From: Entomortierella parvispora E1425
Lineage: Eukaryota; Fungi; Mortierellomycota
Length of the DNA stretch: 64,000 nt
Direction of reading: 5' to 3'
Assembly: GCA_020891255.1 (NCBI GenBank)
Contig: LC659289.1
Location: forward strand, 2,034 to 66,033
The notes under the pieces were generated by a model, which worked only from the letters and a program-made list of their open reading frames with translations, searched no databases and was not told where the DNA came from. Shown here piece after piece: positions 1 to 64,000 of the stretch (its first letter is position 1; each line of letters opens with the position of its first letter). The translations under genes and the position numbers were made by a program.

Positions 1-1440
1 TAATTTCGAAAGAAAGAGTGGCTATTAAATTGTATAATTTGATAGCTGGCACATAAATGTGAGGTACGACTGTTTACTAAAAACACAGCACTTTGCCAAC
101 ATAATAATGGATGTATAAAGTGTGATACCTGCTCAATGCCAAACGTATAAATTTTTTGGTTTCACGATCAAAAATTAAACATTGGTCAATAGCGGCTGTA
201 ACTATGACAGTCCTAAGGTAGCGAAATACCTAGTCGGATAATTGCCGACGTGCATGAATGGTTTAACGATACTTCAACTGTCTCCAGGAGAGACTCAGTG
301 AAATTGAACTAACCGTGATGATGCGGTTTACCTACAGCTAGACACGAAGACCCTATGAAGCTTTACTGTAGTTAATTATTGTTAATTTTATATTAAGATA
401 CAGCAATAAGGTAGTTGATTAAACAAAACTGAGAGCCCTTAACTTAATATAAAATTAACTAAGATAATATTCAATCTTTATATAGCTTCTTTCTTGTACC
501 TTTTAGGTAAAGGTTTTGAAGGTTTTTGACTTTCAGAATCTTATAGGCTGAAATATATAAAGTATCTTGAATATTCTTCCCCCTCCTGCGGAGGGGGACC
601 TGGAAAATTTTATAAAATAATAGCTTCTCTATTAGGAGGAGATCTGTCTTTCGGGACAGATAAAATATTAATTTATAAAGGTACCCCAAAGGGAAAATGA
701 TTAATTGGCAGTTTACCTGGGGCGGGATTCTCATAAATAGTATCTGAGAAGTACAAAGGTTTGTTTAAATTGGATGGAAACCAATGGGTTTATGATAACC
801 TAATTAAGCGTAATGGTATAAACAAGCTTAACTGTAAGACAAAAAAGTCGAACAGACGCGTAAGCGGGTCATAGTGATCCGATAGTTTCATTATGGAATG
901 GCTATCGCACAACTGATAAAAGTTACTCTAGGGATAACAGGCTAGTCACTGACGAGAGTCCATATTGACTCAGTGGTCCGGCACCTCGATGTCGACTCAT
1001 CTTTTCCTGGGGGTTGTAGTTGCTCCCAAGGGTTCGACTGTTCGTCGAGTAAAAAGGTACGTGAGTTGGGTTTAATACGATGTGAATCAGTATTGATTAT
1101 ATCTACTGTAGGAGTTAGAATAAGAATAGCAGTTTATCTTAGTACGCAAGGACCAGATTAAGTGCACCTATGGTTTACCAGTTGTATAACATTATAATTA
1201 ATGAATGCATGGCTGGAAAGCTATGTGCATAAATGATAACTACTGAAAGCATATAAGTAGGAAACAGAGCTATGAATTATTCTTTTCCTTACATTCTTTG
1301 GATGTAAAAGGAATTAAATTAGCAATAGACTATTGCTTTGATAGGCTACCCAATATTATAACAAATAGGGAAGTTAACTTTTTAGTTGACTGTGAGGTGT
1401 AAGAATAGTAATATTTTAAGCCATCTATGTACTAATCTTT
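1..1440 (+). rRNA. rnl: Mitochondrial LSU rRNA, 3' part (window starts inside the gene; 3' end approximate)
   Basis: Conserved domain IV-VI motifs: GCGGCTGTAACTATGACAGTCCTAAGGTAGCGAAAT (~191-226), GGGATAACAGGCT (~930), GGCACCTCGATGTCGACTC (~980), GAGTTGGGTTTAATACG (~1062), CTGAAAGCATATAAG (~1243). Confidence 0.95.
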
Positions 1441-2010
1441 AATAATCTTGAAAATTACTTATCATTAACGCCCGTAGGGGAAATTAAAATAAAATAATAA
1501 ATATAATTTTATATAAATCAATATTTTCATTAGAAAAGAAGATATTAGTAAGAATTTTGTTTAATATAAAATAAGCTATAATATAAATAAGCTATAGTAT
1601 ATTACCTACTATAATTTTGATTGCTTATTTATAGATATATAAAAAATCTATCGTTTTTAAAATAATTTTCTATTTCTGATATATTAGAGATGATTATTAA
1701 ATTACAATTAAAATGTTTGTTATTTCTGAATAACACATAAAAAAGTACTGTTGAATTGACACTAAAATAAACAAAAAATTTTTAACATAAATTTTGAAAT
1801 TTTTGTTTAATATTTCTATATTTTAAATACTTCTTTATGGATTCACTTATAAATATTAGTTTTACCTTTATTATTTTACAGGGTATTTGATCTGTCTGTT
1901 TCTGAAATAAAATAAATTATTACAGATAAATTATAAAATAAGTCTGAAAACTCTTTGATTTCTGATAAATAAAAATTTTTTTATATAAATTTATTATTAT
2001 AAATATAGAA

Positions 2011-2082
2011 GCGCGGATGACAGAATTGAACTATCAATACAAGATCATGAGTCTTGGGTGTTAACCATTACACTAATCCACA
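2011..2082 (-). tRNA. trnM: tRNA-Met(CAU), probably initiator
   Basis: Cloverleaf; anticodon arm CAAGA-CTCATGA-TCTTG; weak U1-G72 pair; UGUGGAU acceptor resembles fungal mt initiator tRNAs. Confidence 0.85.
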
Positions 2083-2275
2083 TTTTTTTTTAATAAATTA
2101 TATAAATTTTATAAATTTTTACCTTGTGAGGAAAGGGAATATCTATCTCAAATGAATTTAGTTTTTCAGAAGATAATGAAAAATTTTTTAATAAAAAAGA
2201 AACTTAGCTTTATTATACTTATTTATAAATTATTTATAAATTTATATAATTATAAATATATTTAGTTTTATATCT

Positions 2276-2349
2276 TAGGACTGAGAGGACTTGAACCTCT
2301 ACTATCGGTCTTATCAAGACCGCGCTTTAACCAATTAAGCTACAATCCT
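2276..2349 (-). tRNA. trnI: tRNA-Ile(GAU)
   Basis: Anticodon arm GGTCT-TGATAA-GACC; acceptor AGGATTG/CAGTCCT. Confidence 0.93.
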
Positions 2350-2410
2350 TATTTATTATTATTTATTTAACAAGTAAAATAAAAAGGGGGAGATTTTTTA
2401 AAAGCAGAAA

Positions 2411-2833
2411 TTACTCAGTACCATATCTAGAATCTTGATCGTTATTATTAGCTTGAATAATTGCCAAATTAAGAAAGGCATGAAAGTTAGCTAAATTTTC
2501 AGAATTATCATCATTTAGATCAATTGGTCCAAAAATAATAGTATAAAGGATATATAAGAGTATCATATGACTAAGCATATCTTTAAAATTTTTAGGACTT
2601 CCTTCAAATGATGTAGTATATACTTTATGCAAAAACCCAATTAAACCAGTTCTTACTCTCTTTCTGGGTTGAGGTATCTCGGACTCTACATCTATAAAGA
2701 TCTCACTATAAAGATCATTTGGCATACAATAAACTTCGTTATCTGTAAAAATTAAAGAAATAATAAAATATAATATATAAATTATAAGAAATCTTATAAG
2801 TTTATTCTTAAAAAAGGAAATTAGAAATAACAT
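2411..2833 (-). CDS. Orphan 140-aa ORF with hydrophobic N-terminus
   Basis: ATG start, open 140 codons; followed by C-rich 3' motif (minus strand AAATCTCCCCC, ~2386-2396) like bona fide genes; no family recognised. Confidence 0.5.
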   Translation of the reverse strand: MLFLISFFKNKLIRFLIIYILYFIISLIFTDNEVYCMPNDLYSEIFIDVESEIPQPRKRVRTGLIGFLHKVYTTSFEGSPKNFKDMLSHMILLYILYTIIFGPIDLNDDNSENLANFHAFLNLAIIQANNNDQDSRYGTE

Positions 2834-2966
2834 TGTTAATAAAAAAAGTTTAGTACAAAAAAATATTACTTAATTATTAAGTATGTATAACGATAAAAAT
2901 ATCCGTGGCCTATTCTTTTTTATTTATTATTCTATCGTTGTAAAAATATTAAAATGGGGCTTTAAA

Positions 2967-3039
2967 AAGATTCGAATTATTTAAGTTTTTAAACTTTAAT
3001 TTTAATGATCTTAAAAAGACTAATTATGTAATTACTGAT
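2967..3039. repeat. 73-bp dispersed repeat, inverted copy at 15242-15314 (1 mismatch)
   Basis: Direct comparison of the reverse complement. Confidence 0.9.
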
Positions 3040-3061
3040 ATTTATATCAAATTAAAAACAT

Positions 3062-3090
3062 CGCGCTTTAACCAATTAAGCTACAATCCT
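3062..3090 (-). pseudogene. Exact 29-nt copy of the 5' half of trnI(GAU)
   Basis: Identical to 2321-2349. Confidence 0.9.
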
Positions 3091-3207
3091 CTAATTAAAT
3101 TTTAAGCAGATGTCCTATTTATAAATAACTTTAGTCATTAGTTAATTAGTTAGATGAACATAAAAATATTAATCGTTATATATAATTAATAAGAATTTAT
3201 TAAGAAT

Positions 3208-3293
3208 TAGTTTATTATAATTCAGGTCTTAATTGACAAAAGAAAAGAAATAAAAATAAAATGTTAGCAATCTTAAAAGGACCAGGTTTATAA
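3208..3293 (+). pseudogene. Shadow of atp9 leader and first codons
   Basis: 3208-3239 matches 4174-4205 at 30/32 nt; then AAAATGTTA (ATG at 3261) giving MLAILKGPGL* versus Atp9 [12 protein letters not shown]. Confidence 0.6.
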
Positions 3294-3373
3294 AAGGTTT
3301 AGATTTTTTATATAGCACTAGATTAATTAAAGAAGAAAAGAACTCCTTTATTGTTTCATCTAAATTACATGAT

Positions 3374-3940
3374 ATGCTAATTGGTATATGTTTAGGTGAT
3401 TTGTATATTAATAGAAGAAGTATTAATTCATATTTATATTTTCATCAGGGACTTTTAAATAAAGAGTATCTTTATCACTTATTTGAATTATTTTTGAGTT
3501 ATTCTAATTATAAGGCTCCAATTTATAAAGAATATTTAAATAATAAATCCAATAAAATATATAATTCTACTTTTTCAATATGTTGTCATTGCCCTGTTTT
3601 AATTATTATCATGAATTATTCTATGTTGATAAGATTAAAATAGTTCCATTGAATATTGGTGAATTATTAAATGCTAGATCTTTAGCTTATTGGGCAATAG
3701 ACGATAGCTTTAAAATTGAAAGTGGATTTTATTTAAATACCAACTCTTTTACTTTAAGTGAAGTAGAATTATAAATTAATGTTTAAAAGAAAATTTTTAT
3801 TTAAATTGTACGAATCATAATAAAGGAAGAGATCAATATATAATATATATTAGAATTGAATCAATGATTAAATTTATATCTTTTGTTACACCATATTTTC
3901 ATGAATCTATGATGTATAAATTAACTGCTTATATATTATA
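3374..3940 (+). pseudogene. Frameshifted LAGLIDADG (type 2) homing endonuclease
   Basis: LIGICLGD motif, AYWAIDD motif and C-terminal HESMMYKL split over ORFs 3374-3643, 3580-3774 and downstream. Confidence 0.85.
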
Positions 3941-4176
3941 ATATTTATTTAGTGTCTGGTAAGGACTTTATCAATATATTAGTAAGCCTTTTATTTTTCA
4001 TTACTATTCAAATGAACACCCTCAGTAGGCTTATTTCAAATATAGTTGTTATAAAAATTCTTTTTTATAAAAACATTCTTTTAAAAATCTTTTTTTTTAG
4101 AAATTACAAAAATCTTAAGTGGTCATCAATTATTTTTACCGTTATTAATAAATAATAAGAATTGATTAAAATTTAG

Positions 4177-4449
<273 letters not shown>

Positions 4450-4500
4450 TTTTAACAAGTGCAAAATCCCCCTTTTTAATTAAATACTTATAAAAATACA

Positions 4501-5232
4501 ATGAATACAATATATAATTTAATTTTCAATTACTTTAATAGTAGTTTTGACTCCATTAATTTGGAAAATTTCCTTATTATTTTAGATTTTATTGGTCCTG
4601 AATTTTCTACAGATTCTACTAATATTATTCTATTATGCTCTAGCATGGTTCCTATTAAAATTTATAGTAATGCAGATACTATGAAACAAGATATACTAAA
4701 AGATAATTTTAAAAAAGTAGGTGTGTATAGATGGATTAACAATGATAATAATAAGACTTACGTGGGAAGTTCTATTAATTTATCTAATCGATTTAGACTT
4801 TATTTTAATAATGATTTTATTTCTGATAAAACCAGAAGTAAAAGTTTAATCCATGACGCACTTACTTTATACGGTTATTCAAAATTCACTCTAGAAATAT
4901 TGGAGTATTGCGATAAAAGTTCAGTACTAAGTAGAGAGCAGCATTATCTGGATACTTTAAATCCAGAGTATAATCTGTTAAAAATAGCAGGTAATTCTAC
5001 CGGATTTAAACATTCAGAGGAATCTATATTGAAAAGAGTAACAGCTTTTACAGAAAACAAAAAAGCTAGAAAAGCTTTAAACCTTTTAAAATTAAAAGAA
5101 AATATTAAAGAATATAAGATTTCTATTAATTTCCCTTTACAAGGTTCAAAAAGATCTCTCGAAACTATAGAATTAATGCGGAAAAATCACTCTAGAAGTA
5201 AAACAGTTTACGAATATAAATCAGATAAATAA
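4501..5232 (+). CDS. Free-standing GIY-YIG endonuclease (C-terminus probably truncated)
   Basis: GVYRWINNDNNKTYVGSS, LSREQHYLD, PEYNLLKIAG. Confidence 0.88.
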   Translation: MNTIYNLIFNYFNSSFDSINLENFLIILDFIGPEFSTDSTNIILLCSSMVPIKIYSNADTMKQDILKDNFKKVGVYRWINNDNNKTYVGSSINLSNRFRLYFNNDFISDKTRSKSLIHDALTLYGYSKFTLEILEYCDKSSVLSREQHYLDTLNPEYNLLKIAGNSTGFKHSEESILKRVTAFTENKKARKALNLLKLKENIKEYKISINFPLQGSKRSLETIELMRKNHSRSKTVYEYKSDK

Positions 5233-5406
5233 TTTTAATTATTAAGTACAATTCTTTAAAACAAGCCCAGAAAATAATCGGATTTATTTGTGAATATATC
5301 GTGATATGTGTAAAAGCAAGTAAATTATCATATAACTCATCTTAATACTCTTTTACAGAATTGTAATAATTTTGCCATTAAAAAACTCTTACTCCTTTAC
5401 TAGGAT

Positions 5407-5444
5407 CTATTATTATACTCATAATTGTAATAACAAAATTTCCC
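5407..5444 (+). pseudogene. Shadow of atp9 3' end
   Basis: CTA TTA TTA TAC TCA TAA (LLLYS*) followed by ACAAAATTTCCC, mirroring the atp9 end and its AAAATCCCCC motif. Confidence 0.6.
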
Positions 5445-6020
5445 TTGATATATTATTTTTGTTAATTAATATTGCTTATTTTAACTATATAAATTATACA
5501 GTATATACAATATAAAATTTATATTATTATTTATGAATATCTTTTAAAAATTAATCTTTTATTTCCAATAGTCTTTGAATTCCATTCTATTTGAAAAAGC
5601 AGAGTTATAGTTTTTAACATCATATTTTTAAATACTTTAATAAGAGTTATATTTTAATAAGAGCTATACATAATATAGACATATTAAAATATTCAATTAT
5701 ATCTGAACGGTAGAAAAGAAATAAGTAATTTAAACTATCCAAAATTGGACTTTGAAGTAATAAATTTGTTTGAAATAACCCTTATAATATTTCAATAAAA
5801 TAAATACTAATAGCAATATTAGAAAAGCAAATCTATAAATTAAGATTATTAACAAGTGTTAAGATGGTATAGTTAATACTAGAATTTAAAATAAATTTAA
5901 TAGTAACATATTTGACATTTATTTTTAAATTTTTCTTTTTTATAATAATTTATTGTTATACTTACCCACCAATTAAAGCTAAACCCTTTTATTAAAAAAT
6001 ATTTATAAGAGAGGGGGGAG

Positions 6021-6383
6021 TTAAGACTCTTTGTCTTTGTTAGTGTAATTTAACGCTCCAGAGGAATACTCATAAATGAATCCAACTGTTAATACAATTA
6101 AAAAGAATAAAAGAATCCAAAATCCGGATTGAGAAATGCTATTCATTGAAACAGCAGCTGGGAATAATAAAAGTACTTCCAAATCAAAAACTAAGAATAA
6201 AATACCTACTAAGTAGAAATGAATAGAGAATTTTTGTCTAGCTTGTTCAACTGGAGAAAAACCACACTCAAAAGTAGTTAATTTTTCCTCGTTTGGTTTA
6301 GATTGAGCAAAAAATAAATTTAAACCTAATAAAGCTATTACAATAACCGGTACTAATATAAAATAGAATAAAAATGAATTCAT
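6021..6383 (-). CDS. nad3: NADH dehydrogenase subunit 3
   Basis: FECGF, FYLVGILFLVFDLE; start overlaps the nad2 stop (TAATG). Confidence 0.98.
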   Translation of the reverse strand: MNSFLFYFILVPVIVIALLGLNLFFAQSKPNEEKLTTFECGFSPVEQARQKFSIHFYLVGILFLVFDLEVLLLFPAAVSMNSISQSGFWILLFFLIVLTVGFIYEYSSGALNYTNKDKES

Positions 6384-7930
6384 TAGCAGTAATATTGAGT
6401 CGTAGCTATCATATGAATACTATTTAATATTGGTGTAGGGTAGATCATAAAGAAAATAATAAATAAAGTTAATATTGCTACAATGTAAACTAATATTGGT
6501 GATAAATTATTACTTCCTGATATTGAAATTGTATTATTATTAGTATCAGGTAAGAAAAGAGTTTTTATAATTTGTAAATAATATACTGTACTAATTACAG
6601 AAGTAATTACGATAACTAAACTTAAAAAATAATTACCATTCATTAAAGCTGTGTTAATTACAAAATATTTACCAAAAAATCCTATTAATGGTGGAATACC
6701 ACTCATTGAGAACAATGATAAACTAAATGCTATACTAAGAGCAGGATTGTAATAAAATTTACCTCGAAGTTGGCTAATATATTGTATAGGTGAGTAAATA
6801 GAAGTAATAGAATTTTTATCTAAAGTATTACCTAATAATATTAAAATTAAGAATATATTTAAACTTGTTATAGAATATTGAGTAATATAGAATAACGTAC
6901 TTTCTAATCCATTAATAGTATCATAACTTAAGGCTAATAATATTAATCCTACATGTGAAATAGTACTATAAGCTAATAATCGTTTTATTTTATATTGAGC
7001 TAATCCTGTAATAGATCCTAATAATAATGATAATAAAGCAGATATCATTAATAAATTAGAATCTATTAAGAAATTATTCATGATAAAAAATATTAAAATT
7101 GATAGTTTTGGCATTATTGTTAACCAAGTTGTAACTATAGTAGGTACTCCATCATATACATCAGGAGCCCAAGAATGTAATGGTGCAGCCCCAATTTTAA
7201 ATAATAAACCAATTGTTAAAATTAAAGTACCTATAGCTAAATAATTATAAGAATTTTCTTCAAATGATTGACCAATAACACTTTGTAAAATATTTAATGA
7301 TTCAAAATTTGTTAAACCTGTATAAGAATATATTAATGATGAACCTAATAAAATAAAACAAGAAGAAAGACCACCAAGTAAAAAATATTTCAGCCCTGCA
7401 GCTACTGCTGATTCTGAATTTCTATTCATAGTAGCTAAAATATATAAGGCGAAACTTTGAGTTTCAATTGATAAGAACATAATAATTAAGTCAGAACTAG
7501 ATATTAAAGATATCATACCTAACGTTGTAAATAAAACAATTAATGGGTAATCTATTAATTGCGTATTATTTTTTACAATTGGTAAAAATTTTTTAACAGA
7601 GTTAGAAACTAAATTATCCCAATAATTGAACATATTTGTTGTTGTTTTATTAAGATCTTTAATTTTTTCGTCTGAAGGCGTTATTAGTAAAATAATACTA
7701 CCTAAGATTAATATGAAAATTTCTAAGGAATGAGATAATAAAGTTGTTTGAAATAACCCTCCTAGTATTCCTATTCCTGATGATAGTGGTGTTACATACA
7801 ATGTATTATATGTTAATAAACCACTAAATAATAGTACTAGAAAAGCAATTCTGTGAATTAAGATTGTTGATAAATAAGTAGAAGCTAATGGTATCGTCAT
7901 TACTAGAGTAATTATTCCTAATAGTAACAT
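6383..7930 (-). CDS. nad2: NADH dehydrogenase subunit 2
   Basis: KYFLLGGLSS, FKIGAAPLHSWAPDVYDG, KRLLAYSTISH. Confidence 0.98.
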   Translation of the reverse strand: MLLLGIITLVMTIPLASTYLSTILIHRIAFLVLLFSGLLTYNTLYVTPLSSGIGILGGLFQTTLLSHSLEIFILILGSIILLITPSDEKIKDLNKTTTNMFNYWDNLVSNSVKKFLPIVKNNTQLIDYPLIVLFTTLGMISLISSSDLIIMFLSIETQSFALYILATMNRNSESAVAAGLKYFLLGGLSSCFILLGSSLIYSYTGLTNFESLNILQSVIGQSFEENSYNYLAIGTLILTIGLLFKIGAAPLHSWAPDVYDGVPTIVTTWLTIMPKLSILIFFIMNNFLIDSNLLMISALLSLLLGSITGLAQYKIKRLLAYSTISHVGLILLALSYDTINGLESTLFYITQYSITSLNIFLILILLGNTLDKNSITSIYSPIQYISQLRGKFYYNPALSIAFSLSLFSMSGIPPLIGFFGKYFVINTALMNGNYFLSLVIVITSVISTVYYLQIIKTLFLPDTNNNTISISGSNNLSPILVYIVAILTLFIIFFMIYPTPILNSIHMIATTQYYC

Positions 7931-8117
7931 CTATGTACTTAACATGTTTGTTTTATTTTTTCTTCTTTATAGCTATCAAAAACCAAATATACCTCCCCTA
8001 TTCTGAAGCTGAACCTTCGGTTTTTATTCTTAATTATAGATAGAATGAGTCTAATATAATTAACAAAAGAGTTCATTATCACTTCGTTAAAAGAGTTTAT
8101 CAACAAACTGATTTATG

Positions 8118-8870
8118 TTAATATATTAGTACTAAAGATATATAATTTTTATAAACTTTTTTAGTATCTAGATACGTAGATATAGTAGTTCTAGGTTTCT
8201 CTAATTTACGAACTGATTCTGAAACCGAATATAATTCATATAGTAATAAAAGGTCCGAATTATAAATATATATTCTTACCGGTTTAGTTGATTTAAGGAA
8301 AACTTTTTCATCTAATTTATTAACTATATTTCTATTCAATAGGTCCATTGAAAAATAAATATTATTTTTAAACAATCTACCAATTTTATATATTTGAATA
8401 TACTAACATCACTTATGTTAAATTTTTTTCCTGTCTCTTTAGCAGAGGGATACTGATTTAGTAATATTTTATCTGAGGAGAAAACATTTATAAACCCATT
8501 CCCTAATAATAAATCTTCAGAAGATTTACTTTGACTCATTAATCTTTTACTCTCTGAGGAATACTTGTGTCCAGCTCTAGAATCCGCCCATCTTAAAATA
8601 TTATATTTAGAATTATAGTTATTAATTAAATATTGCTCAAATTTTATAACTTCCTTAGTATTACTATCAGGTAATGTAGTTATTATTAAAGAGAAATTCT
8701 CATTCACAATTTAATAAAGCACTAATTATTAAAGAAGAATAATTCAATTTATGAGTATTATAAGTATAATAAAATTTTAATCGAGAAGCTAAATTAATTA
8801 AATTATCAATGTAACATTTAGAATTGTTTCTATTTAGCCAGATATAATAACCAGAAACATTTTTAACATT
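8118..8870 (-). pseudogene. Fragmented GIY-YIG endonuclease
   Basis: Degenerate GIY..YI at ~8860-8800, EQYLINNYNSKYNIL, NUMOD-like C-terminal pieces (ORFs 8336-8707, 8118-8375). Confidence 0.75.
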
Positions 8871-8975
8871 ATTGAAAATTTCTTCTCTTTGAAAAAAGGA
8901 TTATTGTAAACGGAAGTTTGGCTTATATTTTTTATTTCCAAGGGTAAAATATCTTATTAATAGTCTTCATTTAAC

Positions 8976-9038
8976 AAGGGGGATTTTTAATCCCTTGGTT
9001 TATAACTACTCCGCTGCTCGTTCCCGAACACCGACTAT
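8976..9038 (-). pseudogene. Second copy of rns 3' terminus (helix 45 plus tail and C motif)
   Basis: 8976-9012 identical to 10099-10135; adjacent GTTCG-GGAA-CGAGC hairpin is a diverged h45. Confidence 0.88.
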
Positions 9039-9148
9039 TAAAAAAATTTTCTCAAAGTAAAACTCCCCTTGTGTAAGGGGCCAATCCCACCCACCCATTC
9101 TACTTATGAGAAATTAAATTATAGTCTATTGACTATAACTTCTAAGTA

Positions 9149-10048
9149 CTATGACTCTGCAAACCAAATGTTAATTATTTCTTGTCTTATTTCCTGAGTA
9201 TAAACATTATTTTTATTTATATTATACTTATCAATAACAGATAATATTTTAATAATTTTATTTAAATTTTTTAATTTAATACCATATAAAGGATATTTTT
9301 TAAAAAAAGGAATTAGAGTAGATCTAAAAAATTCTTTATTTTCTATTAATAATCGTATTGTATTATTAGGGTAAATATTTAATTTATTATTAATATTAAA
9401 AAATTCTTTAATTTCATTCATTAATAGGAGATTATTTTTATGTTGAGTAAGACTAATAAAAATCTTACAAAATTTAGAGTTATCCAGAGTTAAAGTACTA
9501 GGATATATACTGATAGAACCATCACCTGCTATAAAACCTGATATATAATTACCATTAATAGGAATATAATTCTCACTATTTTTATTACAATGTGAAGGTA
9601 AATAATCTTCTAAACTTACACGTGAGCGATTCATATTTTTAAATAAATCTTGTAATTTTACTATCCCTTCTGAAGTCAAATGACTTTTAGATGTTATAAT
9701 TTCAGCAGCTACACACCAAGAATAAAAATCTTGTAATTTATTACCTCTTAAAGGATAATTTTTAAAATGTGGTATAAGAATATTATTTATATCTGATATC
9801 TTAGAAATAGTTAAATGTACCATGTCATTAGATCTAGGTTTAGAAATAATCCCACAATTCAAATAATTTTTAAATTTATTTAATAAATCTAAATCATTTT
9901 GCATTATTGCTATACTAAATCTTAATTTAGCCGTATATTTTCCAGCTTTCGTTTTGTAAATATTTATATTAAAACAACCTTCTGCTTCAGTAAACCCAGT
10001 AAAAAACCATCCAAAATCTTTATTATTTTGCATATTTTTGTTAACCAA
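9149..10048 (-). CDS. Free-standing double-motif LAGLIDADG endonuclease (TTG start)
   Basis: WFFTGFTEAEGCF and YISGFIAGDGSI motifs; intact 299 aa; flanked by AGTCTATTGACT direct repeats (9123-9134, 10073-10084). Confidence 0.92.
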   Translation of the reverse strand: MVNKNMQNNKDFGWFFTGFTEAEGCFNINIYKTKAGKYTAKLRFSIAIMQNDLDLLNKFKNYLNCGIISKPRSNDMVHLTISKISDINNILIPHFKNYPLRGNKLQDFYSWCVAAEIITSKSHLTSEGIVKLQDLFKNMNRSRVSLEDYLPSHCNKNSENYIPINGNYISGFIAGDGSISIYPSTLTLDNSKFCKIFISLTQHKNNLLLMNEIKEFFNINNKLNIYPNNTIRLLIENKEFFRSTLIPFFKKYPLYGIKLKNLNKIIKILSVIDKYNINKNNVYTQEIRQEIINIWFAES

Positions 10049-10099
10049 GGGTAAAGTGTAGATCCCCTCTTAAGTCTATTGACTTTTTAGATCTTAAAA

Positions 10100-11655
10100 A
10101 GGGGGATTTTTAATCCCTTGGTTTATAACTACTCCCCAGCACGTTCCCGTACCCGGACTATGTTTCGACTTAACAGCAGTTGTGAAGAAATGGACATAAG
10201 GAGAAATCATAGATATAAATTATATCTGGATACCGTTTTAATGGTAACTATTTTAGTTAAGATAAATTATAAATAAGACCTCCCTATTTGAGATTACTTC
10301 ACTTCCGCCGCTTGACGAGCGATTTGTACACGCCGAATATTATGTTTCACCAGGACATCCTGATTCCTGATTACTAGCAATTCCTACTTCATATAATCGA
10401 GTTGCAGATTATAATTCGTTTATTAACCTTTTTTAAAGATTAGCTCAAATATAAATTTTTGCTTCTTATTGTAAAGGTCTTTGTGGCACGTCTATAGCCC
10501 ACTTCATAAGGGCCATGAAGGCTTGTCTTAGTCCTAATTAACTCAACATTAATCGAGTACTTCTGTAGTTTAAATTAAACTTTATACAAAATTTCACCCA
10601 AGGGTAGATCTTCTTATTTTTAATTTTTATAATTACAGACAAGGGTTTTGCTTGTTAACGAAATTAATCTAACGTCTTACGATACAAGCTGACGACAGCC
10701 ATGCAACGCCTGTGTTACCAATTATATTGGTACATTGCAAGAAGTGGTAAGGTTATGCGTGGATTATCGAATTAAATAACATGCTTCACTGCTGGTCTTC
10801 AGCACCGTCAATACTTTTGGGTTTCAATCTTGCGACAGTACTCCCCAGGTGGAGTGGTATAGTCTTCACATTAAAACTGAACTTAATTTCCAATTTTATC
10901 CACTCATAGTTTAGGGTATGGACTACAAGGGTCTCTAATCCTTTTTGCTCCCCATACTTTAGTATCTCAGTGTCAGTGTTTAATTAGATAGATGCCTTCG
11001 CCTTTAGTGTGTCTACCAAGTATAATAAGATTTCATCCTTACTCCTAGTATTCCTCTATCTTCAATTACACTCTAGTATCTCAATTACATTTTATAGTTT
11101 TTCTATTGAAATTTTATAACTACTGTTTGATAATACAACCTACATACGCTTTAGACCCATTTATGCTGAATAACGTTAACCCCTCTCGTATTACCGCGAC
11201 TGCTGGCACGAGATTGGTCGGGATTAATAAATAGGTAACGTCATTATCCTCCCTATCTTAGAGGTATACCATAAAGATGCTTTTCCTCTTCTAGTTAGCT
11301 GGATCAATCTTTCGATCATTGTCCAAAATTCTTTACTGCTGACCTTTTTGTTAGGTATGGCTATTATTTCAGAGCCATTGTGGCGAACCCTCCTCTCAGA
11401 CTCGCTACGGATAATAGGCTTGGTAAGCCATTACCTTACCAACTACCTAATCCGAAATAGGCACATCCCGCGGCGAAAACTTTCCTTTTTCTTCTGGCAA
11501 GCCAGAAGTATATTAGGGATTAACCCTATCCATGGTGTAGCTTCCTATTTATTCCTCACCTGGTCGCTATGAATATATAATATTCATTCAACTAGCATGT
11601 ATTAAACTTCTAGATAACGTTGATTCTGAGCCAAATTCAAACTCTTGCGATATTA
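10100..11655 (-). rRNA. rns: Mitochondrial SSU rRNA (ends approximate)
   Basis: Minus strand AGAGTTTGAATTTGGCTCAG (5'), GTGCCAGCAGTCGCGGTAATAC, TTGTACAAATCGCTCGTC, AAGTCGAAACATAG and h45 GGAA loop (3'). Confidence 0.96.
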
Positions 11656-11877
11656 ACCATATAATGGTGACAAAATTTATTATTATTTCTATAAAAAAAC
11701 GGAGATACCCGCATATATTTAATTATATAATGAGAGCCATAACAAATCTAAATATATATTTTGAATAAAATTATTAATTTATTGGGCTCATTGTTAATAT
11801 TTAGGGGGGTGTTTATTCGTGTACTTATTGTTATATTTATATACCCTCTATCAGATACTAAATAAAGACTATTATAT

Positions 11878-12570
11878 TTAATTAACAAGTTTATACATCA
11901 TTGACTCACGGAAGTAAGGAGTAATAATTGATTTGAATTTATCCATTGATTCGGGTTTATATATATATTCTATAACTCTCTTTTTCTCTATTACTATAGT
12001 ACAATTTAAATAAAAATTTTCTTTTAAACATTAATTAATAATTCTATTTGATTTAAAGTATAAAAATCAGTATAAAGGTTAAAACCTCTATTGTACTTAT
12101 ACCTGTTATTCATTGTCTCAGTATGCTAAACCAGCTGGTGTTAAGAACTTACCAATATTTAAAGATATTTTTTTAACACCGTCAGCATTAAATAAACTAT
12201 TATTATAGTTGAAACAAGGTAAAGATAGTTTTTAAATCTTACAGAAGAATATATTTTCTGTTCTTTTATTTAGTTTAGACTCATAATGTTTAGGGGCAGT
12301 ACCACAATATGATTTAAATAAATCATATATATGTAAAAGATAAGATTCATTTATTAAATCTTGTGCGAATTGTAATATTGGATTTTTACCTCGTTTAGTT
12401 ATACATAGATTTCCAAGGCATAAACCAAGAATAAATTAGTTAAAATTTTCATTTACAGTAAAGAATTTCTTTAGTCTTTAAATAATCTATCAGTACTATA
12501 GGATCTATTAAAGAATTCTGCACTCGTTAATCCTGTAACAAAATCAATATTTAATTTTTGTTTAGGTTTT
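11878..12570 (-). pseudogene. Decayed LAGLIDADG (type 2) endonuclease
   Basis: FILGLCLGNL, ESYLLHIYDLFKSYCG, ESMMYKLVN*; C motif (AAACACCCCCC) downstream at ~11804-11814. Confidence 0.8.
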
Positions 12571-12683
12571 TAAATATTCGTGATATAAGAAGATAGTAAT
12601 TGTGGCATTTTTATATTTTAAAATAATTAAAATTTAATCCTCTCGCAAGAAGACAGCAGGTTAACCAAAAATAAAAATTAATA
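12570..12683 (-). pseudogene. Shadow of atp8 5' region: 64-bp leader identical to 28669-28732 plus MPQLLSSYITNI*
   Basis: 12620-12683 identical to 28669-28732; ATGCCACAATTA at 12608-12597. Confidence 0.88.
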
Positions 12684-12778
12684 GGCTAATTAAGAAATTG
12701 GATATTATTAGTTTTTATTAGTAGTCTATTAAAGTATATAAATATATGATTATATTATGAATTACTTAATAAGTAATT

Positions 12779-12851
12779 AGGTTAGTGTATGACTCGAACA
12801 TACCTCTTAAAGTTTTGCAAACTTATACATTACCAAATATGCTAACTAACC
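12779..12851 (-). tRNA. trnC: tRNA-Cys(GCA)
   Basis: AAGT-TTGCAAA-ACTT; acceptor GGTTAGT/ACTAACC. Confidence 0.92.
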
Positions 12852-13302
12852 ATAATTATTTAATATAGAAAATTAAATAATGTATTTCTATAATAAATTA
12901 TTTTTTATAGAAGAATTAAACTTTTATTTATATAAATATTAATTAATTATATTTAATAACAATTTTATGTTATTGTTATAATAAAAGAACAAAAATTTAA
13001 GAGGTTCTGAAGGGGTATCTTAAAGAAAGGTAATTAATATATAATCCAATTTTCTTATATTTTAATTAATATAATACAAAACTATTTATATAATTGACAT
13101 AAAATATCTAAAAGTATGAAAATTTTTAATTTTAAGAAATAGGTTTTTTAACTAAAATTATATTTTAATTCTTTTAGGATTAGAATTATTTATTATGTAA
13201 TTTCATCATTTTGTGGTAAATTAATATATGCTATTAATTGGTGTTTTAAAATTTATTTTTTAGAGTTTTATTTTTAAAAATAATAAAAAGTGTGTTGGGT
13301 GT

Positions 13303-13900
13303 CTTAGATTTTTATAAGCCAGATTCAGTATAGTTAATTATATAGAATATTTTTCTTATATAGATAGTTTTTTAAAAGTTGATATTTAATTTATATTTTT
13401 ATTAAATTATATCTGTTTACATGAAAATTCATCTTACTCTTAAAGAGCTAAACTATAATAGGTCTTATATTAACATTCTTATAATTTTTAAGGTTTATTT
13501 TTTTTTTCTATATATTATCTTATAACATAATTTTTATGAAGCCCTTAATAAAAATTTAATTTTTTACAAAGGTTGAAAAATTAATTAATTAATATAAATT
13601 TTATTTAATAATATATAAGAAGTATATTAATTTATTTATATTTAAATTAATTTATAATAACTTTAAAATTAGACTTCTAGGCTTCTCCTCAACAAGTTAT
13701 CTTAAAGAAGAGAAGGGGAAGTAAAAAGATTAGATTTCTTTAAAAGTACCTCAATTTTTAATGATTTTTTAAATATTATTATATTCCAAATTAAAAGAAT
13801 TATAATATCCCTTTGGATAATTAAAAAAATATATACTATTTATATTAATTCTTATTTTCTTAATTTTAGTATTCTGGACTTTCCTTTAATTGAATCCTAA
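13303..13900 (-). ncRNA. rnpB: RNase P RNA (ends approximate)
   Basis: CR-I AAGGAAAGTCCAG (13886-13874) and CR-V ACTGAATCTGGCTTAT (~13329-13314) form a canonical P4 helix (AAG-U-CCAG / CUGG-CUU). Confidence 0.85.
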
Positions 13901-14683
13901 TTTTCATAAAGTCAAATAAAACTTTTTATTAAAAATTCCAGCAAAAAGACTTATTTTAATAAGACTTAAATACTTAATAAATATTTAGTAATATTTCTAA
14001 ATTAACTTTAATTGATAATAGTATATTAAACCCTACTATTCTTCATTTTTGAGAATTAAAGATATGGATATTATCCATTCATTTTTAAACAATTATTCGT
14101 TTTTCGCATATTTTAAAATTGTATGATAAAATACATTAAAATTTTCGCCAGCTTTTATAGCAGAAAAAACTTTCAATTAATGTTAACTTATCTTTTAAAT
14201 ATATAAAAATTGTAGTATCTTTACTAGTACTGATTTTATTTTTATTAAAAGTAGTGAGAATTTTACCAAACATCAGATAATTCTTATAGATAAAGTAAGA
14301 TTCATTTTAGTTTTAGTATATTCACTATAAGTAATATTGAATATTGAATGATTTTATCTAATTTGGCTTTATTTATTATATTTGTTTCAGATAAAAACTC
14401 TATTTTTGAATTAATTGTTCATAATTCAAACATTTATTATATTTCCTTTTAAAATCATTAATAATCAACTTTAATGCTTTTATTTAAAGATTTAATACAC
14501 TTAAATCCAGCAATTTATAAATAATTAACTCCTATTGTGTTTTATTTATTAGTAGAAAATTAATTGCTTAATTAATAATTTTGTATAAATAATTATAATA
14601 AATTAATTACTTAATTAATTATTTTGCATAAATAATTATAATAAATATAAATCTAAAACATTATTAAATATTCTGAACTGAGT

Positions 14684-14755
14684 TAGGAAATAAAAGAATC
14701 GAACTTATTTCTTCTAATTGTAAGTTAGTTGCTCTGACCATTAAGCTAATCTCCT
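14684..14755 (-). tRNA. trnV: tRNA-Val(UAC)
   Basis: CTAA-CTTACAA-TTAG; acceptor AGGAGAT/ATTTCCT. Confidence 0.9.
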
Positions 14756-15241
14756 ATTATATATAATTAATATAAAAAATTAATAAAGGGGGTCTAATAG
14801 GGAATGTTAAGAGTAAAATTATTTATTTAGTAAATTAGAATATAATATTTTTTTATTTTATTAAATTTAGAGATACATATATTTTCTAAAATTATATTAT
14901 GATAATTTAAGTATTTAAAGTAAGATATAATTATCAATTGAAGAATTTATAATTTTATAAATATCTGATTTACATTATTATATGCTAAATAAAGATATCT
15001 TACAAATCTTTTCGAAATGAAATTTTCTAAGGACCCATTCCTATCCTCGTCAAAGTTTTATTTTGAAAATAAAAACATTTTAAGTTGAAAAAGAAGGGGG
15101 AAGGAGTTCTTGAATTTAAAATTTATAGGATAAATAGTTTAATAATAAAAGGGTTATTTAAAAATTTACCTTAATCTAAAATTTATTATTTGAATAAAAG
15201 ATTAAAACTTGATCATAATTTTAATATTTTTATTTATAATA

Positions 15242-15314
15242 ATCAGTAATTACATAATTAGTCTTTTTAAGATCATTAAAATTAAAGTTTAAAAACTTAA
15301 ATAGTTCGAATCTT
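15242..15314. repeat. 73-bp repeat, inverted copy of 2967-3039
   Basis: Sequence comparison; diverged partial third copy near 60488. Confidence 0.9.
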
Positions 15315-15597
15315 CTATTTTTTCATATTTTTGAATTCTATCTGTCTGTGTGAGATGACCTTTAAGAGACATGAATTGTTTTGTAAATTTATTCTTTAAG
15401 GGAGGACCATTTATAAAAGAAGAAGATAAATTAAAATTTTATCCAAATGATGATTAATTAATTATTAATTATAATTTAATAGATTAGGCTTGTTTAAATA
15501 ACGAGTTATTATTTATCTTTTTTTTCATGACGGATAAATTTTCATACTTTTATTTTCTTATAATGATCTTTTAAAGTCTTATTAAAATATTTAATAA

Positions 15598-23199
<7,602 letters not shown>

Positions 23200-23523
23200 A
23201 TGCCTAGAAGAATACCGGATTATCCAGATTCTTTCGAAGGATGGAACTTAGTTTCATCTTTTGGTTCAATTATCTCTATTGTTGCTACAGTATTATTTAT
23301 ATATATCATTTACGATACTTTAGCACAACCAGAAGATCAATTAGCAAATGACCCATGGGCTGTTCCAGCTTTCTTTACTAGCATCCGAGGAGCTGGTAAC
23401 ACGAAATCTGCGACTACGTTAGAATGGGCAATTACTAGCCCACCGGCGTTCCATGCATTTGAAGGTCAATTACCTGTACAATCAATTAACTCCCCCCATA
23501 AAAGACTAACCTGTAAGACATAA
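23200..23523 (+). CDS. cox1: cox1 exon 5
   Basis: MPRRIPDYPD...TTLEW...PPAFHAF; spliced CDS 1629 nt. Confidence 0.96.
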   Translation: MPRRIPDYPDSFEGWNLVSSFGSIISIVATVLFIYIIYDTLAQPEDQLANDPWAVPAFFTSIRGAGNTKSATTLEWAITSPPAFHAFEGQLPVQSINSPHKRLTCKT

Positions 23524-24924
23524 AAGTTACAAGTTTTAATAAAAAATATTATTTCATCATTGTATTTATTTTATTTTTATTATTAATAATTATTATGTAT
23601 CTTATTTAGTTATTAGTTTAAGTCTGAGATTTTAGTAAATTAAATTTTTACTTTTTCTTTGAATGTCCCCTTTATGGCTTTTATTAAAATTATTTATTTT
23701 AGTAGGCTCGATACCATTAACTTATCATTATTTATTAATAATCTTCATTGAATTTTATTTTTTAGAATTTTTATTTATTATTTTTTATAATAACAATGTA
23801 TAATTATTAAGAGGATTATTTTCAAATAATATTATTATCTGAAAATCCATTAATCTTAATAGTGGTCGTTATTTTATAAAATAACTTAGTATATAAATAT
23901 CATATATTTCTTTTTTTTAAAAAAGTTTTTTAGTAAGATCTATTAATGTTTATTTTAATGAAGTATATTTAAATTATAAATTTTATATTAAAATAAAAAA
24001 CTGCAATATATTATGGATTTATAGAGAGCCTATAATAAATATGTTAGCTTATGATTTAACTAGATGATTAAATTCATATTATTTTATATATGAATTGAAA
24101 TAATTAATTTTTATGATAATAGATTTATTATCTTATATTCGTTTTATGTTTTTATAATTAATACTAAAATATATTAATATTTAAAATTTATCTAAAAAAG
24201 AAACATGTATATTAATTCTTTCACGTGAAGAATTTTATTTAGACTTGATTTAATTAAATATTACATATTTAAATTAGCAGAATTTTCTTTAGGTATAAAC
24301 ATAAAGAAAATTTTATTATTAAAATTAGTGAAAATCTTTAGATTTTTGGAAAAATCATGCTTTAATGCAATTATTAAATTAAGCGAGAAAATAACCAGAT
24401 GTTTGAAAAAAGAAAAATTATATTCAATATATAAAGCTTTTTTACTAAAATTCGAGAATTAAGTAGAATAGTATAAGGAACTACTATTTTGTATTCTCAT
24501 TGGACGGTATATTTGTAAATAAATTCTTTTTAGTTAGAGAAGCAGGATTATATTTTAATTGTTTATATATTATTATTATTGTGAGGTATGTAAATAATAA
24601 AAAATTATTTCAAGGAAAATGGTTTTATCTTTATTACTTATATTTTTTTGTAAGGTAGTATAATCGTATGGCTATATCTAATAATATATTTTTTAATAAA
24701 ATTTTCTTTTAAAATAAAGGCTCCATTATATTTAGATACTTTATTAATTATACTTTATTAAAAATTTAAAATAATACGGAATTTTATTATATAATCAATT
24801 TTATATTTCAGCACGTTCTCAGATTTAATTATTTATTCAATAATTTAGCAATACTTCAAGGTCGAATTTTAACGCTCTTTTTTAAATATATTAAAGTGGC
24901 TATGATTGATTATATGTATAAACG

Positions 24925-25008
24925 GGGTAAGTGGCCGAGTGGTTTATGGCGTTTGGCTTGAAACTAAATATGTGAAAACATGCGGAGGTTCGAATCCTTC
25001 CTTGCCCG
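24925..25008 (+). tRNA. trnS: tRNA-Ser(UGA)
   Basis: TTTGG-CTTGAAA-CTAAA, long variable arm. Confidence 0.94.
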
Positions 25009-25099
25009 AAAAGATTTGAGACTAAGATAAAATAATACGGATATTAATATTATTTTTAATTAATATTATTAATAATTAATATTTTTTAAGGAATTAATA

Positions 25100-25182
25100 T
25101 AGAAAGTGACTGAGTGATTAAAGTATTTGACTTGAAATTAAATATATGAATTACATATGAAAATTAAGATCCTTTCTTGCTT
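25100..25182 (+). pseudogene. Eroded tandem copy of trnS(UGA)
   Basis: GTGACTGAGTGATT...TTTGACTTGAAATTAAATAT aligns to trnS with G>A and C>T changes; T-arm destroyed. Confidence 0.75.
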
Positions 25183-25329
25183 AAAAATAAACATTAAAAT
25201 TAATAAACTTTTTGAATCAATAGTAAATTATAAAATATTACTTATCAATGAGTTAATACCTTCTTATTATTCTAAAGTGGCTACGTCCGATATTCATATA
25301 TAATAATAAGTACAATATTTTTTTTTAAC

Positions 25330-26106
25330 ATGACAACTTTTATTAATACTGTTTTCATTAACAATCCATTAGAGCAATTCGAAATTAAAGAATTTTTCTA
25401 CATGGGTGGTCCATTATTAGGTGCAAAATTTTCATTAACTAATATTGGTTTATATCTTATTATAGTTACTATACTTGTATTAGGGATGAGTTATTTATCT
25501 TTAAATAACAATAAAGTAGTACCTTCTAGATGGAGTATCGTTCAAGAATCTTTATTCGGTAGTATCTTAAACATGATTAAATCTACTATTGGTGGAAAAG
25601 GAGAGGCTTATTTACCTTTCTTATATACAATTTTTTTATATGTATTATTATCTAATTTAATTGGTTTAGTGCCATATTCATTCACACCTTCAAGTCATTT
25701 TGTTTTTGGTATTGGATTTAGTGTTGCTATTTTAATTGGTGTTACTATCTTAGGTTTCCAAACTCATGCATTAAAATTCTTTGGATTATTTGTACCAGCT
25801 GGAACTCCTTTAGGATTAGTACCAGTTTTAGTAATGATTGAAACTATCTCATATTTAGCTAGAGCTTTAAGTTTAGGGTTACGATTAACTGCTAATATGA
25901 TTGGTGGACATGTTCTGTTAAAAATCTTTTCTACTTTCACGTGGAAAGCGGTTATTGGAGGACCGATCTTACTATTAATTAGTATTATACCATTTGCATT
26001 TATAATTGCATTTACTGGGTTAGAAATTGCTATCGCTTTTATCCAGGCGTATGTGTTTACTATGTTAACAGCATCTTACTTAAATGACGCGATTAACTTA
26101 CATTAA
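25330..26106 (+). CDS. atp6: ATP synthase subunit a
   Basis: NPLEQFEI, LGLRLTANMIGGHVLL, EIAIAFIQAYVF. Confidence 0.99.
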   Translation: MTTFINTVFINNPLEQFEIKEFFYMGGPLLGAKFSLTNIGLYLIIVTILVLGMSYLSLNNNKVVPSRWSIVQESLFGSILNMIKSTIGGKGEAYLPFLYTIFLYVLLSNLIGLVPYSFTPSSHFVFGIGFSVAILIGVTILGFQTHALKFFGLFVPAGTPLGLVPVLVMIETISYLARALSLGLRLTANMIGGHVLLKIFSTFTWKAVIGGPILLLISIIPFAFIIAFTGLEIAIAFIQAYVFTMLTASYLNDAINLH

Positions 26107-26184
26107 TTATAACGTGTTAATTTTATTTTTATAATTAACACCCCCCCCCTTTATTAAAAAGTTTAGAAAATTTATATGTACAAA

Positions 26185-26375
26185 CTAAAATGTGGACATG
26201 ACCGATGTAAATATAATAATAATAAATACAATTTATTTTTAACATGACAACTTTTATTAATACTGTTTTCATAAGTTCAAATTTGGTAATTAAAATCAGT
26301 AATTATAATATTTTAGTCTTGTATTTAGCTAAAGCTTTAAGTTTAAGGTTACGATTAACTGCTAATATGATTGGT
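26185..26375 (+). pseudogene. atp6 shadow, 5' part: leader, first ~10 codons and internal segment ending ...ATGATTGGT
   Basis: 26244-26272 identical to the atp6 start; 26322-26375 matches 25852-25905 with 2 mismatches; leader resembles ~25272-25329. Confidence 0.88.
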
Positions 26376-26604
26376 AAAATTATCAATAGAACTATTGGTA
26401 TTACTATTGGTACAATAAGCAGATTATACCTTTTTTATTCAGTATTGTGCTATTATTAGCTTTTACTTTTAATGTGTCTATTTCTCAAGAATTTTATATT
26501 CTTTCTTATATCCCTCTAATAAATGTAAAAAGTATTAAAGGTTTATATAATAATCCTCAGAAAGGTCTAGTTACTCGGCATTATACTTTTAAAAATTAAC
26601 CAAT

Positions 26605-27207
26605 ATGGAAAGAAATTCTTTTACTGTTAGTCCTGAAGTTCATAATATTTTAATAGGTTTATGCTTAGGTAACCTTTATATTGATAAACAAACTATAAAT
26701 GCAAGATTGAGATTTGAGCAAGGTTTAATTCATGAATCTTATCTTTTACATATATATGATATATTAAAAGATTATTGTGGTTCAAGCCCTAAAATTAATA
26801 ATCGAAAACCTAAACTTCAAACAGGTAATATTAATAACACAATATATTTTAGTACTTATTCTTTACCATGTTTCAATTATTAATATGACCTATTTTATTC
26901 AAATGGAAACAAAAGTATCTCATTAAATATAGGAGAATTATTAACGCCAGCCAGTTTAGCCTATTGGGCAATGGATGACGGAGGAAAATTTAATAAAAAT
27001 AATTTTATTTTATGCACTAATTTCTCCACTTTTGAAGAAGTAAATTCATTGGTTAAAGTTTTAAAGAAGAATTTTAATCTTAATTGTTCTGTACAGAAAG
27101 CTAATAAGGATCAGTATAGAATATATATCTTAAAAGGTTCGATGGATAAATTCCGAACACTAGTTACTCTTTATTTCCATGAATCTATTATGTATAAACT
27201 AAATTAA
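26605..27207 (+). pseudogene. LAGLIDADG (type 2) endonuclease with premature stop
   Basis: ILIGLCLGNL, YWAMDDGG, HESIMYKLN*. Confidence 0.88.
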
Positions 27208-27297
27208 AATATATAGGGTAATAATATATATATTATAGTTTATTATACTGTAGCTTTTAGTTTTAACACTCTTTTTTTTGAAGAATCTATTATTATA

Positions 27298-27496
27298 AGA
27301 TGTATTACTTAAAATTTTCTCAACATTTACTTGGAAAGCTGTAATAGATGGACCAGTTTTATTATTAATTTCTGTAATATCTTTCGCTTTCATTATAGCC
27401 TTTAGAGGTTTATAAATTGCTATTGTTTTCATCTAAGCATACGTTTTCACTATGTTAACAGCATCTTACTTAAATGATGCGATTAATTTACATTAA
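27298..27496 (+). pseudogene. atp6 shadow, displaced 3' end with nonsense mutations
   Basis: VLLKIFSTFTWKAVIDGPVLLLIS...AYVFTMLTASYLNDAINLH*; C motif AACACCTCTCCC follows. Confidence 0.92.
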
Positions 27497-27650
27497 TTTT
27501 TTATTTGTATAAACTTAACAAAAAGTTAACACCTCTCCCTTTTTTAATTTCTATTTGTATAAATTAAGTATCCTTTTTTACTAATAATGTTCTATACTTA
27601 CAATAATATTTTTTAATAAATTTAATAAAATAAAAATTAAAATAATAATA

Positions 27651-27733
27651 GAGAAGGATTGTGAATGGTTAGCAACTTGACTGTAAATCAAGCAACCGAA
27701 AGGTTATAGGGGGTTCGATTCCCTCCTTTCTCA
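27651..27733 (+). tRNA. trnY: tRNA-Tyr(GUA)
   Basis: TTGA-CTGTAAA-TCAA, long variable arm. Confidence 0.94.
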
Positions 27734-28488
27734 TGAAATAACCAAAAAATTATAAGAATTTAGATTTTTTTTTTATTATCAAGTAAGTTGAGAATATTAG
27801 ATAATAATGAAAGATTCTTTTTCAAAATAATTATTATAGTTTTATTTTTAATTTCTAAATTAATAATTAAAGAAATACTCATCATTTTATTAATATTAAA
27901 GAATGATTTAATTTTAATATTATCAGCAGTAATAATAAAATTAAGGATATAAATACCATTAAAATTTTTATAATTATATCTCATTCTTATAACTTTTTCA
28001 CTTTTTTATTAGTTTCTCCATACATACTTTCCAATATTTATTTAAAAAACAAGTTTTTTTCAAATGGCTAGGTTTTTATTATTAATTAAGTTTTTATAAT
28101 TAATTAGTAATTAAAGTTAAAATCTGTTTTAACGGACTAATTTTATTTTATAATATTTTAAATTTAATTTTAATACAGATATTCTTAAATATAATATATT
28201 AGAGACTGGGCTATATTTTATTTGTCCAGTTTTAAAATTTATTTTAATTGTATCATTTTATTTTTAGCACTAACTAAAATATTAATAATGAGTTAAGTTA
28301 TATATAAAATATATTTATTATTAATAAATATTGTATTTCAGAATTTAATATATTTAATATATTCATAATTATTGAATTATTAATATCATTATTATTTTGA
28401 TAGAATAAGAATGATTATTGGATTATTATTTTTAATTTATTTATTTATTGAATATTAATAGAATAAGAAATATTATATACGATTTACA

Positions 28489-28653
28489 TTATTGTTTTAG
28501 AGGGGGGGGGAGTTTTGTTAACGCCATTCTTATAGAAAATAATAATGGGTAAGTTGGTAATATATATGTTGATAAAATATATAAAATTACTACAAATAAT
28601 AAAAATGAGTATGATATCATATTTATGAAGTAAAATGGTAATAATTGTGGCAT
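28489..28653 (-). CDS. atp8: ATP synthase subunit 8 (not in ORF track)
   Basis: MPQLLPFYFINMISYSFLLFVVILYILSTYILPTYPLLFSIRMALTKL (48 aa), then C-run read as Pro codons; the stop position depends on the homopolymer length. Confidence 0.93.
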   Translation of the reverse strand: MPQLLPFYFINMISYSFLLFVVILYILSTYILPTYPLLFSIRMALTKLPPPLKQ

Positions 28654-28934
28654 TTTTTTTATTTAATAAAAATAATTAAAATTTAATCCTCTCGCAAGAA
28701 GACAGCAGGTTAACCAAAAATAAAAATTAATAATATATTGTTTAATATAATTTACAATATATTATATCTAAAATAAGTAAAATTTATCAAGTATAACTTA
28801 TATTATAATTAATATTCTTTACTATATTCAGAAAATCCCTTAAATTAATATTCATTTTTTTGGCCTTATAGATTTTATCTTATGAGTGTCTATTCTGAAA
28901 ACCTAAGGGTTGACCTATTTTGATTTAATTTAAT

Positions 28935-29007
28935 CGGGATTAAACGGATTCGAACCGATATCCTCATAATCGACAATTATGTGCTCGACCAATTAAGCTA
29001 TAGTCCC
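28935..29007 (-). tRNA. trnD: tRNA-Asp(GUC)
   Basis: CATAA-TTGTCGA-TTATG. Confidence 0.94.
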
Positions 29008-29180
29008 TTATTAAATAATATTCGTTTAGAATATTATCTTTTTCTAATTTATTCTCTTTCTAAATATATTATTTACTTGAGGAATTTCAAAAGAATATTT
29101 ATTTAAAAAATTTTAAGTCGTTAAGAAGAATTGAACTTCTATCTAATATATTTAATCTCTTCCGATATATGAGGATATAA

Positions 29181-29252
29181 AGTCATTAAGAAGAATTGAA
29201 CTTCTATTCAGTACGTATGAGATACTTGTTTTAACCGTTAAACTATAATGAC
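29181..29252 (-). tRNA. tRNA with CAU anticodon; candidate Ile (lysidine) or Met
   Basis: AGTAT-CTCATAC-GTACT; third CAU tRNA; identity inferred by elimination; 27-nt copy of its 3' end at 29116-29142. Confidence 0.8.
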
Positions 29253-29574
29253 TCTTTATATATGTAGAGGGAAAGTTAATTTGTTATATATAAATACTGA
29301 TTTTGTTTTTGTTGTTTAACAGAATTTTTATTTATTTTTATATTAGAATAAACAATTATAGATTGATTAGGTGGATTCTTATTGAATAATATTATTATAT
29401 TTTCTATATTTTATGTATGTTTATTCATAAAATATAAATAATTATTATAAAAATAATATTGGACTTATTATAACCAACTATTTTATAAATTATAATATAG
29501 TCTAGTCAAACATGATTAATGGTTAAATAAATTATGTTGATGGTAAAATTGATATTAAAATATATTATTAATAA

Positions 29575-29648
29575 TGGGTTCTAGTATAATCAGGCAGTAC
29601 ACTTAAATTTGACTTAAGAAATTGGTAGTTCGAATCTACCGAACCCAA
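29575..29648 (+). tRNA. trnQ: tRNA-Gln(UUG)
   Basis: CTTAA-ATTTGAC-TTAAG; acceptor TGGGTTC/GAACCCA. Confidence 0.9.
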
Positions 29649-29942
29649 TAATCTAACAAGACATTTATTTTATATTTTATGATTTAATATCTATATAAAT
29701 GCTGTGTTATATTTTTTGTAATATTTTATCATATTATTTAAATAAAGATTAATTATATAAAAACCAATGAATATTGTCAGCATTCTTAATTACTAGAATG
29801 AATAGTAAGATTATATATTATTAGGTACATAACTATTAGAGGTTATTAAAAATTAAAATTATTAGAAATAGTGAAAAAATTCGTGTTAACACCTTCCCTT
29901 TCTTACTTTATTAAATAATTATAATTATATTTTATATATATA

Positions 29943-30024
29943 GGAAGAGTCGTCATGGGCAAGACAAAGTATTTGCTAAATCCTTAGAGATTCCTCTTTG
30001 TGGGTTCGAATCCCTCTTCTTCCG
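29943..30024 (+). tRNA. trnS: tRNA-Ser(GCU)
   Basis: Loop TTGCTAA, long variable arm, acceptor GGAAGAG/TTCTTCC. Confidence 0.88.
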
Positions 30025-30524
30025 TTATATGATAAGGATAAATGTATTAATAATTTCTATTGATTTTAAAGATTTATTTCTACGAATGGATTCAAAAAGT
30101 TTCTCGAATAATTAAATATAAAAATCTTTAAGTTAATAATATTCTAAATATTAGAATTGTTTTTTTACATAATAAATAACCGAAAGGAAGAAAGGAATAT
30201 TAATAATATATAATATATTTATATAATATTATCTTAATTCTGTTTGAATAAATTTTTTAATCAATTATGAAATTAAAGTATTCAAAATAGCTGGAAAAGA
30301 TCTTAAAATAATTAGAATTTTCTTTTAAAATTAATTATTTAATATAGTTTATAATTTTTATTTATACTATAAGCTATAGTAGATTTTGTATAATATATTA
30401 ATTATATAAATATGTTATTAAATAAATAATATAATTATATTAATATATAAATGTTATATTACATATTTTTATTAATAGAGTAAATAAATAAGTTTATATG
30501 GGTATTTTCAATAAATATATTAAA

Positions 30525-30592
30525 GGATCGAAGTAAAATTAATTAGGCATTTAAATTAAGTTTATACAAAGTTAGTTCGAATCTCACTAATT
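30525..30592 (+). pseudogene. Eroded copy of trnP
   Basis: Shares upstream ATAAATATATTAA and GATCGAAG...TAGGCATTTAAATT with trnP at 30642. Confidence 0.65.
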
Positions 30593-30641
30593 TATAAAAT
30601 CTTATTGTAAAGATAGTGTAATAATCAATAAATATATTAAG

Positions 30642-30714
30642 CGGGTCGAAGCCAAATTGGTCAGGCACCTAAATTGGGTTTAGGCACTAGAAAGTTCAAA
30701 TCTTTCCGACCCGA
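30642..30714 (+). tRNA. trnP: tRNA-Pro(UGG)
   Basis: CCTAA-ATTGGGT-TTAGG; acceptor CGGGTCG/CGACCCG. Confidence 0.93.
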
Positions 30715-30799
30715 AATTATTAATAAAATTAAAAGGAGGGTATTAATCAATGTTTTGATTTAATAATTTTATTTAATGGTATATTAATCTCCTACTATT

Positions 30800-31400
30800 A
30801 ATGCATAAATATTTGCTTACTCCTTAGGAGTATTTAATAAGGTCTACGAATCTTTAAATAATTGTTGTGTAATGATATATCTTTTTATTGTTAAAGGAGA
30901 ACAATTAAAATATTCGACAGCTTTTCTAATAGAGTTAAAAGTATAAGCAAAAGAACCTTGAGAATTATAAACAAAAACAGCAGATGTACGATAGCCATCT
31001 TCATTTTAGATTCTGCTAAATGATTAAAACCGTACATTACATTATTTTCATCTTAACGGCTCAGACTCATTAAAGCTTTAGATTCAACAGTGTGAGTTTT
31101 TTCAAAATTAGGGTGATTTTCACCCGATTTGATTTTATTCATTAAAGCTTTTGAATTTTTTAAATGGATAAATTCTAGCGAAGAACCAGCTATTAAGAGA
31201 ACATTATACTCAGGTTTAAGGCAATAAATGTGATTCTGCTCGTGTTCTAAAATTAATTTTTTTTGCTTCATCTTTTGATAAATTACTTTTATCAATATAT
31301 TCTATAATTGATAAACTAAAGGTAGAATGGTCATGTAAAAATAAAGCATTACTTATATATTGAATTTTATTATGACTTAAATGTGATATTGAATAATATT
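30800..31400 (-). pseudogene. Decayed GIY-YIG endonuclease
   Basis: LEHEQNHIYCLKPEYNVLLIAGSS, GENHPNF (NUMOD3-like). Confidence 0.8.
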
Positions 31401-32317
31401 GTCATTATATATACTAAACGGACATGGCCATCTTCAATCAATGACCATTAGTTAGTTAAAATTTGACCGACTCGAGAATATTATTGTAAAGGATATTAAA
31501 AAAAATACTTTATTTTTAGTAGAAAAAATAAGATTCATTCGTTTTAAAACAATTTTGTTTAAATTAATTAATCGTAGATAAATTAGAGAAATATAGATGA
31601 TATTTATAATAGTTAATATAAAGATTAAAGGGCTCAACAAAGGAAGTTAATTGATTGATCGTATAAATAATTGATTATATAAATAATTGATTTTTAAGTA
31701 ATTGATTTTTAAATAAAATGTTAAGTGAATAAAATAGTTTATTTTTAGCGTTTGTGAAAATACAAACTTTATTGTATCTATAACATTAGAAAAAAAATTT
31801 TTTTTGATTTTTGTTAAGGATTTTCAAAATGTTTATAATTTAAAGATGATCCTGTAACCTTAACTAAATTATAGTTATTAGATTTATTTTTTAAAGACCA
31901 AATTAAGATAAAAATTTAATTTTATGGATTATTTAATACTTACTTTTTTATGTGATTATTGATTCATAAGTTTTTTTAACTATTTTAAGATTATTTTATT
32001 TATATTTAATTAAAAAATCGGATATTTATAATAAATAAATATAATATATTATTATATTCCTAATATTTCATTATATTTAATAATAATATTTATTTTCAGT
32101 CTTTTAAGAGAGATTAATTATATTAAAATTATTGATTTAGATTAAAATGACTCGGCAATATCCATTGATTTTAAAATACTTTTCCACTTTTAATATATTT
32201 TAAAATAATTTTATGGTTAGTATAAATATGGTAGATTTGAACTATAATTCCTACAAATAAAAATTTACAACAGTTATCTTGTCTTTTCTTATTTTATATT
32301 TTTATTTTATAAATAAG

Positions 32318-32397
32318 ACCTGTTTGTCGAAATGGTATACGATGTCGAATTAAAATCGATTGCTTTTAGCGTGTGAGTTCGAGTCTCACAACAGGTA
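32318..32397 (+). tRNA. trnL: tRNA-Leu(UAA)
   Basis: TCGA-ATTAAAA-TCGA, variable arm. Confidence 0.92.
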
Positions 32398-32409
32398 AAT
32401 ATTTTTATT

Positions 32410-32441
32410 ATAAAGTGTGTCAAATAAATAAGTACAATATT
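32410..32441 (+). promoter_or_regulatory. 32-nt motif ATAAAGTGTGTCAAATAAATAAGTACAATATT; copies at 36283-36314 and 58583-58614; candidate promoter
   Basis: Three near-identical copies upstream of nad4L or GIY-YIG ORFs; the ATAAGTA core resembles the yeast mt promoter (function inferred). Confidence 0.45.
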
Positions 32442-32619
32442 AAAATACTTTTAATATATTCTCCTGTGAAGACGACCTTTTAGAATCCTAGGAGTTTGTT
32501 ATTAATATATTTATATTATTAAGTCTAGATCTTTCAAGACTAAACTCTTTTTATTTTTTAGTAGAATTTATAATAGAAGATTAATATTATTTTGGGAATA
32601 AAAATAATAATAAATAATC

Positions 32620-32883
32620 ATGAATTTATCAATTACTTTGTTTTTAATAGGAATTTTGGGGTTCATATTGAATCGTAAAAATATTATTTTATTAATAATT
32701 TCTATTGAATTAATGTTATTAGCAGTAACTTTTATGATTCTTATTTCATCTTTTGCTTTTGATGATGCGATTGGGCAAGTATATGGTATATATATTATAG
32801 CAGTTGCAGGAGCTGAGTCTGCTATAGGATTAGGTATTGTAATTGCCTTCTACCGATTAAGAGGATCCATTAGAATAAAATAA
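32620..32883 (+). CDS. nad4L: NADH dehydrogenase subunit 4L
   Basis: NRKNIILLIISIELMLLAV, AGAESAIGL. Confidence 0.98.
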   Translation: MNLSITLFLIGILGFILNRKNIILLIISIELMLLAVTFMILISSFAFDDAIGQVYGIYIIAVAGAESAIGLGIVIAFYRLRGSIRIK

Positions 32884-32958
32884 TATTTTTATTATTTTAT
32901 CACTCCTTACTCTTTATACCGTTTTATAAATTAAGAGGAATTTAATAAAATAAATTTT

Positions 32959-33810
32959 ATGGAAAATAATACAATATTTTCACCAATTGTATTTTATGAT
33001 AATACAAATACCGATAAATCACGAATTTTATCAGAAAATAAAGGGAAAACTGGTATATATCAGTGGACTCATAAAGAATCTGGTAAAATTTATATTGGTA
33101 GTGCAGTAGATCTATCTAGTTGTTTAAGTAAATATTATTCTCCTTTAAACTTAAAACGGTTAGATAACTATATTTCTAGAGCTCTTCTTGTTTACACTCA
33201 TTCTGCTTTTTCTTTATCTATTATTGAGTACATAGATATAACAGGTTTAACTAAGGAAAACGCTCGTAAATTAATACTTTCTAGAGAGCAATTCTACATA
33301 GATTCTTTAGTACCTCAATATAATATATTAAAAGTAGCTGGTTCTTCATTAGGTTATAACCACTCGGACGAATCAATAGCTTTAATGAAAAAAATTCAAA
33401 AAAATATTGATAGATCGGGTGAAAAAAATCCAATGTTTGGTCGTACTGGTGAAAAAAATCCTTTTTATAATAGAACTCATACAGCAGAGACTATCGCTAA
33501 GATGAAGGAAATTAATAAAGGTAAAATAAAATCAGAAGAAATAAGAACAAAAATGAGTGTCTCTCAAAAGAAGATCAATAATTTGGGTGAAAATAACCCA
33601 ATGTTTGGTAAAACAGGTGATTTAAGTCCTGTAAGCAAAAAAGTTTATGTATATTCAAGTTCTTCTCCAAGTATTCTTTGTTATGAATTCTTATCTATAC
33701 TAGAAACTGCTAAGTATTTTAATTGTAGTAATACAACTATTTCTAGATATATAAAGAATGGAGAAGTATTTCAAAAAGAGTATATTTTATCTTTTTATCC
33801 TTTAATTTAA
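32959..33810 (+). CDS. Intact free-standing GIY-YIG endonuclease with NUMOD3-like repeats
   Basis: GIYQWTHKESGKIYIGSA, SREQFYID, repeated GEKNPMFG. Confidence 0.93.
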   Translation: MENNTIFSPIVFYDNTNTDKSRILSENKGKTGIYQWTHKESGKIYIGSAVDLSSCLSKYYSPLNLKRLDNYISRALLVYTHSAFSLSIIEYIDITGLTKENARKLILSREQFYIDSLVPQYNILKVAGSSLGYNHSDESIALMKKIQKNIDRSGEKNPMFGRTGEKNPFYNRTHTAETIAKMKEINKGKIKSEEIRTKMSVSQKKINNLGENNPMFGKTGDLSPVSKKVYVYSSSSPSILCYEFLSILETAKYFNCSNTTISRYIKNGEVFQKEYILSFYPLI

Positions 33811-33863
33811 TAATTTTAAGGGATAATATGAATTTTAAATTCTTAATGTACATAATTAATTCA

Positions 33864-33894
33864 CGTCATTTTACAACTAAGACAAACTCCCCTT
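33864..33894 (+). repeat. Copy of the nad5 3' terminus and C motif, located upstream of nad5
   Basis: CGTCATTTTACAACTAAGACAAACTCCCC matches 36123-36151. Confidence 0.9.
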
Positions 33895-34175
33895 AAGTTT
33901 AATTTTTAATAGAAATTAAAAGTTAAATTATTACGTGGATCAATCCGGATTAAATAATTCTTTTCGAATTATTTAATAATTAATTATAATTGTTTATATG
34001 AATTAATTAATAATTAAATAATAAATATTAATTATATAATAATTATTGTTACAATTATTAACATAAATTTTTATTCTAATTGGATAATTAAATTCTTTAT
34101 TAAGAATAATTTTTAAATTTTGATAATTAGAAATATCCCGTTTTATAAATAAAGAGGAAATTTATACACTTTATA

Positions 34176-36164
34176 ATGTATTTAGCAATTATTTTAATTC
34201 CACTATTAGGTTCTATATTTAGTGGAATGTTTGGTAGAAAATTAGGAGCACAAGGTAGCCAATTTATTACAACCTTTGGGTTGATTTTTACATGCCTATT
34301 ATCTTTCACAGCCTTTTATGAGGTAGGATTGAATCATTCGCCAGTATCTGTAGATTTGTTCTCATGGATTGACTCTGAATATTTTTTAGTTTCATGGGGA
34401 TTTACATTTGATAGTTTAACAGTTTCTATGTTAATTCCTATTGTATTTATATCTTCATTAGTACATATGTATTCTATTTCATATATGGGAGGCGATCCGC
34501 ATACGCAGAGATTTTTCAGTTATTTATCAGCCTTTACTTTTTGTATGTTATTATTAGTATGTGGAGATAATTTATTAGTGTTATTTGTAGGTTGGGAAGG
34601 TGTAGGTGTATGCTCTTATTTACTAATTAGTTTTTGGTTTACAAGAATAGCTGCAACTAAATCAGCAATACAAGCTATAGTTACTAATAAAGTAGGTGAT
34701 TGGGGAATGTCTATTGCTCTTTTTGCAATTATTTTTGTATTTGGAAATTTAGATTATTCTAGTATATTTTCTTTAGCTCCATATATTAATACTGATATTT
34801 TAACATTCATTAGTTTATGTATATTAATAGGTGTTATGGCTAAATCAGCTCAATTAGGTTTACATGCTTGGTTACCTACGGCTATGGAGGGTCCTACACC
34901 AGTTTCAGCTTTAATCCATAGTGCTACAATGGTAACAGCTGGAATTTTCTTAATGATAAGAACTTCACCATTATTAGAATATAGTAGTACAGCATTAATA
35001 GTAATTACATGTCTTGGATCATTATCAGCGTTTGTTTTTGCCTCAATAGGATTAGTACAAAATGATTTAAAACGAATAATTGCTTATTCAACAGCTAGTC
35101 AATTAGGTTATTTAGGAGCTGTCTGTGGATTAAGTCAATATAATATAGCTTTTTATCATATTATTAATCACGCTTTTTTTAAAGCATTATTATTCTTAGC
35201 AGCAGGTTCAGTAATTCATGCAATGGCAGATGAACAAGATGTGAGACGAATGGGGGGTTTAGCTAAATTATTACCATTTACTTTTGTAGTAATGTTTATT
35301 GCTGCTTTAAGTAACATTGCTTTCCCATTCTTATCAGGATTTTATTCTAAAGAAATAATTATTTTATCGGGTTATTCACAATATTCATTCCACGGGTCTT
35401 TTGCCTATTGGATGACTACCTTTGCAGCTTTATTTACTTCTATTTATACAACTAGATTGTTATATTTAACCTTTTTTTCTATACCTAATGGACCTAGAAA
35501 TAATTATGAAAATACACATGAAGCTCCTTTCTTTATGGCAATACCATTAGGAATTTTAGCTATTCTATCTGTAGTTTTTGGTTATTTAAGTAAAGATCTA
35601 TTTATAGGTATAGGTACAGATTTTTTTGCAAACGCGTTATTTATCCATCCTAATCATATAATAATTGTAGACGCTGAATTCGCATTACCTCTATTTATTA
35701 AATTATTACCATCTATCTTAACTATCTGTGGATTTATTGGAACTTTATTATTTTACGAGTTTGTGCCTAATATCTTAGTTGAAATTAAATTATCTAAATT
35801 TGGTAGAATGTTATATACATTCTTAAATCAAAAATATTTCTTTGATTTAGTTTATTCTCGTTTAATAGGATTAGTATTAAACATTGGGTACATGACACAT
35901 AAAGTAATTGATAGAGGAACTTTAGAATTAATAGGTCCAACAGGACTTACTAATTTATTTAATAATACTAGTAAAAATATCGCTTCGTTAGATTCTGGAT
36001 ATATCCCTAATTTAGCACTTTATATCATTTTATCTGTTATTACATTAACAGGTGCGATCTTGTATTTAGACGACGCGCGTTTATTATTGATCTTTATTTC
36101 TACTTTATTTCTTCTTAACTCTCGTCATTTTACAACTAAGACAAACTCCCCCCTTTTTTATTAA
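34176..36164 (+). CDS. nad5: NADH dehydrogenase subunit 5
   Basis: GWEGVG, AMEGPTPVSALIHSATMV, HIINHAFFKALLFL. Confidence 0.99.
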   Translation: MYLAIILIPLLGSIFSGMFGRKLGAQGSQFITTFGLIFTCLLSFTAFYEVGLNHSPVSVDLFSWIDSEYFLVSWGFTFDSLTVSMLIPIVFISSLVHMYSISYMGGDPHTQRFFSYLSAFTFCMLLLVCGDNLLVLFVGWEGVGVCSYLLISFWFTRIAATKSAIQAIVTNKVGDWGMSIALFAIIFVFGNLDYSSIFSLAPYINTDILTFISLCILIGVMAKSAQLGLHAWLPTAMEGPTPVSALIHSATMVTAGIFLMIRTSPLLEYSSTALIVITCLGSLSAFVFASIGLVQNDLKRIIAYSTASQLGYLGAVCGLSQYNIAFYHIINHAFFKALLFLAAGSVIHAMADEQDVRRMGGLAKLLPFTFVVMFIAALSNIAFPFLSGFYSKEIIILSGYSQYSFHGSFAYWMTTFAALFTSIYTTRLLYLTFFSIPNGPRNNYENTHEAPFFMAIPLGILAILSVVFGYLSKDLFIGIGTDFFANALFIHPNHIIIVDAEFALPLFIKLLPSILTICGFIGTLLFYEFVPNILVEIKLSKFGRMLYTFLNQKYFFDLVYSRLIGLVLNIGYMTHKVIDRGTLELIGPTGLTNLFNNTSKNIASLDSGYIPNLALYIILSVITLTGAILYLDDARLLLIFISTLFLLNSRHFTTKTNSPLFY

Positions 36165-36476
36165 AATTTTTAAAAATAGTTAATTATTAACAATAATACG
36201 AGAATTTATTAAACAGTCTAATATATAATATTATCTCGTAATTAACTTTTAAGGTTTGAGTCTTCTAATCTTTAATTTTACCATAAAGTGTGTTAAATAA
36301 ATAAGTATAATATTAAAATAATTTAGTTATATATGTTAATAACTAATAGATGATTAATAATATTTTAGGAATAGAAATTAATATTAAAATATATGATATG
36401 ATTACAATCATTTTTTTCAATCATCGAGTTATCGACGGGTTACTTACACTTAGCGGAGATTCAAAAAATAATTAAA

Positions 36477-37109
36477 ATGGAATTAAAAGGTAAACCTGGA
36501 ATTTACGGGTTTCTTTGTAAAACTAATAATAAATTATATATAAGTTCTTCAAGTAAATTATCAGTTCGTTTTAATAAACATATAAATGGATTACAATCCA
36601 ATGTTTTACTTCAAAATGCAATTAATAAATATAATTTGTAGGATTTTATTTTTGTAATTTTTGAATATTGTGAGACAGATAAATTATTATCTCGAGAACA
36701 ATATTATTTAGATACCCTTGAACCTGAATTTAACATCCTTAAAATAGCTGAAAATTGTTTAGGATTAATACGTTCAAAGGAGAATAGAGATAAAATTAGT
36801 AAATTCTTTAAAGGAGTACCATTATCTGAAGAACATAAATTAAATATAAGTAAAGCAAGACTTGGTGAATTACATCCAATGTATGGTAAAAATCACTCAA
36901 ATAGTACAAAAATCAAGATGAGTATTGCTAAAGGTACGCCTATTTTTGTATATTCTAGTGATAGTAATACGCTAATTTATAATTTTACTTCATTAAAAAA
37001 AGCTAGTGAATTTTTTAATTGCTTAGATCATACGATTAAAAGATATTTAAATGGTAAATTGTTTAAAAAACAATGGATTTTAACTTCAAGTATTAGAGAT
37101 TCTTCTTAA
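36477..37109 (+). pseudogene. GIY-YIG endonuclease with a single in-frame TAG (36639-36641)
   Basis: GIYGFLCKTNNKLYISS, LSREQYYLD. Confidence 0.88.
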
Positions 37110-37146
37110 CTCTCGTCATTTCACAATTAAGACAAACTCCCCCCTT
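37100..37146 (+). pseudogene. Shadow of nad5 3' terminus
   Basis: Matches 36109-36155 with 2 mismatches, including the C motif. Confidence 0.92.
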
Positions 37147-37284
37147 CTTATGGAAACATTTTTATAGTTAATATTGAAAATTATTAATAAATTAATATTG
37201 GACTTATTCAATAAAAAATAAGTTAATACTGATAATATAAAATAGATTAATACTTAAAAGTCAGTTCAGATTATATATTTTAAT

Positions 37285-37355
37285 AGGACAATAGCTTAAC
37301 GTAAAGCTCTCTGCTCATAACGGATATGATGGAAGTTCGACTCTTCCTTGTCCTA
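37285..37355 (+). tRNA. trnM: tRNA-Met(CAU), probably elongator
   Basis: TCTG-CTCATAA-CGGA; acceptor AGGACAA/TTGTCCT. Confidence 0.88.
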
Positions 37356-37880
37356 TTCTTCCACTATTCTATATAAGAATGGTGATACATTATATAATAT
37401 GCAGAATTTGTATATTATTAATTTATTTTTAAAATTTTTTAGACTTACTTTCTCAAATATCTGGGGTTGATCTAAGCTATAAGAATTTTGATTTTAAATT
37501 TATAAACAAACAAGTTTATTTGTATTACTTAAACGTATTAATTAAATTATAATTCATTATAATTTAATTATATTATAATTCGTTTAAGTAATTATATGGT
37601 TAAATGTTAAACCCATAATAGTTATATAAATTATATAAAATGGTTATGAATATATTTGAATTAAAAACCAATTTTATTTTTGTTATTTTGCACAATTTTA
37701 TACGAAGTTTTTATTTATAATAAAAAAAATTAATTAAAAACTTAAAAAAACAAATAAAAATAATATATTTCTGTAAAGAAATATACCTTTTTCATTCTTT
37801 TACGTTTCAGTAAATATAGTTAATTATTAGAATTTAATAATAAACTTTAGATTAAGGAATATAAAAAGAATTTAAATATT

Positions 37881-39188
37881 TTGAAACTTTTAAAAACCCA
37901 TCCTTTTTTAAGTTTAGTTAATAGTTATGTAATAGATTCTCCTTCTCCTTCAAATATTTCATATTTATGGAATTATGGAAGTCTTCTTGGTGTTGTTTTA
38001 GTAATACAAATTGCTACAGGTGTTACATTAGCAATGCATTATACGCCTAATGTAGATTTAGCTTTTATTTCTGTAGAACATATTATGCGTGATGTTAATT
38101 ATGGTTGGATGATAAGATATCTTCATGCTAATGGAGCTGCATTCTTCTTTATTTTTATTTATATCCATATGGCTAAAGGGTTATATTATGGATCATATAA
38201 AGCACCAAGAGTAATGTTATGGTCAATAGGTGTAATTATCTTTTTATTATTAATAATAACAGGATTCTTAGGTTATGTTTTACCTTACGGTCAAATGAGT
38301 TTTTGGGGAGCTACTGTAATTACTAATTTAATGTCAGCAATACCGTGGATTGGTAATGATTTTGTAGAATTTTTATGGGGTGGTTTTTCTGTAGGTAATC
38401 CTACTTTAAACCGATTCTTCAGTTTACATTATTTATTACCATTTATTTTAGCTGCATTAGTAATAATGCATCTTATTGCACTTCACGAACATGGATCAAA
38501 TAATCCATTAGGAATTACTTCAAATGTAGATAGAATCAGATTCCATCCTTACTATAGCTTCAAAGATTTAGTAGGTCTTTTTGTTTTCTTCTTCATATTT
38601 GCATATTTTGTATTTTTTAATCCTAATTTCTTTGGAGAAAGTGATAATTATATACCAGCTAATCCTTTAGTAACTCCAATTTCTATAGTACCAGAATTCT
38701 ATTTACTTCCGTTCTATGCGATATTACGATCTATACCTCATAAATTACTTGGAGTAATTGGTATGGTGGCGGCTATTTTAATCTTATTAGTAACACCTTT
38801 CTTAGATACTTCTAGAATAAGATCTATGCAATTTAGACCGATTATGAAATTCTTCTTTTGGTTATTTGTAGCGAACTTCTTAATTTTAGGTTGGATAGGT
38901 GCTAATCACCCGGAATCACCTCTTGTTGAGATTGGTCAAGTGTCAACTATTTTCTATTTCTCTTATTTCTTGGTAATCTTACCAGTAGTAGGGATTATAG
39001 AAAATACATTATTCGATTTAGGAACTAAAACTAAATCAAACTCCCCCTTAACTGTAAAAATACATAATGTAAATAAGTCATTTAATCATAACCAAACTAA
39101 AAATTTTTATTCATTTTCACTTTTATTAAATGAAAATAATAATATTCCAAATAATGGTAATGAGAAATTAAACATTCAATTTAAATGA
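37881..39188 (+). CDS. cob: Apocytochrome b; TTG start; homology ends at ~39035, ORF runs on a further 50 aa
   Basis: [42 protein letters not shown]. Confidence 0.98.
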
Positions 39189-39259
39189 TGGCTTATTGAT
39201 AATAAACTGGCTAAAATTTATTTAAATAGTATTGAATGTATATAATATTATAGATTTAG

Positions 39260-39920
39260 AAAATAGAAATCTATCAGGTATCTATTTATGATTAAATAAT
39301 ACTAATGAAAAATATTATATTGGATCTCTAAAGACTTAGCAAAACAATTTACCAGTTATTATAGTGAAAAATCCCTTAAAAAAGTATCTTGTCTTATTCA
39401 TAAAACTATTTTGAAAAATAAACACGATAAATTTTCTCTTTATATTCTAGAGTATTATAAGATTGATGAATTATTTCAACAGAAGCAGTTTTATTTTGAT
39501 TTACTTACCTCTCTTATAATTTTCTGAGATTAGTAAGGAATTCTTTAGGATTTAAACATGCGAAAGAAACTATAGCTAAAATTAGTAAGGCTAAAACAGG
39601 TACTAAATTTGATGAGGAATATAATAAAAACGTAATGAAATTAGTAAGGGATCAAAAAATCCCTTTTATGGAAAATCTCACATAGCTGAGATTTTAATTA
39701 AATTTAGTGCATCTAAAATTGGATCAAAGAATCCTATGTTTGGTATTATTGGTGAAAAAATATTATATTTAAAAAGTATATGTCTATGAAGATAGTAATA
39801 ATTCTACGATTTTTAAAATATTTAATTCATATGTTGAAGCTGCAATATATTTTGATTGCCATGATACGACTGTTTCTAAATACATAGATAAGAAAAAATA
39901 TATAAAAGTAAGTGTATATT
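39260..39920 (+). pseudogene. Decayed GIY-YIG endonuclease
   Basis: NLSGIYL*LNNTNEKYYIGS, SKNPMFG remnants, multiple stops. Confidence 0.8.
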
Positions 39921-39937
39921 TTTATTTAGGGCCCTTT

Positions 39938-40223
39938 AGTAATCGGTATGGTTGCTGCCATCTTAATTTTACTTATTACTCCATTCTTAGATACTTCTAG
40001 AATAAGATCTATGCAATTTAGACCAATTATGAAATTCTTCTTTTGATTATTTGTAGCGAATTTCTTAATTTTAGGTTGGATAGGTGCGAACCATTCGGAA
40101 AATCCTTTAGTAGAAATTGGTCAAATATTAAGTATTTTCTATTTCTCTTATTTCTTGGTAATCTTACCAGTAGTAGGGATTATAGAAAATACATTATTCG
40201 ATTTAGGAACTAAAACTAAATAA
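39938..40223 (+). pseudogene. Displaced cob 3' end (283 nt plus TAA)
   Basis: Colinear with 38753-39035; synonymous differences, TGG>TGA, ends GTKTK*. Confidence 0.95.
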
Positions 40224-40383
40224 GAATAAATTCCCTTCTCTCTTTCTTTCTAAATTTTTCCTAACTATTTTTGTAGGTTATATATTATATAAAGATAATT
40301 AAATAAAAAAAAATTACAATTAAATTTTAATTTAAGTTATTATTAGTTAGTAAGTTCGATTCTTCTCAATTTAAAAATTATTC

Positions 40384-40456
40384 GCCCCGATAGCTTAATT
40401 GGTTAAAGTAGAGGTTTGAAAAACCTTTGACGGTTGTTCGATTCAACCTCAGGGCA
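40384..40456 (+). tRNA. trnF: tRNA-Phe(GAA)
   Basis: AGGT-TTGAAAA-ACCT. Confidence 0.93.
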
Positions 40457-40987
40457 AAAATAATAAAGTAAAAATTAAAAAAATCTTTTACAGTTGTTTG
40501 ATTTATTCTCGAAGGAAATATCGTAATTAAGATTGACAAAAAAATTTATTTTTTATAAAGAAATCATTGTATTTTTAAATAAAAAATTTTATTATTTAAT
40601 AAAATATTTTATTAATTCCTAATAACATTTAATACTATACTTTAGTATAATATTTTAAAGTATAATCCTAAAATATATCTATATATAATAATCTAAATAT
40701 ATAATGTTTATCAGTTGTGAAAAGAAAACATTATTTTAAGAATATAAACAAGTTCTTCAATAAGGGGAAGAACTAAAAAAGTAAAAATATTAATTAAAAA
40801 ACTTAAATTTATATAAATATTTTTAATAAATTATCAAAATATTTTGAATTATTTTAATTGTATTAAATGAACATTATATAATTATATTGATAAATATTAG
40901 TTATTTAAAGAATTATAACTAAATAATTTTATATCTTTTCCAATTAAAGGTCCATGGTTTTATTGTATTAAACAATAATAATAATAA

Positions 40988-41060
40988 GCACTTGTAACTT
41001 AATTGGAAAAGTATAGATCTTCTAAGTCTAGTAATAATGGTTCAAATCCATTCGAGTGCT
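40988..41060 (+). tRNA. trnR: tRNA-Arg(UCU)
   Basis: TAGAT-CTTCTAA-GTCTA. Confidence 0.93.
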
Positions 41061-41879
41061 TTTGCTTATTTTAATTGTTTATAACTTACACCACCCGTAG
41101 GTATAATATTTTATCCGGGCACGAAGAGAGGAAATAGTTTTATAACTATTTTTATTAAAGAAGTTTCTTTTAAAGGTAACTAAGATTAATTTGCAATTAA
41201 GTTTGTAGAAGGGCTTATTATAAATTTAAATACTGTACTAATTCCATCAAGAATTATTTATTTCTTATTATAAATTTCTATCGAATAAATTCTCTGAAAA
41301 TTCTCTAATACTCAGGATAATATAATAATCTTCAGTATCTGTCATTAACATAACTAAACAAAATAAGTGTTAAAGTTTTAAAAATACCGAGACGAAGCCT
41401 TTATTTCAATATATCTATCTAAAATTTATTAGACTAATACTAAACTAATATTATTTATTTGTTATTCGTTTTCACAGAAATAACCTAATGATTAAAAAAA
41501 AATGTTAGCAATAATTAAACCCGAATCTCAGAGTTTTTTAACAACTTGTTTTTCTAATTTTAGAATCATTAAGATATCTACTGTATCTTTAACTAGAGAG
41601 AAATATCAGTAACCAGGATTGGTTTATCTGATAGAAAAACAATAATTTTAATTACAGATTTACTTTTCTAATATTGCTATTTAGTGTTTATTTTATTAAA
41701 ATATTAAGAGGGTTATTTCAAATAACTTTGTTATATTAAATCCTTAATTAAAACAGTTTAATTCCTCTGGAAGAATCTAATATATCTGTTTTAATATTTA
41801 TATCTATATGGACTCAGTTGTTGATTAATTAAAACAATTTAAAGACTATTTTATATTATCTTTTATTTGTCATAAAAAT

Positions 41880-42880
41880 AAAGGAAATAGCCACATTTAT
41901 AATACAATTAAATTATATAGATATTCTACCTTTAGTTTATCAATTATAGAATTTATAAATATTACAGGTTTATCAAAGAAGAAGCACGTTTATTGATTTT
42001 ACAGTGTGAGTAGTATTATTTAGATTTAATTTTTTAGAAAATGGGCCTAATACTTTTAATATTTTAAAAGTTACTGGTTTTATTCTTGGACTTTTTCATT
42101 CTGAAAGAACTAAAAATTAATAGGTTTAGCAAAATCAGGTCTTAATAATCTAATTATTTTTATAATTTAATTTAAAAGAATTATCTTTTAATTTATAAAT
42201 AGTATTATTTTCATATTTTCTTATAATTATTTTAATAGAAGATTCTAAAGTTAAAGTTATTGCAGATTTAGTAGGATAAATTACTTTTTGACCATTTTCA
42301 ATGTTTGTACATATTATAATTACATCACCATAAGAAATTTGCATTTTTAAACGAGTTTTCTCTAATTGAGTAGTTCAAGTTCTATTAATTCTATAGATAT
42401 TTTTTGTATATTTACTAATGTTTTTATTCTTTATTTTCTAATATTTCTATTGAATGAGCTTTATTGAACATAGGATTTAATACCTTGTTATATTTATAAA
42501 AGTTTTTTTTCGTCCATTATTAATTCAATTATAGTTTTATTAATTAAAGTTTTTGCTTTTTCAAATTATTGAGCTCCTAAAATTTTAAAAAGGAAGAGGA
42601 GAGTTTATTAAGGATGTTTAATAAAAATAAAATTAAAAATAAATTATTGTTCAGATAAAAATAGGATTCATTTATTCTTATAAATTTTATTCTTATCAAG
42701 ATAATAATAAATATTACGTATAGAACAATCAAAGTGTTTTGCAGCATCTAAATGAGAAAAAAGATTAAATTAGTTTAGTCTTTTAAGTTTATGAATTAAA
42801 GAAATAAATAGATATTTTTTACTTTTTGCTAAGGATATTAAAGCTTTTGTTTCAGCAGAATGGATTTCCTGAAAAAGGGG
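41880..42880. pseudogene. Remnants of at least two GIY-YIG ORFs (plus strand ~41880-42130; minus strand ~42150-42880)
   Basis: YSTFSLSIIEFINITG, FNILKVTG and NUMOD-like fragments. Confidence 0.6.
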
Positions 42881-43054
42881 TATTTTCATCTGTTTTATCG
42901 AATATTTGATTATTAATTATTAATTGTTTTATAGTTATTAATCTTAGATTTTATCAATTATTATCAATCTATATGATAAGATATCAGCTTAATTGAACTA
43001 ACAATTGTATAAATCCCTCTTTTAAGGGTGGTCATAAACTTTAATAATATTAAA

Positions 43055-43127
43055 GGCGATTATAGTTTAACGGTAGAACGATAGATTGTGGATCTATATA
43101 TCAAGGTTCGAGCCCTTGTTTTCGCCC
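43055..43127 (+). tRNA. trnH: tRNA-His(GUG)
   Basis: ATAGA-TTGTGGA-TCTAT. Confidence 0.9.
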
Positions 43128-43341
43128 AAACTTACTTCATTAAAAAATTATTTTTTTTTTAGATCGGAAAATTTAAGTATAATTTCTTTTTAAAATTAAG
43201 ATTTTATATACTTATAAAATATTGTTACTCCCTTTTACAAAGAGTCAGAAATTAAATATTTCTATTTCTAAAATTAACCAGACCAAGCTAGTTAATAAGT
43301 ATTAAAAATCATTTAAATTAGGAATTTTAATTTTAAATTAA

Positions 43342-43414
43342 GCACTTGTAACTTAATTGGAAAAGTATGAGTCTTCGAAACTTAGCAATAATAGTTCAAA
43401 TCTATTCAAGTGTT
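43342..43414 (+). tRNA. trnR: tRNA-Arg(UCG), paralog of trnR(UCU)
   Basis: TGAGT-CTTCGAA-ACTTA; 5' portion identical to 40988 onward. Confidence 0.9.
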
Positions 43415-43510
43415 TTTATATTTTATAATAAAAACAGATATTTAATGATATATATATATACTATATTAGTAAGTGGTCTGTGTAATTATTATAGTAATAC
43501 TGATATATAA

Positions 43511-43581
43511 GCAGTTATAGGTAAATGGTATACCAGTGCTCTTCCAAAGCGATATTCCTTTTTCGATTAAAGGTAACTGCA
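43511..43581 (+). tRNA. trnG: tRNA-Gly(UCC)
   Basis: GCT-CTTCCAA-AGC; acceptor GCAGTTA/TAACTGC. Confidence 0.9.
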
Positions 43582-43761
43582 AACCTGGTTAGCTTTATAA
43601 AGTTCGTCCTTCCCTTAGCTCAGGATAGATATGATGATAAGTAAGGTCTCTAAATATATAAGTAAGTATATTAATATATTTTACATAATCTCCTTTAGGG
43701 ATAAAGCTCTTAAAAGGGTAAAAAGAGTTTAAACAGAGATAAAGAATTAATAAATAATAAA

Positions 43762-44760
43762 ATGATAATTAATAATACGATGACAATTAATAGTACAATT
43801 AATTCATTATTAGAAGCATTAATTGTAATAGGACCTTTATTGGGTTCAATAGCTTACGTAACTATTGCTGAACGTAAAATAATGGGAAGCATGCAGCGTC
43901 GAATAGGACCAAACAAAGTTGGTTATTATGGATTATTGCAAGCATTTGCAGATGCTTTAAAATTATTAGTAAAAGAATTAGTTTTACCTTCAAATACTGA
44001 TAAAATACTTTTTGTATTAGCACCTATGATTTCTTTAGTTTGTGGTTTATTAGTTTGGACTCTTATACCATATGGAAAAGGTTTAGTAATAGCTGATTTT
44101 TCATTAGGAATTGTTACAATTTTAGCTATATCTTCAGTAGCAGCTTATGGAATTATTTTAGCAGGTTGGGCTTCAAATAATAAATATTCATTTATTGGTT
44201 CTTTACGAGCTACAGCTCAATTAATAAGTTATGAAGTAGTTTTTGGGTTAATAATTTTATTAGTAATTTTTTTCGTAGGTTCATTTAATTTAACTACAAT
44301 TATAGAATCTCAAAAAGCTATTTGGTATATTGTACCGTTATTTCCTATAGCATTAATGTTTTTAATAGCTATATTAGCCGAAAGTAATAGAGCACCTTTT
44401 GATTTACCAGAATCAGAATCAGAATTAACAGCAGGGTTTATGACTGAATATTCGGCATTTCCTTTTGTATTTTTCTTCTTAGCGGAATATGGTGCCATAG
44501 TTTTCTTAAGTACATTAAGTTCTATCTTATTTTTAGGAGGTTACTTAGTACCTGGTATCGAGTCAAATGGTTTAATGACAGGTTTATCATTAGGATTTAA
44601 AACTTCTTTCATTTTATTCTTATTCATCTGGATAAGAGCAAGTTTCCCACGATTGAGGTACGATCAACTTATGTCAAGTATTTGGTCTAAAATGCTTCCT
44701 ATTGTTATAGCCTTTTCTATTTTAATCCCGTGTATCGTTAAAGCTTTTGAAATATATTAA
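43762..44760 (+). CDS. nad1: NADH dehydrogenase subunit 1 (alternative ATG at 43780)
   Basis: ERKIMGSMQRRIGPN, ESNRAPFDLPESESEL, PRLRYDQLM. Confidence 0.99.
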   Translation: MIINNTMTINSTINSLLEALIVIGPLLGSIAYVTIAERKIMGSMQRRIGPNKVGYYGLLQAFADALKLLVKELVLPSNTDKILFVLAPMISLVCGLLVWTLIPYGKGLVIADFSLGIVTILAISSVAAYGIILAGWASNNKYSFIGSLRATAQLISYEVVFGLIILLVIFFVGSFNLTTIIESQKAIWYIVPLFPIALMFLIAILAESNRAPFDLPESESELTAGFMTEYSAFPFVFFFLAEYGAIVFLSTLSSILFLGGYLVPGIESNGLMTGLSLGFKTSFILFLFIWIRASFPRLRYDQLMSSIWSKMLPIVIAFSILIPCIVKAFEIY

Positions 44761-45884
44761 TTTATAATCAAAACTTTTAAATATACACCCCCCCTTTTTT
44801 CCGGATTTTAACAGTAGTACTATATATAAAATAGAGTTTAGTTTCATATAAAACAAATATAATTAGTCATAAAAAGATATAGGGTATTTCTTTATTTAAT
44901 ATCTTTCCTACTTGTTAATTATTAATTTATTAAAAAATTTAATTATAAATCTATTTTTTTTAATAGTATTTTTATACTTATGTTATATGTTAGAGATTTA
45001 AAAAGAATTGTTAAAACAACACTATTATTTTAAATCTCTAATTTAATAATTTTTTCTTTTGTAAAATAACCTAATTTCTTATTAAGATTAATTCTTATAA
45101 TTTTTTAAAATGTAGACTTTGAAAAATCATAAAATTATTTAAATTATAATAAAGAGAATAAATTTAATATTTAATTTTTAAACATGGTTTAATTTTTAAA
45201 CATAGTTTATTTTTAATAAATTTATGAAATTTTCTTAAAATAATATTAAATTCATAAATTTAATTTATACTGAAAATTATAGTTTATTCAATATATATCT
45301 CTAATATATTAATAAATATTATATAAGGTTTAGTATTAATTTAAAACATCGTTTTTATTATTATTATTTTCTTTATGTTTTAGAATATTGTGATGTTAAA
45401 AATTAATTTTATAAGAACAATATTATATAGATTTACTAATTTCTCATATTATATTTATTTTACAGTTAATTTATAATTAGGTTACAAATATAATAAAGAT
45501 TTTAAAAGTATATAAAAAATATAATAATACGCCATATTAAGAATGATAAGTTATTATAGATAAATGAATTTTCCACATTTATTTTTAATTTAATTTTAAA
45601 ACAAGACAAGGATATTTAATTCTTATTTATAATAGGATTATAATATTATAATAGGATTATAATTTTATACTTAATGACTAAAATAAAGATACTAATTTTA
45701 TAAATTTATAAACTCTTCTTTCCCTTTAATAAAATTATTATTAATAATTTTAAAATTTAATTTTAAAATAAATGGTTATAATATAATTTTATCGTTATTA
45801 ATACTTAATTATTAAATATTATTTTTATACAAAATTTTTTTATTTAAATATTATTAGAATTATTAAATATATTCTTAATTGCTC

Positions 45885-45960
45885 ATTGTGATATAACAGA
45901 GCCATGGGAATTATTATTTCAAGATGATGCATCATCTTTTGAAGGAATTGTAGATTTTCA
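45885..45960 (+). pseudogene. Shadow of cox2 5' coding region
   Basis: CDITEPWELLFQDDASSFEGIVDFH versus Cox2 [26 protein letters not shown] (46760-46838). Confidence 0.88.
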
Positions 45961-46079
45961 TTTTAATTCTAAAATTAATTATGATTATTTAGCCTTTATT
46001 TCAAGATTTAGAAATTTTACAAGTAATAATTCTCAAATGTATATAATAATGATATTAATAAATTAAACTCTAATTCTGT

Positions 46080-46475
46080 AATAGATTTTACTGATGCTAA
46101 GGATTGTTTTCAATAAAAATTATTAAAGTAAATCATATAGTACAGGTTGATAAATACAAGTTGTATTTTTAATAAGACTTTATGTTAAAAATATAGAAGT
46201 TTTATATAAAATAAAGGAATACTTTAAAGATGTCGGTCGAATAAAAAAAGTATTAACTCAATAAGTTATTAATCCAGAAATTACGAAATTAGATAATTTA
46301 GTTAATGTTACAATTCCACATTTTAAAAAATATCTTTTACAATCAGTCAAAGGAATTAACTTAATAATTTCATCATTTGGACTAAAATAATAGAACTATA
46401 ACAAATAGAGTTCATTTAACAGAGAAAGGTAGAGTTAAATTAAGAGAATTAAAATCTTTTTTAAATAAAGATTAA
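46080..46475 (+). pseudogene. Decayed LAGLIDADG endonuclease
   Basis: DFTDAKDCF (eroded GFTDAEGCF), IPHFKKYLLQSVK, HLTEKGRVKL remnants; C motif ATACCCC at ~46548. Confidence 0.7.
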
Positions 46476-46719
46476 TTTAAAAGTTTTTATTGTAAGCAAG
46501 ATATATCAAGTATGTTTATTTAATATAATTTTATTATTGATTAATAAATACCCCTTCTCACGGATCTATTTCATGGTTCTCTAATCTTATTAACAGATAA
46601 ATAATAATGAATAGTTAAATTCATATTTATACTAGACTTTTATTTAAAGCGGCTATGACCGTTATCAATACTTAATTATTAAGTATTATTTTTTTGTACG
46701 AAACTTTTTTTTTTTAATT

Positions 46720-47416
46720 ATGTTATCAAATTTTTTATTTAAATTATTACCCACTGTTAATTGTGACGTAGCTGAACCGTGGCAATTATCTTTCCAAGAT
46801 GGTGCATCACCATCTTTTGAAGGAATTGTAGATCTTCATGACCAAATAATGTTTTATTTAGTAATAATTGTTATTGGAGTATCTTGGATGTTAGGTATAA
46901 TTATAGTTAAATTCAATACAGCTAAAAATCCTATTGTATACAAATATTTTACACATGGTACAGTTATAGAATTAATCTGGACTGTAACTCCTGCATTTGT
47001 ATTAGTTGCAATAGCATTTCCAAGTTTTAGATTATTATATCTTATGGATGAAGTAATAGATCCTGCAATTACTGTTAAAGCTGTAGGTTCTCAATGGTTC
47101 TGGAGTTATGAATATTCTGATTATATTTCAGATTCTGGAGAACCAATAGCTTTTGATAGTTTTATGGTACCTGAAGCTGATTTAGAAGAAGGTCAATTTA
47201 GATTACTTGAAGTAGATAATAGAGTAGTATTACCTGTTGATACACATGTAAGATTTATATTAACAGGAAGTGACGTTATTCATTCTTTTGCCGTACCAGC
47301 TCTAGGTCTTAAATTAGATGCAATCCCAGGACGGTTGAACCAAACTTCAACGTTTATTAACAGAGAAGGTTTATTCTACGGACAATGTTCAGAGATTTGT
47401 GGTGTAAACCATGGGT
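46720..47416 (+). CDS. cox2: cox2 exon 1
   Basis: [25 protein letters not shown]. Confidence 0.97.
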
Positions 47417-47684
47417 AAAAAAAAGCCCCTTAAAATAGTAATATTTTAATGCAAATAGGGAAAATTGCAAGGACATCCATAAATGGACAATTTGCAGCGG
47501 AGCGTATATCAGTGTTTAAAAGGTATACGAACGTTCAACGACTAATCGGTGAGCCACACTAGCAATAAACCGGACACGATAACCCTACAACCAATTATTA
47601 TAATTAACTGGTTGATGACATAGTCTAAGCCAATAGGTAACTATTGGAGGATAAAGCTAAACACTTTATCGATAATAATAACTG
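47417..47684 (+). mobile_element. ORF-less 268-nt group I intron (IC2-like) in cox2
   Basis: Exon ends U, intron ends G; GTTCAACGACTAA and GATGACATAGTCT; splicing restores HGFMPIV. Confidence 0.9.
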
Positions 47685-47755
47685 TTATGCCAATTGTGAT
47701 TGAGGCTGTTTCTTTAGAGAAATATATGGCCTGGCTTAACGAGCAATTAAGCTAA
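47685..47755 (+). CDS. cox2: cox2 exon 2
   Basis: (F)MPIVIEAVSLEKYMAWLNEQLS*; TAA overlaps the C motif. Confidence 0.92.
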
Positions 47756-47950
47756 ACTCCCCCCCCCCTTTGACTTTTTATAGTGTTATAGGATTACTCT
47801 AAAAATTTAAAGATTTCTATCTTAATATGTAATTACATAAAGACATAGAAATAAATAATATTCATATCTTTTAAAATCAAAAATTATTAAAAGAGGATAA
47901 TATTTAATTAAAAATAATTTAGAAAGTAAGTTCGATTCTTACATCTGGAT

Positions 47951-48132
47951 ATAAATATCAAGGGAGGCGTAATCGCCACTCGTCCTAGTCTGATTTTATA
48001 GTTTTATTTAACTATATTGGTCCGGATAATCAAAGCTTTGATCTATCATAGGCTGAGATTTTTTATTTGAAAAAAAACTAGGAAAGTTATATTTAACATG
48101 GACTAAATTAGGATTAAAGAGGGAAAACAATA
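47951..48132. repeat. 182-bp perfect inverted repeat, copy A
   Basis: Exact reverse complement of 57879-58060. Confidence 0.95.
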
Positions 48133-48681
48133 CTTAATATATAATGAAAAATAAAAAAATTTAAAAAATTTTAATTAATTAACTAAAAAAATAATAATCT
48201 GAATTTACTTATACTTTTTGTTTATTTGTGATAAATTAATTTTTAATTTATTATATTTATTAAATGATATCTAAACCTTTTTAATTAAATGTGGAATTTT
48301 TTGAATATGTTAAATATGTTTAGAATAAGCTAAGTAAATTTTTATGGAATATTAATAAGGAATATTCTTTTCATTATCATGATGTGAAACACATTTTAAA
48401 ATTGTTTATAAAATAAAACATTATTTATAAAAAGTTAAGTTAACTAAAAAATTAATGAATTTTATATATACTTTAGCGAAAATAGAAATATTCTTAAAAA
48501 TGTTTTTTAAACTATAATTAGAAAGATGTACTATCATTTATGGTAAAATGAATTTTTTTGCCTGTTTTTTAGTAACTATTTCTTTAAAAATAGATTAATT
48601 CTTCTTTAAATCTTAGTTAGAATTTGTTTATTAATTAAGTTTTGTTTTTAAAAATAATAAGACTTTTTCACGATCATGGTA

Positions 48682-48753
48682 TGGAGACAAAAAGACTCGA
48701 ACTTTTCTCTTTGGTATGCAAAACCAATATATTACCAGATATACGATGTCCCC
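48682..48753 (-). tRNA. trnA: tRNA-Ala(UGC)
   Basis: TTGGT-TTTGCAT-ACCAA; G3-U70 pair. Confidence 0.94.
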
Positions 48754-48907
48754 ATATTTATTATGATGTAAATTACCCTCTAGAATTAATTATTTCTATT
48801 AAAATTAAATTTACATTTTTACTACTTTTATTTTGAAATTAAATTTGTTAAAAATTAACATTTCATCTTTTTTATTATTTGGGTTAGATAGTATAAATGA
48901 ATATTTT

Positions 48908-48990
48908 TATGGGTAGTGAGACTTGAACTCACATGATAATAAATCAAGTTAGCCTAAATAACTCGCGTAAACCAATTCCGCCTTACCCAT
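48908..48990 (-). tRNA. trnL: tRNA-Leu(UAG)
   Basis: AGTTA-TTTAGGC-TAACT, variable arm. Confidence 0.92.
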
Positions 48991-49409
48991 ATTTATATGT
49001 TATATCTGTTTACACCTACTTTATTAGAAAAGATATTAAAATAATTTTTATTCTTAATTTTACTAATAAGAATATTTTTTATATAAAAGATAATAGTTTA
49101 ATTAGTAAAGTGTTCGATTCTAAATAGCTTATTTACAATTTAATTCTTCTTACCTTAAACAAAAAAAAATGATAATATTCGAATTAATTACTTTAGTACT
49201 GTCTATATCGTTAATTTATAATTATTTGTTAACAATCTTAGTCACAGATTTGCTTTTTATATAATCTCTATTCTTATATTATATCTCGGAGATTTATTGA
49301 GGGTTATTTTAAACAATTTTATTTTCTCTAATTTCTCCAATCTCGGGTAATTTTCTTTAATAGAAAAATTTGATATATTAATATTATATACTTCACCTTT
49401 TCAAAATAG

Positions 49410-50200
49410 TTTTTATTAGTACTTATAATGGTTTATTCTAATGGAAAAATAGATAAATTACGAATTTTATCTAATAGTAAAGGTCTTGCTGAAATATATC
49501 TATGGACTCATAAAGTGTCAAGTAAAAAATATATTGGTAGTGTAGTAGATCTATCTAAACGATTAGAATCTTATTATGTATTTTCATCGCTAAAATAAAA
49601 AAATATTTGTATTTTTAAAGCTATAATTTCACATAGTCATTTGACCTTCAGTTATTTATTATAGAATATGTATATATATTCGTATCTAACTTATTTAATA
49701 TAAAAATACGTTTATTGATTCTTTCTAGAGAATAAATAAATTTAGATAAAATGTTTTTAGAAGATAATCAGATTCTTATAACATACTAAAGATAGCTGGC
49801 TCTCCGTTAGGTTACAAACATATAGAAAAAGCTTTAGAAAAATTTAGAAGTAAAATTATCCTTTATTTGGTAAATCTTGTTTACCTGAAACTCAAATTAG
49901 GATTAACAAAACAATTATAAGTAAAACTCATTCTGTTGAAACTAAAGTTTTAATTAGAAAAGTAGGTAAAGTAAATATATTTCGGCTGAAACCAAAGCTT
50001 TGATGTCTTTAGTAAAATATAAAACTATATTTGTTTATACTTTAGATACTGATTCTAAAAATATAACTTTATATAAATTATTTAATTCTTGTACAGATAC
50101 TGCAAAACACTTTGATTGTTCTACACGTACTTTATCTAGATATTTAGATAAAAATATATTATACAAAGATTAATAGATATTGTTATCATCCTTAATTAAG
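49410..50200 (+). pseudogene. Decayed GIY-YIG endonuclease
   Basis: EIYLWTHKVSSKKYIGSVVDLS, SYNILKIAGSPLG. Confidence 0.8.
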
Positions 50201-50243
50201 AGTAAATAGTTTAAAAACTGTCTCTATAATATAATAATATATT

Positions 50244-50316
50244 AGGATGATAGTTTAATTGGTTAAAGCAGTCGACTCCAAACCGACAAATGGAGGTTCA
50301 AGTCTTCCTCGTCCTG
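50244..50316 (+). tRNA. trnW: tRNA-Trp(CCA)
   Basis: GTCGA-CTCCAAA-CCGAC. Confidence 0.92.
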
Positions 50317-50607
50317 CAATAGGTTTATTTTTCTAATTTCAACAAATAGAGTTAATTAATTAATTAAATAGGTAACTGACTTAAGCAAACGTGATAGTCT
50401 ATTTTTATCTTTTTATTATTAATAATAACAGGATTATTTTCTATTTGAAATATAATCAGTTTCATATTTAGTGTATTAGATAAAATCAATATAAAATTGT
50501 TAAGTGTAAAATTACTATAGAGATATCTATGAGAATTTCTTAAAATCAATATTCTTTCAATTAAAATTAAGAGTTATGGTTATTATGGGATTTATATTAT
50601 AATTAAT

Positions 50608-51405
50608 ATGCAAAAAACTATACAATCACATCCTTTCCATTTAGTAGAACCTTCACCTTGGCCGTTAGCGGCTTCATTAGCATTATTAACTACAACACTT
50701 AGTGGTGTTATGTATTTTAATAATTATGCAAATGGTGGTTTATTATTAACATTAGGTTTAATTTCTACTGTATTATCTATGAGTCTTTGGTTTAGAGATA
50801 TAATAATAGAAGGAACCTTTCAAGGATCTCATACTTCTAAAGTACAACAAGGATTAACATTAGGATTTATTTTATTCGTAATTTCTGAAGTATTTTTCTT
50901 TATTTCTCTTTTCTGGGCTTTCTTCCATTCAGCTTTAAGTCCTACAGTGGAATTAGGTTGTATGTGGCCTCCAGCAGGTATTCAAGTTATGAACCCTTGG
51001 GAAGTTCCTTTATTAAATACAGTTTTATTATTATCTTCAGGGGCTACTGTAACTTTAGCTCATCATGGATTAATACAAGGTAATAGAAAATTCACTATTT
51101 ATGGACTTATTGCTACTATAATTTTAGCAATACTTTTCACAGGATTCCAAGGATTCGAATATATTAATGCTCCTTTCACAATCGCAGATTCTGTTTATGG
51201 TAGTACATTCTATTTTACAACAGGATTTCATGGATTTCATGTACTTATTGGTACAATATTTATAGCTGTAGGTTTATATAGAGTTATAAATTATCATTTT
51301 ACTGATTTCCATCACGTAGGGTTAGAAGCTGCAATTATATATTGGCATTTTGTTGATATTGTGTGGTTATTAGTGTTCATTTTCTTCTATTATTGGGGTT
51401 CATAA
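50608..51405 (+). CDS. cox3: Cytochrome c oxidase subunit 3
   Basis: HPFHLVEPSPWP, TGFHGFHV, YWHFVDIVWL. Confidence 0.99.
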   Translation: MQKTIQSHPFHLVEPSPWPLAASLALLTTTLSGVMYFNNYANGGLLLTLGLISTVLSMSLWFRDIIIEGTFQGSHTSKVQQGLTLGFILFVISEVFFFISLFWAFFHSALSPTVELGCMWPPAGIQVMNPWEVPLLNTVLLLSSGATVTLAHHGLIQGNRKFTIYGLIATIILAILFTGFQGFEYINAPFTIADSVYGSTFYFTTGFHGFHVLIGTIFIAVGLYRVINYHFTDFHHVGLEAAIIYWHFVDIVWLLVFIFFYYWGS

Positions 51406-52229
51406 TAACCCAACTAATAAAACTCCCCCCTATTTTATATATATCTAATAAAATATTAAGTCTCTTTATGATAATTAAGCTTATAGAGTTTAGTTATTAT
51501 TTTATTGTATCTATAATATTTAGAAAGGATGGGATAAAGCTACTTTACATATTATCCTAGATAAAAAATATAAAGAATATTTTTATATAGAAGAAAGGAT
51601 AATACTAATATAAATTTTATGTTTAAAGCATTTTTCAAATTTTTGAATAAAAATTTTTTAAATAAATAAAATGACTAAGACATTTTAAATTAATTATTAT
51701 TTGAAATATTAATAATAATTTATCCAAATATTAATAATAATTTATCCAAACATTAAGAATTAATTATTAATATTTGGAATATAACCAAAATATTAAGAAT
51801 ATAACTAGGATATTTCTAAATATATAATAATATTAATTAAGATTTTGTTGGAAACTTATTAATATAGAATGAAAATTTTTAATATTCCGTATATATTTTT
51901 ATATTTAGTTATAAATATTTTTCTGAATCTATAAAGTTTATAATTAGTTTTTGAATTTAAAAATTAATTATTATAGAATCTTAATATTTTTTGATTGAGA
52001 ATTTTTAGACTGTAAATTATTTTTATTTAAAATTAAAATGGGTAAAATTTAATACTAATTTAAAAGAAGGAGGTATTTATACAATTTATCATAATGTATA
52101 TTTATTGTGTATATTTCCCTACAATAATTCTGAATAATTAAATCTTAATTATGTATTAATCTTGTTGAATTGAATATAACATCCATTGGTTTTTATATAA
52201 TTAATTTTTATTTAAATAATATGATATTA

Positions 52230-52870
52230 TTTTAGTATTATATTCAAAGAGTTTAGTAGCATCCCTATCAGTATTAAAAGATTTATATGGTATAGTTTCT
52301 TGAGTTTCTGAATTAAAATAATAAAAAAATAATCCTTTTAATAAAAAATATATTTTTTTTTTATTAATTTAGCAATTCTTAATTTCACACAAGTTTTATA
52401 GAAGGTGATTTATTATAACTAGAGTTTTTATCTTGTCGAACTAAGCTAATTAAAATTTTGGTTTCATCTAAGTGATTTTCACTGAATATTCTATTTCCTT
52501 CTTTTCTTTATGAGTTGCCTAATTTTAGCATGGATTTTTTGTTAGTATACAATTTGTTGGAGAACCTGTTTCAGTAAAAATATTATATTATGGTTTATGC
52601 TGGTTTAAATATCTTTGTTTATTGTTAATAGTACTTCTTTATTTTTAATAATAAATTCTTTAATAACTAATTTAAACCCTTTTCAAGAGTATATTAACTA
52701 TTTCTTTTCTCTATATAATAAAAGTATATGAGTATAATTAAGATTAGAATCAACTCTAACATAGTATCGGATTCTTTCCCATAAATTTATAGAAGAATCT
52801 ATATAAGTTTTGGAAGGATCCTCTTTATTTATAAATTGATAAATTCCGCATTTTCCTTTAAGGTCTTTTT
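52230..52870 (-). pseudogene. Decayed GIY-YIG endonuclease downstream of nad4
   Basis: KCGIYQFINKEDPSKTYIDSSINL at ~52850-52780; NUMOD remnants. Confidence 0.7.
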
Positions 52871-52990
52871 GTATTTAAGATTGAGAACTAATAATATTTT
52901 CATAAATATATAATGGGTTTATTAAATTAGATTTCTCTTTATTAAATTCTTCTTTATTTTTATTTAATAAGATAAAAGCGAGGAATAAAC

Positions 52991-54451
52991 TTAATAAGAC
53001 TTCAGAGGGGGGGTGTTTACCGAAATTAGTAAAGAACTTAATCCAAGATGAAGTGACTCTAATACTATGTTAGGGTAAATACCTAAAATGAAAGAAACAA
53101 TTATTAATGGTAATACAACGAAAAATTCTCTTCTAGTAATATCTGGCATAGTGCTCATATAACGAGAAGCTTGACCGAACGCAACTCTATTAAATAACCA
53201 GATAGAATAAGCTGCAGATAAGAACATACCAGTAGCACCAAGAATAGTAATTATTGGGTTTAGTTGGAAAGCTCCGGCGTATGACATAAACTCACCAATA
53301 AAATTACCAGAGAATGGAGTACCAATATTTGCAAGTGTAGCAAAGAAGAATATTAATGATAATATTGGCATAGATGTTGCAATACCTCGGTAGTATTTAA
53401 TAATTCTAGTATGGGATCTTACATATAAGATATCACCTACAATAATAAATAATAAAGGAGAGATAACACCATGGGCTAATCCTAATATAACAGCACCTTC
53501 AAGACCTTGAAGATTGTTAGAGAATAATCCTAAAACAACTACTCCCATATGCGAAACTGAACTATAGGCGATAATAGCTTTAACATCTATTAATCTTAAA
53601 CAAGTTAAAGAAGCATAAATAATACTTATTACAGCAAGTGTATAGATTAAAGGTGTAAAATATAAGGTAGCTTCTGGGAAATAAGGGATCATAACTCGTA
53701 ACGCTAAATAAGTAGCCAATTTAAGGATTACACCTGCCAATAATACTGATCCTCCTATCGGTGCAGCTACATGTGCAAATCCTAGCCATACATGACCAGG
53801 AATTAATGGAGTTTTAACTATAAAAGCTATTAAAAATCCTACAAATAATAATTTTTGAATATCCGTACCAAAATCTATAGTAGATAAGATTTGAAAATCT
53901 GTAGTTCCTGTTAATATGTAAATAGTAATAATTGATAATAACATAAATAATGATCCTGCTAAAGTATATAAGAATAATAAAAATCCTGCTTTTTCCTTAG
54001 TTAATAAATCTCCATAACTTAATATGATTATAAATAAAGGAATTAAGATTGATTCAAAGAATATATAGAATAATAATAAATCTAAAACTATAAAAGTTGC
54101 TATTAATAAACTTTCTAAAATTAAAAAATTTAATAAATAATGTTTAAGACTATTTTTATGATTCCAGCTTGTCAATATTATAATTGGGAATAAAAACGTA
54201 GTTAATAATATAAAAAATAACGAGATACCATCAATCCCTACATTAAAATGACAGAATGAGATTTCAGTCCATTCTTGAACAAATTGGTATTCATGAGTGT
54301 TATTGTCGAATTTAGCCCATATTACCATAGAAACGAAAAAATTTAAAATCATAGATCCTAGTGTGATCTGTTTCATTAATGATTCATTTTTGTTTACAAA
54401 AAGTAAACTTAAAGCACCTATTAAAGGTATAAAAAATAATGCTGTAAGCAT
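52991..54451 (-). CDS. nad4: NADH dehydrogenase subunit 4
   Basis: FYIFFESILIP, KAIIAYSSVSHM, AHGVISPLLF. Confidence 0.99.
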   Translation of the reverse strand: MLTALFFIPLIGALSLLFVNKNESLMKQITLGSMILNFFVSMVIWAKFDNNTHEYQFVQEWTEISFCHFNVGIDGISLFFILLTTFLFPIIILTSWNHKNSLKHYLLNFLILESLLIATFIVLDLLLFYIFFESILIPLFIIILSYGDLLTKEKAGFLLFLYTLAGSLFMLLSIITIYILTGTTDFQILSTIDFGTDIQKLLFVGFLIAFIVKTPLIPGHVWLGFAHVAAPIGGSVLLAGVILKLATYLALRVMIPYFPEATLYFTPLIYTLAVISIIYASLTCLRLIDVKAIIAYSSVSHMGVVVLGLFSNNLQGLEGAVILGLAHGVISPLLFIIVGDILYVRSHTRIIKYYRGIATSMPILSLIFFFATLANIGTPFSGNFIGEFMSYAGAFQLNPIITILGATGMFLSAAYSIWLFNRVAFGQASRYMSTMPDITRREFFVVLPLIIVSFILGIYPNIVLESLHLGLSSLLISVNTPPLKSY

Positions 54452-55940
54452 ATTGATTATTATATTTAACGCCTTTGAGGCGATGTTTAATTTCTAATTT
54501 TTATTTAATTTCTTAATAAAGCTCAAACAAGTATCAGGAAACTTTCTAAATCCCTTTAACAAATTGTAAGAGTTTATGAAATAACTCTCTTTATTCGAGG
54601 TATAATCTTTATTATAAAAAAATAATCTATGGACTATTTTAGTTGTCTTAATTATTTTTCCTTTTTTTTTAAAGAAAGAAAGTTCCAGGAAGAAATTAAA
54701 TAAAAATAATTTTTTTGCTTGATTTATTATAATTTAACGATATATAGATAAGAATATTTTTAATGAGAAATATTGGATATTATATTTATATTTGGGAGAG
54801 AGTTTATTTATTACTTACGGTAAAGTTTTTTATGGCCTCTTATGTTGTTTAATAATTGATTTGTTTCATTAAATAAAATAATAAAGAATACCTATTATAA
54901 GAATTACCAAAATTATATTAATCATTTAATAGCATAATTTTTAATATATTATGTTTGTTATTCTTTATATAGATTAATTAATATTTTACTTAATTAAAAT
55001 TACATAATTATATGTTAATAAAATTTAAGAATTTAGTGATTACTCGTTAAATTTATAAGAATAAAGAGATATTTAACAATAAATTAATAATTTCATATAA
55101 AGTATATAAATATTATAATGTTTTATTTAAGACTTAAAAATAATATTTACTGATCTTAAAATAATTAATCATTTTTAGCATATTTAAATATAATTGTTTA
55201 AGAAATTTCTATAATTATTATTTTTCTAGCTGAAATGAAGGTATTCAATAATGTTATATTATCACTATTATAAACATAAATAGTATAATCTTTAACTTTA
55301 CTTATATTTATTTAAGTTTCTAGGTAATTGTTATACCTTTTACAGATTCATTTATTTTAACATATGTCTCGATTGAGATAGTTATCTCAAATCTATGATT
55401 ATTCATACTTTTCATATTTTTATTAATGAATTTTCGTAATTCAAATGAATGTATTTGTTTTAAAAACTTTTTTTTATTTTTAGATCTTAAATTCAGGTTC
55501 TAAATTATTTAAATTATATTATTTGTATTGTAATATTAATTTTCGTGTCTCTTTCTTAGAAAAATTTGTATATCTATTATTTCAATAACGGTTAAAGAAA
55601 ATGCCTTATAATCATGATAAATAAATGCATTACAAAACATAGATTATTTAATTCATTCTAAATAGGGTTTAAAAATAAGAATTAAAATGTAAACGTAAAT
55701 GATGTAAGATCTTATATATCTTAAATTTTAATTTAATAGTATTCATAAATATATCTTTATTTTTCTCTTGAGTATCAGTTAAAATTAATAATCTTTCAAT
55801 ATTAATATTTTTATAAAGATAGTATAATTACTTTTACTAAATTTATTTTCATTCTTATTATTAACTAAATAATGATGAATTCTTTAAGAAATAGTTTTAA
55901 AAATTAAATTTGTTAGAATTATGAATAAGGGGGTGTTAAT

Positions 55941-56006
55941 TTAAGGTAAAATTGACACGTTATTTGATATTGGTTTAGATGATGAAATCCAAACTTTCAC
56001 AGTAAT
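55941..56006 (-). pseudogene. Displaced rps3 3' end
   Basis: ITVKVWISSSKPISNNVSILP* versus Rps3 ISIKVWLSSS; followed by AACACCCCC (55937-55929). Confidence 0.75.
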
Positions 56007-56130
56007 CTGGAACTTATACTTTAACTCATAAGATATGTAGTATATATTTATACACCCTACTAATATCTTATTATTTCCTATTATGGAAATCAAGTTAAAT
56101 TTCTTATTTTTATCTTAAACTTTGCTATTT

Positions 56131-57024
56131 CTATAAAATAACTCTTGACAGAATAAAATTTTCTTTAAATATTTTATCACTTATACTATAATTTAAAATA
56201 GTTTGTATACTACGATTAAAATACTCTGCTGCTTTATTAGCCGAAGGAAAAGTATTAATAAGATTAGACTTATCTAAAGTATAAACATATATTGTAGTAC
56301 CTTTAGCCATACTCATTTTAAGTTTAGATTCTGCTAGATGGTTACGACCATACATCACGTTATTTTCACCTTTAAATTTTGCATTTGTTTCCTCCGATCG
56401 TTTTTGACCTTTACGACTTTCACTAATTTTAGCTTTGGACTCTTCAGTATGAATAAGACCTAACATTCCTCGTGGAAGATCTTTAATAGAAACTTTATAC
56501 ATTGGGTTAGCTTCACCTGTCATTTTAATACTTCTAATTAATTTGGATTCTTCAGATTGTTTATGACCTAAAGGAGATCCGGCTGTTTTTAATAGGTTAT
56601 AACTAGGTTTTAAGTTATCTATGTGTTTTTGCTCGATTTCAAGAATAAGTTTACGAGCATCAAATCTTGAAAGATTTGATACATCTATATATTCAAGTAT
56701 AGAAACACTAAAATTTGAGTACCCGTGTTGTAAGATTGCATTGTAAATATAACTATTCCCTTTATTTTTATTAGAAATAATAGATACTTTGTAATAATCT
56801 CTCAATCGGTTAGATAAATTAATTGAACTTCCAATATAAAATTTTCCTGTATCCTTATGCTCCCACATGTAGACACCACTAAGATTTTTATTCTCCTTTA
56901 AAATACGCGATTTCTCAATAAAAGCATTTTCATAAAAGATAACGGGAGTAATATTTACAGATTCATTATTTATATTAGTAGAATAAGATCGAATTATTGG
57001 GTTTGTTAAATTGTTAACCCCTCC
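56131..57024 (-). CDS. Free-standing GIY-YIG endonuclease; frame open upstream of the annotated ATG (56868), true start unknown
   Basis: TPVIFYENA...SGVYMWEHKDTGKFYIGSS; NUMOD3-like repeats; no ATG upstream of the GVY motif. Confidence 0.85.
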   Translation of the reverse strand, partial: GGVNNLTNPIIRSYSTNINNESVNITPVIFYENAFIEKSRILKENKNLSGVYMWEHKDTGKFYIGSSINLSNRLRDYYKVSIISNKNKGNSYIYNAILQHGYSNFSVSILEYIDVSNLSRFDARKLILEIEQKHIDNLKPSYNLLKTAGSPLGHKQSEESKLIRSIKMTGEANPMYKVSIKDLPRGMLGLIHTEESKAKISESRKGQKRSEETNAKFKGENNVMYGRNHLAESKLKMSMAKGTTIYVYTLDKSNLINTFPSANKAAEYFNRSIQTILNYSISDKIFKENFILSRVIL

Positions 57025-57026
57025 TT

Positions 57027-57872
57027 TTAAAATAGCTGTATTTCGTACAAGGGGGTGTTCATTATATTTGAAGAAAATGAACGGTTTAAATTAGAAACCT
57101 GATTATTGTTTGACATAGACGAAGATAACCAAACTTTGATACTAATAGCTCCATTTTTTCCTTTAAAAGAAAATTTGTTAGCATCAATTAAGCTATTATT
57201 ACTGTTAAGAGATAAAGTACCTATAGATTTTCGTACTACTCGTGTTCTAGAAGCTGCTTTTCGATTAGATAATCGTCCTGATATAACTATTTTAATACCT
57301 GATAAATACATCGGATCTAATCTAGTAGAAGAATACTTAATTAAATCTTTAATATTCTCTAGGTTATTTCTAATACTACTAGGTTTAACTAATTTTGCTT
57401 TTTTAAATAAATTTCGCGTAATCATATTAAATTTTCCTTTTTTTATATTAAAGGCAATATATTGCGCTAAAATGCAAGAATTTAAATAAGGATAATGAAT
57501 TCTTACAGGTCTTAATTCAACAGGTTTACCATATAAATTAGATAATTTTAAAATTAAACTAGAAAATTTAATAGCTTGTAAACTATTTTGTAAAGATGAT
57601 ATATTTCTTCTTGACTGTTTAGAAGATTTATTTATTTTTGATATTGGTAAATTTAAAAAATAATAAAAATTAATTACAATTTTATTAGAATCTTTATTAA
57701 ATTTAGGTTTCGAAATTAAAGCAAATTGAAAATAATGTTTAATAATATTTAAAGCTATTTTATCTGCTCCATAATAAGTCTGAAGTTCATTTTCAGAGCA
57801 GAAATGATATGATGTGTTTGTCCAATTTTGTTTTGTTTTTAATCGTAAACTTATAGGATGTTTACTACCCAT
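57027..57872 (-). CDS. rps3: Ribosomal protein S3 (fungal mt)
   Basis: HPISLRL N-terminus, VELRPVRIHYPYLNS, GIKIVISGRL, GAISIKVWL. Confidence 0.93.
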   Translation of the reverse strand: MGSKHPISLRLKTKQNWTNTSYHFCSENELQTYYGADKIALNIIKHYFQFALISKPKFNKDSNKIVINFYYFLNLPISKINKSSKQSRRNISSLQNSLQAIKFSSLILKLSNLYGKPVELRPVRIHYPYLNSCILAQYIAFNIKKGKFNMITRNLFKKAKLVKPSSIRNNLENIKDLIKYSSTRLDPMYLSGIKIVISGRLSNRKAASRTRVVRKSIGTLSLNSNNSLIDANKFSFKGKNGAISIKVWLSSSMSNNNQVSNLNRSFSSNIMNTPLYEIQLF

Positions 57873-57878
57873 TTTTTT

Positions 57879-58060
57879 TATTGTTTTCCCTCTTTAATCC
57901 TAATTTAGTCCATGTTAAATATAACTTTCCTAGTTTTTTTTCAAATAAAAAATCTCAGCCTATGATAGATCAAAGCTTTGATTATCCGGACCAATATAGT
58001 TAAATAAAACTATAAAATCAGACTAGGACGAGTGGCGATTACGCCTCCCTTGATATTTAT
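57879..58060. repeat. 182-bp inverted repeat, copy B (trnT-rps3 spacer)
   Basis: Exact reverse complement of 47951-48132. Confidence 0.95.
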
Positions 58061-58132
58061 TGCCAGATGTCTGAGTCGAACAAACAAAGTATGATTACAA
58101 ATCACAAATTTTACCAGTTAAATTAATCTGAC
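58061..58132 (-). tRNA. trnT: tRNA-Thr(UGU)
   Basis: TGA-TTTGTAA-TCA; acceptor GTCAGAT/ATCTGGC. Confidence 0.92.
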
Positions 58133-58520
58133 TTTATATTTGTATGTGAATTATAGCCACGAGTCGACATCGAATAAGCATTTAAAGGGTAGGCTTTAAT
58201 AAAAAATTGATTAATGATTTATTCTTCTCCTAGTTTCCCTCCTATAAGGGGATCATTAATTAATATAAAATAATGGTTTAATTACGCTAACTTAATCAAG
58301 GTTTTTTACCTTTTTAAACTATTTATTCATTATTGTTTGAAGAGTCCTTATCAGTATTTATTGAGAAATCCTCATAAAAAGATAAATGATAATTATTTTT
58401 AAACAATTTACTAGTTTTTGCATTTCTAAGTATAGTTGTATGAGAGCAGTTAAAAAATTCTACTGCTTTATTTATGAAATAGAATGTATTTATAAGTGAA
58501 TCTTTAGAATTAAAAACAAA

Positions 58521-58583
58521 TATTTATTGTCAAACGTCTGAATCGAACAGACAAGATATAATTACAAATCATGTATTTTACCA
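58521..58583 (-). pseudogene. 5'-truncated diverged copy of trnT
   Basis: Aligns to 58053-58116. Confidence 0.8.
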
Positions 58584-58753
58584 TAAAGCGTGTCAAATAA
58601 ATAAGTACAATATTATAATTAATATTAATTTGGAAACAAAATATACGTATAAGTTCAATGAAAAGTTCATTAATATTATTCAATTCAAATTTACCTTGTC
58701 AATCAGTAATTACTTATAATAACACGGAAACAGATAAAAACAGATTTTATTAG

Positions 58754-59536
58754 AAAATAGAAAAAAGTGGTATTTATTTATGGATCCTTAAAGATTCAGG
58801 AAAAATGTATGTCGGTTCGGCAGTAGATTTGTCTCTAAAATTAAAAGATTATTATTCTCCTTTAAATTTAATAAGAAGAGATACTTATATTTTTAGAGCC
58901 ATAATATCTCACGGTCATTCTGCATTTTCTTTGTCTATCCTTGAGTACATAGATATAACAAATTTATCTAAGGAAAAAATAAAAGCTTTGATTTTCTCTA
59001 AAGAGCAGTATTATTTTGATTTATACTTACCTGAATATAATACTCAAAAAATAGCAAGAAGTTCTTTGGGGCAAAAACGTTCAGAAGCCACTAAAGCCTT
59101 AATTAGTAAAATTAAATCTGGTTTAACTCATACCCCTAAAACTAGATTAAAAATTAATGAGACTCTTAAGGGTAAAAATTTAAGTAAAACCCTTAATACT
59201 GAAACAAGAACTAAAATGGCTTTAGCAAAAATAGGTAATAAAAACCCTAATTTTGGTAAGGTTCATACAGCTGAATCTAGAGCAAAAATGGGAGTTCGAG
59301 AAATTCCAATCTTTGTGTATTTGCTAGATGGTACGCTTGAAAATAATTTTACTTCTGTTACTGAAGCTGGAAAATTCTTTAAAGCTCAAAATAAAACAAT
59401 ATTAAAATATGTTAAAAGTGGTGAAATATTTAGAGAAAAATATCTTCATCTAAAAAATAGTCGGACCAACAATAATGATAGGGGAAATATATTATTATTA
59501 CAAGTTATAAATGTCGTTAAATTTGTTAATCAATAA
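58754..59536 (+). CDS. GIY-YIG endonuclease with disrupted start (in-frame TAG at 58751)
   Basis: [19 protein letters not shown]; C motif AACACCCCCC at ~59541. Confidence 0.75.
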   Translation, partial: KIEKSGIYLWILKDSGKMYVGSAVDLSLKLKDYYSPLNLIRRDTYIFRAIISHGHSAFSLSILEYIDITNLSKEKIKALIFSKEQYYFDLYLPEYNTQKIARSSLGQKRSEATKALISKIKSGLTHTPKTRLKINETLKGKNLSKTLNTETRTKMALAKIGNKNPNFGKVHTAESRAKMGVREIPIFVYLLDGTLENNFTSVTEAGKFFKAQNKTILKYVKSGEIFREKYLHLKNSRTNNNDRGNILLLQVINVVKFVNQ

Positions 59537-59598
59537 ATTTAACACCCCCCTCTTTTTATTTTTTTGCAATATCAATAAGATTAATAATAATAATAATA

Positions 59599-59669
59599 GA
59601 CTCTAGGGTCAGATGGTACGACGCTATTCCTTCACAATAGAATTACCGGTTCGATTCCGGTTAGAGTTA
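59599..59669 (+). tRNA. trnE: tRNA-Glu(UUC), atypical G8 and C33
   Basis: CTATT-CCTTCAC-AATAG; T-arm ACCGG-TTCGATT-CCGGT. Confidence 0.87.
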
Positions 59670-59880
59670 ATAATAAATAAGCTTCTCTGAAGTTTATCTT
59701 CAGAATTAATAGAAATATTATAAGAGAGTCTAATCTAAAAATGAATAAACCTTACAATAAACTAAAATTAAAAGAATAATTGCTTTTCACACTTACCTAT
59801 ATTAGAAAAATGAATGTTCAAAGTTTATAATAAGAACATATATTTAGTTATAATAATATAATATTAATAAATATATTTAC

Positions 59881-60014
59881 TTTTGTTAATAATATTAGAT
59901 AATTCTTAAATTATTTTTATAATACTATTTTATGTCATTATTTATCTTATATCAAAAATTATAAAATAATTAAAAAAGACTGGATTTATAATAATTTTTA
60001 ATAAAGGAGAATTT
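59881..60014. repeat. ~135-bp near-identical inverted copy of cox1 intron 4 segment 22656-22790
   Basis: Sequence comparison. Confidence 0.85.
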
Positions 60015-60271
60015 ATTTGTAGGAGTTTAATATTCTTTGGGACGGTCTTCTTTTGAAGATTTATAATTTATATTAATTATATCTTTATTTATATCTTTAT
60101 TTATATTTTCAATTTTTAGTATTGTGAAAGGTTTGTCTATAAGTAAACACTTTCTAAGCCCTTTCTCATTATATTATAAATAAACTTTTTATATTCTCAA
60201 TCTTATTAAAATTCTTTAAATTAAAACAATAATAAGACTTGTTGTTCAAGTCTTATTATCAAAGACAATGA

Positions 60272-60343
60272 GGGAATGTTACTTAACGGGTAAAGTGGTA
60301 AGCTTTTAACTTATTTATCAGAGTTCGAGTCTCTGCGTTCTCA
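60272..60343 (+). tRNA. trnK: tRNA-Lys(UUU)
   Basis: TAAG-CTTTTAA-CTTA. Confidence 0.93.
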
Positions 60344-60540
60344 TTCAACTATAAACTATTAACTATAAATAATATAGAACCTGGATAAGTCTATAGGTAT
60401 ATTCTGTTTCTTTATTTGTTTATAATCATAAATTATACAAAAAATTATGATCACTGAGAACAACGGTCATTAATTTCAATTATAATTATCAGTAATTACA
60501 TAATCTATTTATCAGGATCATTTATATTAAGATTAATTTA

Positions 60541-60625
60541 TATCAAGGTTCAGGTATCTTATCAAGGTTCAAGTCTCTATATATCAAGGTTCAAGTCTCT
60601 ATATATCAAGGTTTAAGTCTCTATA
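60541..60625 (+). repeat. Tandem repeat, ~4 x 22 nt TATCAAGGTTCAAGTCTCTATA
   Basis: Units start at 60541 (variant), 60560, 60582 and 60604. Confidence 0.92.
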
Positions 60626-60844
60626 AATCTTAAAGCTTTTTATATAATAAACAATATTCAAACTTTTCTAGAGGGAAAATAAGTATATTAATTCTTTCTT
60701 TTTCTTAAATTTCATTTCTAAAGAGAGGGGGGGCTTTAAAATGATCCTTTTAAACTTATCAAAATATATTATAAATAGAGGATTTTCTTTAAAGTTTAAA
60801 ATCTATTATTAATTTTTTCTTTTTTTCACAATTTCGGAGAAATA

Positions 60845-61770
60845 AATGATGTTTTAACATCGGTTGTTCCCATTTTAATTAATTCTAATGGGGAAACGGA
60901 TAAATCCAAAATTTTATCTGAAAATAAAGGTAAAACAAGAATTTATTTATGACTCATAAAGAATCTAATAAAAATATATTGGTAGTGTAGTAGATCTATC
61001 TAGACGATTAAAAGATTATCATTTCTCTTATTATTTAAAACGAACTAATAACATTATTAATAGAGTTATTATATCTCACACTCATTCTGCATTTAATCTT
61101 ACTATTTTTGAATATTTTAATATATCTAATCTATCTTAAGAAAATTCACGTAAATTGATTCTTGAACGAGAACAATATTATATTGACATATTTTTACTTG
61201 AGTACAATATATTAAAATTAACTGGAAGTCCTTTAGGATATGTTCATTCTGCAGAAACTCTTGTAAAAATGAGTGAAATTCAGAAAAGTATAGATAAAAC
61301 AAGTGAGAATAATCCAATGTTTAGTAGAATTGGAGAATTAAATCCAATGTTTGGAAAATCGCATACTTCTGAAACTAAAGAAGTATTAAGCAAAGCAAAT
61401 AAAAAAAATTAATTTAAGAAATAACTAAACAGAAAATGAATAAAGCCTTGTCCGATGAAAATAATCCCATGTTTGGAAGAAACCATTCTGAAAAATCTAT
61501 AGCTTTAATGAATAAAGCTATGATAGGGGATAATTATTCTATGTTTGGAAAATCTTATTCAACAGATACTTTAAATAAATTAAGTTAGGCAAATGGTACA
61601 ACTATTTATGTTTATTTTTTAGATAAAACTACTCTTGTAAATACTTTTCCTTTAGCTTTTAAAGCAAGAAAAATTTTAATGTAATTCATTCAACTATTAT
61701 GAAGTATGTTAGAAAAGACATAATATTTAAAAAACAGTGGATTTTATATACTGAAAATTTGCCTAAAAAT
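60845..61770 (+). pseudogene. Decayed GIY-YIG endonuclease
   Basis: RIYL*THKESNKKY, LILEREQYYID, ENNPMF repeats. Confidence 0.85.
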
Positions 61771-61982
61771 TAACTTAAGAAAAAGGAATAGAAGGAACTA
61801 TTCAATATAGTAACCTCGTATTTTTACACCCAACTTTTTATCAAGTTATTTTGTAGAATTTAATTTAGGGCACAATTGTTTATTTATAAATAATAGTATT
61901 GATATGTAATAATAAGTAAAAAATTTAAGTTATAACCTTATTTGTACAAATCTTTCTTAAATAAATAATTTAATTAAATAAT

Positions 61983-62057
61983 ATAAATGTTACTTAAATT
62001 GGTAAAGTAAATAAGTTTTTTTAATTTATTTTTCAGAGTTCGAATCTCTGCATTTTT
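61983..62057 (+). pseudogene. Eroded copy of trnK
   Basis: AATGTTACTTAA..GGTAAAGT..TAAG..TCAGAGTTCGAATCTCTGC. Confidence 0.82.
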
Positions 62058-62337
62058 ATTAGATACACTAAATGTATCTTACTATATTTATTTTATAAAT
62101 CTTACGATAAAAAGATTTATCTCGATTATTAATGTTAATTACCTTTTTTAAGTAATTATGTCGAGAGAAAAATCTATAAGTCCTTATATAAGAATAATTC
62201 CCCAGACGTTGGGACTTTTTTATCTATTTTGTGAAGCCGATATACTGGGAACAAAAGATAAATTAAAATATAAGGCTAGGGTTTATACTTTAGGATTATT
62301 AATTTAAAATTAATTTATCTATTTTTACACAATTAAA

Positions 62338-62946
62338 ATGAATTCTTTATTATTAGATTTATTAACGTTTTCTTCTGTATTATCTGCTATATTGGTAATT
62401 ACAGCTCGGTCACCTGTTATAGCGGTTATCTTCTTAATTGCAGTTTTTATAAACCTTGCAGGTTATTTAATTTTATTAGGAATTAACTTTATAGGATTAG
62501 CCTATATTATGGTTTACATCGGAGCTATTGCTATATTATTTTTATTTGTTATAATGATGCTTAATATTCGATTAGTTGAAATCTCTGAAATAGGAAATCA
62601 ATATAATAAAAATATTCCTTTAGCCATAATTATTGCATCTGTCTTAAGTTATTTAATATCCTTAAATACTATTTCATCAAAATTTGATCAAATTTATTTA
62701 ATTACAGCTTTATTCGATAAAGTGAATTTTTGGTTGGCAGGTATTACTTCTTCAAGTAATTCTCTTTATATAGGATTTAATTCTACTTATAACAATATCT
62801 TCGTTAACTATGATGAAGTTCAAGTTTTAGGTGCAATGTTATACTCTTCTCATGGATTGTATCTTGTACTTGTATCTTTTATATTGTTATTGGCAATGAT
62901 TGGGCCAATAATAATAACATTAGATAAAAAAAACTCCCCCCAATAA
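62338..62946 (+). CDS. nad6: NADH dehydrogenase subunit 6
   Basis: SPVIAVIFLI, YIMVYIGAIAILFLFVIMMLN, LLLAMIGPI. Confidence 0.97.
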   Translation: MNSLLLDLLTFSSVLSAILVITARSPVIAVIFLIAVFINLAGYLILLGINFIGLAYIMVYIGAIAILFLFVIMMLNIRLVEISEIGNQYNKNIPLAIIIASVLSYLISLNTISSKFDQIYLITALFDKVNFWLAGITSSSNSLYIGFNSTYNNIFVNYDEVQVLGAMLYSSHGLYLVLVSFILLLAMIGPIIITLDKKNSPQ

Positions 62947-63763
62947 TGCTTTAATTAAATCTAATTAAGTCGTACTTCTTAATAGTGTTTTATTAGTTTA
63001 TTAACAAATTTAATGCTAAAAACTTTTTTACTATAAAGAATATTTTCAATATGTTTAATTTTAATAAAGAAATCTTCAATGTTTCTAATAAAATAATCAC
63101 CAAATTTTTATTATTGAATTATAAAACTTTAATATCATTATTATCGTAAATTTTAACACTTTTAGAAAAAAGTTTAATTCTTCAATAATAAATTAAAATT
63201 CATTAAAAAGATAGATTTTAATAGTAATGTTAAATTTATAAATTAAGGAACTATGTAAAATACTGTATTTAGATAAATCCATAAATAAAGAACAATATTT
63301 TTAGAAAGAAATTTAGAATAAAAACCTGATTTTAAAACGATTTTATTAAAAATAAGGATTTAATTTTTAGGTTTATTAATATAAACGTATATAGGGAAAT
63401 ATCCTGCAATGAAAGTAGAGGCTGTGGAAATTTCATAAAAAGTTTCATGATAATGCATTTTATTAATTAATCTACTTTTAATAAGATTAGGGTCAATAGA
63501 ATTATTTTAAATAACTTGTTTATAAGTAAAAATAAATGTATCGTTAGTAATGGGAACTTTAAATAAAACTGTAGAATATTGGGATTTTTCAGTAATAATA
63601 TAAAAATAAAATAAAAATAATTATATCTTTGGATAGATGATAATGATCTGATAAATATTAAATACTTATAAAATAAGTAAATAAATTTATCCTCTATCTC
63701 TATAAATCAGTGAACATTACTGGTGATGTAATAAATATCTATACCTATGTACCAGACAGAAAA

Positions 63764-63834
63764 AGCCGTTAAGAGGAATCAAACCTCTATGGAGTTATTA
63801 ACAGTAACTTGCTTTATCATTAAGCTATAACAGC
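63764..63834 (-). tRNA. trnN: tRNA-Asn(GUU)
   Basis: AGTTA-CTGTTAA-TAACT; T-loop TTTGATT; only Asn tRNA found in the window. Confidence 0.85.
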
Positions 63835-64000
63835 GGATGGAAAGTGTTAACTGATTGTACAGTTAATAGACCTTTAAAGATATGAGGATAGAGATATAAT
63901 TGATCATTATAACCTTTTGGGCTTGATCCACGGAGGAAATTTTTTTAATAAACTTTACATCTTTTCTAGAATAAGCTAAGTAACCTGCAATGCACTTAGT

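Follow-up and report, generated by a model that had tools for sequence, protein, structure and literature searches.

In animal mitochondria, incomplete stop codons are completed by polyadenylation, and in Arabidopsis mitochondria the nad6 and ccmC mRNAs reportedly carry no stop codon. The mRNAs, rns and rnpB of Mortierella verticillata reportedly end at C-rich motifs of the kind described here. Such a motif, the C-core, marks mitochondrial RNA 3' ends in fission yeasts and also occurs in zygomycetes and basidiomycetes (Schafer 2005; Hoffmann 2008; Shang 2018, PMC6097661), with further reports from basal fungi (PMC6097661; PMC3185421). [quoted passage not shown] Fungal mitochondrial genes can also be altered by mobile endonuclease ORFs (mORFs) that duplicate or replace a gene's C terminus, as at atp6 of Allomyces, atp6, atp9, cox2 and nad3 of Glomus, atp9 of Rhizopus and cox2 of Mortierella verticillata (PMC3630166). 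Finally, homologues of ArfB/ICT1, which act on truncated mRNAs, are found in mitochondria across all eukaryotic phyla (PMC8786322).

A C-rich motif at gene ends

We analyzed a 64,000-nt stretch of the mitochondrial DNA of the soil fungus Entomortierella parvispora E1425 (LC659289.1), hereafter the window. It holds 17 exact copies of AACWCCCCC on its two strands, compared with 0.17 expected from shuffled sequence, and all 17 lie on the sense strand, 3' of a gene or ORF. More broadly, a run of at least five C in an A-rich preceding context is present at the 3' end of nearly all protein genes and of rns. Gene identities were confirmed by Pfam, and TGA is a stop codon here: under table 11 every core gene is open, and the tRNA-Trp anticodon is CCA. 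The ordinary arrangement, with the motif 3' of the stop, is seen at atp6 (26137–26149, plus strand; 31 nt past the stop), at cox3 (51421), behind endonuclease ORFs (17774 and 59541) and, with variant motifs, at nad1 (C-run at 44788) and atp9 (C-run at 4468); another variant lies at the rns 3' end (10101–10105, minus strand). The over-representation, sense-strand placement and A-rich context are those of the fission-yeast C-core. [quoted passage not shown]

Reading frames that run through the motif

In previously described systems the motif lies a few nucleotides past the ORF, whereas here, in 7 of 15 core genes (cox1, nad5, cob, nad4, rps3, nad6 and atp8), it lies inside the ORF ahead of any stop, an arrangement that is stable across the family. 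The original prediction placed AAC/WCC/CCC in the host frame, with no earlier stop, in six of these genes and in the cox1 intron-1 ORF, and all seven sites proved correct. They are the last exon of cox1 (AAC TCC CCC C, 23488–23497, plus strand; tail HKRLTCKT, stop 23521–23523), nad5 (N-S-P, 36144–36153, plus; tail LFY, stop 36162–36164), cob (N-S-P, 39039–39047, plus; TGA at 39186–39188), nad4 (AAC ACC CCC CC, 53007–53017, minus; tail PLKSY, stop 52991–52993), rps3 (AAC ACC CCC, 57051–57059, minus; tail LYEIQLF), nad6 (N-S-P, 62932–62941, plus; tail Q, stop 62944–62946) and the intron ORF (N-S-P-L, 16879–16888, plus). In the last, the motif falls at codon 419 of the 692-aa cox1 exon 1 + intron 1 ORF, between LAGLIDADG_2 and downstream LAGLIDADG_1 endonucleases. 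Beyond the CCC codon, the core genes continue for 1 (nad6), 3 (nad5), 5 (nad4), 7 (rps3), 8 (cox1) or 46 (cob) amino acids. As also predicted, atp8 is the exception in register: its motif (28502–28514, minus) is read in another phase, AAA CTC CCC CCC CCT, and the gene ends ACA AAA CTC CCC CCC CCT CTA AAA CAA TAA. In five genes (cox1, cob, nad4, nad6 and atp8), no sense-strand C-run other than the embedded copy occurs before the next gene.

Codon usage makes this embedding improbable by chance (P ~3e-5 for AAC-WCC-CCC). Among 3,871 core codons, CCC accounts for 1 of 140 Pro codons, ACC for 2.7% of Thr, TCC for 1.8% of Ser and AAC for 19% of Asn. In relatives, AAC[AT] plus a C-run is kept in 23 of 25 distinct nad4 ends, and the third base of the codon ahead of it varies (A14/T7/G3/C1). 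Judged by sequence, the motif inside ORFs is constrained as nucleotides, not as amino acids. The absence of a stop before the motif is itself evolutionarily stable, being found for nad4 in 25 distinct relatives, for nad5 in 5 of 6 database relatives (P0241–P0246) and for nad6 in 3 out of 4 contexts that are distinct; the in-frame nad5 motif recurs in L081, P0241, P0242 and P0245. Stops beside the motif come and go, with cob having TAG in L081 versus TCA or TCG elsewhere, and nad3 having TAA versus GAA, and hence read-through, in L097.

The tails bear out the expectation that they are not conserved. Among relatives, the nad4 C-run varies in length from 5 to 9, which puts identical downstream DNA into different frames, and the distance from C-run to stop ranges from 0 to 976 nt (tails of 0 to >300 codons). 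Endonuclease-free tails, counted by hand, average ~8 codons, near the neutral expectation of ~11. C-run lengths, and hence tails, may contain assembly errors.

Endonuclease ORFs fused to host genes

In relatives, several of these reading frames run unbroken through the motif into complete endonucleases, whose domains were confirmed by Pfam. Nad4 is fused in frame to GIY-YIG in L099/L168, L112, L173 (= P0127), P0124 and P0134, and to LAGLIDADG in L100, P0126 and a second copy in L113; cob is fused to GIY-YIG in L085 and nad5 to LAGLIDADG in P0243. In five of the fusions (L112, P0127, L096, L100 and L085), the stretch from the motif to the catalytic domain contains no Met codon.

In the window, an endonuclease gene or its remnant lies directly downstream of 6 of the 7 in-frame sites; for nad6, no such remnant was found downstream. 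Tested for association between read-through and a downstream endonuclease, the counts are 6/7 versus 2/6 (Fisher P = 0.086). After nad5 and cob, the remnants still keep the host frame. A decayed GIY-YIG gene detected by tblastn (39048–39877, plus) starts in the cob frame at the motif: residues 2–166 of the L085 cob–GIY-YIG tail match 39039–39506 in the same frame, and the 46-aa cob tail is the leader of this decayed gene. The displaced cob 3' end, 90% identical, follows at 40075–40221 (plus), with its TAA stop kept and its C-run decayed to TTCCCTT. Downstream of nad5, a decayed GIY-YIG/NUMOD1 gene in the nad5 frame (36414–37094, plus) precedes the displaced nad5 3' end, a second copy that includes the motif (37100–37146, plus), and a third copy lies at 33856–33892. 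Behind nad4, a leader (SEVLLSLFLAF..) and a decayed GIY-YIG remnant occupy 52650–53006 (minus) in the -1 frame, and GIY-YIG/NUMOD remnants lie 3' of cox1 (24014–24631, plus).

At rps3, a GIY-YIG + NUMOD3 + NUMOD1 frame (56134–57057, minus) is open from the motif on, in the -1 frame, and its catalytic domain begins upstream of the first ATG. A displaced native rps3 end with motif (55929–55937, minus) follows the endonuclease gene, and in the closest relative, L092, rps3 ends ..NNVSI* with the motif 26 nt further on. This comparison of sequences indicates that the present rps3 3' end was brought by the element and is not native.

These loci resemble mORFs (PMC3630166) in having a GIY-YIG or LAGLIDADG ORF right behind the host gene, often "in phase with the native gene," with a displaced native 3' end downstream and a presence that differs among relatives. 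They differ in that the junction is an RNA 3'-end signal read as Asn-Ser/Thr-Pro, and in the genes affected (nad4, nad5, cob, rps3 and an intron ORF). Our literature search found no paper tying mORF fusion to a C-rich motif or to loss of the host stop codon.

RNA ends and translation termination

The RNA runs that we found are soil metatranscriptomes of relatives, and they contain no contig over the 3' ends of cob, nad4 and other genes. One contig (X1) matches 36115–36146, the end of nad5, and then passes at once into Illumina adapter; this single adapter-tagged end lies before the C-run and so differs from the S. pombe pattern. A second contig (X21) ends at 36145; with three copies of the nad5 end in the window, it could have broken off at the edge of a repeat.

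Stop-less mature mRNAs would be consistent with these data. Results in agreement include nucleotide conservation of the motif, the neutral-looking tails, the five genes with no further C-run and the one adapter-tagged end. The resulting RNAs would resemble those of plants and the truncated mRNAs rescued by ICT1/ArfB (PMC8786322), with a mature end upstream of the genomic stop and codon-independent termination, but would come from roughly half of the protein genes, with a defined motif in the sequence as the cause. To our knowledge, stop-less mRNAs on such a scale have not been reported in fungi.

A less probable but still serious alternative is that the tails are translated: the embedded motifs would be unused or weakly used, the mRNAs would extend at least as far as the genomic stop, perhaps to the following tRNA or motif, and harmless variable tails would terminate ordinarily. 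All window tails do end at an ordinary stop, 1 to 46 codons on; several nad4 relatives share TAT TAA 4 to 5 codons past the run, others stop directly past it (NTP*, NTPP*), and a second motif downstream of nad5 (37135) and rps3 (55937) could set the end. Ribosomes can evidently pass the motif: for the in-frame endonuclease ORFs to have stayed intact, some transcripts must be translated across it, and 3' processing would therefore be incomplete. Weighing against this reading are the retention of the motif as nucleotides in the face of extreme codon bias, the unconserved frames past the run with lengths that fit neutral drift, the lack of a further C-run downstream of five genes and the RNA contig that stops at the nad5 motif. 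Moreover, stoichiometric Nad4–endonuclease fusions of 700 to 800 aa would be odd for complex I. Short tails might also simply be tolerated, making stop-less mRNAs unnecessary.

The tripeptide occurs exactly at each host–endonuclease junction, and proteolytic maturation is known for intron ORFs joined to the exons upstream of them. Asn-Ser/Thr-Pro might by this token be a protein-level signal, such as a cleavage or release site that splits host from endonuclease in a polyprotein. We consider this improbable: a protein signal would permit synonymous codons, yet none is seen despite a strong A/T third-position bias, and the identical nucleotide motif stands untranslated after stops, after rns and after free-standing ORFs.

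Phase of the motif

The original prediction emphasized one fixed register, at 51/6561 for 7 of 8 cases. The arithmetic is correct; the model behind it is unfair, as it omits nad3 and cox2 and neglects closure by flanking sequence and shared ancestry. The nad3 stop overlaps the motif (TAA CTCCCCCC, preceded by TCT; 6013–6023, minus), as does that of the last cox2 exon (TAA ACTCCCCCCCCCC; 47753–47768, plus; context AGC TAA ACTCCCCCC). These two genes adjoin the motif in the remaining two phases and had dropped out of the read-through count because the motif's own AA completes their TAA. With them, the phases are 6:2:1 among 9 genes (P = 0.042 for the named phase, 0.13 for any phase). Flanks close 5 of the 17 motif copies in each of the other two phases, and correcting for this gives P = 0.023 for 6 of 7; several of the cases, in addition, share ancestry via mobile elements. 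Where the motif lies 3' of a stop (cox3 and nad1; 7 distinct relatives each), phases spread 3/2/2. The register bias is weak and, with P ~0.02 to 0.13 under fair nulls, statistically not robust.

Nothing suggests that termination needs the register. History is the better explanation of the bias: homing-endonuclease ORFs were fused in frame across the motif, and descent also contributes. The nad4, nad5 and cob ORFs of relatives run unbroken through N-S/T-P into complete endonucleases. Fusion cannot be its sole source, since nad6 has no remnant and endonuclease-free relatives are already in frame, as in L101, where nad4 reads AAC ACC CCC TAA.

That AAC/UCC/CCC is itself required, for instance through trimming to the U and adenylation to create UAA, is very unlikely. 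A U does follow AAC at 5 of the 7 in-frame sites (4 of 6 core genes), and the single RNA contig end falls right after AAC; there, however, the adapter follows directly, with no U or A tail. The ORF extends to an RNA processing site, as in animal mitochondria, but U would give UAA only after trimming into the motif. Completion of UAA by adenylation, one route originally proposed, is unlikely because S. pombe mRNAs end past the C-core without polyadenylation (PMC6097661) and 2 of the 6 genes, nad4 and rps3, have A in place of U; relatives also swap A and T at the same site. Read-through in other phases (atp8, nad3 in L097, cob in L087) and the insignificance of the bias under a fair null tell further against a required register. 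Chance or assembly artifact is the least credible reading: near-identical contigs do differ in the C-run (8 C in L095, 6 C in L096), so tails can be artifactual, but the register ahead of the run is independent of run length and the arrangement recurs in dozens of contigs obtained independently from metagenomes, Logan and NCBI.

A proposed separation of host and endonuclease expression

Our preferred explanation, which we hold to be somewhat better supported than its rivals together, joins an embedded 3'-end signal, stop-less mRNAs and a register that is mainly historical, through endonuclease fusion. The signal would sit in the last codons of cox1, nad5, cob, nad4, rps3 and nad6 (and of atp8, in another phase). 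Sequence past the C-run would be free of protein-level selection, and the working protein would therefore end at about ...Asn-Ser/Thr-Pro. Most transcripts would be trimmed at the C-run or a few bases past it, thus lacking a stop codon, and an ArfB/ICT1-type release factor that needs no stop would end translation. The shared register would mark the junction at which GIY-YIG or LAGLIDADG ORFs are, or were, fused to the host in frame. Host–endonuclease fusions would be translated from unprocessed precursors only, and maturation of the 3' end at the motif would keep host and parasite expression apart, as splicing does for intron ORFs. If this is true, selfish homing-endonuclease genes hitch onto host genes at an RNA-end signal.

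Results

The genome is a fungal mitochondrial one with a G+C content of 23.8%, and it encodes rnl, rns, 26 tRNA genes, and the usual protein genes, which were identified by Pfam. It uses the standard code, with core genes open under table 11 and a tRNA-Trp whose anticodon is CCA, and its closest database matches are Mortierellaceae-like contigs from soil. Within the window there are 17 exact copies of the motif AACWCCCCC, against 0.17 expected, and these copies and variants at nad1, atp9, and rns all lie on the same strand as the gene before them. The sense-strand motif follows not only the genes considered below but also atp6, cox3, nad1, atp9, rns (the last three as variants), and free-standing or intron endonuclease ORFs. 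As far as position can tell, this placement matches that of the C-core, or C-rich, RNA 3'-end signal, a run of at least four to five C on the sense strand near the 3' ends of mRNAs and rns. Systems of this kind depend on the nuclear-encoded Rpm1/Par1-Rpm2/Pah1 (Dss1/Suv3-type) exonuclease-helicase complex, and their mature RNAs end at the C-run or one to a few nucleotides downstream. The 3' ends of mRNAs, rns, and rnpB of Mortierella verticillata were reportedly mapped to such C-rich motifs by Seif et al. in 2005. We found no Rfam match to rnpB near the motif at 11813 or anywhere in the window; that copy (11804-11813, minus strand), upstream of rns, follows an apparent decayed LAGLIDADG ORF (11900-12700, minus strand). 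Avoidance of C-runs inside coding regions was not significant (no C4 observed versus ~1.7 expected by our own estimate). Basal fungi, too, are reported to have C-rich motifs (PMC6097661; PMC3185421).

The C-core motif has been described after the stop codon of the ORF, an arrangement found in the window for atp6, cox3, nad1, and atp9. In contrast, the motif precedes the stop in cox1, nad5, cob, nad4, rps3, nad6, and atp8, and the stop overlaps it in nad3 and cox2. We inspected all three frames at each motif copy. AAC stands in the gene frame with no earlier stop, so that the motif is read N-S/T-P, in cox1 (23488, plus strand), nad5 (36144, plus), cob (39039, plus), nad4 (53017, minus), rps3 (57059, minus), nad6 (62932, plus), and the ORF of cox1 intron 1 (16879, plus); atp8 takes the motif in a different phase, as AAA CTC CCC. 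The tails that follow are 1 to 46 residues long. The motif positions, frames, and tail lengths of the original prediction were all correct when every copy was checked in this way.

We then asked how the embedded motif compares with coding sequence in general. Among 3,871 codons from 13 core genes, CCC accounts for one of 140 Pro codons, ACC for 2.7% of Thr, TCC for 1.8% of Ser, and AAC for 19% of Asn codons, giving a probability of ~3e-5 for AAC-WCC-CCC from codon usage. A metagenome scan yielded 25 distinct nad4 3' ends from relatives whose Nad4 is 79-97% identical. AAC[AT] followed by a C-run is kept in 23 of these, and the third base of the codon just before it is A in 14, T in seven, G in three, and C in one. 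Four of six database relatives of nad5 (77-84% identical) have N-S/T-P in frame and a fifth has Q-T-P, with tails that all differ, and nad6 has N-S/T-P in frame in three of four distinct contexts. The codon usage and the nad4 ends indicate that the in-frame copies are maintained as nucleotides, as an RNA or DNA motif would be, and not as amino acids. A database Nad4 protein ending ..NTP (P0128) was considered as a possible transcript end and rejected: the stop comes directly after the run, and the contigs continue.

Sequence behind the C-run behaves differently from the motif. The nad4 run varies from 5 to 9 C in relatives, which shifts the frame in which one and the same downstream DNA (...TATTATTAAGTTTATTCC...) is read. 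The resulting Nad4 tails include P, PP, RR, KRFY, LKYY, and PLKSY, each followed by a stop, and one of 25 residues, among others; the distance from run to stop ranges from 0 to 976 nt. Endonuclease-free tails average ~8 codons by hand count, compared with a neutral expectation of ~11, given that a random codon is a stop with a frequency of 0.091. Stops beside the motif also come and go. L081, the contig of the closest cob relative, reads AAA TAG TTT AAC ACC CCC in the position of the window's AAA TCA AAC TCC CCC; the Cob of other relatives ends GTKTK or reads on in frame to ..SINTPQNDDKI; and the lineage of L087-L091 reads through cob in another phase (GCA ACA CCC CCC). One relative (L097) has GAA CTCCCCCC in nad3 instead of TAA CTCCCCCC and continues for 13 further codons. 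Taken together, the alignments indicate that the sequence behind the C-run is not constrained as coding sequence. Such tails may simply be translated and tolerated, which is the main rival to the stop-less transcripts proposed below and in our judgment a rather doubtful one.

G+C-rich palindromic hairpin elements (e.g., CCCCCCGCAGGCTTGCGGGGGG) occur in L087 (3500-4250) and L081 (4630-4700). One of those in L081 immediately follows the nad5 motif and alters the nad5 tail; those in L087 lie within NUMOD-like ORFs.

Longer extensions in relatives lead into homing endonucleases. Contig L085 (equivalent to protein P0001) contains a single continuous ORF that runs from Cob through SINTPLINK into a GIY-YIG domain, and its tail aligns to positions 39039-39506 of the window in the cob frame. 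The improbable 46-codon cob tail of the window is the leader of a decayed GIY-YIG gene. Relatives likewise carry nad4 ORFs that pass through N-S/T-P into a full GIY-YIG, NUMOD3, and NUMOD1 protein (L099/L168, L112, L173 from the NCBI assembly GCA_040960375.1, P0124, and P0134) or into a LAGLIDADG endonuclease (L100, P0126, and a second copy in L113), and nad5 enters a LAGLIDADG endonuclease in P0243. Endonuclease ORFs of Mortierellaceae are joined in frame across the embedded motif. A leader of ~15 residues (Q/P-E-I-L-L-S-L/F-F-P...) after nad4 is common to both endonuclease families, and the in-frame state has therefore been reached at least twice. Five fusions lack any Met codon from the motif up to the catalytic domain (L112; P0127, which is the protein of L173; L096; L100; and L085). 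Presence of the endonuclease varies among relatives, and displaced native gene ends, duplicates lying downstream of the endonuclease, are seen in L112 (12253-12474) and L100 (4234-4392).

The window itself holds similar elements. Its intron-1 ORF is continuous across the motif, which sits exactly between LAGLIDADG_2 and LAGLIDADG_1 endonucleases. GIY-YIG remnants follow nad5 and cob in the host frame, another follows cox1, and a further one follows nad4 in the −1 frame at the C-run; the GIY-YIG ORF after rps3 is intact and also −1. Downstream of nad6 we found no endonuclease or remnant, the sole exception among the in-frame sites of the window, and within the window alone the association between read-through and a downstream endonuclease is suggestive only (Fisher P = 0.086). 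Displaced ends of nad5 (37100-37146, plus strand) and cob (40075-40221, plus strand) lie behind the endonuclease elements, and a duplicate of the native atp6 end lies at 27383-27498; none was found in the window for nad4, cox1, or nad6. The displaced cob end has kept its TAA, with the C-run decayed to TTCCCTT (40222-40240), a pattern consistent with the resident copy alone being constrained. A native-type rps3 end with its own motif (55937, minus strand) is also found behind the endonuclease. In L092, from the closest relative, the native rps3 end consists of a stop, 26 nt, and the motif, the same context as that of the copy at 55937, and so the in-frame rps3 end of the window was carried by the element.

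Other gene-end rearrangements were seen as well. The nad5 3' end occurs a third time, with a motif of only 4 C (33856-33892, plus strand), upstream of nad5 and after an intact GIY-YIG ORF (32959-33810). A 33-nt stretch at 63846-63878 (minus strand), adjoining tRNA-Asn on the opposite strand, resembles at 88% identity the part of the cox1 3' end that immediately precedes the motif. In the region 47418-47755 (plus strand), the cox2 ORF stops at ...GVNHG and its C-terminal coding part (FMPI...NEQLS) lies ~300 nt downstream, implying an intron or insertion at this break, which is common to the relatives L103, L112, and L120.

At rps3 the C-run (57051-57059, minus strand) has 5 C and the endonuclease ORF spans 56134-57057 (minus strand), with a catalytic domain that begins upstream of the first ATG; 6 C would put rps3 in frame with this ORF (AAC ACC CCC CTT GTA ...). 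Any of three events, tRNA-Pro slipping by −1 on the C-run, slippage of the polymerase, or an error in assembly, would yield an Rps3-endonuclease fusion. The endonuclease leader is likewise in the −1 frame at nad4 of the window (7 C; 52900-53017, minus strand) and of contig L095 (8 C; 11400-12400), making all three out-of-frame cases −1 and none +1. Contig L096 (2755-3755) shares 99% identity with L095 and is in frame, with 6 C; the two differ also at an A-run (8 versus 9).

The original prediction took the shared register as fixed and assigned it a probability of 51/6561. The arithmetic holds; as a fair test the figure fails, since the sample was selected and left nad3 and cox2 uncounted. These genes (TAA CTCCCCCC and TAA ACTCCCCCC, respectively) adjoin the motif in the two remaining phases and look normal because the motif's own AA completes their TAA stop. 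Over all nine motif-abutting genes the phases are 6:2:1 (P = 0.042 for the named phase, 0.13 for any phase). The other two phases are each closed by the flank in 5 of 17 motif copies; corrected for this, six of seven read-through genes give P = 0.023, and independent origins with relatives included (7 of 10) give P values of 0.02-0.07. Where the motif comes after the stop (cox3 and nad1), its phase in relatives, seven distinct ones for each gene, is spread 3/2/2. At most, these values suggest a bias, and they come from cases that are not independent of one another. The register is no requirement of termination; it largely reflects in-frame endonuclease fusion and common ancestry.

A search for RNA runs found none from the source organism; twenty soil metatranscriptomes share 5-13% of the sequence words of 34000-39990. 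Their contigs placed on this stretch come from relatives and cover only inner conserved portions of the nad5 and cob genes, with no coverage from 38800 on and hence none of the cob 3' end. In one metatranscriptome (X1) a contig matches 36115-36146 and passes directly into Illumina adapter, so that the fragment ends right after the AAC of the nad5 motif. A contig in another (X21) ends at 36145, possibly an assembly effect, as the nad5 end is present three times in the window. These ends weakly support transcripts ending at the nad5 motif, and the X1 end, lying before the C-run, does not match the pattern of S. pombe, in which ends fall one or a few nucleotides past the C-core (PMC6097661). All retrieved loci were inspected for contigs ending at the motif or carrying adapter, and none was informative. 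The original prediction also raised trimming to the U followed by adenylation to create UAA, which is unlikely: the U opens the second codon of the motif, where nad4 and rps3 have A; adapter follows AAC without an A-tail in the X1 contig; and S. pombe mitochondrial mRNAs are not polyadenylated (PMC6097661). Completion of an incomplete stop requires the T or TA of the last codon to abut the processing site, together with A-tailing, and that is not so here.

Discussion

The arrangement described here joins two known kinds of element, a C-rich 3'-end motif and mobile endonuclease ORFs at gene ends. In-phase endonuclease ORFs of this type (mORFs), with duplication of the gene C terminus, are known from Allomyces, Glomus, Rhizopus, and M. 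verticillata cox2 (PMC3630166), and the same traits are found here: the endonuclease lies directly downstream, in phase with the host gene, and followed by a displaced native end. In the literature we found no description of a mORF junction that is itself a C-rich signal.

At roughly even confidence, we propose that most transcripts are trimmed at the embedded motif, which would remove the downstream stop, and that the proteins would end ...N-S/T-P and be released by an ArfB/ICT1-type factor. Mitochondria of every eukaryotic phylum contain such factors (PMC8786322). Unprocessed precursors would be translated into fusion proteins, through which the endonucleases would be expressed. More tentatively, we speculate that roughly half of the protein genes in Mortierellaceae mitochondria may routinely be read from stop-less mRNAs, with the 3' maturation signal in the last three codons and endonucleases fused in frame behind it. 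3' processing would then resemble splicing, in that processed RNA would give the host protein and rare unprocessed RNA the fusion, and C-run length or a −1 tRNA-Pro slip would toggle the fusion.

Automatic annotation of these genomes gives Nad4, Nad5, and Cob with tails that would be spurious under this proposal, or as fusions of 700-800 residues. If the proposed processing is correct, it would explain how in-phase mORFs can sit behind essential genes without damage, 3' processing uncoupling host from parasite, and would supply a mechanism where the account of mORFs and gene-end replacement in fungal mtDNAs is descriptive. It would also offer a natural system in which to study ArfB/ICT1-type release in mitochondria. 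Should mature mRNAs end at the embedded motif, termination independent of a stop codon would be a routine, high-flux process for the core respiratory subunits of Mortierellaceae.
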